Positions 1 through 64,000 of a stretch of 64,000 nucleotides of DNA are shown here, one piece after another. Source of the DNA: Methanococcus aeolicus Nankai-3. Its GTDB lineage: Archaea > AGJL01 > Methanococci > Methanococcales > Methanococcaceae. The stretch spans positions 248,563 through 312,562 of the forward strand of contig NC_009635.1 in assembly GCF_000017185.1 (NCBI RefSeq). The letters run 5' to 3'. Numbering within the stretch: position 1 is the stretch's first letter; every line of letters begins with the position of its first letter. Made by a program: the position numbers and the translations under genes. Below the pieces are notes generated by a model. That model was not told where the DNA came from. It did no database searches and saw nothing but the letters and a program-made list of their open reading frames with translations.

Positions 1-242
1 TCTTTTTTATGCCCTTCTGAAAATTCATCTGTTATAAAATTAAAATTGGGGTCTAATCTATCCTCCCAATCGGGCAAAAAATATTTTAATTTATTATTCA
101 TAGTAAATACCACAAGTATATTGTATATTAATTTAATTACAATTATTGTCAGAAAATTTAATTTTCTCTTATATCAAAACGAAGAGTGGATTTCATTTCA
201 AGTTTTTCATTCTCTCCGCTTAAAATTAATTCTTTAATTTCA

Positions 243-1901
243 TCATGTTTTTTTATCTTCTCTATGTTTTAGTTCAATTCTACTTTTTAACTCGGTGAAA
301 ATAGCATTTGCTCTCTTCTCTAAAAATACAGGGTAATCATCATTCATAATTCCAAAATCATCTAAATCATTTATAAGGTGTGATTTTAATGAATTTGGCA
401 AATCATCATTTTTATCTAAAAAACCTTGAATATAAACTGATGGTGCATTAGCACCAATCTTTCTTTTATTTAAATCCGCTCCAACTAGAGCAATATTTAC
501 AAGGCTATTTTCGTTATCAATATTATTTTTCTTTAAATATGCTTTCGGGAAAAAATGATGATAATTTTTACTATTCGCAACTTTTAACCATGAGTTATCT
601 AAAATAACTTTCCCATTATCTTGAAAATCTTTTGGCTCGTGGTATGCCAATAAACATAAAATAGCCTTACAATAACTACTTCCCGCACTGAAATTTGTTT
701 CGATTAAATCTTTTGGAGAACTTAAATGAACTTTTACCTCATCGTAGTTTGGTCTATTCCCTTTTAAAATTTCATCAATTCTTTTAATATCTTGAGCCAG
801 TTTAGATTCTGTTGAACTTGAATACCTAAATGATAGCGATATTCTCCAAAAGAATTCTTCTAAATATTTTTGTTGTTCTCCTTGTGGCCTTTCTTTCTGG
901 AAATAAAAGAAGTATGCAAAAGGAACTAATAACGAGTCATAAGGTAAAAATGCAGAAACAGGAATACGATAAACTGAACGGAAATAATCAATACTTTCTT
1001 TTAGTGCTGAAATTACATCATCCCAAATATCAATAATTTTCTGTCTGTCCAGTTGTAAAATTACGTTTCTTTTACATTCTTTGTTTTTACTTAAAATAAG
1101 TCCAAGAATACTAAGAATTACGGAACTTGAAATTGTATCATATTTACTTTGGGATAATTCTTCCAATAATGTTTTGAATCTGTCTTCCATATCAAACTTT
1201 TGTTTTTCGTCATAAGTTTTTGCGGACATAATTTCAAAAAGAGTAAGAGTCTGTCCGCCCGTATTAATTCTTGTAAACACTTCTACTGCAGAATCAATAC
1301 CCTCTTTACGAAGAACAATAGTTGAAAAGTCATAGGTTGAAAAAGTTTGAGAATATTGATGTATTTTCTTGAAATGATCATCGGAGTATTTTTCTTTTAT
1401 TTTAAGTAAATTATCATTAAAATTTAATACTTCGTTAAGTGTTATAAAGGATGTTTCTTCAGGTTCTTCTGAAATGACAATTTGATTATCATTATCTTCG
1501 ATGTCCCCATCTAAATTTACATAAATTTCTCCGTAATCAGTAATTTTCTTTTCTCCTTCTTTTTGAATTTTAGCGCCCAAGAAAGCAGCATAAAGAGAAG
1601 TAATTCTTTGTTGCCCATCTAAAACATATTGAATTTTAGTGTCGTCGTCAGGAACAGGTGGAAGTTCAAGATTACCAATGTTTTTGATATTATTTAATCT
1701 TTCGTTTGTTTCCCACAAAATAAAAGTACCTATTGGATAACCTTTCAAAATACTATCCAATAATTTTGCAGTTCTATCCAAACTCCAAACAAAATTTCTT
1801 TGAAATTTAGGGACTTTAATTTGCCCGTTTTGAATTTCTGATATTAAATCAGTGTATTTCTTTGAATCTGGTTTTGGTTGCTTGCCCATAGTATTCCTCA
1901 T
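243..1901 (-). CDS. GmrSD-like type IV restriction / DUF262 (ParB-like nuclease) N-terminal and DUF1524 (His-Me finger) C-terminal protein
   Basis: 552-aa ORF. N-terminal 'VLDGQQRITSLY' is the DUF262 DGQQR hallmark. C-terminal region 'HHFFPKAY...LVNIALVGADLNKRK' resembles the DUF1524 HNH-like motif. Contains no GGAGCTCC copies, although the motif is abundant elsewhere in the window. Confidence 0.6.
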   Translation of the reverse strand: MRNTMGKQPKPDSKKYTDLISEIQNGQIKVPKFQRNFVWSLDRTAKLLDSILKGYPIGTFILWETNERLNNIKNIGNLELPPVPDDDTKIQYVLDGQQRITSLYAAFLGAKIQKEGEKKITDYGEIYVNLDGDIEDNDNQIVISEEPEETSFITLNEVLNFNDNLLKIKEKYSDDHFKKIHQYSQTFSTYDFSTIVLRKEGIDSAVEVFTRINTGGQTLTLFEIMSAKTYDEKQKFDMEDRFKTLLEELSQSKYDTISSSVILSILGLILSKNKECKRNVILQLDRQKIIDIWDDVISALKESIDYFRSVYRIPVSAFLPYDSLLVPFAYFFYFQKERPQGEQQKYLEEFFWRISLSFRYSSSTESKLAQDIKRIDEILKGNRPNYDEVKVHLSSPKDLIETNFSAGSSYCKAILCLLAYHEPKDFQDNGKVILDNSWLKVANSKNYHHFFPKAYLKKNNIDNENSLVNIALVGADLNKRKIGANAPSVYIQGFLDKNDDLPNSLKSHLINDLDDFGIMNDDYPVFLEKRANAIFTELKSRIELKHREDKKT

Positions 1902-2208
1902 TTAATATTAAAAGTTATATTTAGCATATAAGTTTTGTTCTTTTTTTAATTTATAAATCATCGTTTTCGGAATGGAGTGGAGAAAACACAATATTATCCC
2001 CTCTTTTGTTTTAGGAAAAATCAAATTTTCAAATTTTCCAGTCCTTATTTTAAAAATCTCTCTGCAAATTATTAAATTGTTAAAAAAATGATTGCACATA
2101 ACGGTTAGGAGATGTGTGAAGTTTACGACCGTAGGGAGCAAATTTGAGCGTAGCCGAAGGCAAAGCTATTAATTTTATTTTATATTTTTATTATATAGTA
2201 ATTTAAAT

Positions 2209-3129
2209 TTATAAAGGTTTCAATGGATACTTTTTTTTACAGACAGGACAGCCCCACCGTAAATCACAAATACTACATGTTTCTTTATCTGCTGGTTTGT
2301 CTATGTTCCAATTTCCTAATTCTTTACATTTTTCAATTTCTTTAACTGTGTTTGAGAAATTTTCCATAGCTTCCTTTATTTTTTTAATATTTTTTTCATC
2401 TTTAAAATCAATAATATATTTTGGTTTTGGTGATTTTATTCTATTGAGCTCATTTACAAAATATAAAATACATTTTGAAGGATACCTTCCTGTCTGTTGT
2501 TTAAGGAGCTCCCCATAAATAAGCATTTGATATTCATATTTTTTAAGTTTATCTTCATCTTTTGATGGAAATAGCATTCCTTTATAATCCCAAATTTCGA
2601 ATTCTCCGTCCTCATTTTTTGCGATTACATCCATTACACCATATAACAAATAATCTCCCATATCTGCCTGTAATCTTACCTCCGTATCAATAATTTTAGG
2701 ATAAAGGTGTTTTCCCTCAATTTTATTAAATTTTTTTAGGAGCTCCTTTACTTGGGATATTAATTTATTATTTTCTTTACTTATTGGAATTATGCCCCTT
2801 GATTTTAATGTTTCGTTTGCTTTATTGAGGAGCTCCTCAACATCTGCTTCTGTTGGTAGCGGGTCTTTTTCAGTCAATCCCCCTTTTATAAGTTTTATAT
2901 TGTGTAAGTATCTTCTATGAAGCATACTTAAAACTTGGTGAATTAAATCACCATGCCATGCCTGAGTTTTTTGGGTGCTGGAAAATCCTTTTACAGTATT
3001 AAATCCATACTGTCTTTTGCATAGTTGATATGATAGTATATCTGCTGTAATACTGTATCTTTGCTTTATTTTTTCCTTTTCTTCCTTTTTCTTTATTTTT
3101 AAGGATTTATAGGAATTTAATTCCATCAT
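2209..3129 (-). CDS. Cas4/RecB-family PD-(D/E)XK nuclease with C-terminal Cys cluster (DUF83-like)
   Basis: 306 aa. 'VMDVIAKNEDGEFEIWDYKG' fits D...ExK; 'YQMLIY' resembles QxxxY; C-terminal 'CSICDLRWGCPVC' plus an N-terminal Cys is consistent with 4Fe-4S ligands of Cas4/AddB-type nucleases. Lies immediately downstream of the helicase gene. Confidence 0.55.
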   Translation of the reverse strand: MMELNSYKSLKIKKKEEKEKIKQRYSITADILSYQLCKRQYGFNTVKGFSSTQKTQAWHGDLIHQVLSMLHRRYLHNIKLIKGGLTEKDPLPTEADVEELLNKANETLKSRGIIPISKENNKLISQVKELLKKFNKIEGKHLYPKIIDTEVRLQADMGDYLLYGVMDVIAKNEDGEFEIWDYKGMLFPSKDEDKLKKYEYQMLIYGELLKQQTGRYPSKCILYFVNELNRIKSPKPKYIIDFKDEKNIKKIKEAMENFSNTVKEIEKCKELGNWNIDKPADKETCSICDLRWGCPVCKKKYPLKPL

Positions 3130-3146
3130 ATTAATTCCCCATTTTT

Positions 3147-5402
3147 TTAATTAATTTTATTTATATTATTCTTAAAATACGAAGTATTTTTAATATATAT
3201 TTTTAAATTATTTGGGTGTTCTTTTATAAATCCATATAATTTATGGTTATTTTTTTTGTCTATTATATCAGATGTCCATAAATGTATAAGCCCATATTGA
3301 GCCCGAGAGTATGCCACATAATGAAATCTAATAATATCTTGAAATGTTTTTTTTCGTGGTATTGTGGATATTCTCTTAAAATCCGTAAATTCTGCAAATT
3401 CTCGTTCTAATATTGCCCCGTCATTTGCTTTATTCTGCCATTTTTGGAGATATACAAACACAAACGGAAATTCTAAACCTTTTGCCTGATGCACCGTCAT
3501 TATAGGAACTTTTCCTTCTGGAATAGTTATTTCCTCGTCCTCAATATCGTCAATACCCCCTAAAAAGTGCCCCACCAATGAGCCGTAAAATTCTATTAAC
3601 CATTTTACATCAACTTTACCTTTGGTGTGCCCATCAATTGAAATACTTCCTTTGCTTATTAAATTTTCCGTGGGTATTGTAGAATAGCTATTAAATAAAT
3701 TTGTTAATTTTGCCAACCTATAACTTTTTTCCTCGTCATTTAGCCATTCCGTAAATGGATAACAGGCATATATTTTATAAAGTATATTTTCAATGGAAGA
3801 ATTAATAAAACTGCCCTCTTCCATAGTTTTTAGTTTTTCTACACTACTATCCACATATTTTTTCAATTCTGGATATTTATTTTTATTGTTTTGATATTCC
3901 TCATACCATTTTACAACTTCGTTGCTAATAGGTTGAGACCTTAAATTATTTTCTAAAACGCTTATGTCGGTATCAACAATAGATATAAACGCCCCCAACG
4001 CCAATTTTATTTCCTCTTGATTTAAAAAATTCTTTGACCGTGGATTATATATGTCAATTCCATTATTCAATAATTTTTGTCTAATATGCCCAATAAATGA
4101 ATCATTGCCATTATAATCAATTTCCCTTGTGCTTTTTATTAATATTACGCATTGGGAGTAATCCTCAATAATATCATTGTCTTTAAAATATTTTATAGTA
4201 TTTGCAACCTCTTCGGCTAATTTCTCATCGTCTTCTTTTTCAATATAATTTAAAGCTAAATAATTGTCAATTGTTTCTTTATCCATTTCTTTTTTTGCCA
4301 CTAATTGCGGTTTATCCTTTACTCTGGCTCGTTCCATTTCCACATCTTTTGTATATTTATATGAATTTATGTAGTCATCATAATATTTTACAATATCTGG
4401 GTGGGAACGATAATTTGATTTTAAAAATATTTTATTAATTTTATCTATGGGAATATTGAATTTTTCTACACAGGTTTTATCAAAATTTACCATACATTCT
4501 ACTGTTCCGCCCCTAAACCTATACATAGCTTGGTCATCATCGCCAACAACACATAAATTATTATTTTCAATTTGTTTTGCCATTTTGAAATATATTTCCT
4601 CTTGAATTGGATTTGTATCTTGGTATTCATCTACCATAATATGTTTTATTGGTGGATTATATCCCGAGCCACTTAAAAACAATTCGCCGTCTTCTGAGTT
4701 TAGAAAATCTATAAATTTTAATTGAATTGTTGAAAATGTGCACAATTTAAATCCTTCTAATTTTTCCAAATATTTTTCGCATTCCTCGGCTAATTTTTTA
4801 TGGTATATTTTGCCATTTTTCAATTTATCAATATTAACTTTATCTTCGATAATTCTATTAAATAAAGTGATGGTTGCACTGGTTAGCCGAGCTTTGTTTT
4901 TATAATCAATTATCTGACAGCATAAATCTTTATCATATCTACCTACTAAACATCTAAATTTAGTCCATATCTCTTTATATCTAGCTCCATATTTTGCAAT
5001 GGGACAGTAATTATATACAAATATATAATTTTCAATTTCATTTATTAGTTTGTAATTTTCGTAGTCTGTATATTTGTATTCCTTCATTATGTCATTGCAT
5101 AAACTATGAAGTGTGCCAACTCTTAAACTGTGTATTTCTATGGAGCTCCCTTTTAATTCTGGATATAAATCATATAATTTAGTTGAATATTTTATAATTC
5201 TATCAAATAGATTTTGTGATGCCTTTTTTGTAAATGTGGTCAAGATTATTGATTTAGGATTAACTCCATCTACAAATATTAGTTTTAGCGTTCTAACTAC
5301 CAGAACTTCTGTTTTACCAGAGCCCGGACCTGCTACTACCCACAGTGGATTATCTTTGTGATTTACACTATTTTTTTGCTCCTCATTAAATTTATATCCC
5401 AA
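3147..5402 (-). CDS. UvrD/Rep/PcrA-family superfamily 1 DNA helicase
   Basis: 751 aa with motifs I 'AGPGSGKT', II 'VDEYQDTN', III 'VGDDDQAMYRFRGG', IV 'NYRS', V 'HQAKGLEFP', VI 'YVAYSRAQ'. Confidence 0.85.
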   Translation of the reverse strand: MGYKFNEEQKNSVNHKDNPLWVVAGPGSGKTEVLVVRTLKLIFVDGVNPKSIILTTFTKKASQNLFDRIIKYSTKLYDLYPELKGSSIEIHSLRVGTLHSLCNDIMKEYKYTDYENYKLINEIENYIFVYNYCPIAKYGARYKEIWTKFRCLVGRYDKDLCCQIIDYKNKARLTSATITLFNRIIEDKVNIDKLKNGKIYHKKLAEECEKYLEKLEGFKLCTFSTIQLKFIDFLNSEDGELFLSGSGYNPPIKHIMVDEYQDTNPIQEEIYFKMAKQIENNNLCVVGDDDQAMYRFRGGTVECMVNFDKTCVEKFNIPIDKINKIFLKSNYRSHPDIVKYYDDYINSYKYTKDVEMERARVKDKPQLVAKKEMDKETIDNYLALNYIEKEDDEKLAEEVANTIKYFKDNDIIEDYSQCVILIKSTREIDYNGNDSFIGHIRQKLLNNGIDIYNPRSKNFLNQEEIKLALGAFISIVDTDISVLENNLRSQPISNEVVKWYEEYQNNKNKYPELKKYVDSSVEKLKTMEEGSFINSSIENILYKIYACYPFTEWLNDEEKSYRLAKLTNLFNSYSTIPTENLISKGSISIDGHTKGKVDVKWLIEFYGSLVGHFLGGIDDIEDEEITIPEGKVPIMTVHQAKGLEFPFVFVYLQKWQNKANDGAILEREFAEFTDFKRISTIPRKKTFQDIIRFHYVAYSRAQYGLIHLWTSDIIDKKNNHKLYGFIKEHPNNLKIYIKNTSYFKNNINKIN

Positions 5403-5486
5403 TATTGATTCAATACATTCCCAAAATTCATTTAATGATATTGTGATAATTATCCCCTCATTTTGTTCTTGTTTCGTTTATATTAT

Positions 5487-5936
5487 TTATTTATTTATTG
5501 AAATAAGCCAATTTTTAAGTTGTGATAATCTTTCCCCTATCATACCATGCCCAATTATTGCATTATTATTTTTTAATATCTCTTTTCCCCTGTCCCCTAG
5601 TGCCAATTCATAGGTTTTTCCCATTGTTATAAATATTTCATCATAATTGTTATTCTTTAACTCTTGTTTTAATTTTGTAATTACTTGATTTTGTAATTCT
5701 TTTGCTCTTTTGGGTGTCATTACTTCATCATAATAATCTATTATATGGTTTGAATTAATTAATCCATATTTTGCCGATAAAATTAAAATATTTAAATTGT
5801 TATTATTATTCTCTTTTAAATTAAAATTTTTTCTTAAAACTTTATAATACATACCATTGTATAAATCTATTGCAGGAATATTATATTTATGGTGTTTTGT
5901 CTTTGAGCAGGATAAAATTAATAAATAATTTTTCAT
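5487..5936 (-). CDS. hypothetical protein (149 aa), co-oriented with the helicase
   Basis: ORF with N-terminal 'LILSCSKTKHH' motif; no family recognised from sequence alone; 14-bp gap to the upstream kinase-like gene. Confidence 0.4.
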   Translation of the reverse strand: MKNYLLILSCSKTKHHKYNIPAIDLYNGMYYKVLRKNFNLKENNNNNLNILILSAKYGLINSNHIIDYYDEVMTPKRAKELQNQVITKLKQELKNNNYDEIFITMGKTYELALGDRGKEILKNNNAIIGHGMIGERLSQLKNWLISINK

Positions 5937-5950
5937 ACTTTCCCTTAATA

Positions 5951-6661
5951 TTATATTTTAAGTATGGTATTTTTATATATTTTTAGGAGCTCCCTTACTA
6001 CGACATAATCTTTTTCTGGAATATTTAATATTTCTTTTATTTTTTTTGAAGTATAACATTTGCCATAAAATAAAGATATAGCACCGGTAAAATTATGTGG
6101 CTTATTTTGTTTTTTTGCCTTATCAAAATCCAATAATTTTACAATGACATTGTTATTTTCCCTATTAATTATTATATGCTTCCCGCCTTGTATTTCTGTA
6201 TGGTCTATTTTGTGCAAATCTAATTTTAAACATTGTTTCATTGTTTGTCGTATAATTTGTAGGAGCTCCCTTTTATCAATATTATCCTGTTTCAAATAAT
6301 CCTTTAAATTAACTCCTTCTAGGAGCTCCATCATCAAAAAATTTTCAGAATAATTATAAACTATTGGGGCTACTCCAAATTTATTTGTTTCCATCATTAT
6401 TGTAGCTTCATTTATTATGGTATTTTTTGAATTAACTCTTGGGACTTTTAAAGCTATATGCTGATATTTAGTATTATCGTTATTATACCATAATCCTTTA
6501 AAAACTACTCCTCTGTGCCCCTTTCCAATAAAATCTAATAATTTTATATTCTGGTTTTTTGTGGTTTCTTTTAGGAGCTCCCAATCTACCAAATTATGAA
6601 TTATGGGGTGTTTTTTAAATTCTTCAATCTTTAAATTATTAAAATCATTAAAATTATTCAT
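5951..6661 (-). CDS. atypical protein-kinase-like protein (RIO/Bud32-like fold)
   Basis: 236 aa. Gly-rich loop 'IGKGHRGVVFKG', beta3 lysine 'IALKV', hinge 'MMELLEG', 'LDLHKIDH...N' catalytic-loop-like region, and 'LLDFDKAK' resembling a DFG-type metal-binding motif. Contains 4 GGAGCTCC copies in 711 bp. Confidence 0.45.
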   Translation of the reverse strand: MNNFNDFNNLKIEEFKKHPIIHNLVDWELLKETTKNQNIKLLDFIGKGHRGVVFKGLWYNNDNTKYQHIALKVPRVNSKNTIINEATIMMETNKFGVAPIVYNYSENFLMMELLEGVNLKDYLKQDNIDKRELLQIIRQTMKQCLKLDLHKIDHTEIQGGKHIIINRENNNVIVKLLDFDKAKKQNKPHNFTGAISLFYGKCYTSKKIKEILNIPEKDYVVVRELLKIYKNTILKI

Positions 6662-6720
6662 AATTCACCATAACTACTAAAATTAAATATAAAAATAAAC
6701 TTAAATAAATTATTTAATAA

Positions 6721-6933
6721 TTAAAATATAAATTTCAATGCAACATATAATAATATTATAAATAAAACTCCAGCAATTGCCAATTTAAAAGCTGTTTTTA
6801 TTGCGGATATTGCTACTTTTATTATTATAATTAATATCAATATTGCCACAATTGCTGTAATTATATCTTCTATCATATTTACCCTCCCCGGTTCTTTTTT
6901 GAAGTCTAAACCGTGCTTCGCACGGTATCTCAA
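6721..6933 (-). CDS. small hydrophobic membrane protein (70 aa)
   Basis: Two predicted TM helices; ORF only. Confidence 0.3.
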   Translation of the reverse strand: MRYRAKHGLDFKKEPGRVNMIEDIITAIVAILILIIIIKVAISAIKTAFKLAIAGVLFIILLYVALKFIF

Positions 6934-7030
6934 AATTTTCTGGAAATTAAAACTCTAAAAAATATTATAATATTTGAAATTAAAATAATAAAATACAATA
7001 TATAAAATATATAATACAAAATATAAAAAA

Positions 7031-9970
7031 TTATTCAATATAAATAGCAACTTTATTTGGAATTGCAAATCTCTTTTTATTTCCAATGTCTTCCCCATTC
7101 ACAATTATTTTACATTGGAATTCATTTTCAAGGAATTGTTTTGCATCATTTAATATGTTCTCTTCGTCTATTGGGTTAGAAATTCCATTTTTAACTATTT
7201 CATTTATTAATTTTGGAATTTCTTTTCCATATCTTCTTAATTCTGCATTTTTCATAATCAATGGCATCATTTTATTAACGGGAGCTCCTTTATTTTCCAT
7301 CATAATTTTTAAAACTTCAAATTTCCAGTCATCAGCAGTATATAAATAAATAGTTTTTGGGGCGATATTTGCTATATTTATTATATTTCTTATATCGTCC
7401 ATTGTGTTTTTTATGAATTCTTCCCCCAATTCACAATTTTCATTTATATAACTATTATCTAGTTGCGGGAATGTTTCATTTGATATATAATTATTATTTT
7501 TATTATATCCAAACATCTCCCAAATTTCTTCGCATAAATGGGGTGTAATTGGTGCCAATACCTTTGTCCATATTTCAACAACATATTTTAATAGCTGGTT
7601 GTTATTTCCTCCTCTTCTTTTATACCACTTCAAATTATGAGTTAAACCATAAAATAAAGTTCCTATTTTTCTAAGCTGGAATTCATTATATGATTCATTT
7701 ATTATTTTTAAATCAGAATGAACTTTATGCAATAGCCATTTATCAATGGTGGATAATTCTGTTATTGTTTTTTCTGTATCCTTTAACTCTGTTGCCAATT
7801 CATAAAATCTAATTAAATTATCCCTTGCATGTTCCATTTCTTTAAATTTAACATCTGCATCGTGGGGGAGCTCCGCACATGTTGTAATGTAAAACCTACC
7901 TACATCAGGACCATAATTTGTTGCAACCTCCTCAATAGGAAGAACAGGACCTTTTGATTTAGACAATTTTTTACCTTCAATAGTTACATAGCCATTTACA
8001 ACAATTCCCTTTGGGTAGTATTTTTCATCATCAAATAAAGCCACATGGTTAAATATCATAAATGTTAAATGATTTGGAACAAGGTCTTTTGCCGAACATC
8101 TCCAATCAAGCGGATAATAATATTCAAATTCATTTCTCATTTCATTTATTAACTCAACAGGTATTTTTGTATTATTGGATATTTCGTTTATATCTCCTTT
8201 TCCATAATATACATAGTCAAACAACTCTGGAATAAGTTGTTCTGGCAATATATTGTTGGTATTTATTGTTTTTGCCACTGTATAATATGCCATATATAGA
8301 GTACTATCTGAAAGACTTTCAATAACCCAATCTTTATCAAATGGAAACCTTGTTCCAAGTCCTTTTTTCCTTGCACAGGCTTTATCCTTCATCCAATCAA
8401 TTTTATTGTGGAAATCCATCCTTATAGTTTCAGGCACAAAATTCATTTTATCTACCCAATTATGTGCCTTTTTTTTCCATTCTAAATCAGAATATGTAAT
8501 AAACCATTGCCCTTTAACAGTTTTTACAATACATTTTTCACCGCATCTACATACCACTTCTGGAATGGAAAATTCTTGAAGTGTTTCGGCCATATTGTTA
8601 TTTATAAAATCACTTGCTAACTTGTCTTTAATGTCCCTTACGGCAATTCCCTCATATTCTCCACAATTTTCATTTAATATCCCCTTGTGAAATTCCTGTT
8701 TATAAATTGTATGTGTGGCATCCTCTAATTTTTCGTCCTTTTGGTTTGTTATGCCCATTTTTTCTACAATTTCCTTTGCAGGATATTTTCCATATCCATC
8801 TATTTTTATAAGGGATATTAATTCATCATCAGTTAATTCTTTATTAATGCTACTGTAGTAATCCCTAAGTGCTACAAAATCCTTTGGAGCATGTGCTGGA
8901 ACACTCATTACACAGCCTGTTCCCATTTCGGAGCTCACAAAATCAGCAGGATATAGTGGAACCTCCTTATTATTTACTGGATTTATTACAATTTTTCCTA
9001 CCAATTCCTCTCCCTTTATTTCTTTTATTAATTCTACTGTTCTATCTTGATTTTTAAGTTTATCTGAGGCTTCTTTACTTACTATCCAAATGCCATTATA
9101 TTTTAACGATATTTCGTCGCTACCTTCCTCTTGGCTTTGCACTTCATCATAAACCTTTATTATGTGGTATGTATCATTTGGATTTATCCAAGCATTGACT
9201 ACTCCATATATTGTTTCTGGTCTAAGTGTGGCCATTGGGATTATACATTCATATTCTTTATCTTCGCCGTCTATTTCGATATTTAATTTTGTTTTAAATT
9301 TCAACAATATATATTCTTGAAGTGTTGCCTCCTCCCCCTTTAATAAATCGTGGTCTTCCACAGGATTATCACAACTTGGGCAATATCTAACAGGGTGCGA
9401 ACCTTTTACTATTAAATTTTTCTCTTTTAATTTTAAAAATTGCCATTCTACAAATTTTTTAAATGTTTCGTCATCTGTTTTAAAGTTCCTTCTCCAATCA
9501 AGAGCAAATCCCATTTTTTTAAATGATTCCGTAGCCTTTTTTGAAAAATAATTTACTATATTTTCTGGTGTTGTGAGTGTTTGGAGCTCCCCCATAGGAA
9601 TATTATGAAGTTTGTTGTATGCCCAAATAGTTTCTGGTGCCTGTTTTTTTAGGAGCTCCGCCAATCCAATAATTGGGGTTCCACTAACATGAAAACCAAA
9701 AGTCCATAATACTGTTTTATTATTCATTCTTTGGTATCTTGCCGTTATTTCGGGAATTGTAAAAGTTCTTAAATGTCCAGCATGGAGCACTCCATTTAAA
9801 TAAGGAAATGCTGCTGTAATAAAAAATTTATCTTTTTTTTCTTGTTCCGTATATTTTAATTTAGATGGATTTTCAAATATTTTATCTTCTTCCCATCTTT
9901 TTTGCCATTTTTCCGCAATCTTAACAAAATCAACGCTCATGTTATCAGTCCCTATATTTTTATAGTTCAT
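7031..9970 (-). CDS. leuS: leucyl-tRNA synthetase
   Basis: 979 aa; HIGH motif 'LHAGHLRTF', KMSKS motif 'KLSKSKG'; archaeal LeuRS length. Confidence 0.9.
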   Translation of the reverse strand: MNYKNIGTDNMSVDFVKIAEKWQKRWEEDKIFENPSKLKYTEQEKKDKFFITAAFPYLNGVLHAGHLRTFTIPEITARYQRMNNKTVLWTFGFHVSGTPIIGLAELLKKQAPETIWAYNKLHNIPMGELQTLTTPENIVNYFSKKATESFKKMGFALDWRRNFKTDDETFKKFVEWQFLKLKEKNLIVKGSHPVRYCPSCDNPVEDHDLLKGEEATLQEYILLKFKTKLNIEIDGEDKEYECIIPMATLRPETIYGVVNAWINPNDTYHIIKVYDEVQSQEEGSDEISLKYNGIWIVSKEASDKLKNQDRTVELIKEIKGEELVGKIVINPVNNKEVPLYPADFVSSEMGTGCVMSVPAHAPKDFVALRDYYSSINKELTDDELISLIKIDGYGKYPAKEIVEKMGITNQKDEKLEDATHTIYKQEFHKGILNENCGEYEGIAVRDIKDKLASDFINNNMAETLQEFSIPEVVCRCGEKCIVKTVKGQWFITYSDLEWKKKAHNWVDKMNFVPETIRMDFHNKIDWMKDKACARKKGLGTRFPFDKDWVIESLSDSTLYMAYYTVAKTINTNNILPEQLIPELFDYVYYGKGDINEISNNTKIPVELINEMRNEFEYYYPLDWRCSAKDLVPNHLTFMIFNHVALFDDEKYYPKGIVVNGYVTIEGKKLSKSKGPVLPIEEVATNYGPDVGRFYITTCAELPHDADVKFKEMEHARDNLIRFYELATELKDTEKTITELSTIDKWLLHKVHSDLKIINESYNEFQLRKIGTLFYGLTHNLKWYKRRGGNNNQLLKYVVEIWTKVLAPITPHLCEEIWEMFGYNKNNNYISNETFPQLDNSYINENCELGEEFIKNTMDDIRNIINIANIAPKTIYLYTADDWKFEVLKIMMENKGAPVNKMMPLIMKNAELRRYGKEIPKLINEIVKNGISNPIDEENILNDAKQFLENEFQCKIIVNGEDIGNKKRFAIPNKVAIYIE

Positions 9971-10329
9971 TATAATTATATTGTTTCGTCATAATATGAT
10001 ATATAATATTATAGATTATATTTTATAATATTTTATATAATTCTTGTATAATTTATATTTTAAATATATTTTAACTTATATTTTTACAAAATATGCATAT
10101 TTATCAAATAATATAAATAATAGATGTTATTACTTTTATAAATAATATAACTTGCTCAAAAACCTATTTAATAATAGCAATAGTTATAATAATAGTATAC
10201 TATCATTATAATAATACTATAACAATATCAAGATAATTATGATTATAACAATTATAAAATAATTATTATCATAATATTAAATATTTTTTTAATATGCAGT
10301 TAATTAAACTATACGCATAAAACGGTGAA

Positions 10330-11703
10330 ATGATGGAAAACTTTTCAGAATGGTATCATAATATACTTGAAACAGCTGGAATATATGATTTAAGATATCC
10401 TTTAAAAGGTTGCGGTGTTTATCTCCCCTATGGATTTAAAATAAGAAGATATGCATTTGAAGCCATAAGAGATATGCTTGACGAATCAAACCACGATGAA
10501 GCACTATTCCCAATGTTAATTCCAGAAGATTTATTGGCAAAGGAAGGAGAACATATTAAAGGATTTGAGGAGGAAGTTTATTGGGTTACACATGGGGGAA
10601 CTACTCCACTTGATGTAAAACTTGCTTTAAGACCAACATCAGAAACTCCAATATATCACATGATGAAATTATGGATAAAAGTTCATACAGATTTGCCAAT
10701 AAAAATATATCAAATTGTAAATTCATTTAGATATGAAACAAAGCACACCAGACCACTTATAAGATTAAGAGAAATAATGACCTTTAAAGAGGCACATACA
10801 GCACATTCCACTAGCGAAGAGGCTGAGGCACAGGTGCAAACTGCACTAAATATATATAAAACATTCTTTGATAGGATGGGAGTTCCTACAATTGTATCGC
10901 AAAGACCAGAATGGGACAAATTCCCCGGTGCAGATTATACAATGGCTTTTGATACTATATTCCCCGACGGAAAAACTATGCAAATTGGGACGGTGCATAA
11001 TTTGGGGCAGCATTTTGCAAAAACTTTTGAATTGGAGTTTGAAACCCCGGAAGGAGGAAAAGACTACGCATACCAAACATGCTATGGTATTTCAGATAGA
11101 ATAATAGCTTCAATAATAGCACTACACGGAGATGAAAAAGGGCTTATATTGCCACCAGAAGTAGCTCCGCACCAGATTATAATTATTCCATTATTATTTA
11201 AAGGAAAAGAAGAAATTGCAATGAATAAAGCAAAAGAAATATATAAATCACTTAAAAACACATACAGAGTAAAATTAGATGATAGAGATATAAGACCAGG
11301 CAAGAAATTTAATGACTGGGAATTAAAGGGAGCTCCCATAAGGATAGAGTTGGGACCAAGAGATATTGAAAATAATAAATTAACAATTTACAGAAGAGAT
11401 ACAGGCGAAAAATTCCAAATAGATGAGGATAATTTATTAAATGAGCTAAATACTCTTATTGATTCAATAGAAAATACAATTAAAGAAAAGGCAGAACAGA
11501 AAGTTAAATCTTTTATTACAATATTGGATAATCATGATGTTAATAACATTAAAGAAACATTATCCACCAAAAAAGGAGTTGTATTGGTTCCTTATGACGA
11601 AAATATATATACTGAGGAATTTGAGGAAGAAATTGATGCTTCTGTATTGGGGACTACTGAATATGATGGGAAAAAGTATATTTCTATTGCTAAAACATAT
11701 TAA
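10330..11703 (+). CDS. proS: prolyl-tRNA synthetase (archaeal/eukaryotic type)
   Basis: 457 aa; class II aaRS motifs, N-terminus '[14 protein letters not shown]' typical of archaeal ProRS. Confidence 0.88.
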
Positions 11704-12089
11704 TTATTTTTTTATCTTATTTTTTATTAATTTTTGCAATGCTCTGCTGAATTATTCGTGGGGGCAGGTCAGAATAATATTTTGGATTATTTTAATAATG
11801 TATTTTCTAAAAATTAGTAAATACTATTTCCAAGTTTTGGGAGCTCCCTCGTTGAAGCATACTCTAAACTTGTGAGCCGTTATCATTTTTTATCGCGAAG
11901 TGTTTTTTTTATATTATGTTGTAATGTTGTGGAGTATTTAACTATTCGGCATTCATTTCTTTCACATGATGATTTGCTAACTATTTCGGAATAGTCTTCC
12001 TACCAAAAAGATAAAAGATAAAAAATATAAATTATAATTATTTATATTGATGTATATTTAAGTGTAATTTTAATAAAACAGGCGATAAT

Positions 12090-13754
12090 ATGTTTGGCAT
12101 TGCAAAAATTAAAGATAGGATTATAAAAAAAATTAAATCATTCGAAGGGTGGATTTCAGACGGTAATAATTATTTAGATGTTAAAGATTACAAAAATGCA
12201 GCGGATTGTTATTATAATGCACTAAATAAAAATCCAAATGATGATAAGGCATGGTATTCTATGGCTTATGCATTATATAAACTGGGAGATTATAAAGCTT
12301 CATTTGATGCGATTAATGAGGCTTTGAAGTTAAATCAAGATAATCCAACAAAATATCATTATCTAAAAGGTAGTATTTATTATGCTCTTGGCAGATATAT
12401 TGATGAAGATGAATCCTATAATTTAGAAGATAATAAAAGTTACCTGGAAGAGGCTTTTACTAATCTAAATAGTTATTATGAACAAAATAGACAGAATACC
12501 TCCGCACTTATAAAAATGGGGAAGATATTGATATATTTTGGGGAATTTGAAAAAGCACATATTATTTTTAAAAAATGTTATAATTTAAATCCAAATAGTG
12601 TATGTAGAGATTTTATAAAAAATTATAATATTACAATTAAAAATATAGATAGTTTTGAATATATTGAAAGAGGATTATCTTTACTTAACAGCAAAAAATA
12701 TATTGATGCAATAAAATATATCAATAAAGCATATGAATTAAATGAATTAAATGAGCTCCCAATATATTATAAAAGTTGTATTTATGAGTATTTTAGAGAC
12801 TATAAAAAAGCACTATCTTGTATAGATACTTCTTTAAGAATGGTCGAGAGAGACATATTTTTTAGTAAAAAAGGAGATATTCTTTTTAAATTAGGAAAAT
12901 ACAACGATGCAATCAACTGCTATGAAAAAGCACTGGATATTAATGACGATTTACCTTATGCATACTTGGGGTTAGGTATATTATATTATAATATTGAAAA
13001 ATATGATTTTGCCCTTGAATGCTTTGACAACTTATTTGAGCTATATATGGAGCATTTAACTGATGATGAGAAATATCTGATTACAACATATACACTCATT
13101 GGAATGGGGGACATCACCAACAATATTGATTTTTTTGAAGAAGCCCTTAATTATATTGATAAACAGATTAACAGAGATATGGATAATATAGATTTATGGA
13201 GTCTAAAAGGATATGTCTTATTTAAAATGGGAAAATATAGGGAAACACTTGGGGTATATAATAATGCGTTGAGTATAGACCCCACCAATATAGGAATATT
13301 AGAATCCATTGCCATCACTTATGAAAATCTTGGAAAATTTAATGATGCCATTAGAACATACGAAAAACTTTTAAAATTAAATCCGGACGACGAGAAATAC
13401 ATTAATGCAAAATACGGTGCTGAAAATTTAATGTTTGAAAATAAAACAACCCATAAAATCATCACATCACCATTGTTAAATGAAATTACCCTACATTATA
13501 AGATAAAAAATATTGAAATATATATTATGGAACTGGTAGTAAAATATGTAAATGAAAATAATCCTACGGTGGCCTACCATCTGCTTATACATTTGGAAGA
13601 ATATATGGACAGTAATGAATTTCCAGAAATAGAGATATTAAAGAGAAAACTAATGATTGAGATATATAAATATATTGAGAATAAAAGAAATGTTGATGAT
13701 TACACATTAAATCTTACTAAACAATTGCTGTTATCAATTAAAGAATATCAATAA
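12090..13754 (+). CDS. TPR-repeat protein
   Basis: 554 aa with many 34-residue repeats (W/LG/Y/A/F/A/P pattern, 'AxxxYxxALxxNP'). Confidence 0.7.
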   Translation: MFGIAKIKDRIIKKIKSFEGWISDGNNYLDVKDYKNAADCYYNALNKNPNDDKAWYSMAYALYKLGDYKASFDAINEALKLNQDNPTKYHYLKGSIYYALGRYIDEDESYNLEDNKSYLEEAFTNLNSYYEQNRQNTSALIKMGKILIYFGEFEKAHIIFKKCYNLNPNSVCRDFIKNYNITIKNIDSFEYIERGLSLLNSKKYIDAIKYINKAYELNELNELPIYYKSCIYEYFRDYKKALSCIDTSLRMVERDIFFSKKGDILFKLGKYNDAINCYEKALDINDDLPYAYLGLGILYYNIEKYDFALECFDNLFELYMEHLTDDEKYLITTYTLIGMGDITNNIDFFEEALNYIDKQINRDMDNIDLWSLKGYVLFKMGKYRETLGVYNNALSIDPTNIGILESIAITYENLGKFNDAIRTYEKLLKLNPDDEKYINAKYGAENLMFENKTTHKIITSPLLNEITLHYKIKNIEIYIMELVVKYVNENNPTVAYHLLIHLEEYMDSNEFPEIEILKRKLMIEIYKYIENKRNVDDYTLNLTKQLLLSIKEYQ

Positions 13755-13815
13755 AAAAAGGACATTATTATTATTATTATTATTTATATATTACATAAAT
13801 TATTATGGTGACGCC

Positions 13816-15336
13816 ATGAACAAAATCGGTGTAGTTTATGAGGATACGGGAATATCTGAATGTCAAATAATGTGTGATAAAAAAATAAGATTCGGGGAGT
13901 TTGTATTACTTAAAAATATTGACAATATTGAGGTATTGGGGATTATTAAAAATATTAGGGCAAAAGATGATAAATTATTGGGCGTAGTTTCCATCGTGGG
14001 AGCCCTAAATGGACAAAATTTACTTCCAAATAGAAGTCCAATAAAACCAAATAGTGAAGCACTTTTAGGGGATGATTCAATATTATCTAAATTATATTAT
14101 GATAATAAAGGTTTAAATGTGGGGCATCTATTAACACGGGATTCTGTAAGAGTGTATTTAAACACAAATAAACTTATTTCAAGGCATTTTGCAGTTTTAG
14201 CAGTCACTGGGGGAGGTAAGTCAAACACAATTGCAGTATTATGTAGGGAGCTCGCAAAAATAAATGCCACAACTGTAATAATAGACCCGCATGGGGAGTA
14301 TATGTCAATGAGTCATGAGGATATGGAAGGTAGATTAAATCCTATGACTGCAAAATTAGACCCTTCAATTATGTCTCCCTCAGAATTTGCAGATTTAATA
14401 GGACTTAAAGAAGATAATAGAAAGGAAAGAATATTCTTAAATATGGCATTCCATACGATAAAGTAGAAAGAAAGGGAGGAATATAAAAAACAGTATCGAG
14501 GTAAAGTGTTTGTTGAACAAATAATGGATTTAATTGGTGAATGGGCAAATAATTCTATTGTTGGATGGGAAGTAAAATATTACAATCACATAAAAAATAA
14601 ATATGGCAGTAGGAAGTTGGATAAAGAAGACACAGACACATTGCTTACTGTGTTAGATGCTATTGGAGATTTTGAAGCAGGTTTTTCGGCAAATATTACC
14701 AAAGGAGATATTATTGAGAATTTTCAAAGGGGCAAATTAAATATAGTTGATTTAAGCGGTTTTGAAGTAAATCAGATGGTAGCATTAGTTTCATATATTG
14801 CAAAACAGCTTTTAACAAATAGAATTTCATATGCAAAATCAAAAAGGGATTTATACAATCATGATGAAAAGATACGGAGCTCCGCGAGAAATACGATGTA
14901 CCAGTTGGAATCCAAATTTCCAGCACTTACAAAACCAATTGTTATGATTGTTGAGGAGGCACATATATACATTCCAAAAAATAAGGAAACCGATGCCTCA
15001 TACTGGCTCGGAAAAATAGCAAGAGAGGGCAGAAAATTTGGAATAGGTTTGGGAATAATCTCACAGCAACCAAAAAAATTAAACGAAGATGTTTTGAGCC
15101 AGACAAATACAAAAATTATACTTAGAATAGTAGAACCAGAAGACCAAAAATATATCCAAAAAGCTTCTGAGGATTTAGGGGAAGATTTAGTAAAAGACCT
15201 TACATCACTTGGCATTGGTGAGGCGGTGATTACAGGAACTGCAATAAAACTTCCTGCAATAGTTAAAATTGATAAATTCGATGGGGCATATGGCGGAGAG
15301 GATATAAACATTTATGAGGAATGGAACGAGTTATGA
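13816..15336 (+). pseudogene. HerA/DUF87-like P-loop ATPase, reading frame interrupted by a single in-frame TAG at 14464-14466
   Basis: ORFs 13816-14466 and 14506-15336 are in the same frame and joined by 13 sense codons. N-terminal barrel-like region, Walker A 'AVTGGGKSNT', Walker B 'VMIVEEAH'. Combined length about 506 aa, typical of HerA. Confidence 0.6.
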
Positions 15337-15416
15337 TATAGCTATTAATTTTTTCAATGAGAAATATGTATAATGAGTTAAATAAATATTGGGCGATATT
15401 AGTAAAGGTGGGATAT

Positions 15417-15587
15417 ATGAAAAAATCATTTCTCCTGTTAATTATTGCAACATTGGTAATTTCAAATGCCCATGCAATAGTGGGGGATGTATTTGAGGAT
15501 TATAATTCTTCATTTGATACTTCTACAAGTATATATTTAGGATATAATTATACTCCTGATATGAATTCTACGGAATTGGATGAATAG
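15417..15587 (+). CDS. small secreted protein, or N-terminal fragment of a disrupted gene
   Basis: Signal peptide 'MKKSFLLLIIATLVISNAHA'; ORF terminates after about 57 aa. Confidence 0.3.
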   Translation: MKKSFLLLIIATLVISNAHAIVGDVFEDYNSSFDTSTSIYLGYNYTPDMNSTELDE

Positions 15588-15755
15588 ATTAATGAGCAAG
15601 GTAGTGACCATTCATGGGCATATCATATATTACAGCAGGACGACGACAGCTTTAGATTTGAAGTTGGATATTAGATATGGAAGGACAATACTTCAAAATA
15701 TACCGTTAAACTTTATGGGAATACAACAGAAGGTGATGTAAGTTCAGTTGGTATA

Positions 15756-16178
15756 GTGTTCCCTTCGCTTGAAATGGAAAAAGATAAGACCTATCAAATT
15801 GAAATGTCATTAAATGGTTCCGATTTTGAGCTATTTGTTAATGGTGAAAAATATAATGCATCAGGATACCTACAAATAAGATATGCAAATGGTTCAAGTG
15901 GCTGGGAGTCTTTCAAAAATGGGAATATATCCTTAGGGAATTTCTCATTAAGAAATGGGGACCAGGGTCTAAAATCTAATATTACTGGATGGGATGATCA
16001 ACATTTGGGCAGCCATCCTTTTACAAATATATCAGTTCTTGATGCAAATATATTGGGTGCAGGGGATAATACTCCAAATACGCCCGTAAAATCTCCCGCG
16101 CCATATGGTGCAATTATCATGTCCATAGTGATAATTACCACGATAATAATGAGGGATAATAAATGGATAAGAAATTAA
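15756..16178 (+). CDS. hypothetical exported protein with C-terminal TM anchor
   Basis: N-X-S/T sequons, C-terminal hydrophobic segment plus basic tail 'IMRDNKWIRN'; GTG start. Confidence 0.35.
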   Translation: MFPSLEMEKDKTYQIEMSLNGSDFELFVNGEKYNASGYLQIRYANGSSGWESFKNGNISLGNFSLRNGDQGLKSNITGWDDQHLGSHPFTNISVLDANILGAGDNTPNTPVKSPAPYGAIIMSIVIITTIIMRDNKWIRN

Positions 16179-16573
16179 TAATTGGAGTTGGAGTTTTAAT
16201 AATTATTCCAATTGCCATTTTTTTATATTTTAATGGAGCAGATGCGAACACTGAGCCAAATACCAGTCCAGATACCAATTATGATGATTCTGTGAGGTTA
16301 AATCTTATAGTTCAAGGAGAGACTGGAGATAGCATAAAATTAAATGATAAAAAAATCCACATTATGGCAGGTCTTGCCTCCTACGACCCTTCAAAAATAG
16401 GAAGTTGCCCATATGCAAACATTAAAATAGATGGATGCGGGGTTAATTATGAAGGAGCCACTGACGATGGAGGATTTGCAACAATTCCAGTTTATTTCGC
16501 TGAGAAGGGGACATTAACCATCACCTGCAAATATAAAAATTATGAAAAAACCATATATCTTCGGGTAGAATAA
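16163..16573 (+). CDS. hypothetical membrane-anchored protein (N-terminal TM)
   Basis: N-terminal TM 'LIIGVGVLIIIPIAIFLYF', then a predicted beta-rich domain. Confidence 0.4.
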   Translation: MDKKLIIGVGVLIIIPIAIFLYFNGADANTEPNTSPDTNYDDSVRLNLIVQGETGDSIKLNDKKIHIMAGLASYDPSKIGSCPYANIKIDGCGVNYEGATDDGGFATIPVYFAEKGTLTITCKYKNYEKTIYLRVE

Positions 16574-17081
16574 TATTAAAAAAATTAAATATAAACTATT
16601 AATTATATATCTTTTTTACTATTTTTTACTTTTTTAAAATCATTGATTAGAAATTTAATATTTTCTGTTGTAATATTAAATAAACATCAATAAAATATTA
16701 TTTATTAAGAAAACTATGATAAATGAAAATTTAACATGTTTTTATATGGGCGCCGTTAAGTATTTATATGGTAAAACAAAAATATCAACTATGGGGGTTT
16801 TAAACATGTTTTTTAGCACAGATTTGTCATTATTGATTTTTTTATGATGTAAATTTATAACATATCTCGGCATATGCCATAACGATTTATATATTCCTAT
16901 ATTGTTTGGGAATTATATGTTGATGATTTTTTTATTTACTACTTTTAAGTAGGTATTTTATCTAAATAGGTTGTTGAGGGTAGTTTTATCGAGATTTATT
17001 GCCACATATATTCTTTCCATAAAGAATAGTGTAATAGTGTAATTAGGCATCGACCTCCACATATTAATAAATAATAAACTA

Positions 17082-18407
17082 ATGAGGTATATAATGGAGA
17101 AAATATTTGATAAGAAACATAAAGATTTTGCAGAAAAGATATCAAAAAATATAGGCTTGGAAGAATGGTATGACTGGAAATGGCAGTTGAAAAACTCCAT
17201 AAGGGATATAGACACTTTTGAAGAAGTTATAGGCATAAAATTCCATGAAGACGAAAAAGCAGAATTGCAGGAAGCAGCAGATGTATTTCCACTGTCAATA
17301 ACGCCATATTATGCATCATTGATAGATGTAAAAAACTTCAGAGAAGACCCTATTTTTAAGCAGTCTTTTGTTGGCGTAGAAGAATTAATAACCGAGAACT
17401 TTGAGATGGCTGACCCATTGGCTGAAGATAAAGATTCTCCGGTTCCAGGATTAACACATCGTTATCCAGATAGAATATTATTTTATATCAGTCATGCCTG
17501 TGCGGTATATTGTCGTCATTGCACCCGTAAAAGGAAAGTAGGCGATACAGATAGTATTCCGTCAAAAAAACAGATAGAAAAAGGACTGGATTATATTCGA
17601 AACAACCCTCAAATTAGGGATGTTCTTTTATCAGGGGGGGACCCACTACTTTTGCCTGATGATTATTTAGACTGGATTTTAACTGAGTTGTGGAGTATAC
17701 CACACATTGAAGTGATTAGAATAGGTACGAGAGTTCCTGTGGTTTTACCTTATCGTATTACCGATGAATTAGTAAATATGCTGAAAAAGCACCATCCGCT
17801 ATGGATAAATACTCATTTTAATCATATAAAAGAAATAACAAAATCTTCAAAAAATGCATTAAGAAAACTGGCAGATGTTGGAATTCCTTTGGGGAATCAG
17901 TCAGTATTATTGCGGGGGGTTAATGACTGTCCAAATGTCATTAAAAAACTTAATCAAAAATTGGCTGCAAATAGGGTAAGACCATACTATCTTTTCCAGT
18001 GTGATTTATCGGAGGGGCTTTCACATTTTCGTACATCTGTGAGAAAAGGAGTTGAAATTATAGAAAGTTTAATTGGCCATACAAGTGGATTTGCAGTTCC
18101 AAGGTATGTTGTAGATGCACCTGGCGGAGGAGGTAAAATACCAGTCATGCCAAACTATGTAATTTCATGGGGGACTGACAGGGTTATTTTGAGAAATTAT
18201 GAGGGCGTTATTACCACCTACAAGGAACCAGAGCACCAGGATGATTGCAGTAAAGATTGTACGGGCTGTGAAAGAGGGCTGGCAGAGGAAGGAGAAGAGC
18301 ATGATTTAGTTGGAATAGAGAAGTTACTCTTTAATTCGGCAGATGACACAATATCTCTAGTTCCACAAGGAACTGAAAGAATTGATAAAAGGGACAATAA
18401 TGGATAA
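17082..18407 (+). CDS. ablA: lysine 2,3-aminomutase (radical SAM)
   Basis: 441 aa; '[11 protein letters not shown]' CxxxCxxC radical-SAM motif and KamA-family length; followed by a GNAT gene as in the methanogen ablAB operon. Confidence 0.85.
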
Positions 18408-19230
18408 AATAACAAATATCCATGGTTCAGTTATTCAGTTGAGTGATTTGAACGATAGAATATATTTGATGAAGTTGAATCAAGATAAAATAGGGGAATT
18501 ATTGCCACAATTAAATGAAATTTGTGTTAAGAGAGAATATACAAAGATATTCGCCGTGATACCAAATAATTTAAAAAAAGAGTTTGAAAATGAATGTTAT
18601 GTGGAAGAGGCTTTTGTAAAGGGATATTTTTTAGATGATGATGCAATATTTATGTCAAAATATTTTAGTAAGGATAGAAAAATTAGTAGGTTTCCTGAAA
18701 AAGTGAAGGAAGTATTAAATGTTGCAGAAAATAAAAGACCCATTAAATCATGCTCTAATTTAGACTCCAATTTCTCATTGGGTGTTGTTAATAAAGATGA
18801 CGCGGGAGAACTGGCAAATTTGTATAAAAAAGTGTTTGAAACCTACCCATTCCCAATTTATGACCCAAATTATATTATTAAGATGATGAACTCCAATGTA
18901 GTTTATTTTGCAATAAAACATTCTGGTAAAATCGTGGCAGCGGCATCGTCCGAAATAAATAAGGAAAATCGATGTGTTGAAATGACAGATTTTGCTGTAT
19001 TGCCAGAGTATCAAGGTCATAGATTAGCCCAACAGTTACTTTTTGCAATGGAAGATGAAATGAGAAATAAAGGGATTAGAGTAGCATATACAATTGCCAG
19101 GGCGCTGTCCTTGGGCATGAATATCACATTTGCAAAACTTGGATATAAATATACGGGAACTCTTGTAAATAACACGAATATTTGTGGAAAGCTGGAAGAC
19201 ATGAATGTTTGGTACAAACATTTAAAATAA
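18382..19230 (+). CDS. ablB: GNAT acetyltransferase, probable beta-lysine N6-acetyltransferase
   Basis: 282 aa, C-terminal GNAT fold ('[15 protein letters not shown]'); overlaps the ablA 3' end, suggesting translational coupling. Confidence 0.7.
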
Positions 19231-19289
19231 TATGATTTTTGACCATATTCTTTTATTTTTTTATATATTTTAAATTTTTTTGTTTTGAA

Positions 19290-20471
19290 TTAAAACAAAT
19301 GTCCTAAAAATTTTGGAATAAAATAAAAAGTCCCAATAGCACTTCCAATACTGGAAAGTGTGGCAACCATTAAAACTCTCATGGCACTGTTATTTTTCAT
19401 TAAATTTTTTATATTATTGGAATTTAAAAGCTCGTCAATATCATCGGAGGTAATCCCCCTATATTTTAGCTCGACTAATCCGGCAATATATCCCGCCCCT
19501 ACAACAGGTATTAATGAAGTTATGGGAGCTCCCAAAAATGCTGCAATAACTGATGGAAATTTACCTCTTGCAATAATTGCCCCAAGAGCAGATAAACCAC
19601 CATTTATAAGTATCCAGTCAATCGTGAGCTTTTTTAGAGCTTCTGGGTCCGATGCAATTGCCCAAAATCCATAAACTACAATTGATACAATTAATGTGGA
19701 AATAATTATTTTTAGATAATTTTTATTTTTTTTTAATTCTGTTAGCTCCTTTAAATTTATATATATTTCATTATTTTCAAGCTTTTTTAAATAGTTGATG
19801 ATGCCTTTTAAATGCCCCGCTCCTACAACCACCAATATTCTTTCTTTTTCTTTGCTGAGTTCATATATATTTTTTGCCATATATTTATCTCGTTCATCGA
19901 CTAAAACACCATATATTGTAGGAGATACTTCTTTCAATACATCTATTAAATCATCTGCATTATCTACCATTTCATTTATTGATTTTTCGTCTAAGTCAAT
20001 ATTTTTGTCGCCACTAATGAAACTCAGCATAATTTGTAGCTTTTCCTTAGATGACAGTGATTGTATTGCTCTTTTTAAAGTAATGTTTATTGGTCTATCT
20101 ATTAATGATATAGGTTTATTGTATGCTATTGCTAAATCAATTGCCTTTTTCATTTCGCTACCCGGCTTTATGCCAAATTTCTCCCCTATATCTTTCTGAA
20201 AATTTGCTAAAAGAGTATGCACTAAAAAAAGACTGATATTTCCTTCTTTTATGATTTTTATTAAATCTACTTTTTTAAGATTATCGGGGTCATTTGTATT
20301 ATTTTTAGTTATTGCAAAAAATCTATCTTTATCAAGCTCAACTGCTATTAAATCGGGGTTTATCTCGCATATTGATTTTTCCACCTTATCCACACTATCC
20401 TCCGAAACATGCGCGGTGCCTATTAGATGTATGTCACATTCATTAATCCCATTGTTTATTTTTATGTTCAT
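19290..20471 (-). CDS. TraB/PrgY/GumN-family protein
   Basis: 393 aa; N-terminal 'HLIGTAHVSEDSVDKV...IAVELD' matches TraB-family signature; C-terminal TM segments. Confidence 0.65.
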   Translation of the reverse strand: MNIKINNGINECDIHLIGTAHVSEDSVDKVEKSICEINPDLIAVELDKDRFFAITKNNTNDPDNLKKVDLIKIIKEGNISLFLVHTLLANFQKDIGEKFGIKPGSEMKKAIDLAIAYNKPISLIDRPINITLKRAIQSLSSKEKLQIMLSFISGDKNIDLDEKSINEMVDNADDLIDVLKEVSPTIYGVLVDERDKYMAKNIYELSKEKERILVVVGAGHLKGIINYLKKLENNEIYINLKELTELKKNKNYLKIIISTLIVSIVVYGFWAIASDPEALKKLTIDWILINGGLSALGAIIARGKFPSVIAAFLGAPITSLIPVVGAGYIAGLVELKYRGITSDDIDELLNSNNIKNLMKNNSAMRVLMVATLSSIGSAIGTFYFIPKFLGHLF

Positions 20472-20611
20472 AATCCACCAAATATAAATTATAATAATTT
20501 AAATAAAACGATATCATAAATAGATAATATAAATATATAATATAATCCATAACATATTTTTATACTATTATATCAGTATTATATATAAATATAAGATATG
20601 AGGGCGATAAA

Positions 20612-21079
20612 ATGACTACGACTGTAAAATCAATAATGAAAAAACCCATTTTATTAAATGAAAATGATAATATTAGCGATGCCATAGAATTATTTAAAAC
20701 CCACAATATTAGTGGAGCTCCCGTGATAAATGACGATAATTATTTTGTAGGTGTGGTATCAGAGGAAGATATTATAAAAACATTAACGACTCATAATGAA
20801 GATATAAATATTTTATTACCATCTCCCTTTGATTTGTTGGAGCTCCCATTAAAAACTACCTTAAAACTTGAAGAATATAGAAAAGATATTGAAAATGCAA
20901 TGAAAACAAAAGTAAAGGAAATCATGGTAAAAGATGTAATTACAATAACGCCAGACACCACAATTAACGAAGCTTCAAAAATTATGGTTAAAAATAAAGT
21001 TAAAAGGCTTCCCATTGTTGAAAATGGGGAATTAGTTGGAATAGTAACAAGGCATGATATTTTAGAAGCTCTTTGTTAG
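20612..21079 (+). CDS. CBS-domain pair protein
   Basis: 155 aa, two CBS motifs ('GAPVINDD...GVVSEEDI', 'RLPIVENGELVGIVTRHDI'). Confidence 0.75.
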   Translation: MTTTVKSIMKKPILLNENDNISDAIELFKTHNISGAPVINDDNYFVGVVSEEDIIKTLTTHNEDINILLPSPFDLLELPLKTTLKLEEYRKDIENAMKTKVKEIMVKDVITITPDTTINEASKIMVKNKVKRLPIVENGELVGIVTRHDILEALC

Positions 21080-21154
21080 TATTTATAATATAACTAATAA
21101 CTACCTACCAATAATAATTAAAAATAAAACATAAATACAAATTGAGGAACATAC

Positions 21155-22162
21155 ATGATAAAATTAATATCTCCATCAAGAATACATATGGGACTTATAG
21201 ACCTAAACGGAAGTATTGGGAGAGTAGATGGGGGAATAGGTATAACGATAGATTATCCTAATTTTGTTATTGAGGGAAGAGGGAGCTCCCAGATAGATAT
21301 AGAATTTAATAAAAATATATTAAATAATTTTAATCCCCAAGACTTAAAAGATATAGAAAATAGAATATATAATTCTTCCAAGGAAATATTGAAATACATG
21401 GGAGAAGAAGGAATTTATTTAAAAATTAATGAAATAATGCCTCAGCATAACGGTTTAGGTAGTGGAACCCAGATTTCATTGGCAACAGGTAAAATAATAT
21501 CCGAAATATACAATAAAAAATTAAATGCTAAAACCATATCAAAAATAACAGGAAGAGGCGGAACTTCTGGAATTGGAGTTTATTCATTTGAAAAAGGAGG
21601 ATTTATAATCGATGGCGGACATAGTTTTGGAAAAGATAAAAATAAAGAAAAACAAGATTTTAAACCATCATCGGCATCAAAAAACACCCCCGTAGCTCCA
21701 CTGTTATTTAGGCATGATTTTAATTGGGATATTGTTTTAACAATTCCAAAGGGCAAAAACATTTGCGGAGATAAAGAGATAGATATTTTTAAAAAATACT
21801 GCCCCATATCATTAAATGAAACTCAAAAAATATGTCATTTGATATTAATGAAAATGATGCCATCAATAATAAATAATGATTTTAATTCATTTGGTGAAGT
21901 TGTCAATGAGTTGCAATATATTGGATTTAAGAATATTGAAAGGGAGCTCCAAAAACCAGCTGTAAAAGAACTAATAAAAAATCTACAAAAAATATCATAC
22001 AGCGGATTATCAAGTTTTGGACCAACAATATATTCATTATGCAATGGAAAAGAAGATATACAGAAAGTTAAAGAATATTCTAATGAATTTTTTGATAACA
22101 ACGGCATAGAGGGGGAAATAATAATTACTAAGGCAAATAATACGGGGCATAAAATATTGTAG
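21155..22162 (+). CDS. GHMP-kinase-family protein, likely beta-ribofuranosylaminobenzene 5'-phosphate synthase
   Basis: 335 aa; 'PQHNGLGSGTQISLATG' GHMP-type glycine-rich motif; size matches methanopterin-pathway beta-RFAP synthase. Confidence 0.55.
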   Translation: MIKLISPSRIHMGLIDLNGSIGRVDGGIGITIDYPNFVIEGRGSSQIDIEFNKNILNNFNPQDLKDIENRIYNSSKEILKYMGEEGIYLKINEIMPQHNGLGSGTQISLATGKIISEIYNKKLNAKTISKITGRGGTSGIGVYSFEKGGFIIDGGHSFGKDKNKEKQDFKPSSASKNTPVAPLLFRHDFNWDIVLTIPKGKNICGDKEIDIFKKYCPISLNETQKICHLILMKMMPSIINNDFNSFGEVVNELQYIGFKNIERELQKPAVKELIKNLQKISYSGLSSFGPTIYSLCNGKEDIQKVKEYSNEFFDNNGIEGEIIITKANNTGHKIL

Positions 22163-22290
22163 TGGGAGCTCCCATTTACTACTTAATTATAGTGTTTTTT
22201 ATCGGAGCTCCGATATAAAAATTAAAAGATTTTGCGTAAATATTTTTATTATTTTATTATATTCATTCTTTCATTTATTTTTATATTATT

Positions 22291-23949
22291 TTATTCTTTT
22301 AACGGTATGAAAGTAATTTTATTGTTTTGTGCTACAAAATTGCCTTTAAATCTGTCAATTGTTTCAGGAAAATCTTTTCTATAATGGGCCCCCCTACTTT
22401 CTTCTCTTTTTAAAGCACTTTTTATAATTAATTCACTAACTACTATCATATTTTTTAAATCAAAATACCTTAAAATATCAATTATACCATTTAATTTTAC
22501 ATTATCTATTTTATTTTTTAAATCATTTATTTCATTTAGTGCCTTATTTAGTCCTTCCTCTGTTCTCACTATGGAAACATAATTCCACATAATATTTTTA
22601 AGTGTATCTATTAAATTATATACGGTTTCCACATCATTTGTGTTATTATCTTTACTATTTTTATTAGCCCCATTATCTTTATTTTTTAAATTATCTATTT
22701 CCTGTTTAATATTATTAATTAATTCCTCTGTATATTCATTGATATTATTTAATTTATGATTTATAGGGCTATTTTCTGCATAATCACAGGCATTTTTTCC
22801 AGCGATTGCTCCAAAAACCTGAGTATCTGCCAGAGCATTTCCCCCCAATCTATTTGCCCCATGAATTCCGCCTGCAACCTCTCCACAGGCATATAATCCG
22901 CCTATATTGGTTTCACATTTTTCATTTATTCTTATGCCCCCCATTGTATGATGTGCCGTAGGAGCTATAATCATTGGTTCCTTTCTAATATCTACGCCAA
23001 TATCCATAAACTGCCTAAACATTGTTTCTAATTTTTCCTCTATTAATTTAGGGTTGAGATGAGATACATCTAAATAAACTCCTCCGTTTATTCCTCTTCC
23101 CTCTTGAACCTCGTTAAATATTGCTTTTGCTACGACATCTCTTGTGGATAGCTCCATTCTTTGAGGGTCGTAATTTTTCATAAATCTTTCTTTATCTTTA
23201 TTGTATAATATTCCACCTTCTCCCCTTACGGCTTCCGTAACCAATATACCAGTTCCAACCATTCCCGTTGGGTGAAATTGCACCATCTCCATATCTTTTA
23301 AAATTGCACCTTCATTATATGCCAGTGCAAAACCGTCCCCTACTTTTTGGATTGGATTTGATGTAATTGGATATAATTGCCCAGCTCCGCCCGTTGCCAA
23401 TACTGTGGATTTTGCATATATTGGGAATATTTCTCCTGTGATGTTGTTTATAAACAGAGCCCCATAACAAACATTATTTTTTACAATTAATTTTATTGCT
23501 GTGGTATCTTCCATAATCTTAATATTGTCCTTTTTGCCAACATATTCCATCAGCCCCGCCATTATTTCATGCCCTGTGCTATCTCCACTATAACAAGTTC
23601 TATTAAAACTCTGCCCCCCAAATGGTCGTTGTGCTATGGTTCCGTCCTCATTTCTATCGAATAGTGAGCCAAATTTTTCTAAATTTTCTAATTCCTTTGG
23701 AGAATTTTTTATAAGTATTTCAACCAATTTTGGATTATTTATGTATGCTCCTCCTTTCATAGTGTCATTGAAATGAATTTCAAAATCGTCATTTGGATTT
23801 ACAACGGCGTTATATCCTCCTTCTGCCATCACAGTGCAACCACTTTTACCAAAAAGTCCTTTAACTGCCACTATTACGGATTTATTGCATTCTATTGCAC
23901 ATCTTGCCGCTGCTCCTCCGCCACCAATAATTAAAATATCTGTTATCAT
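22291..23949 (-). CDS. tfrA: fumarate reductase / succinate dehydrogenase flavoprotein subunit (thiol:fumarate reductase A-like)
   Basis: 552 aa; N-terminal FAD-binding 'ILIIGGGGAAARCA', 'RPFGGQS', 'HYxMGG' and C-terminal 'ESRGAHYR' motifs. Confidence 0.8.
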   Translation of the reverse strand: MITDILIIGGGGAAARCAIECNKSVIVAVKGLFGKSGCTVMAEGGYNAVVNPNDDFEIHFNDTMKGGAYINNPKLVEILIKNSPKELENLEKFGSLFDRNEDGTIAQRPFGGQSFNRTCYSGDSTGHEIMAGLMEYVGKKDNIKIMEDTTAIKLIVKNNVCYGALFINNITGEIFPIYAKSTVLATGGAGQLYPITSNPIQKVGDGFALAYNEGAILKDMEMVQFHPTGMVGTGILVTEAVRGEGGILYNKDKERFMKNYDPQRMELSTRDVVAKAIFNEVQEGRGINGGVYLDVSHLNPKLIEEKLETMFRQFMDIGVDIRKEPMIIAPTAHHTMGGIRINEKCETNIGGLYACGEVAGGIHGANRLGGNALADTQVFGAIAGKNACDYAENSPINHKLNNINEYTEELINNIKQEIDNLKNKDNGANKNSKDNNTNDVETVYNLIDTLKNIMWNYVSIVRTEEGLNKALNEINDLKNKIDNVKLNGIIDILRYFDLKNMIVVSELIIKSALKREESRGAHYRKDFPETIDRFKGNFVAQNNKITFIPLKE

Positions 23950-24088
23950 AAAATCACCTTAATTGCCTTAATTGCCTTAATTATCTTTCATTTGGATATA
24001 TATTATTAATTACAATATATATAATTATATAATTAATTTAAAAAATAGTATAAAAAAATAAAAATAGGATTTTTAAAAAAGTACTGTA

Positions 24089-24186
24089 TATAGTTAATCT
24101 TCAAAAACTGTCCCTAATCTGCCATAAGATTGTGAAATTTAGCTTTGTTATCGTATTTAACTGAAAAAGACCGAAGATTAATTATA
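24089..24186. mobile_element. MITE-like element, short copy
   Basis: Bounded by imperfect terminal inverted repeats TATAGTTAATCTTCAAAAACTGTCCC ... GAAAAAGACCGAAGATTAATTATA; intergenic. Confidence 0.6.
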
Positions 24187-24230
24187 AATTAAAAAGATAA
24201 AAAAGATAAAAAATAAAAATAGTATTTAAT

Positions 24231-25463
24231 TTATTGAATAATTCCATATCCAATTAATCTCCATCTTGAACCTATTCTTCTACTCATTGCTATTCTGTCC
24301 CCTTTATCTGCGCAAATAGGAAGTTTTAACTTCATATCAGCCATATCTCCTCTTGCGGAGGTTATTATTCCAACTGTGGTTGCTGTTCCCACATTTAACA
24401 TTAAAGCTTCATTTGATTTTAAAGGGCTTATTATTAATTCTTCGTCTGAACCTACAATTCTATCCAATAATTTTGTTTGAACTGTGATTTCGGATAAAGT
24501 TTCAGGCAATGTTCCCGGAGCTCCGGCTACACATCCACTTAGTGAATCTGATTTTGTAAGTGCTGGGTCTAATTCTGTTCCAATTCCAACCAATCCTCCC
24601 GGATGAGCCACTTTAACAGTTTTACCTCCAACACCAAGAGATGTGATTTTTGTAATTATAGATTCCCATCTAATTTTATTTCCTTCTACGATTTTTAATC
24701 CCGGTTTAATTTCGATTTTTTCGCCTGAATTAAGTGTTCCTTGAATTATGCTCCCTCCGATAACCCCACCTTTAAGCTTACTTATCTCGCATCCTGGTTT
24801 ATTGATGTCAAAACTTCTTGCAACATATAATCGTGCAGGAGCTCCCTCATCCATTTCAGGGGTTGGCATTAAATCCTCAATTGCATTTAATAATATATCA
24901 ATATTTGCTCCGTGATGTGCTGAAATAGGGATAATTGGGGCTTTTTCTGCTACTGTGTCTTTTACAAATTCTTTTATTTCGTTGTAGCTTTCTTTTGCTC
25001 TTTCTTCATCAACTAAATCAATTTTGTTTTGAACAATAATAATATTTTCAATTCCAAGGGCATCAAGTGCCATTAAATGTTCTTTTGTTTGGGGTTGTGG
25101 GCATTTTTCTGTTGCAGCTATTACCAATATTGCCCCATTCATAAGGGAAGCTCCTGATAACATTGTAGCCATTAGCGTTTCGTGCCCAGGTGCATCTACA
25201 AATGATATTTTTCTTGACATTTTTGTTTTGGTGCCACATACTGGACAGGTTTTGCTCACAGAATATGCTTCGGGAGCTCCACATTTTGGGCACTTCATAA
25301 TCTCACAATCTGCATAACCTAATCTTATGGAGATTCCTCTTTTTAACTCTTCACTGTGGGTGTCCGTCCATGTTCCGGTTAGTTGTCTGGTTAAACTGGT
25401 TTTTCCGTGGTCAACATGACCAACCATACCAATATTTATTTCCGACTGTTTTACTTTTACCAT
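24231..25463 (-). CDS. eif2g: translation initiation factor 2 subunit gamma (aIF2-gamma)
   Basis: 410 aa; GTPase G1 'GHVDHGKTS', zinc-ribbon Cys 'CPKCG...CPVCG'. Confidence 0.9.
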
Positions 25464-25753
25464 CGATATCCCTCTAATTCCGTTTATTATTTAATTTTAA
25501 TTGTTATCATTATATGTTTATATTTATTATAATAAAATATTTATTACATATATATTAATGTTGGATAATCTAAAATATAAAAAACCATTAATATAATATA
25601 AATATACAATATATAAATAGGAATAAAATAAATAGAATTTATTTTAATTAATTATATGTTTGAATATTATCAAAATGATTAAATATTTTTTATTACTTCT
25701 CTTAATTGATTATATGCAACACAGTATATATAATTTACATAAAATAATTTTAT

Positions 25754-26650
25754 ATGGTGAATATCATGGACAAAACAGGGAGCTCCTCGGCAATGGCTTT
25801 GGCATCAGGAACCATTATAAATGCCATAGCCACAGGTAAAGGTTCGGCATTTGGTATAGATTTAAATGTATGTGCCACGGTTGAGCTGATTGATGACGGA
25901 AAAAAAAGAATTAAAGGAATTATAAAAGACCATCCTACCGTGAAGCCCAATCTTATAGAAACTTGTGTAAAAAATGTTTTAAATTATTTTGAGTTGGATT
26001 ATTCTGCAACAGTAAGCACAAAAACCACAATACCAGTGAAATCTGGGCTTAGTAGTAGTAGTGCCACATCTAATGCCGTAGTTATGGCTACAATTGATGC
26101 AATAGGGGAAAAATTAGATCCTAAATTAATACTTGATTTGGCTATAAAATCCTCTTTCGATGAAAAATTAACCATCACAGGAGCTTATGATGATGCAACG
26201 GCGTCTTATTATGGTGGCATAACAATAACAGATAATACAAAAAGAGAACTAATTAAAAGAGATACCTTTAAAAGTAATAACGAAAGCATTGAGGATATTA
26301 TTGATGTTTTAATACTTATTCCAAATTTAAATAAAAATGTTAATGTAAATAGAATGAAACTTTTAAAAAATTCTGTTGCCGTGGCATTTAAAGAGTGTTT
26401 AGCTGGAAATTACTACAACGCACTATTTTTAAATGGTATTTTATATGCTTCGGCATTGAATTTTCCAACAAACATAGCAATTGAGGCAATCGAAAGTGGA
26501 GCTCTAACAGCAGGATTATCTGGAACAGGTCCATCATACATAGCATTATGCAATAAAGAAAATACCGAAAATGTTAAAAATACATTAAATAAATATGGTA
26601 AAGTAATTATCACAAAATTAAACAATAAAGGGGCGAGTATAGTATGGTAG
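25754..26650 (+). CDS. aroK: archaeal GHMP-type shikimate kinase
   Basis: 298 aa; GHMP motif '[15 protein letters not shown]'; N-terminus typical of the archaeal shikimate kinase family. Confidence 0.7.
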
Positions 26651-27342
26651 AAAAAGTTTATGGAATTGGAGTAGGTCCAGGAGATAAAGATTTATTGACG
26701 GTAAAAGCTGTAAATATATTGAATAGCGTAGATACAATTTTTGTCCCAATATCAAAAGAGGGTCGGAGCTCCGTAGCATATGATATAATAAAAGATGTAT
26801 TAAATGAGGATAAAAAAGAAAATATCGTAGAATTATTATTCCCAATGAGTAAAGATATTGATTATTTAAAAAAATACTGGAACGATGCTTTTAATACCAT
26901 TAAAGAAGCAAATGGAGAAGTAGCACTAATAACAATTGGGGACCCAACATTGTACAGCACCTTCTCTTATGTGTGGAGCTCCCTAAAAGAAAATAATATT
27001 TCTGTTGAAATTATAAATGGCATTCCTTCGCCTTTTGCAAGTGCGGGAAGGTTAAATATCCCACTTGTTGAAGGCGATGAAAATATTGCAATACTTCCTC
27101 AGGGAAAGGATTTAGAAAAATATTTGGGAGTATTTGATACTATTGTAGTTATGAAAACTAAAAGTTTAGGAGAAAAACTTAAAAAATTAGTTGATGAGGA
27201 GCATAAAAACGATTATATTGTAGGTATTGTAAGTAAAGCCTGTTGCGAAAATGAAGAAATTCAAATGGGAAAAATCGATGAAATTAATTTTGATGAGGTT
27301 AATGAATATTTATCTCTTGCAGTGATTAAGAAGATTAAATGA
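26644..27342 (+). CDS. cbiL: precorrin-2 / cobalt-factor-2 C20-methyltransferase (tetrapyrrole methylase)
   Basis: 232 aa; '[17 protein letters not shown]' N-terminal tetrapyrrole-methylase motif; overlaps the aroK 3' end. Confidence 0.6.
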
Positions 27343-27467
27343 TTATATTAACTTACTTAAAATATACCGTTATCATTTAGTGAGCTGAAACATACTGTTG
27401 AAGTTGGAGATTTGAAAGGAGGTTATAATGAGTTATCGGAGCTCCGACTATATCGAATAATATAAAT

Positions 27468-27923
27468 ATGTATTATAGTATAATATGTCATAAGGTGATA
27501 AAGATGGCAACAACTTATGAGTTAAAAATACATGGAATTGTTCAACATGTTGGGTTTAGAGATAGAATAGAAGATATAGGCAGAGGTTTAGGGATTGATG
27601 GGGTAGTTTATAATTATGAAGATGGAACTGTAAGGATTTTGGCAAACTTTGATGATGAAGAAATAAAAGAATTTTTTAAAAAAAGTATAAAGTTTTTGGA
27701 AAAAAAGGACAATTTAATCAAAATAGAAGAGATTGAAGACAGAGAATTAAAATCACATATTGAGTTCCCAAAAGGCATAAACAGAATTTCAGCAGACGAT
27801 TTAATGGAGTTAAACAAAAAACTCGATGAAGGGGTTAGATATATTAAAATGATATTTGGACAGATGGAATTAATGAATGAAAAGTTAGATAGAATAATAG
27901 AATTATTGGAAAATAAAAATTAA
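27468..27923 (+). CDS. hypothetical protein with acylphosphatase-like N-terminal domain
   Basis: '[38 protein letters not shown]' resembles the acylphosphatase-like fold; C-terminal coiled-coil. Confidence 0.4.
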
Positions 27924-28039
27924 GATTTCTTCCTTTTTTCTTTTCCATTTTGATTTAATGAAACTATTTTTCCAGAAATTCACTCACTTATGGGAGCTCC
28001 CAAATCTACTCTGTATAAATATATAAAATAGGACATAAA

Positions 28040-28080
28040 AAAATAGGGACATATTAGGGACAGTTTTTGAACTTACTATA
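28040..28080. mobile_element. solo terminal inverted repeat of the same MITE family
   Basis: 'GGGACAGTTTTTGAACTTACTATA' is the reverse complement of the element terminus; only one end is present. Confidence 0.5.
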
Positions 28081-28130
28081 ATCTCAAATTATGACTACAC
28101 TAAAATTTAAATAGTAAAATAAATAAAAAA

Positions 28131-29246
28131 TTAATTAACAATCTCCTTTAAAATCTCTAAAAATCTTCTATCTTCTTCAAATGTTCCAATGGCAACCCTT
28201 ACATATTCCCCATCAAGTCCTTCAAAAGATTTACAATCTCTTACAATTACCCCTCTTTTCAGGAGCTCCACGCAAAACTCACCAGAGCTCATGCCATTTT
28301 TAACTTCCACAAGTAAATAATTTGCTTCGGAAGGATAAACTTTTAACTCCTTAAATTCTTTTAAACCATTATATAATATTTCCATGCTTTTTATACCGTC
28401 ATTTTTTGATTTTTCAAAAAATTCTTTATCCCTTAGTGCTGTAATGGCACAAATTTGGCTTAATCTGGTTATGCTGAATATTGGTTTAACTCTCATCATA
28501 TAATCTACAATTTTTTTACTGGTGATACCGTAGCCAATTCTTTGCCCTGCTAAACCAAATACCTTTGAAAAAGTTCTTAAAATTAAAACATTGTCATATT
28601 TTAATGCAAATTCTGTTAAATCATATTCTTCTTTTGAATATTCAATATATGCATGGTCTATCATTACAAGGGCATCTGTTGAATTTATGATTTTTTCAAT
28701 ATCTTTTTTATCAATTATATTTCCGGTGGGGTTGTTTGGAGTACATAAGAATATAATTTTTGTTTTATCTGTGATGTTGTTTAAAACACTATCCACATCT
28801 AATTTGAAATCTTTTTCCTTATCAAATTTTGCATATTTTATATTTGCACCATATATTTTTGCAGATATTCTATACTGTGTAAAAGTTGGTATTGGAATAA
28901 TTACCTCATCATCTTTATCTATTAAAATCCTCATCATTGTATCTATTATCTCATCAGCACCATCTCCACCAACTACTATATTTTCCTTTGGAATATTTGT
29001 AAATTTACTTAATTCCTCCATGAGTATTGGATTTACTGGCTCTGGATATTGATGTATATTAGGTAATTCTTTTAATATTTCCTCTTTTATTTTCGGGGAG
29101 CTCCCCCATGGATTTTCATTAGAGCCTAATTTTATAATTTCGTCGGGATTTATATTATAATTTCGTGCTATTTCTTCCTTAGATTTTCCAGGCACATAAG
29201 CTTTAAATTCCTTTACAATATGTCTTATTTTATTATCTATTGTCAT
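28131..29246 (-). CDS. hisC: histidinol-phosphate aminotransferase
   Basis: 371 aa; '[10 protein letters not shown]' HisC motif; class II aminotransferase PLP lysine region '[15 protein letters not shown]'. Confidence 0.85.
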
Positions 29247-29290
29247 TATTCCACCTATTTATCTAATTATTATCATTCATGTTCGTGTAT

Positions 29291-29419
29291 GTTATTTATT
29301 TATAGTCAATCTTCGAACTGTTTCACTCCATATTATGCAAATAAGACTATATTCTATTAATACGCCTTATAGCACCAATTATTTATGGCAAATAAGGGAC
29401 AGTTTTTGAACTTACTATA
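29291..29419. mobile_element. MITE-like element (~129 bp)
   Basis: TATAGTCAATCTTCGAACTGTTTC ... GGGACAGTTTTTGAACTTACTATA; lies between hisC and the 2-PGK gene. Confidence 0.6.
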
Positions 29420-30343
29420 TTATTCATTATCCATATTTTCAATGGACTCGAATCTATCAGATATTATTTCTAATACATTATTTACACTATCACTAATCGA
29501 AATATTTTCAATTACTGGAGTATTTTGATATTTTGCATTTTCCACAATATAATCATTTATTTTCCGTATTATTTTAAAATTATCTATATATCTTTCCATG
29601 GGTCTTGCACTAACTTTTGCCCTTGCAGAAAATCTTTGTTTGTGCATTTCTTCGGAGCTCAGCGTTAATACAATAGTAATTATATTTGGCATCAACGAAT
29701 ATTTTTCAGACATTATGCCTGGGACTATATGGGTTCCCTCTATAATTATACTGGACCCCTCAGTCAAACTTCTATCTATAATTCCCTCTATGCCGATTAA
29801 TACTGGCTCAATATGCCGTTCAAATCCTATTATGTGCTTATCGCATCCAAAATTTTCCACCGGAAGTCTAAGGGATTTCCATGCATCATATGATGAATTA
29901 TATAACACAGGCACCAAATCCTTTGAAATACTTCTTCTAATCACTTCCCGTATAGAATCTGTCCCCATGACGCTTGGGATACCTAAACGAGATGCTAATT
30001 CAAATGCTATGGTGGAGGTTCCAACACCACTTGCCCCTCCAATAAGTATTATGATAGGGTGCTTTTTTAAAATATTTCTCCATAATAGATATTTTTCTGC
30101 TATGGTATCGTAGTTTTTTGTTAGGAGGTGATAATATACCCTTGTTCTAAGGTCATCCATTAAAATAGATGTTATGCCTTCTTTTTTTAGTATTGATTCT
30201 ATTTCGCTTGCTAATTTATATGATTGAGTTGGTTTCATACCTATCGCTGTTAATGACCTTGCTAAAATTCCTTTTGAAAATGGCATTTCGTAATTTTTAC
30301 CTACGACCATTATTTTATTCAATTTTTTGTTTAATTGTTCCAT
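29420..30343 (-). CDS. 2-phosphoglycerate kinase family protein
   Basis: 307 aa; P-loop '[19 protein letters not shown]'; length and architecture of methanogen 2-PGK. Confidence 0.65.
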
Positions 30344-30454
30344 ATTATGTGCCCTTTTTATGTATTTATTATATTAAATAGGGTTAATAAGTATAAAAAA
30401 TCATATGTTTTTAAAAATCATATTTAAAAAAATTAAAGAAGAACCTTGTGAATT

Positions 30455-30737
30455 TATAGTAAGTTCAATAACTGTCCCTTATCCCTTCTATTATTAAACA
30501 AAATCCTTTTAGGATTTTATACAAAAGCATAGCTTTTGTAAACGAATTTTCATTTATTGGTAATAGGTTAGATTTTAGCTTTAATAGGATCTCTAAATTT
30601 TCCTCTGAAAAATTTATACGACCTTAAAAACTCCTCCGGAATTTTGGGTCGTAAAAACTCCTCCGGAATTTTGAGATCGTAAAAATCGCTTTGCGATTTT
30701 GAGACGGTTTAGTGAAAAAGACCGAAGATTGACTATA
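30455..30737. mobile_element. MITE-like element, long copy (~283 bp) with internal tandem hairpin-containing repeats
   Basis: Termini TATAGTAAGTTCAATAACTGTCCC ... GTGAAAAAGACCGAAGATTGACTATA; internal about 3x 29-bp units 'CGTAAAAACTCCTCCGGAATTTTGRG'; last unit holds the hairpin AAAATCGC-TTT-GCGATTTT. Confidence 0.65.
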
Positions 30738-30805
30738 TTCGTGGGAGTAGGTCTTGATAAAATATATAATTAAAAATAATATTTAAATAGTTATTAAATA
30801 ATAAT

Positions 30806-31252
30806 TTATTCTTCTTTATCTGTCTTTTTTACCAAAAGCACCGGACAATGTGCCTTTTTACTAACTTTTTCGGCAACACTTCCAAGTAATATTTTATCTA
30901 AACCAGATTTTCCAGTGGTCCCTATGACAATTAAATCTATTTTTTCGTTTTCGGCATATTTTACTATTTCATTTGATGGACTACCTTCAAGAACTTTGGA
31001 AGTCATATTTACGCCCATTTCCTTGGCCATTTTTTCTATTTTTTGTAAGGCTTCCATTCCTTCTTCTTCCAATATCTCTTTCATACTCTCCCAAAGTCCT
31101 TCCGTAGGAAGTCCTACAAATGGAACAATATCCACAACATATACTGCATGAACCTTTGAATTCATTGCCTTTGCTATTTCAAGAGCCTGATTTGCGGCTT
31201 CTAATGAAACAGCAGAACTATCTGTTGGAACTAATATCTTTTCGTATGGCAT
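30806..31252 (-). CDS. universal stress protein (UspA family)
   Basis: 148 aa; 'ILVPTDSS', 'GTTGKSGLDKILLGSVAEKV' USP ATP-binding motif. Confidence 0.8.
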   Translation of the reverse strand: MPYEKILVPTDSSAVSLEAANQALEIAKAMNSKVHAVYVVDIVPFVGLPTEGLWESMKEILEEEGMEALQKIEKMAKEMGVNMTSKVLEGSPSNEIVKYAENEKIDLIVIGTTGKSGLDKILLGSVAEKVSKKAHCPVLLVKKTDKEE

Positions 31253-31534
31253 ACATCACACCTATTTTTTCCTTTTATTATTTCGTTCGGGAGCTCCTGT
31301 ATTAACCCTAACGAATACATATATTGGCGAACATTCTATTAATTTCTATTAATTATTTTGAACATATATAAACAATTTTTTGGATCTCTAAAATCACAAA
31401 GTGATTTTATATGGTCACTGGAATTCAAAAATCTTTGATTTTTGTAGATTTTCCGGTTCCACTCAAAAACATACCACATATTTTAAATTTTATATATTTC
31501 ATTATATTGTCATATATTTATAGTATATTTTATA

Positions 31535-32467
31535 TTGTCATATATTTATAGTATATTCTATATATTTTATTTATCATATATCTTATTTATATCTTATTCA
31601 CATATTGGCGTTTATGTATCTTATTATCTAATTTTTTTTAATTTATATGGTGATATATTGGCAAATTATAGGATTATAATAATACTGGGTGTTGTATTAA
31701 TGGGGGCTTCGCTTTTCTCCTCCTATTATATTATAGATAGCACCGAAGTAGGAATTGTAAAAACATTTGGGAAAGTAAATCCTGAACCAGTAGAATCAGG
31801 CATACATTTTAAAATTCCGATTGTACAGGATGTTGTAAGAATGAATATTTATGAAAAAAATATGGATATGGTTGAAAATAACGGAAATGCCGTTAAAGTT
31901 CTTACGCGAGAGGGGCTCCCCGTGGTTATTGATTTATCTGTGCAATATAAAATAAATCCAAAATATGCACCAGAATTATATTTAAGTGTTAAAAATCCAG
32001 AACCATGGATGACCAGTAGAATAAGGGCAAAGGTTAGAGATATAATTTCAGAATATAGCACTGATGAGCTTTACGGAGAGAAACGAACAGAGGTTCAGCA
32101 AAAAATAAACACAGAAATTGATAAAGAATTTAATGATAAAGGCATAATAGTTACAGCAGTTCTTATTAGAAATATTGACCTTCCCCAACAGGTTGAACAG
32201 GCAATTGAGCGAAAAATGAAATCTAAGCAAGAAGCTGAACAGATGAAATATGAAGTTCAAAGAGCCAAAACAGAGGCCGAAAAGAAAATCGTAGAGGCAC
32301 AAGGGCAGGCGAATGCTACAAGAATATTGGCAAAAGCAATAAGGGAAAATCCCGAAATATTAGAGTATAAGAAATTAGATGCTTTAAAAGAGATGGCCTC
32401 AAATGATAATAAGGTATTTATTGTGCCGAGCTCTAATGATTTGATATTAAATGTAGATAATAAATAA
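31535..32467 (+). CDS. SPFH/band-7 (prohibitin/stomatin-like) membrane protein
   Basis: Band-7 domain 'EVGIVKTFGK...', C-terminal coiled-coil rich in E/K/A/Q. True start is probably around 31650-31700, because the ORF-track N-terminus is AT-rich read-through. Confidence 0.7.
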   Translation: MSYIYSIFYIFYLSYILFISYSHIGVYVSYYLIFFNLYGDILANYRIIIILGVVLMGASLFSSYYIIDSTEVGIVKTFGKVNPEPVESGIHFKIPIVQDVVRMNIYEKNMDMVENNGNAVKVLTREGLPVVIDLSVQYKINPKYAPELYLSVKNPEPWMTSRIRAKVRDIISEYSTDELYGEKRTEVQQKINTEIDKEFNDKGIIVTAVLIRNIDLPQQVEQAIERKMKSKQEAEQMKYEVQRAKTEAEKKIVEAQGQANATRILAKAIRENPEILEYKKLDALKEMASNDNKVFIVPSSNDLILNVDNK

Positions 32468-32591
32468 AGTCCTTTTTATTATATTTATATATACATTAAT
32501 TTTCTATTTTTAAATTATTTTAAATATATATTATTTTAGTTAATTTATTAGTTATAATACAGGAGCTCCGAAATATTACGGTTATTTTTAT

Positions 32592-33146
<555 letters not shown>

Positions 33147-33254
33147 TTATATATGATTTAAAGATTTGGGAATGTCTAGAGGTATGGGGGAGCTCCTAGA
33201 ATTAAAATCGAAAAGTATATATAGTAGGTTGCCCATCTTAAAATAGTGAGTAGT

Positions 33255-33339
33255 GCGGAGATGGCCCAGTCTGGTACGGCGCGGGACTGCTAATCCCGTT
33301 GGGCTTTGCCCAACCCGAGTTCAAATCTCGGTCTCCGCG
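33255..33339 (+). tRNA. tRNA-Ser (anticodon GCU)
   Basis: Cloverleaf: acceptor GCGGAGA/TCTCCGC, anticodon stem-loop CGGGA-CUGCUAA-UCCCG (anticodon GCU), long variable arm 'TTGGGCTTTGCCCAACC', T-arm CCGAG-TTCAAAT-CTCGG; no encoded CCA. Confidence 0.8.
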
Positions 33340-34555
33340 TTTTATTTTTAAGACTATTTTATGCTTTTTTAAGACTATTTTAGTGTTTTCACATTACGGG
33401 ACTAAGTCCCGCAATGTCAATTGGAACTGTAATTAGTAATATGCGGGATTGATATATTTTTTTAAAATTAAATTATTCTTTTAACATTTTTTGTTTTCTT
33501 TCCCTGGGATGAGTATAATATAAAGTAGTATCTATTTTTTATGCCTCGTGTAATCTATTACAATTTCAATAGAAAACCCACTATCTAAAAGAGCAACTGC
33601 TCTACCATGCCGTAATGAGTGGAGAACTATTTTTTATTTTTTGGGGGTTTTGATTCCTCCTTTAATTCTTTTACAGTTTTTCTAAAAACTTCACTTATCC
33701 CTCCGTTGTTATTCTTTCTCCCATGTGGTTTTGAAATATATAATCTTCTTCTCCTTGATTGAGGTTATATTTTATATAATCAACCAGTGCATTTAATGTA
33801 TCCTCCGAGTATACACCATCCCTTTCTACTTTTCCTTTTGTATTTTTTATTTTAAAAACACCTTCCTTTAAATCTACATCCGGTTTTAAATTTATACTTT
33901 GGATAGCCTACAACCAGTATTCCACAATATCCTAATAATATTGTGTGAATTAAAAAATTTGACTCTAGGATTTTGTTTTTTAAAATTAGTTCCTGTGGTT
34001 TTGAGGTGAAATATTTCCCTTCATCGCCGATTTTAAGGGAGCTCCCCAAATTTATGGCATGGTATTTGTTCTATTTTTAGGATAATAATGCCGCCATTAT
34101 TGTTTAATTTGATTATTTCCTTATATTTCATAATTTCACCCAATGAATTTCATTAACATATTCTTTTCCTCTTACTGCACCTATTAAATGTTCTATTTTA
34201 TTAATCTGTTTCATTTTTTTCTTGATACATATCTTCCGACATATTATCTCGTTTCATATTATTACGGCCATTTCCATTACATTAATGCCAACATCAATTC
34301 CCATGCCTTATTTTTACATGTTTCTTCCGAATACGCGCCCTTATCAGTAGTAGTATTTTAGGTTGTGTTTTATTTTTTTGATTAAAAAATTATGGGAAAT
34401 TATATATATCTTAAAAATATAATTATTATATTGTATAACATATGTTTACATATGTGTGTATGGCATGGAGGTGATGATAGGTAAAAATAACAAGAGGAAA
34501 TATTAAGAGAGGTAAATTCACTAAAACTATAACTTTTAAAAGTAGAGGGCAAAAC

Positions 34556-35215
34556 ATGAATCTGGAGCACTTTAGTTTTCTAAAAAATAAAAAAGGTGCT
34601 ATGGGCATAGGTACATTAATTATATTTATCGCTATGGTATTAGTTGCAGCAGTTGCAGCAAGTGTGTTAATTAACACAAGCGGATTTTTGCAACAAAAAG
34701 CATCTTCCACAGGTAAAGAAAGCACCGAACAGGTAGCTAGTGGAATACAAATATTACAAATTAGTGGTATGCATAATACTACTCACATGAATAATTCTGC
34801 AATATATGTCACACCAAATGCAGGTAGTTCAGCAATTGATTTAAGCCAGTCTATTATTATTTTGGCAAGTGGTACATCAGAAAGAACTATTAGTTATAAT
34901 ATTTCAAAGGCACAAAGTTATGATTCAATAACAACTGGCGGTTCAGTATTTGGGTCACCAGTATGGGATAACCTAACTTCAAAAGACTTTGGCATAATTG
35001 TAATAGTAGATTCAGATGGATCATGCCAAAATATTACCCCAGTTATAAATAAAGGAGACCTTGTAGTATTGGCATTGAATACCGCAGATATGGATATGAC
35101 TCCTCGGACAATTGTAACTGGTTTAGTAAGGCCAGAGTTCGGAGCTCCGGGTGTGATATCATATATGACGCCTGCGACATATATTAATGATGTAACTGTG
35201 GTAAGGCTCCAATAA
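34556..35215 (+). CDS. flaB: archaellin (class III signal peptide)
   Basis: 219 aa. Signal '[15 protein letters not shown]|[35 protein letters not shown]'. The N-terminal hydrophobic domain is nearly identical across the five paralogs. C-terminal 'RPEFGAPGV'. Confidence 0.9.
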   Translation: MNLEHFSFLKNKKGAMGIGTLIIFIAMVLVAAVAASVLINTSGFLQQKASSTGKESTEQVASGIQILQISGMHNTTHMNNSAIYVTPNAGSSAIDLSQSIIILASGTSERTISYNISKAQSYDSITTGGSVFGSPVWDNLTSKDFGIIVIVDSDGSCQNITPVINKGDLVVLALNTADMDMTPRTIVTGLVRPEFGAPGVISYMTPATYINDVTVVRLQ

Positions 35216-35345
35216 TGTGGTAATGCAGTATTGAAGTATCATTGGCGTATAAATATCTAAAAGCCAGAGTTCGGAGCTCCTGTAATTGGGGCCTACAATA
35301 TATATTATATATGCCAATATTGTCATTAAAAATAGGGGTAATATT

Positions 35346-36656
35346 ATGAAAATCCTTGAATTTTTAAAAAATAAAAAAGGTGCCATGGGCATAGGTACAT
35401 TAATTATATTTATTGCCATGGTATTAGTTGCAGCAGTTGCAGCAAGTGTGTTAATTAACACAAGCGGATTTTTGCAGCAAAAAGCATCTTCCACAGGTAA
35501 AGAAAGCACCGAACAGGTAGCTGGTGGATTATTATGTTATGGGGTACGAGGACATATTTTCAAAAGTGGTAATATATTTTATGATTTAGATAAAATGGTA
35601 ATGTATATTTCACCAAATTCCGGAAGTGCTCCAATTGATTTAAAAGAATCTAAATTGTTCTTAACATACGATGGTAAAAGCGTAGTATTGAAATACAGTG
35701 ACATAATATCTGCTACTGATGGAAGTCAGGATGTATTCAGTTTGACAAATGGATTTGCCATAAACTATTCAAATGTAACACATCCTGTAACAACTACAAA
35801 TCTTATAGACGATGTGTCATCTGCTTTTGAAATAAATTATACTGGGGCAACTCACCCAACAACAACTACAACACTTATAAATGGTACCGTAGATAAGATC
35901 AATATAACATCAAATAATGCTAATTTACTAACTATATTCAACGGTCTAAGAGTAGGGGACATAGTGACTATGGATACCAATGCTACCAATTGGACACCCA
36001 CAACAGCTACCGACGCCACTGTAGTAAGTGTAACAAATCTCGGTACTGGAGATTATGAAGTCATCATGAACTTCTCAACTAATGTGGTAAATGATGCATC
36101 CACTACAACAATATTGCCAAATACTGACTGGGTAAAACTCAATGGATCGGCATATGTGGATAAAATTAAAATTGCCACAACCAATTCAAAGTTAAAAACA
36201 GTATTGAAAGGATTATCTGCGGGAGATTCTGTAACTGTATTATCCAATAATACAATAACTTCAGAAAATACAACCACAGTAGATAGTATATCATATGATG
36301 GTACCACATTTACAGTTATTATGAATTTCGCGAATTATACTATAATATCTGCTAATGCAACATTGGGTACATCAGACTGGGTAAAACTCAACGGAACAGC
36401 AGTATGGGGAGGAGCAGACGACAAATCATTCTTGATAGCCCCATTACAAGATAATGATAACTCGGTAGTAAATGGAGGAGTTATCAACAAAGGAGACTTT
36501 GTAGCAATACTTGTAAATTCAGAGGCGGCATTTGATACAGAAATTCCCGAAAGAACAAGAGTTTTAGCTAGATTCCAACCAGAGTTCGGAGCTCCTGCGG
36601 TCGTAGATTTCACTACGCCGATTGCATACACCAAAGAAATCATGGAATTACAGTAA
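35346..36656 (+). CDS. flaB: unusually large archaellin (436 aa) with internally duplicated central modules
   Basis: Start reassigned to '[17 protein letters not shown]' at 35346 (the ORF track begins upstream). Conserved archaellin N- and C-termini flank an insert of about 230 aa that contains repeated segments and many N-X-S/T sequons. Confidence 0.85.
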
Positions 36657-36686
36657 TTACCTTAAATTATTTAAGAGGCACATATT

Positions 36687-37331
36687 ATGAAAATCCTTGA
36701 ATTTTTAAAAAATAAAAAAGGTGCCATGGGCATAGGTACATTAATTATATTTATTGCCATGGTATTAGTTGCAGCAGTTGCAGCAAGTGTGTTAATTAAC
36801 ACAAGCGGATTTTTGCAACAAAAAGCATCTTCCACAGGTAAAGAAAGCACCGAACAGGTAGCTAGTGGACTCGAGATATTACAGGTTACGGGTTTGCATA
36901 ATAATACCAACATAAATAAAACTGCAATATACATTTCACCAAATGCAGGTAGTTCAGCAATTGATTTGGGTGAAACTGTTACAATGATATCAGACGGAAC
37001 CTCAGAAAGAATGACTAACTATAATTCTTCCCAGTATGATACATTAGTAACTGGCGGTTCAGTATTCACTTCGGCTGCATGGACAAATTTAAGTAGTAAT
37101 GATTTCGGTATAATTGTAATTCAAGATGCAGATGGATCATGTCAAGCTGCTACTCCAGTTATAAATAAAGGAGACATTGTAGTAATTGCATTAAATACCG
37201 AAGGATTAAGTATGGGGACAAGGTCAATTATAACAGGTTCAGTAAGGCCAGAATTTGGAGCCCCTGGTATAATATCCTTTACAACGCCTTCAACATACTT
37301 AGAAACAGTTCAAATTGTGAGCCTCCAATAA
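36687..37331 (+). CDS. flaB: archaellin (copy 1 of a tandem triplet)
   Basis: 214 aa; near-identical to the next two genes; part of a 703-bp tandem repeat. Confidence 0.9.
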   Translation: MKILEFLKNKKGAMGIGTLIIFIAMVLVAAVAASVLINTSGFLQQKASSTGKESTEQVASGLEILQVTGLHNNTNINKTAIYISPNAGSSAIDLGETVTMISDGTSERMTNYNSSQYDTLVTGGSVFTSAAWTNLSSNDFGIIVIQDADGSCQAATPVINKGDIVVIALNTEGLSMGTRSIITGSVRPEFGAPGIISFTTPSTYLETVQIVSLQ

Positions 37332-37389
37332 GGGGCCCACAATATATATTATATATGCCAATATCGTCATTAAAAATAGAGGTAATATT

Positions 37390-38034
37390 ATGAAAATCCT
37401 TGAATTTTTAAAAAATAAAAAAGGTGCCATGGGCATAGGTACATTAATTATATTTATTGCCATGGTATTGGTTGCAGCAGTTGCAGCAAGTGTGTTAATT
37501 AACACAAGCGGATTTTTGCAACAAAAAGCATCTTCCACAGGTAAAGAAAGCACCGAACAGGTAGCTAGTGGACTCGAGATATTACAGGTTACGGGTTTGC
37601 ATAATAATACCAACATAAATAAAACTGCAATATACATTTCACCAAATGCAGGTAGTTCAGCAATTGATTTGGGTGAAACTGTTACAATGATATCAGACGG
37701 AACCTCAGAAAGAATGACTAACTATAATTCTTCCCAGTACGCTACATTAACAACTGGCGGTTCAGTATTCGATTCGACTGCATGGACAAATTTAAATAGT
37801 AATGATTTCGGTATAATTGTAATTCAAGATGCAGATGGATCATGCCAAAATATTACCCCCGTTATAAATAAAGGAGACATTGTAGTAATTGCATTAAATA
37901 CCGAAGGATTAAATATGGGGACAAGGTCAATTATAACAGGTTCAGTAAGGCCAGAATTTGGAGCCCCTGGTATAATATCCTTTACAACGCCTTCAACATA
38001 CTTAGAAACAGTTCAAATTGTGAGCCTCCAATAA
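37390..38034 (+). CDS. flaB: archaellin (copy 2 of tandem triplet)
   Basis: 214 aa; differs from copy 1 at about 8 residues and from copy 3 at about 3 residues. Confidence 0.9.
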   Translation: MKILEFLKNKKGAMGIGTLIIFIAMVLVAAVAASVLINTSGFLQQKASSTGKESTEQVASGLEILQVTGLHNNTNINKTAIYISPNAGSSAIDLGETVTMISDGTSERMTNYNSSQYATLTTGGSVFDSTAWTNLNSNDFGIIVIQDADGSCQNITPVINKGDIVVIALNTEGLNMGTRSIITGSVRPEFGAPGIISFTTPSTYLETVQIVSLQ

Positions 38035-38092
38035 GGGGCCCACAATATATATTATATATGCCAATATCGTCATTAAAAATAGGGGTAATATT

Positions 38093-38737
38093 ATGAAAAT
38101 CCTTGAATTTTTAAAAAATAAAAAAGGTGCCATGGGCATAGGTACATTAATTATATTTATTGCCATGGTATTAGTTGCAGCAGTTGCAGCAAGTGTGTTA
38201 ATTAACACAAGCGGATTTTTGCAACAAAAAGCATCTTCCACAGGTAAAGAAAGCACCGAACAGGTAGCTAGTGGACTCGAGATATTACAGGTTACAGGTG
38301 TGCATAATAATACCAACATAAATAAAACTGCAATATACATTTCACCAAATGCAGGTAGTTCAGCAATTGATTTGGGTGAAACTGTTACAATGATATCAGA
38401 CGGAACCTCAGAAAGAATGACTAACTATAATTCTTCCCAGTACGCTACATTAACAACTGGCGGTTCAGTATTCGATTCGACTGCATGGACAAATTTAAAT
38501 AGTAATGATTTCGGTATAATTGTAATTCAAGATGCAGATGGATCATGCCAAAATATTACCCCCGTTATAAATAAAGGAGACATTGTAGTAATTGCATTAA
38601 ATACCGAAGGATTAAATATGGGGACAAGGTCAATTATAACAGGTTCAGTAAGGCCAGAATTTGGAGCCCCTGGTATAATATCCTTTACAACGCCTTCAAC
38701 ATACTTAGACACAGTTAAAATTGTGAGCCTACAATAA
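38093..38737 (+). CDS. flaB: archaellin (copy 3 of tandem triplet)
   Basis: 214 aa; start codons at 36687, 37390 and 38093 are spaced exactly 703 bp apart. Confidence 0.9.
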   Translation: MKILEFLKNKKGAMGIGTLIIFIAMVLVAAVAASVLINTSGFLQQKASSTGKESTEQVASGLEILQVTGVHNNTNINKTAIYISPNAGSSAIDLGETVTMISDGTSERMTNYNSSQYATLTTGGSVFDSTAWTNLNSNDFGIIVIQDADGSCQNITPVINKGDIVVIALNTEGLNMGTRSIITGSVRPEFGAPGIISFTTPSTYLDTVKIVSLQ

Positions 38738-38929
38738 TTATTTAATAATATTTATATATTTTTTTCTTAATTATATTTTAATTTCATGACATCAAATATA
38801 ACTTAATTATTTTAAATCCGATGAATATTGCGGGTTAACTATATAATAACTATATGGCAGGTATTCCAATATCATTTAATAAGAATAAATAAAAGAACCA
38901 ATACTAGTAGGGGGCAGTGGTGAAAACAT

Positions 38930-39475
38930 ATGCCAATATCCAATATGATCAATAAAATAAAAAACATATTTGCCAAAGATAAAACTAGGAATAATCCCCC
39001 TAGGAATAAATCCGAGGAAGAAGAAAATGAATTATGGAATGAAGAGGAGGAGATAAACCCAACATCTGAAACAGAAGAACTTCTTGCCAGAACAGGGGAA
39101 CTTGAATCAAAAATTCCAAGATTGGAAATGACAATTACAAGCCTAAAAAAAGAGAATGATGAATTAAGAGATAGCATCCATAAAATAAATGAAAATTTTC
39201 AAGATGTTATGTCACTTTATGAGGTGGTTTCAAATCAGGTAAATCCATTTATAGGCACTTCAAAAATTACCTCAAATACTATTGAAAATATAGAGAAATT
39301 GGAAAATGAGACGGAATATCTTAAAACTAAAGTAGAAGGGTTGCATAATGATATTGTATGTCTCGCTGACTTATATTTAAAGCAATATGATGTAGATTTG
39401 GATGAAATTATCGAAGATATATTAATAGATGAAGAAGTCTCCAAAATAATATCAGGGGATGATTTAAATGGATAA
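38930..39475 (+). CDS. flaC: archaellum accessory protein FlaC
   Basis: 181 aa, acidic coiled-coil protein in the canonical position after the archaellin genes. Confidence 0.7.
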   Translation: MPISNMINKIKNIFAKDKTRNNPPRNKSEEEENELWNEEEEINPTSETEELLARTGELESKIPRLEMTITSLKKENDELRDSIHKINENFQDVMSLYEVVSNQVNPFIGTSKITSNTIENIEKLENETEYLKTKVEGLHNDIVCLADLYLKQYDVDLDEIIEDILIDEEVSKIISGDDLNG

Positions 39476-40355
39476 TGAGAACACTATGCCTCCGAATATG
39501 GAGGATTATTTAACCGAAGATGAAGTGGAAGAATATTTAGATGGATTAAATACTAAAATTCCAACATTTATGGTAGAATTGCTAAGAAAAAATCTAAGAG
39601 ATAAAAAATTAAATAAAGATCAATTGGACAGGATTGTGGATCGGGTTTTTAATATATATATGGGTAAAAAACCAGAAGACAAAAAAATAAAAGAACTAAA
39701 TAATAAACTTAATGAATTATCTAGTAAATTGGATGCATTACTTAAACTTGCTACAATATCCTCCGCGACCAAGATTTCTAGCGAACTTGAAGAAGAATTA
39801 AATGAAAAAGGACAGGGCAAAGATGGAGAAATCGATGTTCAAGATGCGATATTATCCGATTCTGAACACATTGCAATAAATTCAGACGATGCAGACAGGG
39901 TAGATGAATCGTCTGACAAAAATATGGTATTGGGTAACGAAAAAGATTTATCAATAGTCCGTAGTAAAAATAAGGTGCAAGGTACATATAAACTTGAGAG
40001 TCTATCTGAGGATCCGCTGTCCACTGTTTTGGCATTTAAATGGATTGAATTTTTAGCAGGTCGGGTCGGCATAAATAATTTAATGAATATGTTAGACTAT
40101 TATCATGATCTCAAATGGATATCAGAAGATGTTGTAGCTCGATTGATAAAAATATCTAAAACTATGGAATACTTAACTGAAGAAAATAATAAAATTGACG
40201 AAGTTGTTAATAAAATGGTACCTGAAGATCATATCGTTTCAATACTTTATGTTGAAAAATTAGCTGGTCGGACAATATCTGCTGATGAATTAGAGCATAT
40301 AGATAGGGAAGTAAGTAAGATTAAACAATGGGTTAATGAATTACAAAATATATAA
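39468..40355 (+). CDS. flaD: archaellum accessory protein FlaD
   Basis: 295 aa; C-terminal domain ('LKWIEFLAGRVGINNLMNMLDYYHDLKWISEDVV') is homologous to the FlaE C-terminus. Confidence 0.75.
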   Translation: MDNENTMPPNMEDYLTEDEVEEYLDGLNTKIPTFMVELLRKNLRDKKLNKDQLDRIVDRVFNIYMGKKPEDKKIKELNNKLNELSSKLDALLKLATISSATKISSELEEELNEKGQGKDGEIDVQDAILSDSEHIAINSDDADRVDESSDKNMVLGNEKDLSIVRSKNKVQGTYKLESLSEDPLSTVLAFKWIEFLAGRVGINNLMNMLDYYHDLKWISEDVVARLIKISKTMEYLTEENNKIDEVVNKMVPEDHIVSILYVEKLAGRTISADELEHIDREVSKIKQWVNELQNI

Positions 40356-40386
40356 ACATCAATGAGTATTATGGAGGTGCATAATT

Positions 40387-40797
40387 ATGAATACCCCAGT
40401 AGCATTATCTTCATTATTGTTTGAAACACGACAAGTAACCAAGTTGAGAGATATTCCGGAAGACCCGATATCTATAATATATACATTAAAATGGTTAGAC
40501 TATTTATCCGAGAGGGTTAGCACCTCAAATGTGTCAAATGCTGTAAAAATATATTATAATTTAGGTTGGATATCTGATGAAGTAGTATTGCAATTATTAA
40601 CATATTTAAAAGGAATTAAAAAAGATAACTACGATTTGAAAGATAATTCATGCAAACTTACAATAACTGATCATCTGGTTTCATTACTATTTATTGAAAG
40701 AATAAATGGTAAAAAAACATCTGGTGAAACACTCGATACAATAGAGTGGGAAATAAGAAAAATAAAAGAGGGGGTTGAACAATCATATGGGATTTAG
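40387..40797 (+). CDS. flaE: archaellum accessory protein FlaE
   Basis: 136 aa; 'LKWLDYLSERVSTSNVSNAVKIYYNLGWISDEVV' is paralogous to the FlaD C-terminal domain. Confidence 0.75.
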   Translation: MNTPVALSSLLFETRQVTKLRDIPEDPISIIYTLKWLDYLSERVSTSNVSNAVKIYYNLGWISDEVVLQLLTYLKGIKKDNYDLKDNSCKLTITDHLVSLLFIERINGKKTSGETLDTIEWEIRKIKEGVEQSYGI

Positions 40798-41194
40798 TTC
40801 AATTGCTGGATTTTTGGTATTGATATCGACATTATTGGCATGTTCATTATATCTGTATGATAATGTGGACTCAAGCCTGACTGAAATAAATAGTGCATAT
40901 TCTGAATATATCGAACATTTGAGCGATAAATCAGATGAAAAATTAATAATAACTTCGGTCGTGGGTGTTGATGGTAATATATATATTAATGTGTTAAATA
41001 ATGGCTCATTAACTAATGAACCATATAAATGGACAGCATTATACAATGGTACTCCAAAAGGAATTAGCATCGATTCAAATATAACATACCTAACTCCATT
41101 AAATAATGTGACCATTACAATAATAGGGACGGCCCCTGCCAGGATATGTATTGTGTCAGAATATGGAAATAAATATTATTATTATTTAAATTAA
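40775..41194 (+). CDS. flaF: archaellum stator-associated protein FlaF
   Basis: 139 aa; N-terminal TM plus beta-sandwich-like domain; position in operon. Confidence 0.7.
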   Translation: MNNHMGFSSIAGFLVLISTLLACSLYLYDNVDSSLTEINSAYSEYIEHLSDKSDEKLIITSVVGVDGNIYINVLNNGSLTNEPYKWTALYNGTPKGISIDSNITYLTPLNNVTITIIGTAPARICIVSEYGNKYYYYLN

Positions 41195-41324
41195 TAAATA
41201 TTCATGGTAAATATTTATATTTATATTTACTTATTTATTCTTAGAGTTATTTTAACTTAAAAATATAAATACCCATATAATTAATATATTTTAAGATAAC
41301 TTCGCCTGTTCGGTAGGTGATTTA

Positions 41325-41780
41325 ATGGCATCTAATACATTCTCGGAAATTATTATGTTTGTTGTTGTTTTAATAATTGCCGCCTCAGTTTCGGGAATTC
41401 TTGTGGCCAATACTCACCAAATATCATTAGGTATGGCTACTAAGGGAGAGGTAATCTCGTCTAAATTATCCAATATTTTTGAAATTATCAATGATCCAGA
41501 AAATATTCCCAGAAATGAAAGCACCGGCATTATTTCAATATATATAAAAAACACGGGGAAAACACCATTTGTATTTAATTCTGGGGTTACAACCGTTCTT
41601 ATTGATGGAGATATTAAAACAATAAATTATATGACTGCAATAAGTAGTGCCTCAAATGAAATGTTAGATCCGTCGAAAATTGGTAGAATCGATGTTGAAT
41701 ACAATACTACTGGATATCATAGGTTAAAAGTAGTTTCTGAATACGGTGGAGCCCGAACATTGAAAATGCATATCCAATGA
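41325..41780 (+). CDS. flaG: archaellum protein FlaG
   Basis: 151 aa; N-terminal TM helix plus soluble domain; position in operon. Confidence 0.7.
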   Translation: MASNTFSEIIMFVVVLIIAASVSGILVANTHQISLGMATKGEVISSKLSNIFEIINDPENIPRNESTGIISIYIKNTGKTPFVFNSGVTTVLIDGDIKTINYMTAISSASNEMLDPSKIGRIDVEYNTTGYHRLKVVSEYGGARTLKMHIQ

Positions 41781-42490
41781 GTATATTTGGTGGTTTTATG
41801 AAAATTGCAGAAATTAAAATTGATAGGGATGATGTTCACAAGAGATTGGGCGGAGGCATACCTTGGGGGAGCATAATTCTTATTGAGGGGGAAGAATCCA
41901 CAGGGAAATCAATCATCTCTCAAAGACTTACTTATGGATTTCTACAAAATAACCACTCTGTCGTATATATCTCAACACAGTTAACAACCACGGAGTATTT
42001 GAAACAAACTAGGTCTTTGAATTATGACATGAACAAAAAACTTTTATATGGTGATATTTTATATATTCCCGTATATCCATTACTATCGCACAATATTCGA
42101 AGAGAAAACTTCATAGATAAAATTATGAGTACTAAACTATTCTATGAAAAAGATATAATTATATTTGATACATTATCTTCACTTATATTAAATGATGTAA
42201 GTGATATAACTACGCATGATTTAGTGGCTTTTTTTAAAAGAATTGTGGGTATGAATAAGATTATAATTTATACCATTAATCCAAAAGAACTTTCTGAATC
42301 CATGTTGCTATTACTGCGGACTGCAGCAACAGTAATATTTAAAACTGAAATTTATTCATTTGGGAATAATATTAAAAATATGATTAAAATTGAAAAATAC
42401 AATTTAGCCCTAGGACCATTTCAAAAAAGCATAATATACCGAGTGGATCCGAAAATAGGTATTGCAGTGGAAATATCCTCCATAGCATAA
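41777..42490 (+). CDS. flaH: archaellum ATP-binding protein FlaH (RecA/KaiC-like)
   Basis: 237 aa; Walker A 'GEESTGKSIISQ'; overlaps the flaG stop. Confidence 0.85.
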   Translation: MSIFGGFMKIAEIKIDRDDVHKRLGGGIPWGSIILIEGEESTGKSIISQRLTYGFLQNNHSVVYISTQLTTTEYLKQTRSLNYDMNKKLLYGDILYIPVYPLLSHNIRRENFIDKIMSTKLFYEKDIIIFDTLSSLILNDVSDITTHDLVAFFKRIVGMNKIIIYTINPKELSESMLLLLRTAATVIFKTEIYSFGNNIKNMIKIEKYNLALGPFQKSIIYRVDPKIGIAVEISSIA

Positions 42491-42523
42491 TTTATACACA
42501 AAACTTACCTTAATACTAGATGT

Positions 42524-44167
42524 ATGGGTGGCGAGATGGAAGATGAATTTAATATAATGATGAACAATAATCCACATTTAAAAGAATATGTAGATAAATT
42601 TAAAAAAAAATATAAGAATATCCCTGTATTTAATGCGACATTGTCAGGAGAGTTAAAGGAAGAAATATACCCCAATATAATTTACCCCATAGGAGACCCA
42701 TTATTTATTCATATATACGGAGCTCCCAAAATTAGTACGACATATAATGTCATAGAACCACGGTTAATGCCTGATGAAATAAGGGCATATAAATCAATAA
42801 TGGATAAGATTTTAGAATATGCTCCTTATGAAGAGGCCCCCGAGGATGATGAAGAATTTGAAAAAATAATTGAAAAATTGTTTAAAAGATCAACTAAAAT
42901 AGTTAATAGTAAAAATAACAAAAAAAGCCTTTTTAACCATCTAATTGGTGGAAAGATAAAAATTACACAGGATGAATTTTATAAATATGATTATTTATTA
43001 AAAAGAGATTTGGTGGGAATAGGTGTTCTTGAACCCATTAAACGAGATCCGTATATTGAAGATATACATATAATTGGTTCACATAATTGTCAGCTTATCC
43101 ATAAATTATTTGATTTACTGCCTACAAATATATATTGGAACGATGATTTAGAACTTTTTAGTTATCTAAAAAATTTATGTGAGCGAATCGGAAGGCCTGT
43201 TTCTGATGCAACCCCCATTATTGATGGTTCTCTTCCTGATGGTTCAAGGTTAAATCTATTATATTCTAGTGATATTTCATTAAAGGGGCCCTCATTTACT
43301 ATTCGAAAATTTACGGATATTCCTATAAGTATAACTCAAATTATAAATTGGGGAACCATGTCGGCAAGAATTGCAGCATATTTGTGGTTATGCATGGAAT
43401 ACGGTATGAGTGTATTTATATGTGGTGAGACTGCATCAGGTAAAACCACAACATTAAATGCAATATTGCCATTTATTAAACCCAAATCAAAGATATTTTC
43501 TTGTGAGGATACTTCAGAGGTTAAACCTCCGCAGCCAGTATGGCAGCAGCTACTTACAAGGGAAAGAGGACCCGAAGAAAGTAGGGTTACATTATTTGAT
43601 TTATTGAGGGCCGCTTTACGGTCTAGGCCTAATTATATTATTGTAGGGGAGATAAGGAGTATTGAAGGTGCCGTAGCATTCCAGGCAATGCAAACAGGAC
43701 ACCCCGTTCTGTCAACATTTCATGCTGCAAGTGTTAGGAAAATGATTCAGCGATTAAATGGGAATCCAATTAATATCCCATTAACATTTATGGATAATTT
43801 AAATGTAACACTTTTCCAATTGGCAGTATATAATAAAGGAAAATTTTTAAGGAGAGTTGTAAGTATTGAGGAACTTGAAGGATATTCAAAATACGCAGAG
43901 GGAATTGTAACTAGGGGAGTTTTTGAATGGGACCCACAGCTTGATAGGCATAATTTTACAGGATTAAATAACAGCTATATTCTCGAAGATAAAATTGCAA
44001 CGGTTGCAGGTTATGATGACCCCCGGGAGATATACGAAGAACTGGATTTAAGGACAAGAATATTGGAAGAAATGGTATCTAGAAATATTTTTGGATATGA
44101 TGAAGTAGTAAAAATAATATGGGATTTCTATAAAGAAGGTTTGGACGGCCTTCCATTCCCGATCTAA
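42524..44167 (+). CDS. flaI: archaellum assembly ATPase FlaI (type II/IV secretion ATPase family)
   Basis: 547 aa; Walker A 'CGETASGKTTTLNA', Asp box and His box ('GEIRSIEG', 'HPVLSTFH'). Confidence 0.9.
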   Translation: MGGEMEDEFNIMMNNNPHLKEYVDKFKKKYKNIPVFNATLSGELKEEIYPNIIYPIGDPLFIHIYGAPKISTTYNVIEPRLMPDEIRAYKSIMDKILEYAPYEEAPEDDEEFEKIIEKLFKRSTKIVNSKNNKKSLFNHLIGGKIKITQDEFYKYDYLLKRDLVGIGVLEPIKRDPYIEDIHIIGSHNCQLIHKLFDLLPTNIYWNDDLELFSYLKNLCERIGRPVSDATPIIDGSLPDGSRLNLLYSSDISLKGPSFTIRKFTDIPISITQIINWGTMSARIAAYLWLCMEYGMSVFICGETASGKTTTLNAILPFIKPKSKIFSCEDTSEVKPPQPVWQQLLTRERGPEESRVTLFDLLRAALRSRPNYIIVGEIRSIEGAVAFQAMQTGHPVLSTFHAASVRKMIQRLNGNPINIPLTFMDNLNVTLFQLAVYNKGKFLRRVVSIEELEGYSKYAEGIVTRGVFEWDPQLDRHNFTGLNNSYILEDKIATVAGYDDPREIYEELDLRTRILEEMVSRNIFGYDEVVKIIWDFYKEGLDGLPFPI

Positions 44168-44185
44168 AATAATTGGGGTAATTAT

Positions 44186-45862
44186 ATGGTGTTAAATATT
44201 TTGCCGCGAATAGGATTAAGGCCCAGAGATTATTTATTAAAATATGTTTTTCCTTCGACAATAATATCAATTATTATACTTGCCATAGGTTTAAATTATT
44301 TTTCGGGCTACACTTTATTAACTACATTAACAATTCCAATCGTTATTATGGGCGGTGCTTTGGGTTATCCATTTATAAAATTACATGATCAGAAAACTAA
44401 AATAAATGAAAAACTTCATGTATTTATATCTAAATTTGGAGTACTTTCAATAACAGATTTAGATAGAAAGGAACTTATACATTTGCTTGCATTAGAAAAA
44501 GATGAATTGGGACAGTTGGCAGATGAATCAAACAAAATATATGTATTGTTGAATAGATGGAATCAATCACTTGCTGAATCTTGTAGATTTTTATCGCGCA
44601 GGACTCCAAGTGATGAATTTTCAGATTTTTTAGATAGAATGTCGTATTCAGTAGATAGTGGTGAGGACCTTAAATCATTTTTGATTAAAGAACAGGATAT
44701 TGTTCTAAATGATTATATAGAATTTTATAGGCGATCCTTGTATATGTTGGACATATTCAAAGAAATATATGTTAGTGCAATCACGGCACTTTCATTTCTT
44801 ATAACTTTTGCAATTATCACCCCATATATAGCTCCGTATGATTTTATATCTATGGTAATTATGTCACTTATTGCTTTTGTTGTATTGGAAATCCTGTTAG
44901 TACAGATAATAATAAATCAAATGCCAAGAGATAAATTATGGCATCAAGCCGATAGGCCCACACAAATCGATCTGAGCATTAGAAAATATTTAATAATTTC
45001 TATCATATTGTCGGTAATTACTATGTCTGCCCTAATCTGGGGAAAATATATTGCAGAAATTCCAAAATTGGTGTTAATTCCATATCAAATGGTGTTTGCT
45101 ATTGGTATTACTCCCCTATTAATTGGTGGGTTCAAGGCAAAAAGAGAAGAAGATTTGACCATAAGAAGAGAATATAATTTTCCAGATTTTTTAAGGTCCT
45201 TGGGCGATTCAGTATCTGCAAAAGGAGGGGGGATGAAAGACTCTTTGGAATATCTTTCATATCATGATTTTGGTCCATTAACTAAAAATATAAAGCATCT
45301 TTACAAAAGAATGGTATTAAACATCGATAGTAATAAAACATGGAAATTGTTTGGAGTTGAAACAAGTAGTTATTTAATACAATTATTTTCGGAAATGTTT
45401 GAAAGATGTACATATTTGGGAGGTAATCCTGGATTAGCATCAGATATAATCGGAAATAATTTTCGTAAAATAATACATTTAAGGAAATCAAAATATCAAA
45501 GTGTTAAGCAATTCTCTGGTACCATGTATGGATTGGCTGGGGGCATGGCTTTAACATTATTCACAGTTCATGGAGTAACCAATATGATAAATAAATTATA
45601 TGCAGGACTTAATATGGGACAGGTTATGAATCTTATACATGTTGTGCCATCCGAGGACATGAATATTGTAGCATATCTAATGTATGCAAGTTTAATACTT
45701 TATTCTATGTTTTCGGCATATTTAATAAAAATGATGGATGGAGGTCATCCACAAGTCGTTTTGGTGCATTTTGTTATAATGGTATGGGTAGTATCTATTG
45801 TAGCATGTGTAACAGGATATGTGCTGGATATAGTATTGGGAACCACTATTTCAATAGCTTAA
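44186..45862 (+). CDS. flaJ: archaellum membrane platform protein FlaJ (TadB/C-like)
   Basis: 558 aa polytopic membrane protein immediately after flaI. Confidence 0.85.
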
Positions 45863-45909
45863 AAAAATATTTGCCCTTTATGTTATATATTGTGGGGAGG
45901 AAGATCACT

Positions 45910-46614
45910 ATGGTAACTTATATTTTTGGATTAATCGGATTATTGGTAGCGTCTATACAAGATATTAAAAGTAGGGAAATCGAAGATTATATTTGGATAT
46001 CGATGGTGATTTTTGGATTAATTTATAATATATATTTATCTATGGCAACCGGAAACTATTTCTTTATTATAAATTCAATTTTTGGATTCATAATATGTTT
46101 TGTACTTGGCTATTTGATGTTTTTATTTGGGGTAGGGGGAGGAGATGGAAAAGTATTAATTGGCATGGGGACACTTACTCCAAATTATGATATGCCAATT
46201 TATTCAACATTGGGAAATATACTTACCATAGGATACATCCCCGCATTTCCAATAATGGTTTTTATAAATGGTATGTTTTTTATGATATTTTTGCCCATAA
46301 TTATATTAATACAAAATTTATTGAAAGGAAATACGCCAAAAAATTTTAAAGAAATTATGGTGTTATCATTTGGAGAAAAAATGAAAGTTAGCGAAGCAAA
46401 AAAGAAAAATAGACTTATAATGGGTCGTGATAATGATAAAATTAATTTATTTCCTTCGTCAGAAGATGATGATTTTTCCAAGTATTCTGACGACGAAATT
46501 ATATATGTCACTCCAATGATACCATTAATTATTCCTATAACTATTTCATATATTATTACGCCATTTATTGGTGATAATATCATATACCTAATAATATCAA
46601 ATATAAAAATATAA
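45910..46614 (+). CDS. flaK: FlaK/PibD-like preflagellin (class III signal) peptidase
   Basis: Start reassigned to '[20 protein letters not shown]' at 45910. First catalytic Asp lies in '[13 protein letters not shown]'; the second lies in the 'GGGDGK' motif, comparable to GxGDVK of A24-family aspartyl peptidases. About 234 aa, polytopic. Confidence 0.7.
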
Positions 46615-46708
46615 TTTATAAACAAATTAAAATAATGGGATAAAAAAATAATAAAAATATGCCCTGTTATTTTTAATGATTAATAGTATTTATAATATTA
46701 TATTTTAT

Positions 46709-47572
46709 TTACTTTATAGGCATATATCCTTCTTTCTTAACAATTTCCTGACCTTCTGGACTTAATACGAAATCTAAGTATTCCTTAGCAAGTCCTTTTG
46801 GTTCTCCATTTGTAATCATATTTAAGTTTCTTGAAACTTTGTATTTACCATTTTTAACATTTTCTTCCGTAGGTAATGCTCCTTCAAATTCAAGTCCTTT
46901 TACATTATTGTCAATATATCCTATTGAAAGATACCCTATTGCATTTTCATCTCCTTTAACTGCGGATTTCATATTTCCATTTGAGGTTACAACAGTTGCT
47001 CTTTCAAATATTTTTGATTTGTCAAGAGCTTTTTCAAAGAACACTTCTCTTGTTCCACTTTCTTCATCTCTTGTATATACATTGATTTGAGCATCATTTC
47101 CACCAAGTTCTTTCCAGTTGGTGATTTCTCCTGCATATATTTTTTTGATTTGTTCTTTTGTAATTGATTTTACTGGGTTTGCTGGATTGACTACAATTGC
47201 TACACCATCTAATCCAACTGGGTGAGTGATTAATTCAGGATATGTTTCTTTTTCTGCTGATTTTATCTCCCTTGAAGCCATTCCAATATCTGCCAATCCC
47301 TGCCCTGCGGCTTTAACTCCAACTCCTGAACCTCCGCCAGATACTTCAACTTTTACTTTTGGATTTTTTATCATGAACTGTTTTGCTGCTTCCTTAGCAA
47401 TGGGCAATACAGTTGTTGAACCTTCAATTTTTAAAGTGCCCGATAATTCGTTGGTTGTTGTGGTTGTAGTTGTTGTAGTTGTATTATTGCTATCTCCCCC
47501 TATACAACCACTAAATCCTACAAATGATGTTATAAGTAATACTCCGAATAATATGCCAATGAATTTTTTCAA
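46709..47572 (-). CDS. pstS: phosphate ABC transporter substrate-binding protein (PstS family), lipoprotein-like with poly-Thr linker
   Basis: 287 aa; 'GSTTVLPIAKEAA...VSGGGSGVG' PstS motifs; N-terminal signal with Cys ('FSGCIGG') followed by a T10 run. Confidence 0.7.
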   Translation of the reverse strand: MKKFIGILFGVLLITSFVGFSGCIGGDSNNTTTTTTTTTTNELSGTLKIEGSTTVLPIAKEAAKQFMIKNPKVKVEVSGGGSGVGVKAAGQGLADIGMASREIKSAEKETYPELITHPVGLDGVAIVVNPANPVKSITKEQIKKIYAGEITNWKELGGNDAQINVYTRDEESGTREVFFEKALDKSKIFERATVVTSNGNMKSAVKGDENAIGYLSIGYIDNNVKGLEFEGALPTEENVKNGKYKVSRNLNMITNGEPKGLAKEYLDFVLSPEGQEIVKKEGYMPIK

Positions 47573-47863
47573 TTCATCACCTCAATTATAATTATTGTAT
47601 TATTGTATGCGATTTACCATACATAACATGGCATATTTATTATTAACGCTGTTGTGTATTGCAGGTATATGCCTAAATAATCCTGTCGTTATACTAATAT
47701 ATAAATGTTTCTATTTTGTATTATTTAGTTCATATAATATGAATAAAAGAAATATTTAAAAACTATGAGCTATATAATATAGGTGCACATATAATTATAA
47801 GATAATATTAAAAACTATGAGCTACATAGTATATAGTTCCCATATCAAGAGAGGAGAAAAAAT

Positions 47864-50173
47864 ATGACATTAATCGCATGGTTAGATGACCTTTCAAATG
47901 AAGATGTGAATATTGCAGGAGGAAAAGGAGCTTCGCTTGGTGAAATGTGGAATGCGGGGTTGCCTGTTCCCCCAGCATTTGTAGTAACCGCAGAAGCATA
48001 TAGATATTTTATAAATGAAACGAAATTAAATAATAAAATAATGGAAGTTTTAGAAGGGCTTGATGTTAATAACAATGACGAATTAACTAAAAAATCAGCA
48101 GAAGTGAGAAAATTAATAGAATCTGCTGAAATGCCAACTGATTTAAAAATTGCCATTGTAGAAAGCTATAGTAAATTAGGGCAAATGACTGGTACTGATG
48201 AAACATTTGTAGCAGTTAGGAGCTCCGCCACAGCTGAGGATTTACCTGATGCAAGTTTTGCAGGGCAACAAGATACATATTTAAATATGAAAGGAGCTGA
48301 TGATGTAGTAGATGCCGTTCAAAGATGTTTTGCATCATTATTTACTCCAAGAGCTGTATTTTATAGGGAACAGAAAGGATTTGACCACTTTGAGGTTGCG
48401 TTAGCTGCAGTAGTTCAAAAAATGGTAAATGCCGATAAAGCAGGTGTTATGTTTACTGTAAATCCCATAAACCACAACTACGATGAAATTGTAATCGAAG
48501 GAGCTTGGGGATTGGGAGAAGGTGTTGTTAGTGGAACAGTTAGTCCAGATACATATATTGTTAGCAAGGATAAAAAAATATTGGATGTATATATTGCTAC
48601 AAAAGAAACAATGTTTGAAAAGGACGAAAATGGAATAACAAGAGAAATTCCAACACCTGATGAATTAAAAGATAAAAGAGTATTGTCAGATGAAGAATTA
48701 TTGAAATTAGTAGATAAAGGATTAGTAATTGAAAAACATTACAATAGACCAATGGACATAGAGTGGGCATTGGAAAATGAGGGCGTATATATGCTTCAAG
48801 CAAGGCCAATTACTACGCTAGATGAAAAACCAGCAAAAACAGGAGGGGGAGCAAAACCTCCAAGTTCAGAAGATGCTGGTGGAAATATAATTTTAAAAGG
48901 AATTGGAGCATCACCTGGAACAGCATCAGGAACTGTAAAAATATTAAATAAAATTGAAGAAATTGATAAAATTAAAGAAGGCGACATATTAGTTACAAAA
49001 ATGACAACTCCCGACATGGTCCCCGCAATGAAAAAAGCAAGTGCTATTGTTACCAATGATGGAGGATTGACATGTCACGCTGCAATCATATCTCGAGAAT
49101 TGGGAACACCTTGTGTAGTCGGAACTAAAAAGGCCACGGATGTTTTAAAAGAAGGCACCATTATCACCATAGATGGTGAAAAAGGAGTGGTTTATGAAGG
49201 AGAATTGGCTAAAAAAGAAGAAGCAGTTCAAGCCAGAGTGGTTTATCAGGGAGCTCCCCTTATCACAGCAACAGAAATAAAGGTAAATGTCTCTATGCCA
49301 GAAGTTGCTGAAAGAGCAGCCGCAACTAATGCGGATGGAGTAGGGCTTTTAAGAGCAGAACATATGATATTAGGAACAGGAGTTCATCCATTGAAAGTAT
49401 TGAAAGATAAAGGAGAAGAAGGTCTAATAAATGTATTTGCCGATGGAATTAGAGTTGTGGCAGATGCATTCTATCCAAGAACCATTACTTACAGAACCCT
49501 CGATGCCCCAACAGATGAATTTAGAGGATTAGAAGGTGGAGAGGACGAGCCAGAAGAGCACAACCCAATGCTTGGATGGAGAGGAATTAGAAGAGGATTA
49601 GACCAGCCTGAAATATTAAGATGTGAATTATTGGCAGTTAAAAAATTGCTTAATGAAGGATATAAAAATATAATGGTCATGATTCCTCTGGTATCAAGTG
49701 TAGATGAAATTAAAAAAGTTAGGAAGCTTGCGGATACCGTAGGTTTAAGACTTGGAAAAGATGTAGAATTTGGAGTTATGGTCGAAACTCCTGCGGCAGC
49801 TCTAATTATCGAAGATATAGTAGAAACTGATATCGACTTTGTGAGTTTGGGAACAAATGATTTGACCCAATATACAATTGCTATCGATAGAAATAACGAA
49901 TATGTTGCTAAATATTATAGGGAAAATCACCCTGCTGTATTGAAATTAATAGAGCATGTGATAAAAACCTGTAAAAAGAAAGGAGTAAAAACATCAATTT
50001 GTGGTCAAGCTGGAAGCAGACCTGCAATTGTGGAAAAACTCGTAGAATGGGGGATTACAAGCATATCCTCAAATATTGATGCCATAGATACAATTAGGCA
50101 GACTGTGGCAAGAACAGAACAGAGAATTATTCTTGACATTATAAGAGATAGTAAAAATAGAAGTGGATTGTAA
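47864..50173 (+). CDS. ppsA: phosphoenolpyruvate synthase (pyruvate, water dikinase)
   Basis: 769 aa; N-terminal 'NIAGGKGASLGEM', phosphohistidine domain 'GGLTCHAAIISRELGTPCVVG', PEP-utilising C-terminal domain. No intein is present (M. jannaschii has one here). Confidence 0.9.
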   Translation: MTLIAWLDDLSNEDVNIAGGKGASLGEMWNAGLPVPPAFVVTAEAYRYFINETKLNNKIMEVLEGLDVNNNDELTKKSAEVRKLIESAEMPTDLKIAIVESYSKLGQMTGTDETFVAVRSSATAEDLPDASFAGQQDTYLNMKGADDVVDAVQRCFASLFTPRAVFYREQKGFDHFEVALAAVVQKMVNADKAGVMFTVNPINHNYDEIVIEGAWGLGEGVVSGTVSPDTYIVSKDKKILDVYIATKETMFEKDENGITREIPTPDELKDKRVLSDEELLKLVDKGLVIEKHYNRPMDIEWALENEGVYMLQARPITTLDEKPAKTGGGAKPPSSEDAGGNIILKGIGASPGTASGTVKILNKIEEIDKIKEGDILVTKMTTPDMVPAMKKASAIVTNDGGLTCHAAIISRELGTPCVVGTKKATDVLKEGTIITIDGEKGVVYEGELAKKEEAVQARVVYQGAPLITATEIKVNVSMPEVAERAAATNADGVGLLRAEHMILGTGVHPLKVLKDKGEEGLINVFADGIRVVADAFYPRTITYRTLDAPTDEFRGLEGGEDEPEEHNPMLGWRGIRRGLDQPEILRCELLAVKKLLNEGYKNIMVMIPLVSSVDEIKKVRKLADTVGLRLGKDVEFGVMVETPAAALIIEDIVETDIDFVSLGTNDLTQYTIAIDRNNEYVAKYYRENHPAVLKLIEHVIKTCKKKGVKTSICGQAGSRPAIVEKLVEWGITSISSNIDAIDTIRQTVARTEQRIILDIIRDSKNRSGL

Positions 50174-50296
50174 ATATATTAAATAAAAAATAATAAATAA
50201 AATTTCTTTTTTTATCCTGAGCAAAGCGAAGGATATAGAAAATCCTTGTGATTTTTTTTATTTTTTTAATTTTATAGTATATGTTAATATATTATT

Positions 50297-50626
50297 ATGA
50301 CTTTAACAATTATAGTTGATTTTATGGATTTGCAAAATATAATAACAAAGGATAAAATAAACAATTATTTATATCGGACAGAAGAAGCAATATCAATAAT
50401 AAAAAAAGCAATGCCTCCAAAAAGAAGCTTGTTGTATGATGTTGCAGAAGATTATCTAAATATGATAGAATGCTATTTTAATGATGCAAACACATTTATA
50501 GAAAAAGGAGATTATATTAATGGGTTCGCATCTCTAAATTATGCTTATGGTTGGATTGATGCAGGAGCGAGATTAGGAATTTTTGATGTAGGAGATGATG
50601 ACATTAGATTTACACTGGCTAAATAG
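50297..50626 (+). CDS. conserved archaeal hypothetical protein (DUF357-like)
   Basis: 109 aa; '[20 protein letters not shown]' matches my recollection of the DUF357 motif. Confidence 0.45.
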
Positions 50627-50829
50627 CGAGACCTAATTAATAATAAATAAAAATAACAAACTTAAAAAATATTATAATAGAATTGTTCAGGAACATATTA
50701 TAGAATAAATGGCCATAATATGTCTACAAAATCAAAGATTTTGAATTTTCCTTCGGAAAATATGTCAATATTGTTGGTCATTGTGAATAAATTTTTTGAA
50801 CATATTATAAATTAAATTGGTGAGATTAA

Positions 50830-51171
50830 ATGACAAATTATCATGTAACATTACAAGCGCCTTATATTGTGAAGAATATTGAAGATGTTGAAGATGCCCT
50901 TGGTGTGGCGATATCGCATATAGGAAAAATATTGAATAAAAAAGGAATGGAATATGTGGATATAGATGTTGGGTTAACCATATGTCCAAAATGTGGAGAA
51001 CCTATTGATTGTGTTTTGGTGGTTGCAAGAACAGCGATTGTAGGAATATTGTTGTCTATGAAAATATTCAATGCCGAATCATCAGAACATGCTGTTAGGA
51101 TTGCAAAATCATCATTAGGTAGAACTTTAAAAGACATCCCACTTGAAATTGTGGACGTAGTAGAAATCTAA
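50830..51171 (+). CDS. UPF0212-family small protein with Cys pair
   Basis: 113 aa; '[10 protein letters not shown]' putative metal-binding; conserved methanogen family. Confidence 0.5.
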
Positions 51172-51263
51172 AAATATGGATGTTATATTATATTATATTA
51201 TATTATATATTAATTAAAGATTCAATATAAATATATAACATATTTTGGGAAGGGGGCGAAACG

Positions 51264-51647
51264 ATGGATGAAATTGATTTCGATTTTGTAATTGATAAAA
51301 TATCGAAGATTAAAGACGAATCAGTTAAAGCTGGGGTACTTTGTGAATTGGCGGAAGGGCTTATAAATTCAAACGATGACCAAGATGAAGTAATAAAAAG
51401 GTTGCTTCAGATGATGGAACTTACAGATGCATTTAAAGATGAAAAATACTCTTCGATAGTAATTGGGCAAATCGCATTGGTGAGTGCCAATATTATGGGC
51501 ATACCTTGTGATTCAGAGTTATATATTGGGATGCTGGAAGATAAAGAAGCAGAACTAGCATTTATGAAAAGAATAAAAGATGTAAAAAAGGAAATAGAAA
51601 AAAATACTAATTTGGATGACTTAGATTTGTCCGAATTAGAAAAATAA
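51264..51647 (+). CDS. hypothetical acidic protein
   Basis: 127-aa ORF; no recognisable motif. Confidence 0.35.
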   Translation: MDEIDFDFVIDKISKIKDESVKAGVLCELAEGLINSNDDQDEVIKRLLQMMELTDAFKDEKYSSIVIGQIALVSANIMGIPCDSELYIGMLEDKEAELAFMKRIKDVKKEIEKNTNLDDLDLSELEK

Positions 51648-51668
51648 TATATAATAATGCTTATTTAT

Positions 51669-52736
51669 TTAATATATTTTTATATCCAACACAAAAATAT
51701 GCTCTCTTGGAGAATATGATTTTACAATTCTTTTTTCAACTATTTCACAATTACATTTTGATTTAAATAAATTTATGGCTTCATTATAATCTGTTCCAAC
51801 AGTATAATAATGAATTATGCCATTTTTTTCAACCATTTTCAGTGCCGTATCTACAAATAAATGGGCAAATTTAGGAAGATTCATTATTATTCTATTACCT
51901 TTAACTTCTGTTTTTCTTATATCATTATTTATGGGTATTATTTTATGTTGGAGTTTATTTAATTTGATATTCTTTTTAAGGAGCTCCACGGCGTCTGGAT
52001 TTATATCTATGGCATATATCTTTTTTGCATTTTTACAAGCTATTGAGAAAGGACCAACTCCGCAAAACATATCCACAACAATATCCTCTGGTTTTACTTT
52101 TTCCATTATTCTCTTCCTTTCCCAGCCTAATCTCGGAGAGAAATAAACTTTTTCCACATCTACCCACAATCTATATCCATTTTCTTTATACATCGTTAAA
52201 GTTTTATATTCTCCTGCAAGGAGCTCCAATTCTCTAACTCGAAATTCTCCCAATATTTCGCTTTTTCTTCGATATACGGATTTTACAGATGGTATTAACT
52301 CTAAGGCCTTAGCCCCTATTTTTTTTGCAATGTTTTCGTCAATATTATCAGATATCTGTATAATTACAATATCTCCAATAATATCATAAGATAATACTAC
52401 GGCCCCATTTTCTATTTCTTTCTTAAAGTTTTTAAGTAAATATTCCCTAAAATTGAGTTTATTAGTTTTTGGATTTCCCAACATATTAATTTCAATAAAT
52501 TCTATATTATTGTATATTTTTTTTAAATTTTCCATAATAGATTTATCAATTTCAGTTTCGTCTGTGGAAATTATTGGAATAAATAAATAATTATCTTCTT
52601 TTTTTAATTTATAATTTTTATTAAGTTCGTTGTTGTCCAACAATATCTTTCTAATTCGTTCTCCTTTATTTGTGGGAACTTTGCAGCAAAGCACTTTTTT
52701 TGCTGTTATTGTTGTTTCTACTTCTGTTATTGTCAT
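51669..52736 (-). CDS. trm5: tRNA (guanine37-N1)-methyltransferase Trm5 / TYW2-family class I SAM methyltransferase
   Basis: 355 aa; SAM-binding 'VVDMFCGVGPFSIA', 'DINPDA', 'NLP' motifs typical of Trm5b. Confidence 0.7.
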   Translation of the reverse strand: MTITEVETTITAKKVLCCKVPTNKGERIRKILLDNNELNKNYKLKKEDNYLFIPIISTDETEIDKSIMENLKKIYNNIEFIEINMLGNPKTNKLNFREYLLKNFKKEIENGAVVLSYDIIGDIVIIQISDNIDENIAKKIGAKALELIPSVKSVYRRKSEILGEFRVRELELLAGEYKTLTMYKENGYRLWVDVEKVYFSPRLGWERKRIMEKVKPEDIVVDMFCGVGPFSIACKNAKKIYAIDINPDAVELLKKNIKLNKLQHKIIPINNDIRKTEVKGNRIIMNLPKFAHLFVDTALKMVEKNGIIHYYTVGTDYNEAINLFKSKCNCEIVEKRIVKSYSPREHIFVLDIKIY

Positions 52737-53113
52737 TATCTCACTTTTTTATAGTAGTGGTATTCAACAGTTTTTAAATTTATTCCTGTTATTTTTGCTA
52801 TTTCTTTTGGTGTTTTATTTTCTTTTTTAAGATTTAATATTATTTCTTTTTTGTCCGTAGGTCTTCCTGTCTGTGTATTTTTTGGTTTAATTGTAATTTC
52901 TATTTCTTCCAGTGCTTTTATTAGTTTTTTACTGGTTCTACCATACATAGACTTTGGAAGATATATATTTTCTATATCTGAGCTCTCCAAAATATTAATT
53001 GCTAAATCTTTTGTTAGTTCTTTATTAATATATAATTCTTCTTCCTCTCCGAAATCAGTATTATCAATTTTTTCAAGGAGCTCCCTTTTAGATTTTCCTC
53101 TTATTGTTATCAT
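52736..53113 (-). CDS. small HTH-containing protein
   Basis: 125 aa; C-terminal 'TPKEIAKITGINLKTVEYHY' resembles a helix-turn-helix; stop overlaps the trm5 start (TAATG). Confidence 0.4.
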   Translation of the reverse strand: MITIRGKSKRELLEKIDNTDFGEEEELYINKELTKDLAINILESSDIENIYLPKSMYGRTSKKLIKALEEIEITIKPKNTQTGRPTDKKEIILNLKKENKTPKEIAKITGINLKTVEYHYYKKVR

Positions 53114-53390
53114 AATATCTTTATATTTATATTTATATTTATATTTATTTTATAATTCTAACAGGTAGTTAAAACTTACTTTCAAACACACGATTTTAAC
53201 ATTATAACCAATATATTTATATATATTTTCCATTAATATTATATAATAAGTAGGTTTGTATTAGATAAAATCAACATATTAATATATAATAATACCATAT
53301 AATATCCATAAGAATTTAAAGTTTTATTCTTATTATTCCTATTATTATTTATTATTATTTAAATCCATTTAAAGAGATTGGTGGTATGTT

Positions 53391-54401
53391 ATGAGAGAAA
53401 TCATGATGTCAGAATGTAGCGAATTATTAATTAATAATGAGTATATAGTTTCACAGCCATTTAGTAGGTCATGTTTCGACATAATTGCTAAAAAAAAGAA
53501 CTCAAAATTCTTAATAAAAATATTGAAAAATATAGATAGTCTAAGTGTTAAACAGTCATCGGCTCTCTTAAAAATATCTAATTTATTAAATGCCACTCCC
53601 CTTTTAATTGGTTCTAGAACAAGAAATTATCCCATGGAAGAAGGCGTAGTTTATGAAAGACATAGTATAAAATCAATCACATATAATACATTTGAACAAT
53701 ATTTGAAGGGAGCTCCTCCAATGGTATATGCTGGAAGAGGAGGATTTTTTGTGAATATTGATGGAACAGAATTAAGAAGGATAAGGGAGGAGTTAAATAT
53801 ATCCGTTGGAGAATTAGCGGATTTTGCAAATGTTTCAAGAAAAACCATATACAAATATGAACAAAATATGGCAAATCCATCTGTTGAAGTTGCAATAAAA
53901 ATAGAAGAATATTTGGATAGTCCATTAATTAATTGTATGGAATTAAGCGCCAGTAATTTAAAAGAAAATCCAAAAAATACAGAGGATACCAAAAACAAAA
54001 ATGATGCCAAAATAAATAAAACCAATGAAGAAAATGAATTTAAATCATTGGTTATGAATATATTAAATGAATTAGGATTTAATTTAACAGAAACTGAAAA
54101 AGCACCATTTGATGTAGTTGCTGAAAAATACAAAGTGAAACAGAAGTATGAAGAAGAACCCAGATATAATCCATTATTATTAACAAATATAGAAGAAAAT
54201 GACAATGCAGAAATAAGAAAAAAGGCCATGATTGTTAATCAAATTTCAAATATATTAAATAGTTATTCATTAATGATATTGGAAAATAGCTCAAATGATA
54301 TGGGAAATATAAAAACTTTGAGTTTTAAGGAGCTTGAAAAAATGGACGATGCTTTTGATTTAATGGACTATTTATTGGATTCAAATAAAAATAAAAAATA
54401 A
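53391..54401 (+). CDS. putative HTH (XRE-type) transcriptional regulator, methanogen-conserved family
   Basis: 336 aa; central 'ISVGELADFANVSRKTIYKYEQN' XRE-like HTH; N-terminal 'CSELL...CFDIIAKK' domain as in MJ1164-like proteins. Confidence 0.55.
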   Translation: MREIMMSECSELLINNEYIVSQPFSRSCFDIIAKKKNSKFLIKILKNIDSLSVKQSSALLKISNLLNATPLLIGSRTRNYPMEEGVVYERHSIKSITYNTFEQYLKGAPPMVYAGRGGFFVNIDGTELRRIREELNISVGELADFANVSRKTIYKYEQNMANPSVEVAIKIEEYLDSPLINCMELSASNLKENPKNTEDTKNKNDAKINKTNEENEFKSLVMNILNELGFNLTETEKAPFDVVAEKYKVKQKYEEEPRYNPLLLTNIEENDNAEIRKKAMIVNQISNILNSYSLMILENSSNDMGNIKTLSFKELEKMDDAFDLMDYLLDSNKNKK

Positions 54402-54486
54402 TTAAGAATAAAAATAATTAATAATATATTATAGATATTGATATGTATATGTAGCTATATGGTTATAAAACATATATTTTATTTTT

Positions 54487-55137
54487 TTATTTATTTTTTT
54501 GGAATTCTTCCCAATCTTTCATAAAACTTTCTATTCCTTTATCTGTTAATGGGTGGTTGAACATTTTATCCAATACTGCAAATGGAATTGTAGCAACATC
54601 TGCTCCCATTTCTGCGGATTGAATAACATGTATTGGATGTCTCACAGATGCAACTATTACCTCTGTTGCTATTCCGTAGTTTGTGAATATTTGAACAATT
54701 TCAGCAATTAAATCCATTCCATTTTGTCCATTGTCATCTAACCTTCCAACGAATGGGGATACATAGGTTGCCCCCGCTTTTGCTGCCATTAGTGCTTGAT
54801 TTGCTGAGAATATAAGTGTTACATTTGTTTGGATTCCTTCCTTTGATAAAACATTTACGGCTTTTAAACCTTCTTTTGTCATTGGTATTTTTACAACCAC
54901 ATTATCTGCCAATTTTACCAATTCTCTTGCTTCCTCAATCATTCCTTCGGCATCTAATGCTATTACTTCTGCACTAACTGGACCATCTACGATAGAGCAT
55001 ATTTCTTTAATTACTTCATGAAAATCCCTTCCTTCTTTTGCTATTAGCGTTGGGTTTGTTGTAACTCCATCGACCATTCCTAAATCGTTAAATTCTTTTA
55101 TTTTATCCACATTTGCAGTATCTAAGAAAAATTTCAT
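54487..55137 (-). CDS. tal: transaldolase / fructose-6-phosphate aldolase family
   Basis: 216 aa; '[13 protein letters not shown]...[11 protein letters not shown]', Schiff-base Lys region 'VVKIPMT'. Confidence 0.85.
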
Positions 55138-55282
55138 AATTTCACCGTTCTTTTTTTATTTTGTAGTTATAAATATAATCATTTTTATATTAATTTTAAG
55201 ATATAAAAATTAATCTATTGCGTAGTGTAGTTTGGGAGCTCCCTAATATTATTTTAATATTATTTTAATATGGCGTTGCAAT

Positions 55283-56983
55283 TTATAAATTTTTTCCCAT
55301 ATATGCCCCAATTCTTTCATAACCTATCTTTTTATAATATTCTCTAACTCCAATACCGCTATTTATTAATATTTTATTTTTATTAAATTCTTCTTTTGCT
55401 ATTTTTTCAGCCTCTTTTAATAATAATTTTCCATATCCTTTATGTTGCCATGTTGTTTCTTTGTCCTCTGTTTCGGTTAATTTTTGCCCCTGTCCGCATA
55501 TATGGAGCTGTCTTATTAATGCCGTGTTGTTATCTATCTCTGGTCTAAATGGTTTATATGGAATTCTTAATCTAAGGTAGCCTATTAATATATCATTTTT
55601 GGTGTCTTCATACGATAAAAATATCTCTGTTCCACCATTTGCTTCATAGTCTTCCCTACAAAGTTTTATATCTTCTAATTTTGGTATTATTCCTTTTTTA
55701 TATATTATATGTCCAACTTCCCTACATCTTATACATTTACATTTTATATTTTGAGCCTCTAAATTTTTATATATGAGCTCCCCCAAATTACTTTTCCGAA
55801 CTCCTTCCTCAATTACCGTTGCAGGTATATCTCGCTGTATTCGTGAGGTTCTAACCCATTTTGGCATTATTGATTTTGCGTAGGTAATTAATTCTATTGC
55901 ATCATTATCATTTATTGGTTTAAATTCTCCTCTTTCATATATGTCATATAATTCAGTTCCTTTTATTACAAGACAGGGGTATATTTTTATTAAATCTGGT
56001 TTAAAGTTCGGATTGTTAAATATTTCGTAGAATAATTTTTTATCCAATTCTTTTGAAGACATTGGAAGCCCCGGCATAATATGGTAAGATATTTTTAAAC
56101 CACTATCTCTTAATAATTGGGTTGCTTTTATAGTATCTTCTACACCATGTCCTCTTTTTATATGATTTAATATGTCGTTGTATATGGTTTGAACTCCAAT
56201 TTCTACTTTTGTAGCTCCCAATTTTAGCATTTGGTTTATTTCTTTTTCTGTGCAGTAGTCAGGTCTAGTCTCCACAGTAAGTGCCACGCATCTATGTTTT
56301 GCAGTTTCGTTTATCTTCTGTGCTTCTTCAAGTGTATCGGATATTGTTCCATTTAAAGCATCTAAACAGCCTTTAACAAAGTTGTCCTGATATTCTGGTG
56401 GCCTAGATGGAAATGTCCCCCCCATTATAATTATTTCTACTTTATCGGTTGGATGTCCAACTTTTTCAAGCTGTTCTATTCTTTCCTTTGTTTGAATATA
56501 TGGGTCAAAATCATACATAATTCCTCGCATTGTGGCTGGTTCTTTTCCTGTGTAGCTTTGGGGTACTTCTCCAAAATTGCTGTCTGTTCCCCCTGGACAG
56601 AAAAAACATTTTCCATGTGGGCACTCATGAGGGGAGGTCATAATTGCCACAACAGCCACACCCGAAAGTGTTCTAATAGGTTTTTTTCTCAATATTGGGA
56701 CTATTATTTTTTTCTCCTCCTCCGTGGCATATTTTATTATTTCTGAATTTGGAGGAAATCCTATATTTAATTTATATTTCCTTAAACCTCGAGCTTTTAT
56801 ATCTTCTATCTTTTGTTTTTTCTTTTTTGGAGGTAAATTGTTTATATCTTTGCTATTTTCCATTAGTTTTTTAATTATATATAATATAAATTCTTTATAG
56901 CTTTTTTCATAGTTTTCATTATGATTTTCAGTATTTTTATTCAAAATCTTTGATTTTGTATTTTTAATATTCATTTTATTCAC
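55283..56983 (-). CDS. elp3: Elp3-family radical-SAM/GNAT tRNA-modifying enzyme
   Basis: 566 aa; radical-SAM Cys cluster 'CPHGKCFFCPGG', C-terminal GNAT 'QHKGYGKLLLKEAEKIA'. Confidence 0.85.
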   Translation of the reverse strand: MNKMNIKNTKSKILNKNTENHNENYEKSYKEFILYIIKKLMENSKDINNLPPKKKKQKIEDIKARGLRKYKLNIGFPPNSEIIKYATEEEKKIIVPILRKKPIRTLSGVAVVAIMTSPHECPHGKCFFCPGGTDSNFGEVPQSYTGKEPATMRGIMYDFDPYIQTKERIEQLEKVGHPTDKVEIIIMGGTFPSRPPEYQDNFVKGCLDALNGTISDTLEEAQKINETAKHRCVALTVETRPDYCTEKEINQMLKLGATKVEIGVQTIYNDILNHIKRGHGVEDTIKATQLLRDSGLKISYHIMPGLPMSSKELDKKLFYEIFNNPNFKPDLIKIYPCLVIKGTELYDIYERGEFKPINDNDAIELITYAKSIMPKWVRTSRIQRDIPATVIEEGVRKSNLGELIYKNLEAQNIKCKCIRCREVGHIIYKKGIIPKLEDIKLCREDYEANGGTEIFLSYEDTKNDILIGYLRLRIPYKPFRPEIDNNTALIRQLHICGQGQKLTETEDKETTWQHKGYGKLLLKEAEKIAKEEFNKNKILINSGIGVREYYKKIGYERIGAYMGKNL

Positions 56984-57061
56984 CGTGGAGCTCCATTATA
57001 TTCATATCAATATTATATGTACATAATGCGTTTAAAAAATTTATTTAATAATGTTAAATAT

Positions 57062-57113
57062 AAAATTATATAAATAATATAAAATTATATAAATAATATA
57101 AAATTATATATAT
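57062..57113. repeat. about 2.7 copies of a 19-bp AT-rich tandem repeat (AAAATTATATAAATAATAT) in the elp3/rpoE divergent intergenic region
   Basis: Direct reading of 57062-57113; units contain TATA-like cores. Confidence 0.6.
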
Positions 57114-57359
57114 GATAAAAGAAATAATATGTAGTAATTAGTTAATAGCGTAAATATAAAATATAATAATTATATTAACATACTATTTTAACAACATTTA
57201 TTATATGAAGTTATATACTACTTCTTTTTTATGGTATATTTAATCTAATGTAATATTAAATACAATAGATATAAAAAATATACTTTGTATTTCTAATGTT
57301 CTTTATATATACTATGTTTTAATTATTTAATTAATATTAATTTAATTAGAGGTGATTAC

Positions 57360-57947
57360 TTGTATAAATTAATAACCATATCTGACACCATTAGAGTTCC
57401 ACCCAAAATGTTCGGAGCTCCCTTAAAAGATAGCATACATAAAATATTAATGGAGAAATACGAAGGATTAATGGATAAAGACTTTGGTTTTATAATGTCC
57501 ATAGGCGATATCGGAGAAATTGGGGGGGGCAAGGTAGTTTATGGAGACGGAGCGGCATACCACCCTGCAATCTTTGATTTATTATGTTATGAACCAGAAC
57601 TATATGAAATTATAGAAGGAGAAATTGTAGATGTTGTAGAATTCGGTCTTTTCGTAAGATTGGGCCCGTTAGATGGACTTATACACATATCCCAAATTAT
57701 GGATGATTTCGTATCTTATGACCCGCAAAGGGGTGCTATCATTGGAAAAGAAAGCGGAAAAGTTATTGAAAAAGGCGATAAAGTTAGGGCAAGAATCGTG
57801 GCAATTAGTTTAAGAGAAGCTAAAAGAAGAGGAAGTAAAATAGCTTTAACGATGAGACAGCAAGGACTAGGAAAATTAGAATGGATTGAAGAAGAGAAAA
57901 ATAAAAGAGCTAATATCAACAATACAAAGGCTATTGCGGAAGAATAA
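57360..57947 (+). CDS. rpoE: DNA-directed RNA polymerase subunit E' (Rpb7 homolog)
   Basis: 195 aa; S1 domain; first gene of the conserved rpoE'-spt4-DUF359-S24e-S27ae cluster. Confidence 0.8.
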   Translation: MYKLITISDTIRVPPKMFGAPLKDSIHKILMEKYEGLMDKDFGFIMSIGDIGEIGGGKVVYGDGAAYHPAIFDLLCYEPELYEIIEGEIVDVVEFGLFVRLGPLDGLIHISQIMDDFVSYDPQRGAIIGKESGKVIEKGDKVRARIVAISLREAKRRGSKIALTMRQQGLGKLEWIEEEKNKRANINNTKAIAEE

Positions 57948-58038
57948 TCTACTACTCATAATGAATATATACATTCATTTATTTATTTTATAATTAATGA
58001 TATAATAAATCAATAATTGCTATAATTAAGGTGGAATT

Positions 58039-58218
58039 ATGAAAAAATCTTGTATAAGATGCAAGTATTTAACAGATGATGAAAAATGCCCAATTTGTGG
58101 CTTTGAAACATCAGATAATTGGAGGGGGCTTTTAATTATATTGGACCCAAAAGAATCTGAAATAGCTAAAAAAGCAAGAATTGATATCAAAGGTAAATAT
58201 TCATTAAGTGTAAAGTAA
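58039..58218 (+). CDS. spt4: transcription elongation factor Spt4 / RNAP subunit E''
   Basis: 59-aa ORF missing from the ORF track (<60 aa): 'MKKSCIRCKYLTDDEKCPICGFETSDNWRGLLIILDP...', with a 4-Cys zinc ribbon and the 'W.G...I..P' Spt4 signature. The overlapping 165-aa minus-strand ORF is spurious. Confidence 0.75.
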   Translation: MKKSCIRCKYLTDDEKCPICGFETSDNWRGLLIILDPKESEIAKKARIDIKGKYSLSVK

Positions 58219-58272
58219 TAAATAATAAGAATAATAAGGTAATAAAGACATATAAGAATAATAAGGTAAATA

Positions 58273-58758
58273 ATGTATATGCTAAATGAATCGACAAAAG
58301 AGATTTTAAAAAAACCCTTTGGAAAAGTATATAAAGAACTACCCCCAATAAATAGAAAAGTCAATATTATCGCAGTTGGTGATATTACCACAAAAAACCT
58401 TCTATCAAAAAGTATAATACCAAACCTGTCCATCATTGATTTAAAAACCAAACGGAATATTCCTGTAAAAATAAACCATAAATTTAAAACGGTTTTTGAA
58501 GTAAATAACCCCCAAGGGTGCATATCTGATGAAGCAGAAGAAACTATAAAATATATTTCTTCATTAGATATGGTGGATACAGCATTAATTGTAAAGGATG
58601 GAGAAGAAGATTTATTAACTATGATGGTAATTAGATATTTTCCAAAAGATACAATTGTATTATATGGACAACCTGATGAAGGAGTGGTGTTATTAACTAT
58701 AAATCAGGATTTAAAACATAAAATAAATAATATATTATCTATGATGGATAAAATTTAA
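58273..58758 (+). CDS. DUF359-family protein (GTP-dependent dephospho-CoA kinase family)
   Basis: 161 aa; 'IIAVGDITT...IIDLKTKR' DUF359 signature; canonical position after spt4. Confidence 0.7.
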
Positions 58759-58855
58759 ATAATTGTGTAGATAATAAAAGAATATATATTTCAAGATAGT
58801 AAAATTACAAGATTATAAATAACAGATATTACACACAAACTATATTGGTGATTAA

Positions 58856-59164
58856 ATGGAAATAAAAATAACATCTGATAGGGCAAACCCATTATTACAT
58901 AGAAGAGAAGTTAAATTCATAGCAAATTATGATGGAACTACGCCATCAGTTAACGAAATAAAGATGAAAATAACAGCAATGTTAAACGCTGACAAATCCC
59001 TAACAATAGTGGATTCAATCTGTCAAGAATATGGAAACACAGAATCCTTAGGATATGTTAAAATATATGATGATGAAAAATCAATGAATTTATTTGAAAA
59101 AAAATCAGTTTTAGAAAAAAATAAAATAGAAGAAGCTGAAACAACAGAAGAAGACGGTGAATAA
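58856..59164 (+). CDS. rps24e: 30S ribosomal protein S24e
   Basis: 102 aa; '[21 protein letters not shown]' S24e signature. Confidence 0.85.
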
Positions 59165-59167
59165 AAT

Positions 59168-59341
59168 ATGGCTACAAAAAACAAAGGAACACAAAAACAC
59201 AATTACTACAAAGTTGAAGGAGACAAAGTAGAAAAATTAAAAAAAGAATGCCCAAGATGTAAAGGTGGCGTATTCATGGCTGAGCACCTAAACAGATTTG
59301 CATGCGGAAAATGTGGATACACAGAATTCAAAAAACAATAA
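59168..59341 (+). CDS. rps27ae: 30S ribosomal protein S27ae
   Basis: 57-aa ORF absent from the ORF track; 'CPRCKGG...[11 protein letters not shown]' zinc ribbon; follows rps24e after a 3-nt gap. Confidence 0.8.
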
Positions 59342-59418
59342 ATTTTTAATTTTTTTTATAAATTTTTAATTTTTTTAATATATGATGATTTTTTTAGACA
59401 TAATTATGGGCGTTGTAT

Positions 59419-59655
59419 TATAGTCAATCTTCGGACATTTTCGCTAAACCATCTCAAAATCGCAAAGCGATTTTTACGATCTCAAAACTCCGAAGGAGTT
59501 TTTACGACCCAAAATTCCGGAGGAATTTTTAAGGTCGTATAAATTTTTCAGAGAAAAATTTAGAGATATTTTAAAGCTAAATTCTACTATTACCAATAAT
59601 AAAGAATGATTTAATGATTTGGACTATAAAGAACAGTTATTGAAGATTAACTATA
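59419..59655. mobile_element. MITE-like element, long copy in inverted orientation relative to 30455-30737
   Basis: Roughly the first 170 bp is the reverse complement of the 3' part of the 30455 copy (TATAGTCAATCTTCGG...CGCAAAGCGATTTTTACGATCTCAAAA...); ends ...GAACAGTTATTGAAGATTAACTATA. Confidence 0.65.
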
Positions 59656-59828
59656 TGCGGGGAGCTCCCAAAATATAACATAATCTAATAAAACATATCT
59701 TTTTTTAAATTGTTCGAAAATATTATATATCATTCATTATTTAATCGATATTGTTATTATTTCATTATTTATCTTTATTTATTATTTTATTTAATTGTAT
59801 AGTTATTTTAAATTTGGTGAATTAAAAT

Positions 59829-60470
59829 ATGTTAGAGGATATTTTAAAAGGAGATATTGAAAGAAAAACTATCACCCAAATATATGGTCCTCCGGGTGTT
59901 GGAAAAACCAATTTATGCATCATTTCTGCTATAAATTTTATAAGGCATGGATATAAAGTTGCATATATTGATACAGAGGGAGGATTATCGACCGAAAGAA
60001 TAAAACAAATTTCAAATAATAATGAAGAATTTAATAATATATTAAATAATTTAATAATATATGAACCTGAAAGCTTTGAGGAACAATCAACCATACTTAA
60101 ACAACTTGCCTTAATCGATAATTTGGGACTAATTATTGTAGATGGTATTGCATCACTTTATAGGCTAGAACTCTCCGATGATATCAATCAAAATGCAAAA
60201 GTAAATAGGATAATGGGAAACCAGATATTAATACTAAATAAAATATCAAAAAAGAACAATTCTGCGGTTTTAATTACTAACCAAATAACTGATACCAATA
60301 AAGGATTTAAAGCATCAGGGGGTAAGATTTTAGAATATTGGAGTAAAATAATAATTAGGATAGATAAACCAAACACCATAAGAGAAATGACATTAGAAAA
60401 ACATAGACATGCAGCAGAAGGTCAGAAATTACGATATAAAATAGTCAATAACGGCGTTCATAAATTATAG
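59829..60470 (+). CDS. radB: DNA repair and recombination protein RadB (RecA-superfamily)
   Basis: 213 aa; Walker A 'GPPGVGKTNLC', Walker B 'LIIVDGI'; archaeal RadB length. Confidence 0.8.
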   Translation: MLEDILKGDIERKTITQIYGPPGVGKTNLCIISAINFIRHGYKVAYIDTEGGLSTERIKQISNNNEEFNNILNNLIIYEPESFEEQSTILKQLALIDNLGLIIVDGIASLYRLELSDDINQNAKVNRIMGNQILILNKISKKNNSAVLITNQITDTNKGFKASGGKILEYWSKIIIRIDKPNTIREMTLEKHRHAAEGQKLRYKIVNNGVHKL

Positions 60471-60518
60471 TCATTGTAGGACACCCTGCATAATGCTCTA
60501 TGTTAAATAAGCGATATT

Positions 60519-60703
60519 TATAGTTAATCTTCAATGACTGTCCCTTATCCGCCCTAAATTATTAAATAAAATCTCTTCGAGATTTTATACAAAAGCATAG
60601 CTTTTGCAAATAAATTTTTTCGTTTTTCTTTAATTCAATAGGCAATAGGATATTTTGCTTAATTATAGCACGATTTAGTGAAAAAGACCGAAGATTGACT
60701 ATA
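60519..60703. mobile_element. MITE-like element (~185 bp)
   Basis: TATAGTTAATCTTCAATGACTGTCCC ... GTGAAAAAGACCGAAGATTGACTATA; internal 'TTTATACAAAAGCATAGCTTTTG' is shared with the 30455 copy. Confidence 0.65.
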
Positions 60704-60901
60704 ATGTTTAGTTACATATGAGTAAATATGTATGGATATTGAAATTTTATTGCAAATATTTCATAATTAACCATATAATCTGTTATATCTTTTTGAACGC
60801 ATCCTAATAATAAATATCTTAATATAATAATAATAGAATAATAATATTGTATTATATATATTGACCATACAATATTAAGCATATCGTTATATGGTGATAT
60901 T

Positions 60902-61231
60902 ATGAAAGTGCTATTATATATATTTGTAGAAATTGAAAATATTGGAAAAGCTATCAATGCCCTTTCAGAAGGGGAAATTTCTGGATTTTTTTTAATGGAA
61001 TATAAAGGAATGTCACCTCAAGAGTGGGCTGGATTTTTAATTGACGAGGAACCTGAAAAAGCTGTAAAAATAATCAATGATATGGCCAAAAATTCAGTTG
61101 TAATTGGAACTGTTGTTAGTGAGAATAATCTTGAAAACATAAAATATGCCATAGCTGAAAAATTAGGGGACTACAAACATACGATTATGGAGCTCCCATT
61201 ATGCGGACTAAAAGTAAATAAAGTGGATTAA
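60902..61231 (+). CDS. methanogen-conserved hypothetical protein
   Basis: 109-aa ORF directly upstream of atwA; no recognised motif. Confidence 0.4.
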   Translation: MKVLLYIFVEIENIGKAINALSEGEISGFFLMEYKGMSPQEWAGFLIDEEPEKAVKIINDMAKNSVVIGTVVSENNLENIKYAIAEKLGDYKHTIMELPLCGLKVNKVD

Positions 61232-61267
61232 TCAAATTAATTATTATTTATTATTTATTATTTTATA

Positions 61268-62875
61268 TTGGTGATGATAATGGTATTGCTTGAAGTAAAA
61301 AATGTTAGTAAAAAATTTGGAGATAGTGAGGTATTGAAAAATATAAATTTTACATTGGATGAAGGAGAGGTTCTTGGAATTCTTGGAAGAAGTGGTGCTG
61401 GAAAATCGGTTTTACTACATATGCTTAGGGGTATGGAGGGGTATGAACCAACAGAAGGGCAGATAATTTATACCGTAGCTCAATGTGATGGATGTGGTTC
61501 AGTAGAAGTTCCTTCGATGGAAAATCAAAAATGTAGTTGTGGAGGCAATTATGAGCTGATTTCTGTTGATTTCTGGGACAAAAATCAGACAACATTTAAT
61601 TTAAAAAGAAAAATTGCCATAATGCTCCAAAGAACTTTTGCTTTATATGGTGAGCAATCTGTTATTGAAAATATATTGCAGGCACTATCAGCAGCAGGGT
61701 ATGAAGGAAAAGAGGCAACAAATATAGCTCTAAAATTAATAAAAATGATTAAAATGGAGCATAGAATTACTCATGTTGCAAGAGATTTAAGTGGGGGAGA
61801 AAAACAGAGGGTAGTTCTTGCACGACAGATAGCTAAAAAACCAATCATATTTTTGGCAGATGAACCAACTGGAACACTGGACCCAAAAATCGCAAAAATT
61901 GTTCATAAAGCACTAAAAGAGACCGTAGTTAAAAATAAAATAGGCATGGTAATAACTTCTCACTGGCACGAGGTAATAGAAGAATTGGCAAATAAAGCCA
62001 TATGGTTAGAAAAAGGAGAGATAAAAGAACAGGGAGATAGTAAAGAAATAGTTGCTAAATTTGTAGAAACCATTACAGAATTAAAGAAATTTGACAAGGT
62101 TGAAATTAAAGAGGATATGGCAATATTGGAAAATGTTGAGAAAAAATATTGTTCGGTTGAAAGGGGAATTGTAAATGCCGTTGGTGGAGTATCATTAGAT
62201 ATTAAAGAAATGGAAATATATGGATTGGTTGGAACCAGTGGTGCTGGAAAAACTACCTTATCAAAAATAATTGCAGGTGTAATTCCTCCATCGAAAGGAA
62301 AATATATATTTAGGGTGGGGGATGAATGGGTAGATATGACACAACCTGGTCCAATGCATAGGGGAAGGGCAAAAAGATACATAGGTATGTTATTCCAAGA
62401 ATACACATTATATCCACATAGAACAATATTATACAACCTTACAGAATCCATTGGCTTGGAGCTCCCTGGAGAATTTGGAATGATGAAAGCTAATCAGGTG
62501 TTGGTTTCAGTAGGTTTCACAGAAGAGGAGGCAGAGAAACTATTGGATAAATATCCAAATGAGCTCAGTGTTGGGGAAAAACACAGAGTAGCACTTGCCC
62601 AAGTTCTTATAAAAGAGCCACATATGGTATTATTAGACGAACCAACTGGAACAATGGATCCAATTACAAGAAACCAAGTTGCAGAATCGATTCAAAAATC
62701 AAGGGCAGAATTAGAGCAAACTTATGTTATAGTATCTCATGATATGGATTTTGTGTTAAATGTATGTGATAGGGTGGCATTAATGAGGGGAGGCAAAATA
62801 ATTAAAATAGGAGCTCCCGAAGAAATTGTTCAAATATTGACGGAAGAAGAAAAAGAAGAAATGATTGGACATTAA
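61268..62875 (+). CDS. atwA: methyl-coenzyme M reductase system component A2 (tandem ABC ATPase)
   Basis: 535 aa with two ABC domains: Walker A 'GRSGAGKS' and 'GTSGAGKT', signatures 'LSGGEKQRV' and 'LSVGEKHRV', Walker B 'FLADEPT' and 'LLDEPT'. Confidence 0.8.
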
Positions 62876-62943
62876 TAACATATATTATTTATATAATTTT
62901 ATTTTTTTAATTATTTATTTTATTATTGTTTTTGAAAGGTAAT

Positions 62944-63073
62944 TATAGTTAATCTTCAATAACTGTTCCTTATCCGTCCCAAATTGAGCATATTTCTCTG
63001 TTGTTGGTAATATAATAAGAGATTTTATATTCTTTAACTATGCATTACGGAAATTGTTCGAAGATTGACTACA
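62944..63073. mobile_element. MITE-like element (~130 bp)
   Basis: TATAGTTAATCTTCAATAACTGTTCC ... GGAAATTGTTCGAAGATTGACTACA; lies immediately upstream of the terminal secreted-protein gene. Confidence 0.6.
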
Positions 63074-63075
63074 AA

Positions 63076-64000
63076 TGAATGGTAAAAATATATTATTGGG
63101 AATATCAATTTTAACAAATGTATTATTGATAATATTAATAATATCATCTGTTTATATGGTATGGAGCTCCGCCAATGATTCCAGAAATGCAATTCCATTT
63201 GAACAAATGGCAGAGGGGCAAAATTCAATCTCAATAGTAAGTCAAAAAGTCATATTTGAAGATAACAATATCTATGTGGAAGTAGTTGGTAAAAACATAG
63301 GGGATAGAGTATGCGAAGGAAGTATAACTGCTAAATTTTATGATTCGGGGTGTTATTTAATAGGTAGCACAACAGAATACATTGCTAATATTGATTCGGG
63401 CGAAACATTTAAAATAAAAATAAACAGTCCTCACAATAATAATATATCAACAGTTAATTTATCAATAAAAAGTTATGGCAGTATGCAAACTTATGACGGA
63501 GCTCCCATTCAAACCAACTATAATATTTTAAAATACAACAATAGTCAAATTATTGAAGTTGTCGGTAAAAATACAAACAATAAAAAACTTAATGGATATA
63601 TTTTAATAAAATATTATGATGGCAATAATATATTAATAGGGCAGAATGAGGTTTATTTATCTTGTGTATCCCCAAATGAGGAGTTTAAATTTAAAACCCA
63701 TTACAATACTTGGATACATAATAATTACACAATTTCAAAATGCAAAATATATTCTATCTTTGATATATACAATCCCGTAGGAGGTTATTTGAGGGAGTTG
63801 GATAATGGAAAACAAACAGATATAAAAATAATTAGTCAAAAATTATCAATGTCAAAAAATGGACAGGCATATGTAGAACTAATTGGTGAGAATACAGCTA
63901 AAAATAGTATAGGTGGAGCAAATATACAAATTAAATTTTACAATGACAATAATATATTAATTGGATGTGGGGAAAAATATATTAAAAATATAGGGGCCAA
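63076..64000 (+). CDS. secreted protein with internal ~100-aa repeats (5' partial; continues beyond the window)
   Basis: N-terminal TM/signal 'NILLGISILTNVLLIILIISSVYMV'; repeated modules '...VEVVGKN...Y(D/Y)...LIG...' at least 3 times. Confidence 0.5.

Follow-up and report, generated by a model that had tools for sequence, protein, structure and literature searches.

Methanococcus aeolicus has a true highly iterated palindrome in the 8-bp sequence GGAGCTCC, and the evidence points to a Dpd (7-deazaguanine) system, encoded in part on the DNA analysed here, rather than to a methyltransferase. Within the window, the whole 64,000-bp stretch of DNA that was analysed, GGAGCTCC is present in 55 exact copies, in agreement with the at least 50 claimed by the original prediction. 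The zero-order expectation is 0.09, and dinucleotide-shuffled versions of the window contain a mean of 0.16 copies and a maximum of 3. The frequency is ∼600 times that expected by chance (density ∼0.9 per kb), and at the scale of the window the palindrome ranks first among all 8-mers under Markov models of orders 1, 2 and 3 (z = 132, 89 and 32, respectively). The unit in the M. aeolicus window is the 8-mer: GG..CC flanks are present on 55 of 67 GAGCTC and on 55 of 180 AGCT sites, and the total number of AGCT sites is at expectation. One-mismatch variants number 16, more than the ∼8 seven-of-eight variants initially proposed. Each flank independently favours G at position -1 (47/110), and no sequence is conserved beyond it. 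Palindromic extension is seen in 36% of copies versus the 30% expected from this preference alone, so that the 10–14 bp palindromes are not a separate feature. The copies lie in genes of both coding strands, including four within a 711-bp kinase gene, and occur in the frames GAP (14), xSS (8) and xELx (18), with ∼15 copies being non-coding; strands and frames are as originally described. The coordinates given at that time are correct apart from 29096–29103, which should read 29097–29104, within a 12-mer at 29095–29106. We found no positional pattern of the copies relative to genes in the window. Their spacing is uneven and clumped (CV 1.13), which counts against a repair system needing regular marks, as such a system might predict evenness.

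Table. Module genes and exact copies of the palindrome in the window
Feature	Position	Strand	Details
dpdA (DNA-guanine transglycosylase), 5' end, ∼28 codons	1..92	-	continues past left edge
Insertion relative to sister lineage	103..2180	-	DUF262/GmrSD_N ParB-like (243-1901) and orf77 (1908-2141)
PD-(D/E)XK nuclease of dpd-like module	2209..3129	-	Pfam PDDEXK_1, E = 3e-19; 3 GGAGCTCC copies
UvrD-family helicase of dpd-like module	3147..5402	-	1 GGAGCTCC copy
DUF6884 protein, DpdC-like short form	5487..5936	-	Pfam DUF6884, E = 1e-17
GGAGCTCC	2505..2512	.	PDDEXK, xELx
GGAGCTCC	2739..2746	.	PDDEXK, xELx
GGAGCTCC	2829..2836	.	PDDEXK, xELx
GGAGCTCC	5142..5149	.	UvrD, xSS; sister without copy
GGAGCTCC	5986..5993	.	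kinase, xELx
GGAGCTCC	6262..6269	.	kinase; AGAACTTC in sister (3 substitutions)
GGAGCTCC	6322..6329	.	kinase
GGAGCTCC	6574..6581	.	kinase
GGAGCTCC	7281..7288	.	LeuRS, GAP; DKN in outgroups
GGAGCTCC	7867..7874	.	LeuRS, conserved A-E-L-P
GGAGCTCC	9583..9590	.	LeuRS
GGAGCTCC	9652..9659	.	LeuRS; last C from I-to-L change
GGAGCTCC	11329..11336	.	ProRS, GAP; GVP in outgroups
GGAGCTCC	11840..11847	.	intergenic
GGAGCTCC	14876..14883	.	HerA C-terminal ORF
GGAGCTCC	19525..19532	.	TraB-family
GGAGCTCC	20714..20721	.	CBS-domain
GGAGCTCC	20839..20846	.	CBS-domain
GGAGCTCC	21282..21289	.	GHMP kinase
GGAGCTCC	21943..21950	.	GHMP kinase
GGAGCTCC	22165..22172	.	intergenic
GGAGCTCC	22204..22211	.	intergenic
GGAGCTCC	24517..24524	.	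eIF2-gamma, GAP
GGAGCTCC	24838..24845	.	eIF2-gamma, GAP
GGAGCTCC	25273..25280	.	eIF2-gamma, GAP
GGAGCTCC	25779..25786	.	GHMP kinase
GGAGCTCC	26765..26772	.	tetrapyrrole methylase
GGAGCTCC	26975..26982	.	tetrapyrrole methylase
GGAGCTCC	27438..27445	.	intergenic
GGAGCTCC	27993..28000	.	intergenic
GGAGCTCC	28262..28269	.	HisC
GGAGCTCC	29097..29104	.	HisC
GGAGCTCC	31290..31297	.	intergenic
GGAGCTCC	32562..32569	.	intergenic
GGAGCTCC	33189..33196	.	intergenic; tRNA 66 nt downstream
GGAGCTCC	34038..34045	.	intergenic
GGAGCTCC	35141..35148	.	flagellin 3' part, in shared 17-mer CCAGAGTTCGGAGCTCC
GGAGCTCC	35273..35280	.	between flagellin genes, in 17-mer CCAGAGTTCGGAGCTCC
GGAGCTCC	36588..36595	.	flagellin-like 3' part, in 17-mer CCAGAGTTCGGAGCTCC
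GGAGCTCC	42719..42726	.	FlaI ATPase
GGAGCTCC	48219..48226	.	PEP synthase
GGAGCTCC	49250..49257	.	PEP synthase
GGAGCTCC	51980..51987	.	Trm5; GTAGTTTT in sister
GGAGCTCC	52220..52227	.	Trm5
GGAGCTCC	53077..53084	.	125-aa ORF
GGAGCTCC	53709..53716	.	HTH regulator
GGAGCTCC	55235..55242	.	intergenic; kept in sister
GGAGCTCC	56987..56994	.	intergenic; kept in sister
GGAGCTCC	57414..57421	.	Rpo7
GGAGCTCC	59661..59668	.	intergenic; kept in sister
GGAGCTCC	61189..61196	.	PII-like
GGAGCTCC	62458..62465	.	AtwA-like ABC ATPase
GGAGCTCC	62810..62817	.	AtwA-like ABC ATPase
GGAGCTCC	63163..63170	.	right-edge partial ORF (359-aa hypothetical in PL15/Hp)
GGAGCTCC	63498..63505	.	right-edge partial ORF (359-aa hypothetical in PL15/Hp)

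The palindrome leaves a strong imprint on the encoded proteins. It spells 14 of the 17 G-A-P, 18 of the 31 x-E-L-[LPHQR] and 8 of the 16 [RGW]-S-S sites in the window, even though only 4% of leucines are encoded by CTC and 21% of glutamates by GAG. The GAP tripeptide is found 17 times versus 1.9 expected; most of its permutations occur 0–1 times, and APG, which overlaps motif contexts, occurs seven times. Comparison of orthologs showed that the copies arose by substitution: DKN was replaced by GAP, GIP was converted through GVP into GAP, and I was exchanged for L, among other routes, and no indels were found at the compared sites, indicating point substitution and not insertion. The sites are well preserved. 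Strain PL15/Hp keeps 22 of 22 and the sister lineage 19 of 22, against 10.9 expected, and 13 of 18 sites are kept between contigs L107 and Ax23, compared with 27% for control hexamers. Turnover is fast: all nine alignable Ax23 sites differ from a 93%-identical relative, with 1–4 changes per hexamer. These comparisons show that a directional force acting at the DNA level places the palindrome by point substitution wherever coding permits, overriding codon preference and even replacing amino acids, and then preserves the sites.

The motif extends beyond the window: strain PL15/Hp has 8 further copies in the adjoining 14.8 kb, and sister-lineage contigs carry 0.8–1.3 copies per kb. Other Methanothermococcus lineages are enriched only in the 6-mer core GAGCTC (15–45 times). 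Enrichment in GGAGCTCC or GAGCTC is absent in close relatives and patchy among very near kin. The functional core is shown to be GAGCTC, spoken in lineage dialects: the 8-mer is required in M. aeolicus and its sister, the 6-mer suffices in other Methanothermococcus, and a bacterium favours the A-flanked AGAGCTCT. Young DNA, namely IS605/TnpB elements and the DUF262 insertion at the left of the window, lacks GGAGCTCC. The likeness to HIP1 of cyanobacteria put forward at the outset is upheld, M. aeolicus sharing with it an iterated palindrome situated inside genes and conserved above background. We found no earlier description of such a repeat for Methanococcales in the searchable literature, as the original prediction had supposed.

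The left edge of the window holds a compact Dpd-like module (Table). In a tblastn comparison its dpdA fragment is 79% identical to Ax23 DpdA across 28 aa, and at the nucleotide level it is 94–95% identical to the beginning of the complete DpdA carried by the sister contigs L108 and L110. With 427 bits, the Ax23 protein lies well above the cutoff of 200 for NCBIfam NF041059, and it matches PDB 7ui4 at E = 1e-80; DpdA of the sister clade is intact and matches the same structure at E = 4e-70. In Ax23 the module genes follow the order seen in the window, the last of them encoding a bona fide DpdA. Neither the sister lineage nor Ax23 has a DpdB partner, and the ParB-like gene of the window belongs to the insertion, which contains neither GGAGCTCC nor AGCT and was probably acquired recently. 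The DUF6884 protein matches PADLOC DpdC (E = 1.7e-6) and PDC-M57A (E = 1e-13). Homologs of the nuclease are rare: there are only 11 among 5.8 billion proteins, none from a named Methanococcus, Methanocaldococcus or Methanotorris species, and their neighbouring genes encode DpdA/TGT, QueC and DUF6884.

We scanned metagenomes with DpdA as the query and scored GAGCTC enrichment on DpdA-bearing contigs. All members of the Methanococcales DpdA clade (L104–L110) are hyper-abundant in GAGCTC, and so is an independent bacterial lineage encoding UvrD, PDDEXK and DpdA (L146, 17 sites versus 1.5 expected), where GAGCTC spells 8 of 23 E-L dipeptides. A Dpd-type module and GAGCTC excess go together in every lineage in which both can be scored, an association partly confounded by shared ancestry; the motif-free GCA_054002535 and ENA GC-24% lineage and the motif-bearing S013_52 stand outside the co-occurrence table for dpd status. 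About 50 of 65 DpdA-bearing contigs, among them a prophage-like locus of Bacillaceae that has the four module genes, are enriched neither in GAGCTC nor in another strong palindrome, and the module alone is therefore insufficient for enrichment. In the same samples, a virus-like contig with DUF6884 and PDDEXK genes is 5 times enriched in AGCT. The sole mapped DpdA site, that of Salmonella DpdAB, lies in CAGCTG, with a C needed after the target G and CxGCxG proposed as a partial motif (PMC10164549); it has the AGCT core in common with the M. aeolicus palindrome.

From the co-occurrence and this one biochemical precedent we infer that GGAGCTCC is recognized by Dpd. We give even chances to the full proposal, in which the palindrome is a predicted Dpd target amplified by modification-directed biased repair. 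The site would be read by the compact module of DpdA, PD-(D/E)XK nuclease, UvrD helicase and small DpdC-like protein, with DpdA replacing the central G of GA-G-CTC, on both strands, by a 7-deazaguanine made from preQ0. These archaea already produce preQ0 for tRNA archaeosine. The nuclease and helicase may play the MutH and UvrD roles of Dam-directed repair; no mismatch sensor is evident. In a heteroduplex of a modified, site-bearing strand and an unmodified strand lacking the site, the unmodified one would be nicked and resynthesized, resulting in gene conversion biased to the modified site, a step which we purely infer. In a polyploid, recombining methanogen such conversion could spread new sites and repair losses, leading to fast gain, near-saturation and high conservation. 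If true, the Dpd link would provide a testable cause for a long-puzzling class of hyper-abundant repeats.

The same co-occurrence would also serve if the Dpd-linked word were amplified by selection without biased repair, the modified sites acting as marks of self that stop or deflect a helicase-nuclease, by a Chi-like logic, or shield DNA from other nucleases. Any added site would be slightly advantageous, and sites would accumulate until coding constraints halted the rise. The partner proteins (a UvrD-type helicase and a RecB/AddB-like PD-(D/E)XK nuclease, with weak similarity to AddA/AddB), the above-background conservation and the AGCT-rich virus-like contig are consistent with such marks. 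However, the motif overrides codon bias and changes amino acids, although selection on any single site would be very weak; turnover far above the background pace, clumping and the lack of enrichment in most hosts of the same module also speak against this explanation, which we regard as unlikely.

The data support the original prediction on a HIP1-like palindrome but not on its agent, for which it considered a cognate SacI/AluI-type methyltransferase conceivable. Such an enzyme (possibly m5C), coupled to methylation-directed repair, has in its favour the formal analogy to HIP1, whose core is a target of DmtC and DmtA (PMC4390886; bioRxiv 10.64898/2026.06.24.733823), the status of GAGCTC as a classical type II site, and the fact that m5C escapes standard SMRT analysis. 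The SMRT methylome of PL15/Hp comprises only m4C CTAG, m6A GTNAC, GCACY and CGAG, and an inferred m5C ACGT, and these motifs account for all methyltransferase genes found there, the single m5C enzyme being assigned to ACGT; neither GAGCTC nor AGCT methylation is reported (PMC10113651). No DNA methyltransferase was found in the window, and none adjoins the module in the sister lineage, in Ax23 or in the bacterium; we consider this explanation improbable. No unknown modified motif is reported for PL15/Hp either, a point against the Dpd proposal, in a pipeline that may or may not flag 7-deazaguanine (PMC10113651). Its wider idea, a link of the motif to DNA modification and to repair or recombination, is still the most promising lead.

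It is similarly improbable that the palindrome is a selected binding site for some chromosomal protein involved in architecture, segregation or recombination, its association with dpd being coincidental or ancestral. A palindrome would suit a dimeric binder, coding and non-coding sites are both conserved above background, as for HIP1 (PMC5861425), and most dpd-bearing genomes are unenriched. Against this, the word recurs in two domains of life having only the module in common, is gained and lost extremely quickly among 93%-identical relatives, and shows neither a gene-relative pattern nor regular spacing.

Still less probable is a DUS/USS-like signal of DNA uptake and self-recognition, spread independently of Dpd by molecular drive through natural transformation. 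None of the known uptake signals is a palindrome, and competence is not known in M. aeolicus. The density does match those of USS, DUS and HIP1 (in part after PMC4390886), HIP1 was recently proposed as a transformation enhancer, and substitution-driven build-up affecting proteins and lineage dialects would fit. The core word is, however, the same in archaea and in a bacterium, which have unrelated uptake machineries but both carry the Dpd module, and its presence is patchy between very close relatives.

Nothing was found to suggest that the motif is an artefact, that it follows from amino-acid or codon usage, or that it is a dispersed mobile element (MITE or REP), and we can practically dismiss these readings: the motif runs counter to codon usage and is partly non-coding, its copies share nothing past position -1 and involve no indels, and it sits in conserved genes without disrupting them, as originally stated, in two independently sequenced strains and many metagenome assemblies.

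The octamer GGAGCTCC occurs 55 times in the window (0.86 per kb), against 0.16 on average and 3 at most in 100 dinucleotide-preserving shuffles and a zero-order expectation of 0.09, an excess of 340-600x over expectation. It ranks first of all 8-mers in the window under Markov models of order 1, 2 and 3, with z-scores of 132, 89 and 32 respectively, which bears out the hyper-abundance claimed in the original prediction. The repeat unit is the 8-mer: GG..CC flanks are present on 55 of the 67 GAGCTC and on 55 of the 180 AGCT, GAGCTC is over-represented 17x, and the AGCT total is at expectation. One-mismatch variants number only 16, not the "about 8" first reported. The sole informative base outside the 8-mer is at position -1, with G in 47 of 110 symmetrised flanks; independent flank preference accounts for the reported extension to longer palindromes (36% seen vs 30% predicted). 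The positions of individual copies read by eye were all right save one, which was off by one (29097, not 29096). As predicted, the motif lies in all three frames and on both coding strands (GAP 14, xSS 8, xELx 18), and the ~15 copies outside ORFs are not placed in any consistent way with respect to where genes start or end. Protein matches that are exact (ABR55826 to ABR55874) assign the window to M. aeolicus Nankai-3; its genes include LeuRS, ProRS, eIF2-gamma, HisC, PpsA, the fla operon and other housekeeping genes, with one tRNA.

The motif is imposed at the DNA level, and the proteome is visibly bent. Gly-Ala-Pro is spelled GGAGCTCC in 14 of 17 tripeptides, compared with 1.95 expected from codon usage, and the other three are the one-off GGAGCCCC. 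The motif also sits at 18 of the 31 x-Glu-Leu-[LPHQR] sites and at 8 of the 16 [RGW]-Ser-Ser sites of the window, even though CTC accounts for just 4% of the codons for Leu and GAG for 21% of those for Glu. The count of GAP tripeptides is itself 9-fold enriched (17 vs 1.9 expected); most permutations are seen 0-1 times, the exception being APG (7), which overlaps motif contexts. Similarly, ELL occurs 21 times vs 7 for LEL and 6 for LLE, and GSS 12 times vs 2 each for SGS and SSG.

Codon alignments of LeuRS and ProRS reveal two routes by which sites arise: a synonymous one, in which GAA CTT becomes GAG CTC at a conserved E-L, and a replacement one, in which DKN or GVP becomes GAP. A stepwise replacement leads from GIP to GVP in the window (GGAGTTCC) and on to GAP in the sister lineage, a relative known from metagenomes only, and in the M. 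aeolicus clade alone the 8-mer gets its final C from an Ile to Leu change. Ortholog alignments, originally proposed as the check on a substitutional origin, show stepwise base changes and zero indels at motif sites. A dispersed repeat element (REP or MITE) was rejected, because there is no information past position -1 and there are no indels. The fla operon is motif-poor overall, and three near-identical tandem flagellin genes (36687-38737) retain one-off GGAGCCCC and leave motif-compatible GSS sites unused. Motif copies at 35141, 35273 and 36588, near flagellin gene ends, have the 17-mer CCAGAGTTCGGAGCTCC in common.

Once present, the sites are retained. PL15/Hp, a second M. aeolicus strain (97.7% nucleotide identity), keeps 22 of 22 window sites, and the sister lineage (~89% nucleotide identity) has 19 of 22 intact vs 10.9 from matched 8-mers in the same coding phase. 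We sampled beyond the window in the adjoining 14.8 kb of PL15/Hp and in an unlinked region of Methanothermococcus sp. Ax23. The 8 copies in the former rule out confinement of the motif to the window; sister contigs too carry copies outside the window region, and the Ax23 region, 1.4 Mb distant, contains 38 GAGCTC vs 1.5 expected.

Recently acquired DNA is without the motif. IS605/TnpB genes lack it in PL15/Hp and Ax23, and a 2.1-kb insertion at the left edge of the window contains zero GGAGCTCC and zero AGCT (~5.7 AGCT expected); the insertion has the look of a defence-type segment gained recently from a source that avoids AGCT. In these genomes the motif is a sensitive marker of native as opposed to recently acquired DNA. 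PL15/Hp also has a motif-free stretch of 6 kb, encoding a P-type ATPase and an ABC transporter, that is possibly acquired DNA; the coordinates of the IS605/TnpB genes and of this stretch are L095 12394-13593 and 15400-21380 and L094 13578-14561. Other short palindromes are strongly avoided in the window: ACGT occurs twice vs 177 expected, and CTAG, GATC and GTAC occur at 0.19x, 0.18x and 0.22x. The avoidance of ACGT and CTAG is consistent with the known MaeII (ACGT) and MaeI (CTAG) systems; for GATC and GTAC no cognate system in M. aeolicus is published. Since GAGCTC is in excess while these four words are avoided, GGAGCTCC acts opposite to a restriction target, and an ordinary type II restriction-modification target was rejected because the host over-represents GAGCTC instead of avoiding it.

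Among relatives the motif is patchy. In a survey of orthologous loci, with one genome per species plus metagenome contigs, the carriers of the 8-mer are M. aeolicus and the sister lineage. Methanothermococcus sp. Ax23, Methanothermococcus S013_52 and related contigs show a 15-45x enrichment of the 6-mer GAGCTC, with flanks that vary; at the orthologous loci this enrichment is absent from GCA_054002535 and from a lineage with 24% GC. In the LeuRS tree the 8-mer and 6-mer clades are non-sister, and a motif-free near neighbour stands beside each. The LeuRS DNA of Ax23 and GCA_054002535 is 93% identical (80% at four-fold sites), yet of the nine Ax23 sites that can be aligned GCA_054002535 has none intact, each hexamer being altered by 1-4 substitutions. 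Outgroup-like codons kept in GCA_054002535 suggest gain in Ax23, and contig L107, only 78% identical to Ax23 and sharing 13 of 18 of its sites (27% for control hexamers), suggests loss in GCA_054002535; with evidence pointing both ways, site-specific acceleration is required whichever polarity holds. Whether through turnover or persistence, the sites depart far from background rates, and the force behind them must be strong, switchable and lineage-specific. Our comparisons show that the motif accumulates by substitution under such a directional force, acting at the DNA level, and that the sites are then protected.

Words with the AGCT core swing both ways across Methanococcales. AGCT is nearly absent from two Methanothermococcus lineages (L003, 3 vs 37; L011, 2 vs 29) and 2.2x over-represented in Methanocaldococcus sp. 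16A and 28A (L006, L013), the former also having 10 CAGCTG vs 1.5.

A candidate for this force lies at the left edge of the window. Downstream of LeuRS the minus strand encodes a kinase, a DUF6884 protein, a UvrD helicase, a PD-(D/E)XK nuclease, orf77, a DUF262 protein and a gene running off the edge. Ax23 has the same gene order after LeuRS, and its next gene encodes a DpdA DNA-guanine transglycosylase, the base-exchanging enzyme of the 7-deazaguanine DNA-modification (Dpd) system. The Ax23 protein scores 427 bits against the NCBIfam DpdA equivalog (cutoff 200), E = 1e-123 in PADLOC and E = 1e-80 against the solved structure of the orthologous Salmonella enzyme (PDB 7ui4). Sister-clade DpdA and the Salmonella enzyme align over their full lengths (E = 4e-70), and the GDCGAF active-site motif and CxCxxC...H zinc site of the former are intact. 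In sister contigs full-length DpdA follows directly after the nuclease, so the DUF262 gene and orf77 are an insertion in M. aeolicus; neither the sister lineage nor Ax23 has the ParB-like DUF262 gene.

Features at the left edge of the window, at and beside the dpd-like module
Feature	Position	Strand	Location	Remarks
DpdA N-terminus (~first 28 codons)	1-92	minus		79% identical over 28 aa to Ax23 DpdA
Insertion relative to sister lineage, 2.1 kb	103-2180		between nuclease and dpdA	DUF262/GmrSD_N + orf77
DUF262/GmrSD_N ParB-like protein	243-1901	minus		weak DGQHR and SspE similarity; PADLOC candidate PDC-M55C

By its DpdA the module belongs to the Dpd family, with an activity that is predicted from sequence. 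No conserved DpdB, the ParB-like ATPase needed for insertion, was found in the module on comparison with the sister lineage and Ax23, and the dpdD-K restriction genes are not present, the UvrD helicase and the PD-(D/E)XK nuclease standing in their stead; with dpdD-K and apparently dpdB missing, the module is a compact Dpd variant. The 149-aa DUF6884 protein gives only a partial match (E = 1.7e-6) to profiles of DpdC, the enzyme that turns preQ0 into ADG, and its gene is missing from a bacterial locus, L146. The nuclease is rare, with 11 homologs in 5.8 billion proteins, none of them in named Methanococcus, Methanocaldococcus or Methanotorris species; elsewhere the homologs adjoin genes for DpdA or TGT, QueC and DUF6884. 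The ProRS-LeuRS block is the only synteny among Ax23, S013_52 and GCA_054002535, so an absence of dpd genes at this locus from motif-free relatives would be weak evidence that they lack the cluster. The HTH-PDDEXK_19 gene of the window was dropped as a determinant, as archaeal regulators of its family are widely conserved. Among annotated DpdAs on plasmids, the closest (41-43% identity) are cyanobacterial, e.g. L171 from Picosynechococcus sp. PCC 73109; they were set aside, as their partners differ (DEAD/DEAH helicases and a second TGT-like gene, with no UvrD or PD-(D/E)XK). Viral scans gave only two DpdA relatives.

The link between the module and GAGCTC was tested by a metagenome scan with a DpdA alignment, which returned 65 loci. 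GAGCTC is hyper-abundant in all members of the Methanococcales DpdA clade among them (for instance 19 vs 0.4 in L104 and 29 vs 1.6 in L107), and in L108-110, which include sister-lineage contigs, the excess is mostly in 8-mer form. The clade is monophyletic although its hosts are non-sister. Three further loci, L146, L151 and L161, form an independent lineage and belong to one organism of 39% GC, a bacterium by the neighbouring genes (DNA pol III delta, RseP, TlyA, SurE, ThiL). Its DpdA is only 45% identical to that of Ax23 and is encoded in the order UvrD-PDDEXK-DpdA, and GAGCTC occurs 17 times vs 1.5, 12 vs 0.9 and 9 vs 0.5 in the three loci. The sites are scattered over housekeeping genes, 8 of 23 E-L pairs are spelled GAGCTC vs 1.8 expected, and the flank preference is for A, not G. 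About 50 DpdA-bearing contigs of the scan are without such enrichment, including a Bacillaceae prophage-like locus with all four genes. The only biochemically mapped DpdA site is that of Salmonella DpdAB on pUC19, within the PvuII site CAGCTG; C is needed after the target G, and the partial motif CxGCxG has been proposed (PMC10164549). CAGCTG and GAGCTC are both 6-bp palindromes with an AGCT centre. We found no paper linking Dpd with Methanococcales or with GGAGCTCC.

Two broader patterns in the scan were discarded. AGCT depletion as support for AGCT-core specificity was dropped, as it occurs in 7 of 79 control loci as well and one organism group contributes many of the depleted DpdA contigs; evidence that DpdA clades are generally tied to palindromes of the form NNGCNN (TTGCAA, TGGCCA) was too weak for a claim. 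Low AGCT (0.07-0.28x) goes together with TTGCAA at 5-6x and 42-48% GC in loci L132, L139, L142-L145, L148, L153, L156, L158, L160, L164 and L169. One scan-related contig, L109 (OFDI01000199.1), is a mosaic: positions 1-4050 (LeuRS, kinase) are 96-100% identical to Ax23 with 6-mer-type sites, and the remainder, with the dpd genes, is 84-90% identical to M. aeolicus with 8-mer sites. Either the assembly is chimeric or the dpd cluster has been replaced naturally, and because the contig is mosaic it was kept out of the lineage inference.

The explanation we favour for these observations is that the force would come from the Dpd-type module, whose DpdA would target the central G of GAGCTC. The PD-(D/E)XK nuclease and UvrD helicase would then read the modified base for strand discrimination, as MutH and UvrD do with Dam methylation, and where a strand with the modified site is paired with an unmodified strand that lacks it, the heteroduplex would be resolved towards the site. 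Biased gene conversion could thereby spread new sites and undo losses in the polyploid, recombining Methanococcales, polyploidy and recombination being known from M. maripaludis and M. jannaschii. The full reading, in which a mobile DpdA/PD-(D/E)XK/UvrD module is a 7-deazaguanine-directed, strand-discriminating repair or conversion system that writes GAGCTC (GGAGCTCC in M. aeolicus) into archaeal and bacterial hosts and reshapes their proteomes, is one we put forward tentatively and regard as rather unlikely to be right as a whole. Repair bias is known to skew oligonucleotide frequencies, e.g. those of CCWGG and CTAG in E. coli. The Dam-MutH-UvrD and Vsr repair systems of that species likewise combine a site-specific marking enzyme with a PD-(D/E)XK nuclease and a UvrD helicase; in the present case no mismatch sensor of MutS/MutL type was found, a replaced base would serve as the mark in place of a methyl group, the effect exceeds theirs by orders of magnitude, and the function is entirely inferred.

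If Dpd is involved, the chief alternative is that selection favours dense "self" marks, which would halt the helicase-nuclease following a Chi-like logic. Chi sites proper have an orientation bias with respect to replication and are recognised by RecBCD/AddAB; a palindrome cannot have orientation, and the neighbouring helicase and nuclease are only weakly similar to AddA/AddB. Less well supported is a methyltransferase-based model, in which a cognate SacI/AluI-type enzyme, as originally suggested, would underlie the motif. For HIP1, the highly iterated palindrome of cyanobacteria, an enzyme that modifies DNA at the core is likewise suspected to be involved; here, no DNA methyltransferase gene is present in the window, and none of SacI/AluI type in the methylome or methyltransferase inventory of PL15/Hp. 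The PL15/Hp methylome comprises m4C CTAG, m6A GTNAC, m6A GCACY and m6A CGAG, with m5C ACGT inferred (Fomenkov et al. 2023, PMC10113651). The methyltransferase genes found by two search methods are all assigned to these motifs; m5C at the palindrome is formally possible, but no enzyme is then left over to make it. The paper makes no mention of GAGCTC or palindromes (PMC10113651). A DNA uptake signal is also less well supported. Neisseria DUS and Haemophilus USS, like Chi, have a similar density, spread by drive or selection via point mutation and leave a measurable imprint on protein sequences, but they have no symmetry, belong to competence or RecBCD/AddAB pathways and show family-level conservation; the present motif is palindromic and patchy among near relatives, and its core is common to archaea and a bacterium, across domains together with the Dpd module. 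A model invoking an unknown binder is less well supported as well.

By operational criteria (a palindromic, GC-rich 8-mer present at ~0.3-2.7 per kb, tens to hundreds of times more often than expected) the motif is a highly iterated palindrome, and the predicted resemblance to HIP1 holds for abundance, distribution, substitutional origin and conservation between relatives. HIP1 (GCGATCGC) and the alternative cyanobacterial HIPs are likewise GC-rich 8-bp palindromes in hundreds-fold excess at ~1 per kb. They occupy all frames and non-coding DNA, spread by substitution without indels, remain conserved between relatives, consist of a 6-bp core lengthened by one base per side and have a patchy distribution with lineage variants. 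The differences are that the word here is GGAGCTCC with the core GAGCTC, that the window is from an archaeon and the hosts are archaea and one bacterium, not cyanobacteria, that no cognate methyltransferase or methylation is evident, that the candidate modification is a DpdA base exchange to 7-deazaguanine with nuclease and helicase encoded adjacently, and that the excess is even higher (~600x in a genome of 30% GC). The original prediction was aware of no equivalent in Methanococcales, and our literature search agrees: no description was found that combines HIP with archaea, or M. aeolicus with palindromes or over-represented words, and queries with the motif itself returned only primers and barcodes. 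The other point of reference is dpdA-K of Salmonella Montevideo, with which the module shares linked helicase and nuclease genes, horizontal mobility and, possibly, a DpdC-related partner. It differs in being compact (3-4 genes: DpdA, PD-(D/E)XK, UvrD and a short DUF6884 protein), in residing in a cellular archaeon and in that its modification is putative. Over-representation of the target site is not described in the literature for Dpd hosts.

HIPs have been known in cyanobacteria for 30 years and their cause is still not agreed; here an equally extreme case is found in an archaeon with a small, sequenced genome. With 8-mer, 6-mer and motif-free close relatives, and compact candidate genes beside a housekeeping gene, the question becomes directly testable. 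If the link to Dpd is true, the motif reveals which sequence a DpdA family recognises, something not yet defined even for the Salmonella enzyme. The link would also mean that a DNA-modification system can drive the accumulation of sites instead of their avoidance, and show the strength with which such a force bends protein sequences. If the module does write the motif, this would be the first mechanistic explanation of a highly iterated palindrome and the first cellular archaeal Dpd system, with a direct read-out of DpdA recognition; were the conversion mechanism confirmed together with the Dpd link, the case would go well beyond a variation on known systems. The motif is also relevant to cloning and genetics in M. 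aeolicus.

Several further observations concern individual loci. A virus-like contig from the sister lineage's metagenomes in ENA (L101/L102; 24.6% GC, many small ORFs) encodes a DNA ligase, ThyA, HEPN, DUF6884 and PD-(D/E)XK proteins, and has no relatives in IMG/VR. It contains 110 AGCT vs 23 expected, 27 AGCTCC/GGAGCT half-sites and 17 one-off 8-mers, with 0 exact GGAGCTCC vs ~2.9 by maximal-order expectation; avoidance of the full site is only suggestive. An uncultured archaeon contig (L010) carries 38 copies of TCAGACCG/CAGACCGT in 22.8 kb, probably a CRISPR array. Adjoining a tRNA gene, PL15/Hp has an annotated DUF2540 gene and a phage-type integrase (L087, 839-2042); in the Nankai-3 counterpart (33110-34556, tRNA at 33255-33339) no long ORF is called. 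The HerA helicase of the window is split into two ORFs, 13816-14466 (profile positions 82-252) and 14506-15336 (profile positions 263-537), and the PL15/Hp annotation shows the identical split.

Follow-up and report, generated by a model that had tools for sequence, protein, structure and literature searches.

What does the tightly packed, co-oriented gene cluster at one end of a 64-kb stretch of the Methanococcus aeolicus Nankai-3 genome (the window) do, and which of its genes belong together? An earlier note had read it as an unnamed system of a kinase-like protein, a 149-aa protein, a UvrD helicase and a Cas4-like nuclease, with a GmrSD-like gene as a later neighbour. All five ORFs are present on the minus strand exactly where it had placed them, and the tight packing it described (gaps of 14-85 bp) holds, the measured gaps being 14, 84 and 17 bp, with 307 bp ahead of the GmrSD gene. 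The cluster extends past position 243, however, to a sixth gene that begins at window position 101 on the minus strand and continues beyond the window edge.

The 33 codons of this gene that lie inside the window (1..101, minus strand) translate as MNNKLKYFLPDWEDRLDPNF..., and the complete gene corresponds to ABR55819.1/WP_011972951.1, a 426-aa protein that RefSeq names DpdA. Over 313 aa the Nankai-3 product shares 99% identity with a 426-aa sister-strain protein, which scores 420.7 bits against the NCBIfam DpdA equivalog model NF041059 (cutoff 200) and 7.6e-121 against the PADLOC DpdA profile. DpdA matches the solved Salmonella DpdA/DNA-guanine transglycosylase (7ui4) at 3e-76 and retains the equivalents of Asp95, Asp130 and Asp256 together with the CxCxxC..H zinc site; residues found to be essential by mutagenesis (PMC10164549) are preserved. 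On this sequence evidence we identify the gene at the window edge as dpdA, the signature gene of the system, encoding a predicted DNA-guanine transglycosylase. The earlier note overlooked dpdA, which is cut by the window edge, and with it the 7-deazaguanine connection. With it in place, we lean, by a modest degree, toward reading the cluster as a Dpd-like restriction-modification system that lacks DpdB, a compact archaeal 7-deazaguanine island.

At the other end, the kinase-like gene (5951..6661, minus strand) encodes a 236-aa small kinase of Bud32/RIO-like type, and a Pfam match to PK_Tyr_Ser-Thr at 5e-11 agrees with the earlier assignment. Its orthologues are found throughout Methanococcales. 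PAC2 is the very next gene in M. vannielii, M. okinawensis and Methanotorris igneus, where there are no dpd genes and the helicase and nuclease are missing from the site as well. The island is mobile and inserted between the conserved kinase-like gene, which forms its left flank, and PAC2. We reject the kinase-like gene as a component, since it has PAC2 as its fixed partner and occurs without the island genes. A unit that includes the kinase could still point to the shared orientation of its four genes, to their gaps of 14-84 bp and to weak PADLOC matches of the kinase to mad6 and PD-T4-6, but the Methanococcales neighbourhoods refute it; no kinase stands beside the module in any locus outside Methanococcales, and the actual fourth partner is DpdA, so that this reading retains hardly any probability. 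As the earlier note had suspected, neither the helicase nor the nuclease is a housekeeping gene, given the empty sites in three relatives. Defence cassettes (GmrSD and methyltransferase/T5orf172) are nested in the island. Type I R-M fragments, McrB-like and MazE genes and IS genes lie near other loci of the module. Against our preferred reading, several loci have housekeeping surroundings with no obvious defence island.

The 149-aa protein (5487..5936, minus strand), previously called unknown, belongs to Pfam DUF6884 (1.2e-17) and to the core of the cluster. It is related to DpdC, to YaaA and to the C-terminal half of ArcS, but shorter: a PADLOC search returns a DpdC match, hhalign places CSxxK onto the PCSAKKPY motif, and for AF0587 there is a match at 1e-61 to a putative ArcS, in its C-terminal half. 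Its length, half that of DpdC, counts against our preferred reading. Its CxxxK and LSAKYG motifs are both intact; the Cys-x3-Lys pocket, conserved in DUF6884, is likely the active site. DpdC has been shown in vitro to convert preQ0-DNA to ADG-DNA (PMC10164549).

The remaining core genes encode a UvrD/PcrA-type SF1 helicase (3147..5402, minus strand; 751 aa, ABR55822.1) and a stand-alone PD-(D/E)XK nuclease (2209..3129, minus strand; 306 aa), both as the earlier note had recognized. The helicase matches Pfam UvrD-helicase (3.3e-51) and UvrD_C (2.4e-18), with helicase motifs I-VI invariant family-wide. The nuclease matches PDDEXK_1 (3.2e-19) and has the cysteines of a Cas4/AddB-type Fe-S site, C37 and the C-terminal C285, C288 and C294; these four, D167, D181, K183, Q201 and Y205 are invariant in its family. 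Its AF2 model (pLDDT 78) resembles the Cas4-family ACE1, the nuclease domains of AdnAB and AddAB, Cas4, Exo5 and RecB. We rejected its classification as a true Cas4; it is Cas4/AddB-like only. The likeness to AddAB/AdnAB noted earlier is thus borne out at the fold level by Foldseek, and extends to the pairing of an SF1 motor of the UvrD family and a nuclease of RecB type bearing the AddB-type 1+3 cysteine Fe-S site; near relatives of the nuclease are even joined to the same helicase type in single-chain UvrD::nuclease fusions, as in AddA/AdnB. However, scores against the NCBIfam AddA, AddB and RecB models fall far under their cutoffs, the present pair has its single motor and its single nuclease in different polypeptides without a second, inactive helicase subunit, and its constant neighbours are DpdA and DUF6884, not recombination genes. 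Helicase-plus-nuclease defence pairs such as Gabija (GajA/GajB) likewise unite a UvrD-type helicase and a nuclease on an island, and the present helicase has PADLOC GajB matches down to 4e-31, but GajA is an OLD-family ATPase-TOPRIM protein whereas the nuclease here is PD-(D/E)XK with an Fe-S site, and such pairs lack a DNA-modifying arm.

The DUF6884-UvrD-Fe-S nuclease-DpdA unit recurs in Methanococci, Methanoperedens, Thermoplasmata, Nitrosotalea, Dehalococcoidia, Planctomycetota and Bacillaceae, a tight linkage across phyla that upholds the proposed association of the 149-aa gene with the helicase and nuclease. UvrD and DpdA are both present in 19 of 80 species-level small-DUF6884 loci from archaea and bacteria, and the nuclease in 16 of these 19, frequencies that are biased because DUF6884 was the seed of the survey. 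Independent anchoring, on the nuclease, covered only three contexts; all three contain DpdA and a DUF6884/DpdC-like gene, and one also carries queD, queC, queE and folE2, the preQ0 pathway. In viruses DUF6884 adjoins DpdA in 8 of 72 loci, none with a helicase or nuclease alongside, which fits a modification pair with a host-only effector.

Could the cluster instead serve DNA repair, with DUF6884 sensing damaged or abasic sites in the manner of YaaA/YfjM, the TGT-like enzyme removing or exchanging damaged guanine, and UvrD and the nuclease excising the strand? YaaA is connected to oxidative stress, and both UvrD and nucleases of the RecB type belong to the classical repair enzymes, to which the AddAB/AdnAB analogy adds at the fold level. 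YfjM, a DUF6884 member, was recovered among interactors of abasic and RNA-base lesions, and the Pfam curators propose that DUF6884 acts in repair; their suggested DNA-damage role for YfjM counts against our preferred reading. Nevertheless, a patchy, island-like distribution with empty sites in sister species, nested defence cassettes, preQ0 biosynthesis genes at one locus, an equivalog-level match to a preQ0-inserting enzyme and the viral DUF6884-DpdA pairs all speak against repair, which we regard as improbable.

The GmrSD-like gene (243..1901, minus strand; 552 aa) is nested cargo and not part of the core. Its product matches Pfam GmrSD_N/DUF262 (1.1e-32) and, nearly full length, PADLOC PDC-M55C (2.7e-65) and HEC-05 (3.7e-36), and the QR, DGQQR and FxxxN motifs as defined in PMC12137116 are legible in it. 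The DUF262 half of the earlier label is thereby confirmed, but Pfam finds no DUF1524 at E<=0.1, only an HH...N...N motif being visible by eye. The protein is probably a type IV (modification-dependent) restriction enzyme. When the window is compared by BLASTN with sister strain L001 (CP104873), in which the nuclease and dpdA are direct neighbours, the gene lies in a strain-specific cassette of ~2.05 kb (136..2190, minus strand), inserted between these two genes, whose L001 counterpart is limited to a 95-bp leader (1941..2035, minus strand; reverse-complement 5066-5160 aligning to L001 12789-12881), 84% identical to the start of the unrelated cassette at the UvrD-nuclease junction of L001 and single-copy in the window. 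That L001 cassette carries the methyltransferase/T5orf172 genes, and the GmrSD gene is missing from every other core-module locus. It is, then, a recent, strain-specific addition independent of the core. The earlier note had argued for recent acquisition from GGAGCTCC counts, which are correct (0 in GmrSD, 1 in UvrD, 55 in the whole 64 kb) but carry no statistical weight (Poisson P=0.24 and 0.42, respectively), whereas the sister strain establishes the point. No CRISPR-like repeat array occurs in the window, as had been noted.

Another possibility is that DpdA and DUF6884 recognize or strip 7-deazaguanine from invading viral DNA, which the helicase-nuclease then destroys. TGT base exchange is in principle reversible, defence glycosylases and GmrSD-like enzymes that act against 7-deazaguanine phage DNA are now known, and in Nankai-3 the operon itself includes a GmrSD gene. 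Yet the active and zinc sites of DpdA are those of the inserting enzyme, the entire preQ0 pathway beside the module at one locus implies writing rather than erasing, and the GmrSD gene is confined to one strain, making this reading quite improbable. Since certain GmrSD family members attack 7-deazaguanine DNA, the one inside this operon must spare the host mark, which counts against our preferred reading as well.

In six loci DUF6884 is fused to DpdA, and the fusions delimit two sub-modules, DUF6884-DpdA and UvrD-nuclease. A sibling form (~25 loci) combines DUF6884 with a NurA-like protein, HerA and a DpdA-like protein; the motor-nuclease slot is therefore replaceable. These arrangements bear on whether DpdA and DUF6884 merely write a mark, epigenetic or protective against other nucleases, without restriction of foreign DNA, UvrD and the nuclease opening or nicking DNA for guanine flip-out in place of DpdB. 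TGT enzymes use flipped bases in unpaired loops, some ATPase plausibly must take the role of the absent DpdB (the 9 kb around each of the 19 loci contain no ORF with the DGQHR motif), and several loci stand among housekeeping genes. However, base exchange by itself gives little reason for a conserved, catalytically intact nuclease with invariant D167, D181 and K183, the slot is alternatively held by another translocase-nuclease pair, and self-modifying viruses dispense with such a pair. We consider modification without restriction unlikely.

We found no description of such a system in the searchable literature. The bacterial Dpd system, which replaces guanine in DNA by a 7-deazaguanine base, shares an equivalog-level DpdA with identical catalytic Asp residues and zinc site, a DpdC-related protein of the DUF328/DUF6884 superfamily, an island-borne, patchy and horizontally mobile distribution, and a link to preQ0 supply. 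In contrast, the present module, found in both archaea and bacteria, lacks DpdB, has a DpdC relative of ~150 rather than ~310 aa, and has none of DpdD-K (SNF2 and DEAD helicases, PLD nuclease), but in their place a single UvrD SF1 helicase and a single Cas4/AddB-type Fe-S nuclease; it comprises four genes in ~5.5 kb against eleven in ~20 kb. Phage 7-deazaguanine modules, in which DpdA has ArcS-like, Gat-QueC or QueC partners (PMC6884629), resemble it in a DpdA that works, here presumably, without DpdB and in a small ArcS/DUF6884-like neighbour, but lack the helicase-nuclease pair, have shorter (240-330 aa), more divergent DpdAs, and serve anti-restriction rather than host defence. The HerA/FtsK-centred 'BREX-related capture' system with a TGT (PMC12839542) shares a TGT/DpdA-like protein and a HerA translocase with the sibling form, but it has PglZ, DUF6079, STAND NTPase, DUF4007 and GNAT, where the sibling form has only DUF6884, NurA-like, HerA and DpdA-like proteins, and its authors state explicitly that a DpdC homologue is absent.

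These archaea already make preQ0 for archaeosine in tRNA. It counts against our preferred reading that we know of no experimental evidence for 7-deazaguanine in cellular archaeal DNA. For the Dpd-like restriction-modification system that we favour, we infer that the four core genes form a marking and an ATP-driven sub-module acting on DNA in M. aeolicus. DpdA would swap guanine in DNA for preQ0, and DUF6884 would convert the 7-cyano group of the DNA-borne preQ0, either to an amide (dADG) as DpdC does or as ArcS acts on tRNA, the two together marking self DNA. The helicase and the separate Fe-S nuclease would unwind and degrade DNA without the mark, constituting the restriction arm. Salmonella DpdA requires DpdB, which counts against this scheme; by analogy with phage DpdAs we assume activity without it. 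With DpdB absent, the helicase may also open DNA at the expense of ATP, as DpdB does for DpdA in Salmonella, and the pair could assist modification rather than discriminate unmodified DNA. The GmrSD-like gene is a separate cassette, probably for type IV restriction, that entered the operon in Nankai-3. The gene that explains the cluster is dpdA.

The locus at the left end of the window is, in our judgement, most probably a 7-deazaguanine DNA-modification island. By exact sequence matching, the window belongs to Methanococcus aeolicus Nankai-3. Five minus-strand genes lie where the earlier note had placed them, namely a kinase-like ORF (5951-6661), a 149-aa ORF (5487-5936), a UvrD helicase (3147-5402; ABR55822.1), a PD-(D/E)XK nuclease (2209-3129) and a GmrSD-like gene (243-1901; ABR55820.1, a DUF262 protein), separated in that order by 14, 84, 17 and 307 bp in our ORF listing. 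LeuRS (7031-9970) lies beyond the kinase-like ORF, and ProRS (10330-11703) beyond LeuRS. Pfam agrees with the families proposed in that note apart from the DUF1524 assignment, and gives a name to the 149-aa protein, described there as unknown: it is a DUF6884 protein (1.2e-17), with a weaker match to YaaA. At the very edge, 101→3 on the minus strand encodes MNNKLKYFLPDWEDRLDPNF..., codons 1-33 of a gene whose remainder is cut off. Since this peptide matches the N-terminus of a tRNA-guanine-transglycosylase-like (TGT-like) protein of a sister M. aeolicus strain (CP104873, locus L001), the window edge truncates a dpdA gene.

The boundaries of the island become clear by comparison with relatives. 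The kinase-like gene, previously proposed as a component, has orthologues throughout the Methanococcales, and in M. vannielii, M. okinawensis IH1 and Methanotorris igneus a PAC2-family gene comes immediately after it, with no dpd genes (the order in M. okinawensis being ProRS, LeuRS, a 51-aa ORF, kinase and PAC2). The block from DUF6884 to DpdA sits exactly between kinase and PAC2 in M. aeolicus and Methanothermococcus Ax23, and the kinase is absent from all non-Methanococcales loci of our survey. Given that the kinase and PAC2 adjoin each other where dpd genes are missing, the kinase is a flank of the island and not a part of it. The GmrSD-like gene, in turn, is indeed a late arrival, as had been suspected: in the sister strain the nuclease adjoins dpdA, and BLASTN identifies window positions ~136-2190, GmrSD included, as an insertion. 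The sister strain carries an insertion of its own, a 5.1-kb cassette between UvrD and nuclease encoding an MmeI-type methyltransferase, an Eco57I/N6_Mtase protein and T5orf172, at the junction that is only the 17-bp gap in the window. These two unrelated cassettes, at different positions in the same operon, have in common a ~95-bp leader of 84% identity (window 1941-2035, minus strand; L001 12789-12881), which is single-copy in the window. Part of this leader recurs, as a third copy, at L001 ~17706-17730, and the leader could serve as a promoter carried by the cassettes or as a recombination site. A target-site duplication was considered for the cassette ends and dropped, the ~16 bp AT-rich overlap found there being indistinguishable from low-complexity sequence. 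Just past the nuclease stop, where the GmrSD cassette begins, a GC-rich stretch (2105-2170, minus strand; GCCTTCGGCTACGCTCAAATTTGCTCCCTACGGTCG...) stands out in the AT-rich spacer and gave no tRNA or Rfam match. Across window positions 1-12000, Rfam and tRNA scans for an integration site or RNA component returned one sub-threshold chance match and no tRNA, and a scan for sigma-70 promoters and terminators stayed at shuffle level, its bacterial model being uninformative for an archaeon.

The TGT-like protein of the sister strain scores 420.7 bits against the NCBIfam DpdA equivalog NF041059 (cutoff 200), matches the PADLOC DpdA profile at 7.6e-121, and reaches 3e-76 against the crystal structure of the Salmonella DNA-guanine transglycosylase (7ui4). 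Equivalents of Salmonella Asp95, Asp130, Asp256 and Phe99, residues whose functional roles have been described (PMC10164549), are kept together with the CxCxxC..H zinc site, and D102, D139 and D273 are invariant across the DpdA family alignment. By these sequence and structure-database matches the protein is a TGT-fold transglycosylase, of the kind in which one catalytic Asp acts as nucleophile and another as general acid. The intact Nankai-3 protein (ABR55819.1, 426 aa) bears the RefSeq name DpdA, so that the gene itself is already annotated. At one locus (L011, Logan SRR253113, positions 3241-4533) frameshifts break dpdA into ORFs of 218, 126 and 99 aa. The gene is intact in ABR55819.1 and in contigs L012 and L013, and indel errors in the reads or the assembly are a more probable cause of these frameshifts than decay into a pseudogene.

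Its partner, the 149-aa protein, matches Pfam DUF6884 (PF21818) at 64.8 bits (cutoff 30). Hallmarks of this family are the CxxxK and LSAxxG motifs and a YaaA-like 'cantaloupe' fold (PMC11701544); both motifs are present, as C10-S-K-T-K14 and L53-S-A-K-Y-G58, and invariant in the family alignment, and the AF2 model has a pLDDT of 93.4. The match to the PADLOC DpdC profile covers positions 49-124 of 319 only (1.7e-6), and by its sequence the protein is a member of the DpdC superfamily with a shorter architecture than the ~310-aa DpdC. When the DUF6884 alignment profile was searched against PDB sequences only chance TRPC5 matches were returned, and a fold search was needed instead. With hhalign, the CSxxK motif aligned with PCSAKKPY of a 608-aa Methanoperedens TGT-family protein (E=4.5e-4, probability 33%). 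The C-terminal half of that protein, which carries Pfam DUF5591, TGT_C2 and PUA, matches AF0587 at 1e-61, a better match than that to ArcTGT, and the protein is thus probably an archaeosine synthase. In vitro, DpdC, the DUF328 member of the superfamily, turns preQ0-DNA into ADG-DNA (PMC10164549), the substrate of ArcS is preQ0 in tRNA, and phage 'ArcS homologues' occur beside DpdA (PMC6884629). Taken together, the DpdC and ArcS evidence ties this fold family repeatedly to chemistry on nucleic-acid-borne preQ0. The PADLOC system PDC-M57, for which no mention was found in the searchable literature, was rejected as the identity of the module, given that its subunit A alone matches, to DUF6884, and that the partners in the HerA-type loci described below have no PDC-M57 match.

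In the nuclease, C37, D167, D181, K183, Q201, Y205, C285, C288 and C294 are invariant in the family alignment, the Fe-S-type C37, C285, C288 and C294 in 21-23/21-23 family members. This is the AddB-type arrangement of one N-terminal and three C-terminal cysteines, from which an Fe-S cluster is predicted. The AF2 model (pLDDT 78) matches in fold the Argonaute-associated, Cas4-family ACE1 and the nuclease domains of AdnAB and AddAB (6ppu, 3u44), and further Cas4, Exo5, MGME1 and RecB; by sequence, only a marginal match to ACE1 (E=0.05) was found in the PDB. The protein is not a Cas4, scoring 22 bits against TIGR00372 (cutoff 65). It shares with Cas4 its fold and cysteine pattern and nothing else, and it stands alone, as had been supposed: the window holds no CRISPR-like repeat array, and the neighbours of the nuclease are UvrD and GmrSD or DpdA. 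Two short stretches elsewhere in the window (30625-30685 and 59451-59531) repeat a unit in tandem, 2-3 times each and with a period of 27-28 bp; their units, TAAAAACTCCTCCGGAATTTTGAGATCG and ATCTCAAAATCCGAAGGATTTTTACG, are related, roughly as reverse complements, and are not CRISPR-like. The helicase has motifs I-VI intact and invariant and ends in UvrD_C with no nuclease domain, while no helicase-like domain was found by Pfam in the nuclease protein. The resemblance to AddAB and AdnAB raised in the earlier note therefore holds for the fold and the Fe-S site but not for subunit architecture, since those enzymes consist of two subunits, each combining an SF1 helicase-like and a RecB nuclease domain, whereas here one motor and one nuclease are on separate chains. 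As an identity, AddAB/AdnAB was rejected (15-111 bits against AddA/AddB models with cutoffs of 486-860). Gabija, in which GajA, an OLD-family ATPase-TOPRIM nuclease, stands beside the UvrD helicase GajB, was rejected as well: the helicase gives GajB-like matches, but neither an OLD-family nor a TOPRIM protein is encoded in the island. That the locus is a DNA-repair module, a reading to which the likeness to these nuclease folds lends itself and against which the equivalog-level DpdA score has to be set, we regard as improbable.

The same set of genes recurs well beyond M. aeolicus. Around DUF6884 homologues, a block of DUF6884, UvrD, PDDEXK nuclease and a TGT-like gene of 412-426 aa was seen in Methanothermococcus sp. 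Ax23, two JGI metagenome contigs, a Methanoperedens MAG and GCA_002496705. Searching the DUF6884 alignment against one genome per GTDB species gave 80 loci, classified with seed-protein HMMs: 19 were of a UvrD type, ~25 of a HerA type (DUF6884, a NurA-like protein of ~590 aa, HerA of ~630 aa and a DpdA/TGT-like gene), 7 had a weak TGT-like neighbour only, and in ~29 DUF6884 was alone or at a contig end. Among the UvrD-type loci, 10/19 have DUF6884, UvrD, nuclease and DpdA as four separate genes, in taxa including Methanothermococcus, Ca. Pyrohabitans, Methanoperedens, Nitrosotalea, Thermoplasmata and Dehalococcoidia. A DUF6884::DpdA fusion of 589-616 aa, supported by Pfam and PADLOC and followed by UvrD and nuclease, is found in another 6 of the 19 (Planctomycetota, Phycisphaerae, a deltaproteobacterium), and the other three have UvrD and DpdA with no separate nuclease match, one of them with a 918-aa UvrD::nuclease fusion between DUF6884 and DpdA. 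The HerA type occurs in Cyanobacteria, Chloroflexota, Aquificota, Thermococcaceae and others, and has DpdA::DUF6884 fusions in Methanosarcinales and Methanomassiliicoccales. In these loci (L022, L024, L027, L028, L035, L037, L038, L045, L071, L073, L077 and others) the ~590-aa protein has no Pfam domain and a weak C-terminal NurA match, the DpdA/TGT-like gene is divergent, and the fusions adjoin HerA in Methanosarcina, Methanolobus, Methanoculleus and Methanomassiliicoccaceae. The nuclease family is rare, with 100 representatives at E<=1e-30 in an exhaustive HMM search of 1.84 billion cluster representatives. In many of these the nuclease forms the C-terminal domain of a longer protein of 920-1070 aa, fused to UvrD. 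Because the survey was seeded on DUF6884, the nuclease alone was also used as an anchor, and 3/3 contexts examined contain the module: a Bacillaceae MAG (UvrD, nuclease, DUF6884, TGT), GCA_027068595 (DUF6884, UvrD, nuclease, DpdA), and a metagenome locus (L172 1-7933, JGI 3300033153) in which UvrD and nuclease are divergent from an operon of queD, queC, queE, folE2 (GCHY-1), a DpdC-like gene of 293 aa and dpdA, placing a full preQ0 pathway beside the module.

To our knowledge, 7-deazaguanine DNA modification is established experimentally only for the 11-gene bacterial Dpd island and for phages. Dpd (dpdA-K) and the module described here both have DpdA and a DpdC-superfamily protein. In contrast to Dpd, whose DpdB, a ParB-like DGQHR ATPase, is needed for preQ0 insertion, the module has no such component; none of the 19 UvrD-type loci has an ORF with a DGQHR motif within 9 kb. 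Neither did any window protein match DpdD-K (SNF2 and DEAD helicases, a PLD nuclease and others) in PADLOC, and the island contains, besides DpdA and DUF6884, only UvrD and the PD-(D/E)XK nuclease. With neither DpdB nor DpdD-K, the locus should not be classed strictly as Dpd. The window has a single ParB/DUF262-type gene, that of the strain-specific GmrSD insert (DGQQR), whose product has a ParB-like fold and weak DGQHR/DpdB matches (DpdB model 12 bits, cutoff 300). As a substitute for DpdB it was rejected, since neither the sister strain nor any other module locus has it. A 2026 survey (PMC12839542) describes a TGT-containing HerA system with PglZ, a STAND NTPase and others, stated to be without DpdC, and this system differs from the present module. 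Neither a DpdA-DUF6884-UvrD-nuclease nor a DpdA-DUF6884-HerA-NurA module was found described in the searchable literature, a coverage outside which some subscription papers fall, and the DpdA/DUF6884/UvrD/nuclease system thus appears undescribed.

The inserted GmrSD-like protein is itself a plausible restriction enzyme. It matches Pfam GmrSD_N (1.1e-32) and contains KFQRNF, DGQQR and FTRIN, so that the NTPase motif set of the N-terminal DUF262 domain of GmrSD enzymes (QR, DGQQR, FxxxN; PMC12137116) is intact. A DUF1524 domain had been claimed as well, for which Pfam gives no match at E<=0.1; the near full-length match to PADLOC HEC-05 (3.7e-36, residues 16-544), along with a YHHFFP...NIALVGADLNKRK pattern recognised by eye, is suggestive, not decisive, of a DUF1524 His-Me finger nuclease domain. 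A resemblance to PDC-M55C was also seen. GrwAB, a member of the GmrSD family, restricts phage DNA modified with 7-deazaguanines (PMC12137116). A GmrSD-like gene in one operon with a putative 7-deazaguanine writer implies that it would target another modification or spare the host derivative. Modification-dependent defence as the function of the locus, for which GrwAB offers a precedent and beside which the confinement of the GmrSD-like gene to one strain has to be weighed, is very unlikely.

The earlier note had also argued for a recent acquisition from the scarcity of GGAGCTCC, an 8-bp palindrome with SacI and AluI sites; its counts (none in the GmrSD-like gene, one in UvrD) are correct, but they do not amount to a significant depletion (Poisson P=0.24 and 0.42). 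The palindrome has 55 copies in the window against 0.16 expected (for example at 2505, 5986, 6262, 6322 and 6574), most of them intragenic, the other GC-containing 8-mer palindromes having <=2 copies each, and it resembles a HIP1-type 'highly iterated palindrome'. In the sister strain 16 copies lie in 20 kb, with none in the 5.1-kb cassette; gaps of 4.6-6.1 kb free of GGAGCTCC occur elsewhere in the window. Enrichment of GAGCTC is shared by Methanothermococcus Ax23 and by M. okinawensis, a species without the island, but not by M. vannielii or Methanotorris, and GGAGCTCC is absent from the other dpd-like loci. By this pattern GGAGCTCC is not tied to the island, and we reject as unsupported the idea that it is the island's target motif or product. 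Elsewhere on the plus strand (12090-15336), a 554-aa TPR protein precedes a HerA-like ATPase split into two ORFs (DUF87, 216 aa, 13816-14466; HerA_C, 276 aa, 14506-15336); the split is identical in the sister strain (L001 423-1943), and the gene could be a disrupted or a two-piece HerA. A lysine-2,3-aminomutase (LAM_C and radical SAM) followed by a GNAT acetyltransferase (17082-19230, plus strand) is probably the housekeeping pair ablA/ablB of N-epsilon-acetyl-beta-lysine osmolyte synthesis.

Judged by the fusions, the module falls into two parts, a DpdA and DUF6884 writer pair and a UvrD and nuclease motor-nuclease pair. HerA and the NurA-like protein can take the motor-nuclease slot instead, and viruses keep the writer pair alone: a short phage-type DpdA adjoins DUF6884 in 8/72 IMG/VR loci, and in none of the 72 does UvrD, the nuclease or HerA accompany DUF6884. 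These archaea make preQ0 for archaeosine. DpdA would insert this preQ0 into DNA, DUF6884 would process the DNA-borne base, and the helicase-nuclease pair would attack unmarked DNA. A compact Dpd-type restriction-modification system accounts for the locus most economically, and we favour it, if only somewhat. The helicase-nuclease pair may also provide ATP-dependent opening of DNA, the part played by DpdB in Salmonella; a system that only modifies, with UvrD and nuclease as its helpers, would agree with this, is to be set against the invariant residues of the nuclease and against the viral writer pairs, which have no such helpers, and is unlikely. Returning to restriction-modification, we suggest only tentatively that the loci form a widespread minimal 7-deazaguanine class, made up of DpdA, DUF6884 and a swappable end-resection-type pair that reads the mark as 'self', in which the modified base would act as Chi does for AddAB and RecBCD.

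The four-gene version, with its writer pair and a single helicase-nuclease pair, would offer a simpler system in which to learn how a 7-deazaguanine mark is read, and would show whether DpdA works without DpdB. DUF6884 gains a concrete and testable role, and a false 'kinase' component is dropped. The occurrence of UvrD and nuclease or of HerA and the NurA-like protein in one slot links DNA end-resection machinery to modification-based immunity. The analysis predicts 7-deazaguanine DNA chemistry in cultured archaea, of which the type strain Nankai-3 is obtainable. On the tentative reading of a minimal 7-deazaguanine class, no cellular archaeon before M. aeolicus would have been predicted to have 7-deazaguanine in its chromosome.

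What the first reader, a model, noticed from the sequence alone, without database searches (positions are those of the whole stretch)
24089..63073. Family of TIR-bounded intergenic elements (MITE-like), at least 7 copies or fragments in 64 kb
Elements of 98-283 bp have similar termini: TATAGT(C/T)AATCTTC(G/A)A...ACTGTCCC at one end and its inverted complement (G)AAAAAGACCGAAGATTGACTATA at the other. They occur at 24089-24186, 29291-29419, 30455-30737, 59419-59655, 60519-60703 and 62944-63073, plus a solo terminus at 28057-28080. All lie between genes. Each begins with TATAG and ends with CTATA, which fits insertion at TA dinucleotides as seen for IS630/Tc1-mariner-derived MITEs. No transposase gene is present in the window. 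Longer copies share an internal segment (TTTATACAAAAGCATAGCTTTTG) and about 29-bp tandem units with hairpins.
Basis: seen in the sequence. Interest (0 to 1): 0.6.

Follow-up and report, generated by a model that had tools for sequence, protein, structure and literature searches.

The report
Abundant TA-inserting MITEs in Methanococcus aeolicus
The window comes from the methanogen Methanococcus aeolicus and carries a real family of short, non-coding mobile DNA elements with inverted-repeat ends (MITEs) that insert at TA, were recently mobile, and are an ordinary kind of element whose transposase is still unidentified.

Summary
The window (Methanococcus aeolicus) holds six complete elements of 98-283 bp and one truncated end. 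All are intergenic, lack coding capacity, and share a terminal inverted repeat, TAGTYAATCTTCRR, flanked by TA.

Comparison with strain PL15/Hp (about 99-99.97% identical) is decisive. Copies 60519-60703 and 62944-63073 are precisely absent there, and each empty site holds a single TA. So TA is a target-site duplication and the family moved recently.

Eight more copies lie outside the window in PL15/Hp, seven of them at two distant chromosomal sites. That is about one per 6-9 kb, which extrapolates to roughly 200-300 copies, about 2% of the genome.

No copy was found in 49 kb from related Methanococcales. An exact 26-nt end pattern was absent from species-representative genomes, metagenomes and viral contigs.

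No DDE or IS630-type transposase was seen in the roughly 135 kb of M. aeolicus DNA examined, so the IS630/Tc1-mariner attribution rests only on the TA duplication and the TIRs.

The long copies carry arrays of AAAA-stem-loop-TTTT hairpins. These gain or lose whole units between strains at orthologous copies.

Verdict: a real MITE family, a new member of a known kind, of moderate interest.

The parts
24089..24186 (+). Complete copy, 98 bp including the flanking TA on each side. The A end is on the left. It lies between the eIF2-gamma stop and the start of the fumarate-reductase-like flavoprotein gene.
   Evidence: Present in PL15/Hp as well. Logan contigs L002 and L003 break at 24090 and 24092.
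28045..28080 (-). Truncated copy. Only the A end remains (TATAGTAAGTTCAAAAACTGTCCCTAATATGTCCC); there is no B end. It lies between two convergent genes.
   Evidence: A-end profile positions 1-38, E 6e-9; no B-end hit nearby
29301..29419 (-). Complete copy, 119 bp, of the 115-120 bp subfamily. It abuts the stop codon of the ATP-cone gene at 29420 and lies 54 nt upstream of the aminotransferase start.
   Evidence: Subfamily relatives: L014 15428-15542, L019 8390-8507, L020 4773-4892.
30455..30737 (+). Longest copy, 283 bp. From left to right: A end, two hairpins (30500-30540), a spacer, three tandem 27-28 bp hairpin units (30622-30704), B end.
   Evidence: The PL15/Hp orthologue differs by whole hairpin units.
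59419..59655 (-). Complete copy, 237 bp, with three tandem hairpin units at 59452-59534. PL15/Hp lacks two of these units (55 bp).
   Evidence: (inverted repeat I1: 149 nt, 95% to the 30455 copy)
60519..60703 (+). Complete copy, 185 bp, with hairpins at 60566-60606. It is absent from strain PL15/Hp, where the empty site reads ...GATATT-TA-ATGTTT.... This gives a TA target-site duplication; the element proper is 60521-60701.
62944..63073 (+). Complete copy, 130 bp, absent from PL15/Hp. The empty site reads GGTAAT-TA-AATGAATGG. The right-hand duplicate has mutated to CA. The insertion sits 1 nt before the ATG of the downstream gene and separates it from its likely ribosome-binding site.

Best explanation
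These are miniature inverted-repeat transposable elements (MITEs): non-autonomous cut-and-paste DNA transposons of Methanococcus aeolicus.

Each consists of an approximately 16-nt terminal inverted repeat (TAGTYAATCTTCRR...), conserved subterminal sequence, and a variable non-coding interior. The A end carries one or two GTCCC motifs; the B end reads ...GTGAAAnAGnnCGAAGATTGACTA.

A transposase supplied in trans would bind the ends, excise the element and insert it at a TA dinucleotide with a 2-nt staggered cut, whose repair duplicates the TA. That chemistry and target are the signature of the IS630/Tc1-mariner superfamily, so this is the most likely, but unidentified, source of the transposase.

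Shown here: the TIRs, the TA duplication, strain-to-strain presence/absence, genome-wide multiplicity, restriction to intergenic DNA, and absence of coding capacity.

Inferred: the transposase family, and whether a functional copy still exists.

The hairpin arrays inside the long copies are cargo. They expand and contract as tandem repeats, and their AAAA-stem-TTTT form could act as T-tract terminators in both directions. That last point is speculation.
For: - Ends far above chance.
- Asymmetric but inverted ends, conserved across 14 complete copies of 77-283 bp, while the interiors are modular and variable.
- Two precise presence/absence polymorphisms against strain PL15/Hp, with a single TA at each empty site. 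The flanks are 98.7-99.7% identical.
- 25 of 28 flanking dinucleotides are TA.
- Copies elsewhere in the chromosome: L014 15428-15542, L019 8390-8507, and six in L020. In the two regions not chosen for the elements this is 7 per 42.4 kb, or 2.3% of the sequence.
- Short-read assemblies of the same strain break inside the elements.
- The longest stop-free stretch in any copy is at most 55 codons.
- All seven window copies lie between genes.
Against: - No DDE or IS630-type transposase was seen. That same sequence does detect IS630-family genes in the plasmid collection.
- No longer element with these TIRs was found. The exact 26-nt end pattern gave only isolated chance-like hits in species-representative genomes, metagenomes and viral contigs.
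- Only two empty sites support the TSD.
- 8 of 14 copies carry a 2-nt deletion inside the A-end repeat, so the two ends are imperfect partners.
- Whole-genome copy number is an extrapolation, because the source genome could not be searched.
Confidence: 0.85

Rival explanations
1. The elements are MITEs, but they are mobilised by a transposase outside the IS630/Tc1-mariner superfamily, for example an IS5/IS427-type, an IS30-type or an undescribed archaeal DDE enzyme. Alternatively they are orphans whose transposase is no longer in the genome, as is said of Neisseria Correia elements.
For: No IS630-like gene in the roughly 135 kb of M. aeolicus DNA sampled. No autonomous element with these ends in any collection scanned. 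From general knowledge, some IS5-subgroup and IS30-family elements also make 2-3 bp duplications.
Against: A strict TA target with a 2-bp duplication at both empty sites, and TA at 25 of 28 flanks, is the hallmark of IS630/Tc1-mariner. A 3-bp TNA duplication does not fit either empty site. Only about 8% of the genome was examined, so absence of the gene is weak evidence.
Confidence: 0.25
2. The elements derive from IS200/IS605 elements (palindrome-associated transposable elements). They would be moved as single strands by a TnpA Y1 transposase that recognises their hairpins, in a genome that carries many TnpB genes.
For: M. aeolicus has several TnpB (IS605 OrfB) genes. A hairpin of the same style as the MITE cargo (ACAAAATCC-TTCG-GGATTTTGT) sits in the left end of one TnpB element. 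One MITE lies 81 nt after a TnpB stop codon, and a degenerate A end abuts that element's left end.
Against: IS200/IS605 elements have no terminal inverted repeats and make no target duplication; these elements have both. The TnpB element ends (…CCCCTTCCGTAAGGGA… and …GGGAGGGGTAATTCAC) share nothing with the MITE ends. Two of three TnpB loci have no MITE next to the gene. Short copies of 77-135 bp have no hairpin cargo at all.
Confidence: 0.03
3. The elements are not mobile. They would be a family of structural or regulatory intergenic repeats (terminators, or REP-like protein-binding sites) spread by recombination, and the 'empty' sites in PL15/Hp would be deletions.
For: The elements are strictly intergenic and rich in AAAA-stem-TTTT hairpins. 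The 283-nt copy folds at -75 kcal/mol with z = -6.8. Hairpin unit number changes between strains. Similar hairpins occur outside the elements.
Against: At two independent sites the whole element is missing exactly from TA to TA, leaving one TA. Copies sit in unrelated flanks at distant loci. The short copies have the ends but no hairpins. The conserved parts are the termini, not the interior. This pattern is expected for transposase recognition, not for a terminator.
Confidence: 0.03

Closest known systems
Sulfolobus solfataricus SM1 MITE and its presumed parent ISC1048 (IS630 family). Recalled from the literature (Redder, She and Garrett 2001); not retrievable with these tools.
   Same: An archaeal, short, non-coding, TIR-bounded, multi-copy element attributed to an IS630-type transposase.
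   Different: No sequence relationship was tested. For SM1 a parent IS with matching ends is present in the same genome, and here none was found. The host is a euryarchaeal methanogen, not a crenarchaeote. The size range here is much wider (77-283 bp), and the elements carry hairpin-array cargo.
Correia elements (CREE/NEMIS) of Neisseria. Recalled from general knowledge.
   Same: About 100-160 bp with TIRs, a TA duplication so that copies read TATAG...CTATA, hundreds of copies in a small genome, intergenic location, and no identified transposase. Ends that finish in TATA could create promoter-like junctions.
   Different: Bacterial rather than archaeal. The shared sequence is only the first 6 nt (TATAGT), which is too short to argue homology. 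Correia elements have fixed length classes and an IHF site. None of their functional features (promoters, RNase III processing) was tested here.
IS630/Tc1-mariner-derived MITEs in general (plant Stowaway, cyanobacterial Nezha, pneumococcal RUP). General knowledge.
   Same: TA target and 2-bp duplication, TIRs, heterogeneous interiors, and a preference for AT-rich non-coding DNA.
   Different: The TIR sequence is unrelated as far as I can tell, and no cognate transposase has been identified.
REP/BIME clusters of enterobacteria. This comparison applies to the internal hairpin arrays only.
   Same: Tandem arrays of short imperfect palindromes whose unit number varies between strains. The stem centres differ between units, yet each stays self-complementary.
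   Different: Here the arrays are cargo inside a TIR element. No RAYT-type gene was seen. Units are AAAA-N3-4-loop-N3-4-TTTT and have no known binding protein.

Membership tests
MITE (non-autonomous class II element) | Short length (tens to a few hundred bp) with no coding capacity | tested here: met
   14 complete copies of 77-283 bp; the longest stop-free stretch is at most 55 codons
MITE (non-autonomous class II element) | Terminal inverted repeats | tested here: met
   The first 16 nt are inverted repeats in every copy, with 16-21 of 26 positions matching. The end motifs are far above chance.
MITE (non-autonomous class II element) | Target-site duplication shown by comparing empty and filled sites | tested here: met
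   Two sites (60519-60703 and 62944-63073) are empty in strain PL15/Hp with a single TA; the filled sites are flanked by TA/TA and by TA/CA, the second duplicate being mutated
MITE (non-autonomous class II element) | Many dispersed copies in one genome | tested here: met
   7 in the window and 8 more in three other PL15/Hp loci at distant coordinates. The whole-genome count is only extrapolated.
MITE (non-autonomous class II element) | An autonomous parent element with the same ends | tested here: inconclusive
   None in the roughly 135 kb of M. aeolicus DNA sampled or in pattern scans of three collections. The source genome itself was not searchable.
IS630/Tc1-mariner-derived element | TA target with a 2-bp duplication | tested here: met
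IS630/Tc1-mariner-derived element | A cognate DDE (DDE_3 / DD34E-type) transposase whose element carries matching TIRs | tested here: inconclusive
   Not found in any sampled locus (Pfam lists; scans; tblastn). More than 90% of the genome was not examined.
IS200/IS605-derived PATE | No TIRs, no target duplication, and ends matching a TnpA/TnpB element | tested here: not met
   TIRs and a TA duplication are present. The ends are unrelated to the ends of the three TnpB elements aligned.
Correia element (Neisseria) | Sequence homology to the 26-bp Correia TIR and an internal IHF site | not tested
   Only a remembered resemblance of the first 6 nt (TATAGT). No Correia sequence was available to align.
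Described RNA family (Rfam) | A match to any Rfam covariance model | tested here: not met
   No hit at gathering threshold anywhere in the window except tRNA-Ser. No hit at E<=1 in 30400-30800.

The most novel reading that the evidence does not exclude
The family could be an orphan but still active MITE: no cognate transposase in the M. aeolicus genome, making it an archaeal counterpart of the Correia situation.

Its hairpin cassettes could also be a second, independently propagating module. Both long copies in the window strain carry the same 55-bp two-hairpin block at exactly the same position (TATACGA|...|TCGTAAAAA). The orthologous copies, and a third long copy in PL15/Hp, lack it there, with only 2 nt of microhomology at the junction. 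That pattern calls for gene conversion between dispersed copies or site-specific insertion of the cassette.

A related hairpin sits in the left end of one TnpB element. This leaves open that the single-strand IS200/IS605 machinery handles these cassettes.
Probability: 0.12. Interest if true: 0.6.

Novelty: new member of a known kind. Interest (0 to 1): 0.35.

Why it matters
MITEs are well known, including in archaea, so the kind of element is not new. I found no description of this family in the searchable literature, and it looks specific to M. aeolicus.

At an extrapolated 200-300 copies, about 2% of a 1.6-1.7 Mb genome, it would be one of the densest MITE loads in a small archaeal genome. 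It has moved since two strains that are about 99-99.97% identical diverged. That makes it:

- a practical strain marker;
- a source of assembly breaks;
- a possible cause of expression differences. One polymorphic copy sits between a gene's start codon and its likely ribosome-binding site; another supplies the TATA-rich sequence 50 nt upstream of an aminotransferase gene.

If an active TA-specific transposase can be found, it would be a candidate genetic tool for Methanococcus.

Tried and rejected
1. Counting copies genome-wide by pattern scan. The genome-contig scan returned one chance hit in a Bacteroidales MAG and none of the window's own seven sites. The M. aeolicus representative is therefore not searchable there, so the scan speaks only to other species.

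2. Metagenome and viral scans gave eight single hits. All match only the 14-17 nt core by profile, so I treated them as chance.

3. Rfam: nothing.

4. The sigma-70 promoter and terminator scan is not meaningful for an archaeon and was not above shuffles.

5. A 179-aa protein in L019 with weak HTH_7 and Sleeping-Beauty-HTH matches looked briefly like a transposase N-terminus. It has no DDE domain and no TIRs around it, and it sits beside an integrase fragment, so I rejected it as the partner.

6. A link to the TnpB elements was rejected because their ends are unrelated.

7. Looking for the family in relatives: 49 kb from Methanothermococcus okinawensis and three other Methanococcales contigs gave no copy.

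8. Literature: Filée et al. 2007 on archaeal insertion sequences was not held, so I could not check whether ISfinder or that review lists the family.

9. The outgroup could not be used to decide insertion versus excision at the polymorphic sites, because M. okinawensis gene order differs there.
Full report
**Source**

The window is Methanococcus aeolicus DNA. An eIF2-gamma protein encoded at 24231-25463 is found on CP104873.1, which is the complete genome of strain PL15/Hp. That chromosome is 99.97% identical to the window over 16.3 kb and 98.7-99.7% identical over other blocks.

The window itself matches several short-read assemblies at 100% but is not PL15/Hp. It is presumably the type strain. 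That is an inference, because the source genome appears to be withheld from every collection.

The window is 26-36% G+C and encodes ordinary archaeal housekeeping genes plus the archaellum operon.

**Observation**

The one correction is that the second copy begins at 29301, not 29291.

| Motif | Found in window | Expected from shuffles |
|---|---|---|
| 16-nt terminal motif, up to 3 mismatches | 10 | 0.64 |
| 24-nt variant end | 3 | 0 |
| 26-nt degenerate end pattern | 7 | 0 |

Profile HMMs of the two ends found no further copies in the window.

**Anatomy**

- The two ends are distinguishable. The A end is TATAGTTAATCTTCAAnAACTGTCCCTTATCC. A common variant, TATAGTAAG--TTCAA..., has a 2-nt deletion.
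- The B end, read inward, is TATAGTCAATCTTCGGTCTTTTTCAC.
- The two ends are inverted repeats over the first ~16 nt, and 16-21 of 26 positions match.
- About 38 nt at the A end and about 35 nt at the B end are conserved in all copies. The interior is modular and often unrelated between copies.
- No copy has a stop-free stretch longer than 55 codons.
- All seven window copies are intergenic. Several abut gene ends: 29419 is followed directly by a stop codon, and 63073 lies 3 nt before a start codon.

**Mobility**

This is the key result. Locus L014 of PL15/Hp covers window 50666-64000.

- Copy 60519-60703 is absent there. The window reads ...GCGATATT TA [TAGTTAATC...GATTGACTA] TA ATGTTTAG..., and PL15/Hp reads ...GCGATATT TA ATGTTTAG....
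- Copy 62944-63073 is also absent. PL15/Hp has GGTAAT TA AATGAATGG, while the window has TA [element] CA, the second duplicate being mutated.

So the outer TA of 'TATAG...CTATA' is a 2-bp target-site duplication, and the element proper begins TAGT and ends ACTA. A 3-bp duplication does not fit either site. Across 14 complete copies, 25 of 28 flanking dinucleotides are TA. Two of six complete copies differing between strains this close means the family has moved recently, whether by insertion or by precise excision.

**Copy number and distribution**

The genome could not be scanned directly, so I sampled PL15/Hp through TnpB paralogues.

| Locus | Position in PL15/Hp | Copies |
|---|---|---|
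| L019 | 1.15 Mb | 1 |
| L020 | 0.36 Mb | 6 complete, plus a degenerate A end |
| L014 | 2.5 kb beyond the window | 1 |

The two loci not chosen for the elements give 7 copies per 42.4 kb, or 2.3% of the sequence. The window gives 7 per 64 kb, or 1.7%. Extrapolated, that is roughly 200-300 copies per genome.

Short-read contigs of the window's own strain end inside the elements (24090, 24092, 59538, 60585, 60676), as expected for a dispersed repeat.

Outside M. aeolicus I found nothing:

- No copy in 20.7 kb of Methanothermococcus okinawensis, which is partly syntenic with the window's right end, or in four other Methanococcales contigs, about 49 kb in total.
- The exact 26-nt pattern gave only isolated hits in species-representative genomes, metagenomes and viral contigs. 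These match just the core and look like chance.

**Mechanism**

TIRs plus a strict TA duplication point to a DDE transposase that makes a 2-nt staggered cut at TA. That is the hallmark of IS630/Tc1-mariner (general knowledge). No such gene was seen:

- Pfam assignments for the genes across the window and four PL15/Hp loci contain none.
The same sequence does pick up IS630-family genes on plasmids.

Because under 10% of the genome was examined, this does not show absence.

The TnpB (IS200/IS605) elements present in the genome are not the source. Their ends are unrelated, and that family makes neither TIRs nor duplications.

**Hairpin cargo**

The long copies contain arrays of hairpins of the form AAAA-N3-4-loop-N3-4-TTTT. 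The 283-nt copy folds far better than shuffles: z = -3.6 on the + strand and z = -6.8 on the - strand.

The stems differ between units, yet each stays self-complementary. Examples are TCGC/GCGA, CTCC/GGAG, TTCC/GGAA, AAGC/GCTT, ATCC/GGAT and TCTC/GAGA.

Orthologous copies differ between the two strains by whole units:

- The window's 30455 copy has two extra units on the B side, and PL15/Hp has two extra hairpins on the A side.
- The window's 59419 copy has the same two extra B-side units that PL15/Hp lacks.

The identical 55-bp block is present at the same position in both window copies. It is absent from both PL15/Hp orthologues and from a third long PL15/Hp copy. I cannot explain this by simple slippage, and I record it as unexplained. 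Gene conversion between copies, or targeted insertion of the cassette, are the options.

Hairpins of the same style also occur outside the elements, and one occurs in a TnpB element's left end.

**Comparison and novelty**

The element works like IS630-type MITEs: Sulfolobus SM1, plant Stowaway, cyanobacterial Nezha. In lacking a known transposase and reading TATAG...CTATA, it resembles Neisseria Correia elements. These comparisons come from memory and were not tested by alignment.

It meets every structural criterion for a MITE. Membership in the IS630-derived class is met only for the target-site criterion.

I found no paper describing it. The main review of archaeal IS elements was not available.

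I rate it a new member of a known kind, real and recently active, of moderate interest.

Noticed in passing
whole window (55 sites, e.g. 2505, 5986, 27993, 59661, 63163); also L001, L014, L019, L020: The palindromic octamer GGAGCTCC occurs 55 times in 64 kb against 0.16 expected from shuffles. The next most frequent palindromic octamer with at least four G/C bases occurs twice. GGAGCTCC is found in all three reading frames (14/8/18), and 15 sites are intergenic. It runs at about 0.9 per kb in both M. aeolicus strains, at 4-5 per 10-20 kb in two relatives, and at 0 in two others. It looks like a highly iterated palindrome of the cyanobacterial HIP1 type in an archaeon. The methylome paper on PL15/Hp does not mention it.
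   Followed up: partly
window 31389-31444, 50727-50761, 56942-56958; L020 9800-9820 and 15283-15346; L014 13497-13569: Hairpins of the same AAAATC...GATTTT style as the MITE cargo occur in intergenic DNA with no MITE ends around them. One sits inside the left end of a TnpB element. They may be a separate small repeat family or remnants of decayed MITEs.
   Followed up: partly
window 30622-30676 and 59480-59534, against L001 and L014: The same 55-bp two-hairpin block is present at the same internal position in both long MITE copies of the window strain and absent from both orthologues in PL15/Hp. Only 2 nt of microhomology lie at the junction. This suggests gene conversion between dispersed copies or site-specific insertion. 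It is unexplained.
   Followed up: partly
window 33349-34502 (next to tRNA-Ser at 33254-33340), against L001 745-2150: The segment beside tRNA-Ser(GCU) is replaced between strains. PL15/Hp carries a DUF2540 gene and a tyrosine-integrase gene there. The window has 1.15 kb of unrelated DNA with no ORF of 100 aa or more. This is probably an integration hotspot.
   Followed up: no
window 34556-38737: There are five archaellin (flagellin) paralogues. The last three form a tandem of 703-bp repeats that are 99-100% identical over the 300-nt reference segment.
   Followed up: no
L014 18850-20049 (about 5.9 kb beyond the window's right end); L019 10001-11200; L020 10001-11206: TnpB (IS605 OrfB) genes have conserved element ends. 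The family has about 90% identical paralogues in M. aeolicus and a 93% identical fragment in Methanothermococcus okinawensis. L014 13180-13580 looks like a TnpB-less derivative carrying the same end hairpins.
   Followed up: partly
window 63070-63080, against L014 12050-12070: The polymorphic MITE at 62944-63073 is inserted between the likely ribosome-binding site (AAGGTAAT) and the ATG of a 359-aa protein with no Pfam match. Expression of that gene may therefore differ between the strains.
   Followed up: no
L020 9728-9755 and 11287-11421: A degenerate MITE A end directly abuts the left end of a TnpB element, and a complete MITE starts 81 nt after the TnpB stop codon. The TnpB element may have inserted into or beside a MITE.
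   Followed up: no
window 243-5402: The left end of the window encodes a GmrSD-type nuclease, a PD-(D/E)XK nuclease and a UvrD-like helicase in a row. This may be a defence or repair cluster.
   Followed up: no

Follow-up and report, generated by a model that had tools for sequence, protein, structure and literature searches.

The archaellin cluster of Methanococcus aeolicus Nankai-3 poses a question of size. Four of its archaellin genes encode proteins of 219, 214, 214, and 214 aa, the remaining one encodes 436 aa. What fills the additional length, and which place does such a protein take in the archaellum? The first-pass annotation, a reading of the DNA alone, had pointed out this contrast, which holds, and had suggested a heavily glycosylated surface domain on a hook-like, minor, or phage-evading archaellin. 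Here these possibilities are examined within a window of 64 kb, i.e., the whole stretch of DNA analysed, and in comparison with the archaellins of related species. A literature search yielded no paper on M. aeolicus archaellins.

A double-sized archaellin gene

The open reading frame at 35346-36656 is a genuine double-sized archaellin gene. A flagellin already annotated in M. aeolicus Nankai-3 is 100% identical to its 436-aa product. The protein matches PF01917 (Arch_flagellin) with 127 bits (cut-off 29.5) in two stretches with an insert between them, and NF006325 with 244 bits (cut-off 210). The class III signal peptide, short, positively charged, and with Gly at its end, is recognised by TIGR02537 (E 5.8e-10). 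The protein is organised as follows.

35346..36656, + strand: large archaellin gene; 436 aa, mature protein about 424 aa, 45.1 kDa before glycans, assigned to the ArlB1 class
35346..35381, + strand: class III signal peptide, aa 1-12, then AMGIG; cleavage site placed by comparison with M. villosus and Methanococcus archaellins
35382..35522, + strand: N-terminal hydrophobic helix, aa 13-59; DNA 97-100% identical across all five paralogs
35523..35744, + strand: core head domain, part 1, aa 60-133; aligned to 7OFQ_A residues up to 122
35751..35891, + strand: two beta-hairpin repeats of ~23 aa, aa 136-158 and 159-182; 5 sequons
35892..36155, + strand: module 1, aa 183-270, predicted small beta-barrel with one helix; only in the orthologs of 435-437 aa
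36156..36401, + strand: module 2, aa 271-352; its ortholog is the sole module of archaellins of 320-337 aa; last sequon N349
36402..36653, + strand: core head domain, part 2, aa 353-436; five metal-site residues and a PEFGAP motif

Both ends of the protein are conserved, as had been proposed: the N-terminal ~59 aa are the same as in the paralogs, and the C-terminal motif region picked out earlier is found there too. Processing of a 12-aa signal peptide is documented for archaellins (PMC8821640). In the AF2 model of the 436-aa protein (pLDDT 83) a helix spans residues 4-59.

Class of the head domain

The archaellum of Methanocaldococcus villosus is a heteropolymer in which ArlB1 and ArlB2 subunits alternate (Gambelli et al., 2022, PMC8821640). 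From the protein lengths given in this paper we deduced that chain A of PDB entry 7OFQ is ArlB1 and chain B is ArlB2. When the PDB is searched with phmmer, the best match of the large protein is 7OFQ_A with 225 bits, as against 143 bits for ArlB2. For the small paralogs it is 7OFQ_B, with 228 bits vs. 166 for ArlB1 (214-aa proteins) and 208 bits vs. 153 (219-aa protein). Foldseek, queried with the AF2 model, likewise ranks 7OFQ_A first. In a neighbor-joining tree of head domains only, the ArlB1, ArlB2, and ArlB3 classes are recovered in 184, 144, and 200 of 200 bootstraps, respectively; the large protein lies within ArlB1, the class to which M. maripaludis FlaB1 also belongs, and all four small paralogs are of the ArlB2 class. 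Further, the metal-site residues reported for M. villosus ArlB1 (D154, D156, S158, N166, and D169; PMC8821640) align with D369, D371, S373, N381, and D384 of the large protein. Judged by these sequence comparisons, the large protein is the only ArlB1-class member of the M. aeolicus cluster.

This assignment bears directly on a hook function. Could the large protein build the cell-proximal, curved, hook-like region, replacing an ArlB3-class archaellin which is seemingly missing from M. aeolicus? Within the 64-kb window there is no ArlB3-class gene, and a database search with an ArlB3-class query returned no M. aeolicus protein among its best 120 matches, which include many ArlB3 orthologs from other Methanococcales. 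A cell-proximal location is also one explanation offered for the non-detection of a two-module ortholog in sheared filaments of a relative (PMC10117864). Yet the head of the large protein is of the ArlB1 class, and the hook class ArlB3, to which FlaB3 of M. voltae and of M. maripaludis belongs, forms a separate clade which excludes it; the ArlB3-type helix variant is absent as well, the large protein having a different helix sequence of its own. Moreover, large orthologs coexist with a dedicated ArlB3-class gene in Methanothermococcus okinawensis, in a genome resembling Methanothermococcus (Mtc.) thermolithotrophicus, and in metagenome-assembled genomes (MAGs). Hook formation is thus not the ancestral role of the large protein. 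A replacement of the hook subunit appears very improbable, and the notion of a 'hook-like or minor archaellin' sits badly with the tree.

An orphan insert in an outward-facing loop

Aligned with 7OFQ_A, the additional sequence covers aa ~134-348, i.e., ~215 aa where ~230 aa had been estimated, and enters between 7OFQ_A residues 121 and 122. The insertion site maps to an outward-facing loop which is also a glycosylation site of M. villosus ArlB1/ArlB2 (alignment; PMC8821640). The internal duplication described in the first-pass annotation is real. Residues 182-269 and 271-352 align with a local score of 146, whereas shuffled sequences reach 44.7 ± 7.9 with a maximum of 74. The two modules are 82-88 aa long and 41% identical, and the second, short repeat, with units of ~23-24 aa, was found as well. 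A recent duplication or an assembly artefact is ruled out: the DNA match shared by the two modules is only 21 nt, and in other genera module 1 and module 2 each have orthologs of their own.

A model of the insert alone (pLDDT 90.6, pTM 0.78) predicts two beta-hairpins and two small closed beta-barrels with one helix each. The beta-sandwich that had been anticipated for the outer domain did not emerge. Given the order hairpin1-hairpin2-module1-module2, the second unit may have come about when a copy of the domain was inserted into itself, which would make a domain within a domain within a domain.

Pfam searches with the insert and with single modules gave sub-threshold noise only. A profile of the insert had no match among PDB sequences at E-values up to 10; Foldseek hits to viral structures, with TM-scores of only 0.19-0.28, were rejected. 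Among 1.84 billion representative proteins the profile retrieved archaellins only, plus one marginal T-rich repeat protein which was discarded as a compositional match. Similarly, a module HMM had no significant match outside the set of Methanothermococcus, M. aeolicus, and Methanofervidicoccus proteins; against the 326-403-aa archaellins of M. maripaludis the best domain i-E was 0.039, which is not significant. As far as homology searches can tell, the outer domain is an orphan confined to these archaellins.

Module number and conservation in relatives

The earlier reservation, that large archaellins of this architecture might be common and already characterised in close relatives, is borne out by half. 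Orthologs of the same architecture do exist in close relatives, but for the Methanothermococcus archaellins no description of the outer domain was found in the literature searched. Two-module orthologs of 435-437 aa are present in M. okinawensis and in the presumed Mtc. thermolithotrophicus genome, one-module versions of 320-337 aa in Methanofervidicoccus and in MAGs. The 437-aa archaellin of M. okinawensis and the two-module archaellin of Mtc. thermolithotrophicus are true orthologs with 75-79% identity and the same hairpin-hairpin-module-module order. The archaellin operons encode 437, 218, and 285 (B3) aa in M. okinawensis, 327, 216, and 285 (B3) aa in a Methanothermococcus MAG, and 331, 216, 212, and 223 (B3) aa in Methanofervidicoccus A16. 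From these three operons it follows that the B1 position is always insert-bearing in this lineage. The Mtc. thermolithotrophicus-like genome has both a one-module and a two-module paralog. Their cores are almost identical, and the part unique to the two-module form comprises only ~107 aa and is sequon-rich.

Across genera the insert is 74-75% identical, the core 70-78%, and the dN/dS of the insert is 0.28-0.33. By these measures the insert is under purifying selection. By sequence comparison, the duplication which gave rise to the second module is ancient; it is common to Methanothermococcus and held by purifying selection.

Glycosylation sequons

More than 20 sequons had been claimed; the count of N-X(not P)-S/T is 15. 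Of these, 14 are in the insert and one is in the buried N-terminal helix; the core head has none. Composition-preserving shuffles of the insert contain 7.6 ± 2.2 sequons, i.e., the observed number is about twice that expected by chance (P about 0.008). In the alignment, N349 falls on N133 of M. villosus ArlB1, which is glycosylated (PMC8821640), and 13 of the 15 sequons are kept in all three two-module orthologs. With an insert located at an outward-facing loop and glycosylation site, enriched in sequons which are largely conserved, an exposed, glycosylated surface domain remains the best reading.

Might this surface be a variable decoy that masks receptors under virus or predator pressure, analogous to D2/D3 antigenic variation in bacterial flagellin? 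Module number does vary between one and two among close relatives and paralogs, M. maripaludis strains have quite different inserts at the same position, and the sequons predict a dense glycan coat. The dN/dS values, however, give no hint of diversifying selection, the insert is as well conserved across three genera as the core, and the sequon positions are conserved. To our knowledge there is no archaellum-binding virus of Methanococcales, which also counts against a decoy. The 'receptor-variation or phage-evasion surface' of the first-pass annotation finds no backing here, and we consider it quite improbable.

The large archaellin in its cluster and its probable place in the filament

The surroundings of the large gene comprise the following features.

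34556..35215, + strand: 219-aa ArlB2-class archaellin, divergent, first gene of the cluster
35288..35345, + strand: 58-nt A/T-rich spacer with a TATA-like ATATATATTATATAT and an AGGGGT ribosome-binding site
36687-37331, 37390-38034, and 38093-38737, + strand: three near-identical 214-aa ArlB2-class genes, presumed co-polymerising partners
38930..46614, + strand: accessory genes flaC/D/E, ArlF, ArlG, FlaH, FlaI, FlaJ, and peptidase FlaK, directly downstream of the archaellins
45784-46614, + strand: preflagellin peptidase FlaK; match starts at residue 44

In M. aeolicus the large gene is the second archaellin gene, after the 219-aa ArlB2-class gene; in M. okinawensis, Methanofervidicoccus, and one MAG its ortholog is the first. 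The first-gene position of the ArlB1 class is a positional habit, not a strict criterion. The 58-nt spacer is 95-97% identical to the spacers at 37332-37389 and 38035-38092, which precede the second and third 214-aa genes. A gap of only 30 nt separates the large gene from the first 214-aa gene; an oligo-T run is present after the last archaellin gene only, and no terminator lies between the large and the 214-aa genes. In synonymous codon usage, core and insert both resemble the small archaellins more closely than does any of the 33 ORFs taken as background.

We consider it probable, with some reserve, that the large protein is an ArlB1-class structural archaellin which co-polymerises with the 214-aa ArlB2-class archaellins and adds a glycosylated outer layer. 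As generally in this family, FlaK would cut off the 12-aa signal peptide, and the N-terminal helix, identical to those of the paralogs, would pack into the filament core. The head would co-assemble with the ArlB2-class archaellins of 214 aa, on the model of M. villosus and its alternating ArlB1 and ArlB2 subunits. The ~215-aa domain, placed by alignment in an outward-facing head loop and predicted to comprise two beta-hairpins plus two small beta-barrels joined rigidly to each other, may project from or lie on the filament surface and would bear nearly all N-glycosylation sites. As a result a glycosylated proteinaceous outer layer would exist at every ArlB1 position, altering surface chemistry and mechanics of the filament. 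More tentatively, the M. aeolicus archaellum may be a half-sheathed heteropolymer, in which ArlB1-class subunits with a glycosylated two-barrel outer domain of rigid, nested build alternate with bare 214-aa ArlB2-class subunits and a dedicated hook-type archaellin is missing; this is possible rather than likely.

The gene numbers speak against the preferred reading. Four ArlB2-class genes, three of them near-identical and in tandem, versus a single ArlB1-class gene are unlike a 1:1 stoichiometry and allow for a mainly ArlB2 filament. Alternatively, the large protein may be a minor or conditionally expressed subunit of the ecoparalog or accessory type. The everyday filament would then consist mainly of 214-aa archaellins, and the large protein, sparse or bound to particular conditions, would alter surface properties or adhesion. 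In line with this, the 214-aa proteins have as their second-best PDB match P. furiosus FlaB0, whose solved structure is a homopolymer (PMC8821640), and Meshcheryakov et al. (2026, PMC13357602) propose down-regulation as the usual state of large archaellins.

Filaments of a relative, Mtc. thermolithotrophicus, bear on both readings, its archaellins having been analysed by mass spectrometry (PMC10117864). The names ArlB1-B4 used for this species were matched to genes of the presumed Mtc. thermolithotrophicus genome on the assumption that they follow gene order. ArlB1 and ArlB3 are the major proteins of sheared archaella (review PMC10117864); by the assumed order these are a 329-aa one-module archaellin and a 216-aa ArlB2-class archaellin. 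On this order, the one-module paralog is a major filament protein which carries an N-linked heptasaccharide (Kelly et al., 2020, cited from the review PMC10117864). No ArlB2-unique peptides were detected (PMC10117864), and by the same order ArlB2 is the 436-aa two-module ortholog. This favours a minor subunit, as do the near-identical cores of the one- and two-module paralogs, which suggest interchangeable versions. The non-detection is weak evidence, however, because the stretch unique to the two-module form is so short and sequon-rich. The archaella are reported to measure ~13 nm and are not thicker than those of M. voltae (PMC10117864), hence any outer layer formed by one module is thin.

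Against a minor role, the large gene is the sole ArlB1-class gene in the cluster, as is its ortholog in M. okinawensis, and M. maripaludis needs both B1 and B2 archaellins (PMC10117864). Spacer and ribosome-binding site shared with the 214-aa genes, the lack of an intervening terminator, and a codon usage like that of the small archaellins point in the same direction. On balance a minor or conditional subunit seems rather unlikely.

Comparison with known systems

M. villosus ArlB1 is the best sequence and fold match to the core of the large protein. Both share the signal peptide and helix, the five metal ligands, the position of a glycosylated Asn by the insertion point, and the company of ArlB2-class paralogs. 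At 221 aa, however, M. villosus ArlB1 is without an outer domain; in the M. aeolicus protein the surface loop holds 215 residues more, and the core head has lost every sequon. M. aeolicus differs from Methanothermococcus in having the two-module form only, in the additional 219-aa gene upstream of it, and in its three copies of the small partner; an ArlB3-class gene could not be found.

Large archaellins are present in various archaeal groups (PMC13357602). ArlA2 and ArlB of Haloarcula marismortui, archaellins of ~450 aa which form sheathed 20-nm archaella (PDB 9V95/9V96; Meshcheryakov et al., 2026, PMC13357602), resemble the M. aeolicus protein in that a canonical archaellin core carries an outer domain of ~230-250 aa as an extra protein layer. 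Full-length phmmer matches to 9V95/9V96 mainly cover the N-terminal region, and the outer domains have no detectable sequence homology (profile, E-value up to 10). The Haloarcula domain is a bi-lobal double beta-sandwich, in contrast to the predicted hairpins and two small beta-barrels of M. aeolicus. Further, the large subunit alone builds the Haloarcula filament, a homopolymer, whereas the M. aeolicus filament is expected to be mixed and to include small subunits. The ~13 nm of Mtc. thermolithotrophicus archaella, compared with ~20 nm in Haloarcula, speak against the one-module form making a thick sheath.

Large central insertions among normal-sized paralogs are also seen in Thermococcus kodakarensis ArlB2 (580 aa) and in Natrialba magadii ArlB3, both from different lineages. 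Bacterial flagellins with their D2/D3 domains similarly combine a conserved polymerising core with a surface insert of variable domain content, and such outer domains can form sheaths or modulate mechanics (PMC13357602). Family and assembly machinery are unrelated, however, so this is an analogy only, and the M. aeolicus insert is conserved between genera, not hypervariable.

Significance

The finding is an extension, not a new kind, because the gene was already annotated as flagellin and orthologs of a relative were detected by mass spectrometry. That outer-domain archaellins form sheaths was structurally shown only recently, in Haloarcula (2026, PMC13357602). M. aeolicus adds an independent, non-homologous outer domain limited to one lineage of Methanococcales. 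It is specifically the ArlB1-type member of what is probably a two-component filament that bears this domain, which occurs in one- and two-module forms in close relatives. The glycosylation sites of the large protein, as predicted from sequons, have left the core head almost wholly for the outer domain. A half-sheathed heteropolymer, if true, would possess a patterned outer layer, distinct from plain archaella as well as from the fully sheathed filaments of Haloarcula. The cluster offers a testable system for the influence of outer domains and glycans on the mechanics, surface properties, or adhesion of the filament, and it could be used to test whether a heteropolymeric filament carries an outer layer on every other subunit.

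The archaellin gene cluster

Methanococcus aeolicus Nankai-3 carries five archaellin genes in tandem within the A/T-rich window (G+C about 30%). The second encodes the large archaellin of 436 aa, which in a database search is 100% identical to an M. aeolicus Nankai-3 protein annotated 'flagellin'.

Archaellin genes in the window, with the near-identical ~160-nt stretch of each
34556-35215: archaellin gene 1, 219 aa; stretch 34583-34745
35346-36656 (+): archaellin gene 2 (large), 436 aa; stretch 35367-35530
36687-37331: archaellin gene 3, 214 aa; stretch 36708-36870
37390-38034: archaellin gene 4, 214 aa; stretch 37411-37573
38093-38737: archaellin gene 5, 214 aa; stretch 38114-38276

Downstream follow, in this order, flaC/D/E, ArlF, ArlG, FlaH, FlaI, FlaJ and the preflagellin peptidase FlaK. 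The FlaK ORF (45784-46614) lies directly 3' of flaJ. Because as listed it overlaps flaJ by 79 nt and its family match begins only at residue 44, translation probably starts further downstream, near 45913. The three 214-aa ArlB2-class genes (36687-38737) are 703-nt tandem units with 97-99% identical DNA (genes a and b, 628/645; b and c, 639/645), the result of recent amplification or ongoing gene conversion. Upstream of the cluster is a tRNA-Ser(GCU) at 33254-33340. The following ~1.2 kb up to 34555 have no ORF of at least 60 aa on the operon strand (the longest has 57 aa), a single 65-aa ORF on the reverse strand and no match in Rfam; an ORF-poor stretch of this size is unusual in a compact archaeal genome. 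The window lacks the divergently transcribed HEAT-repeat gene that in all relatives lies beside the fla cluster.

The insert of the large archaellin

Pfam Arch_flagellin and NCBIfam 'flagellin' both exceed their cut-offs on the large archaellin, and each match is split in two by an insert (aa ~134-348). The conserved ends, the insert and the two large internal repeats reported in the first-pass annotation are real: residues 182-269 and 271-352 align with a local score of 146, shuffled sequences with 44.7 +/- 7.9. A unit of ~23 aa is likewise repeated, and its two copies lie directly upstream of the pair of modules. The count of more than 20 sequons was overstated; N-X-S/T, X not being P, occurs 15 times. 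Fourteen of these are in the insert, whose composition, rich in T and N, would predict 7.6 +/- 2.2 (P ~0.008), the remaining one is in the buried helix and the 158-residue core head, i.e., the head without insert, has none. The small paralogs possess 4-5 sequons per head.

The alignment with 7OFQ_A, from the archaellum filament structure of M. villosus, is interrupted between mature residues 121 and 122, i.e., at precursor residue ~133-134. N133 of M. villosus ArlB1 is glycosylated, and the equivalent segment of ArlB2, K131-A137, was described as an 'outward-facing glycosylation loop' (PMC8821640). N349 of the large archaellin aligns with this N133, and all five metal-binding residues of ArlB1 are conserved in the alignment (D369, D371, S373, N381, D384).

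AlphaFold2 predicts the full-length protein with a pLDDT of 83.1 and a pTM of 0.72, the insert alone with 90.6 and 0.78. The predicted insert consists of two strand hairpins followed by two units, each with roughly six strands plus a single short helix. Successive units are predicted to be bridged by long continuous strands (aa 149-166 and 262-278), which points to a rigid arrangement and not to beads on a string. The unit order is hairpin 1-hairpin 2-module 1-module 2, not hairpin-module-hairpin-module, and the ancestral pair is hairpin 1 plus module 2. The order may have arisen by insertion of a unit copy into itself or by two separate duplications.

Orthologs and age of the duplication

The insert is not unique to M. 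aeolicus. In the database search Methanothermococcus okinawensis (79% identity) and the 1.7-Mb genome OX296583.1 (75%) each proved to have a two-module ortholog, 435-437 aa long; judging from its four-gene cluster, we take OX296583.1 to belong to Mtc. thermolithotrophicus or to a near relative. Shorter versions with one module (320-337 aa) exist in Methanofervidicoccus and several metagenomic contigs; their single module clusters with module 2. Among the three two-module proteins module 1 is 69-70% and module 2 82-83% identical, yet module 1 against module 2 reaches only 37-44% and the DNA match common to both is a mere 21 nt. The duplication is thus old, older than the split of these genera, and no artefact. 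A hairpin-plus-module profile, run against 1.84 billion representative proteins, returned beyond these archaellins one marginal hit, which was compositional and is not counted as a homolog; no Pfam family covers the insert domain. Judged by these searches it is an orphan limited to this archaellin lineage.

In OX296583.1 (6981-9311 of the locus) two ArlB1-class genes, one with a single module (329 aa) and one with two (436 aa), stand in tandem, and their cores are almost identical. What sets them apart is essentially one 107-aa block, hairpin 2 plus module 1, and the pair may provide interchangeable versions of the filament. In some M. maripaludis strains archaellins of 326-403 aa occupy the FlaB1 position (8001-9212 of the locus from GCA_013761165.1; database hits P0013, P0014, P0015), so B1 archaellins with and without an outer domain exist within one species. 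The 326-403-aa proteins have no N-glycosylation sequon except the buried N38, and their inserts show no significant similarity to the M. aeolicus module.

Archaellin class

In a PDB sequence search the best match to the core of the large archaellin is M. villosus ArlB1, chain A of 7OFQ, with 225 bits (chain B 143). The 214-aa and 219-aa paralogs match best chain B, ArlB2 (228 and 208 bits; chain A 166 and 153). The chains were identified by the precursor lengths of 221 and 225 aa minus 12 residues (PMC8821640). A head-domain tree of archaellins from six loci and database hits, helix and inserts removed, resolves an ArlB3/hook clade (200/200 bootstraps), an ArlB1 clade (184/200) and an ArlB2 clade (144/200). 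Besides the large archaellin, the ArlB1 clade holds every other insert-bearing archaellin and one FlaB1-like protein of M. maripaludis that lacks an insert; the ArlB2 clade contains all four small archaellins of M. aeolicus. The order in relatives is B1(large)-B2-B3, and in these clusters the ArlB1 position of this lineage is always filled by an insert-bearing protein.

Archaellin clusters of relatives (aa, in gene order)
M. okinawensis: 437 / 218 / 285
Methanothermococcus MAG: 327 / 216 / 285
Methanofervidicoccus A16: 331 / 216 / 212 / 223
thermolithotrophicus-like genome: 329 / 436 / 216 / 217

An ArlB3-class gene is the last archaellin gene in every relative examined. None of the five M. 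aeolicus genes (34556-38737) has an ArlB3 helix variant or head, and a search with the M. okinawensis ArlB3-class query returned orthologs from many Methanococcales, none from M. aeolicus among the matches listed. M. aeolicus thus appears to lack a hook-class archaellin, which makes a hook role of the large archaellin conceivable; we consider it very improbable, since the protein belongs to the ArlB1 class and its orthologs elsewhere coexist with a dedicated ArlB3 gene. The ArlB3-class archaellins of M. okinawensis (9001-9858 of its locus, 285 aa) and related MAGs are themselves enlarged, by ~45 aa rich in sequons inserted in the early part of the head and by extra residues at the surface loop which bears the insert in the large archaellin.

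Selection and concerted evolution

With a dN/dS of 0.28-0.33 the insert is under purifying selection. Between genera its amino-acid identity is 74-75%, that of the core head 70-78%, so that the two are equally conserved, and 13 of the 15 sequons are kept in all three two-module orthologs. This pattern lends no support to an outer domain serving as a virus-evasion surface, a reading which we regard as very improbable. Between M. aeolicus and M. okinawensis dS of the insert (35745-36401) is 0.46, lower than those of the helix and the core head (0.87-0.89), possibly due to codon constraint in the T/N-rich insert or to more recent exchange.

All five genes are 97-100% identical over their first ~160 nt, which code for the signal-peptide end and the N-terminal helix, whereas past this stretch identity falls abruptly to background and no in-register alignment of the head-coding DNA is possible. 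The helix region thus shows concerted evolution that stops sharply where helix and head meet. An A/T-rich spacer of 58 nt, containing a TATA-like element and a ribosome-binding site, is 95-97% identical before the large gene and before the second and third of the 214-aa genes. Between the 219-aa and 436-aa genes, ahead of this standard spacer, lies a 19-nt fragment (35264-35282, CCAGAGTTCGGAGCTCCTG, coding 'PEFGAP') which is an exact copy of sequence in the 3' region of the large gene itself; it resembles a scar left by recombination or deletion of a lost archaellin gene end. Only 30 nt separate the large gene from the first 214-aa gene, and the sole oligo-T run follows the last archaellin gene. 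On a codon-preference axis set by small archaellin heads versus other window ORFs, core and insert of the large gene both score -0.016, above 33/33 background ORFs (mean -0.080, sd 0.025), which is weakly consistent with high expression.

Probable role in the filament

The large archaellin is probably the ArlB1-type structural subunit of M. aeolicus. It would be processed by FlaK and, through the helix they have in common, polymerise with the ArlB2-type subunits of 214 aa, and its two-barrel outer domain would lie on the filament surface and carry almost all of its N-glycans. Sequence or prediction establishes its class, the insertion site, the domain architecture, how its sequons are distributed and conserved, the co-linearity with the partner genes and the purifying selection; filament incorporation, stoichiometry, glycosylation itself and a physical effect on the filament we infer. 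The M. villosus filament consists of alternating ArlB1 and ArlB2 (PMC8821640). The main rival, a minor or conditionally used subunit, is favored by the 4:1 ratio of ArlB2-class to ArlB1-class genes and, weakly, by non-detection of the Mtc. thermolithotrophicus ortholog; we consider it rather unlikely. In sheared archaella of that organism ArlB1 and ArlB3 were the major proteins, both with an N-linked heptasaccharide, and no ArlB2- or ArlB4-unique peptides were found (review PMC10117864). On the assumption that the names reflect the order of the genes, ArlB1 is the one-module protein of 329 aa, ArlB2 the 436-aa ortholog, ArlB3 the 216-aa ArlB2-class protein and ArlB4 the hook-class one; the major proteins would then be one subunit per class, as in M. 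villosus. Because the 329- and 436-aa cores are nearly identical, unique ArlB2 peptides can derive only from the ~107-aa sequon-rich stretch, which weakens the non-detection.

Oversized archaellins were noted earlier in T. kodakarensis (ArlB2, 580 aa) and N. magadii (ArlB3) (review PMC10117864). In 2026 Haloarcula marismortui ArlA2 and ArlB (~450 aa, PDB 9V95/9V96) were reported to form a protein sheath doubling filament diameter; the authors point out that various archaea possess large archaellins whose predicted outer domains are diverse, and suggest that these are usually down-regulated (PMC13357602). The large gene of M. aeolicus is annotated, it has close orthologs, and archaellins with outer domains are now a recognised kind. 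New are this particular outer domain, an orphan that is duplicated and perhaps nested, its occurrence on the ArlB1-type partner only, and the shift of sequons away from the core head into the domain.
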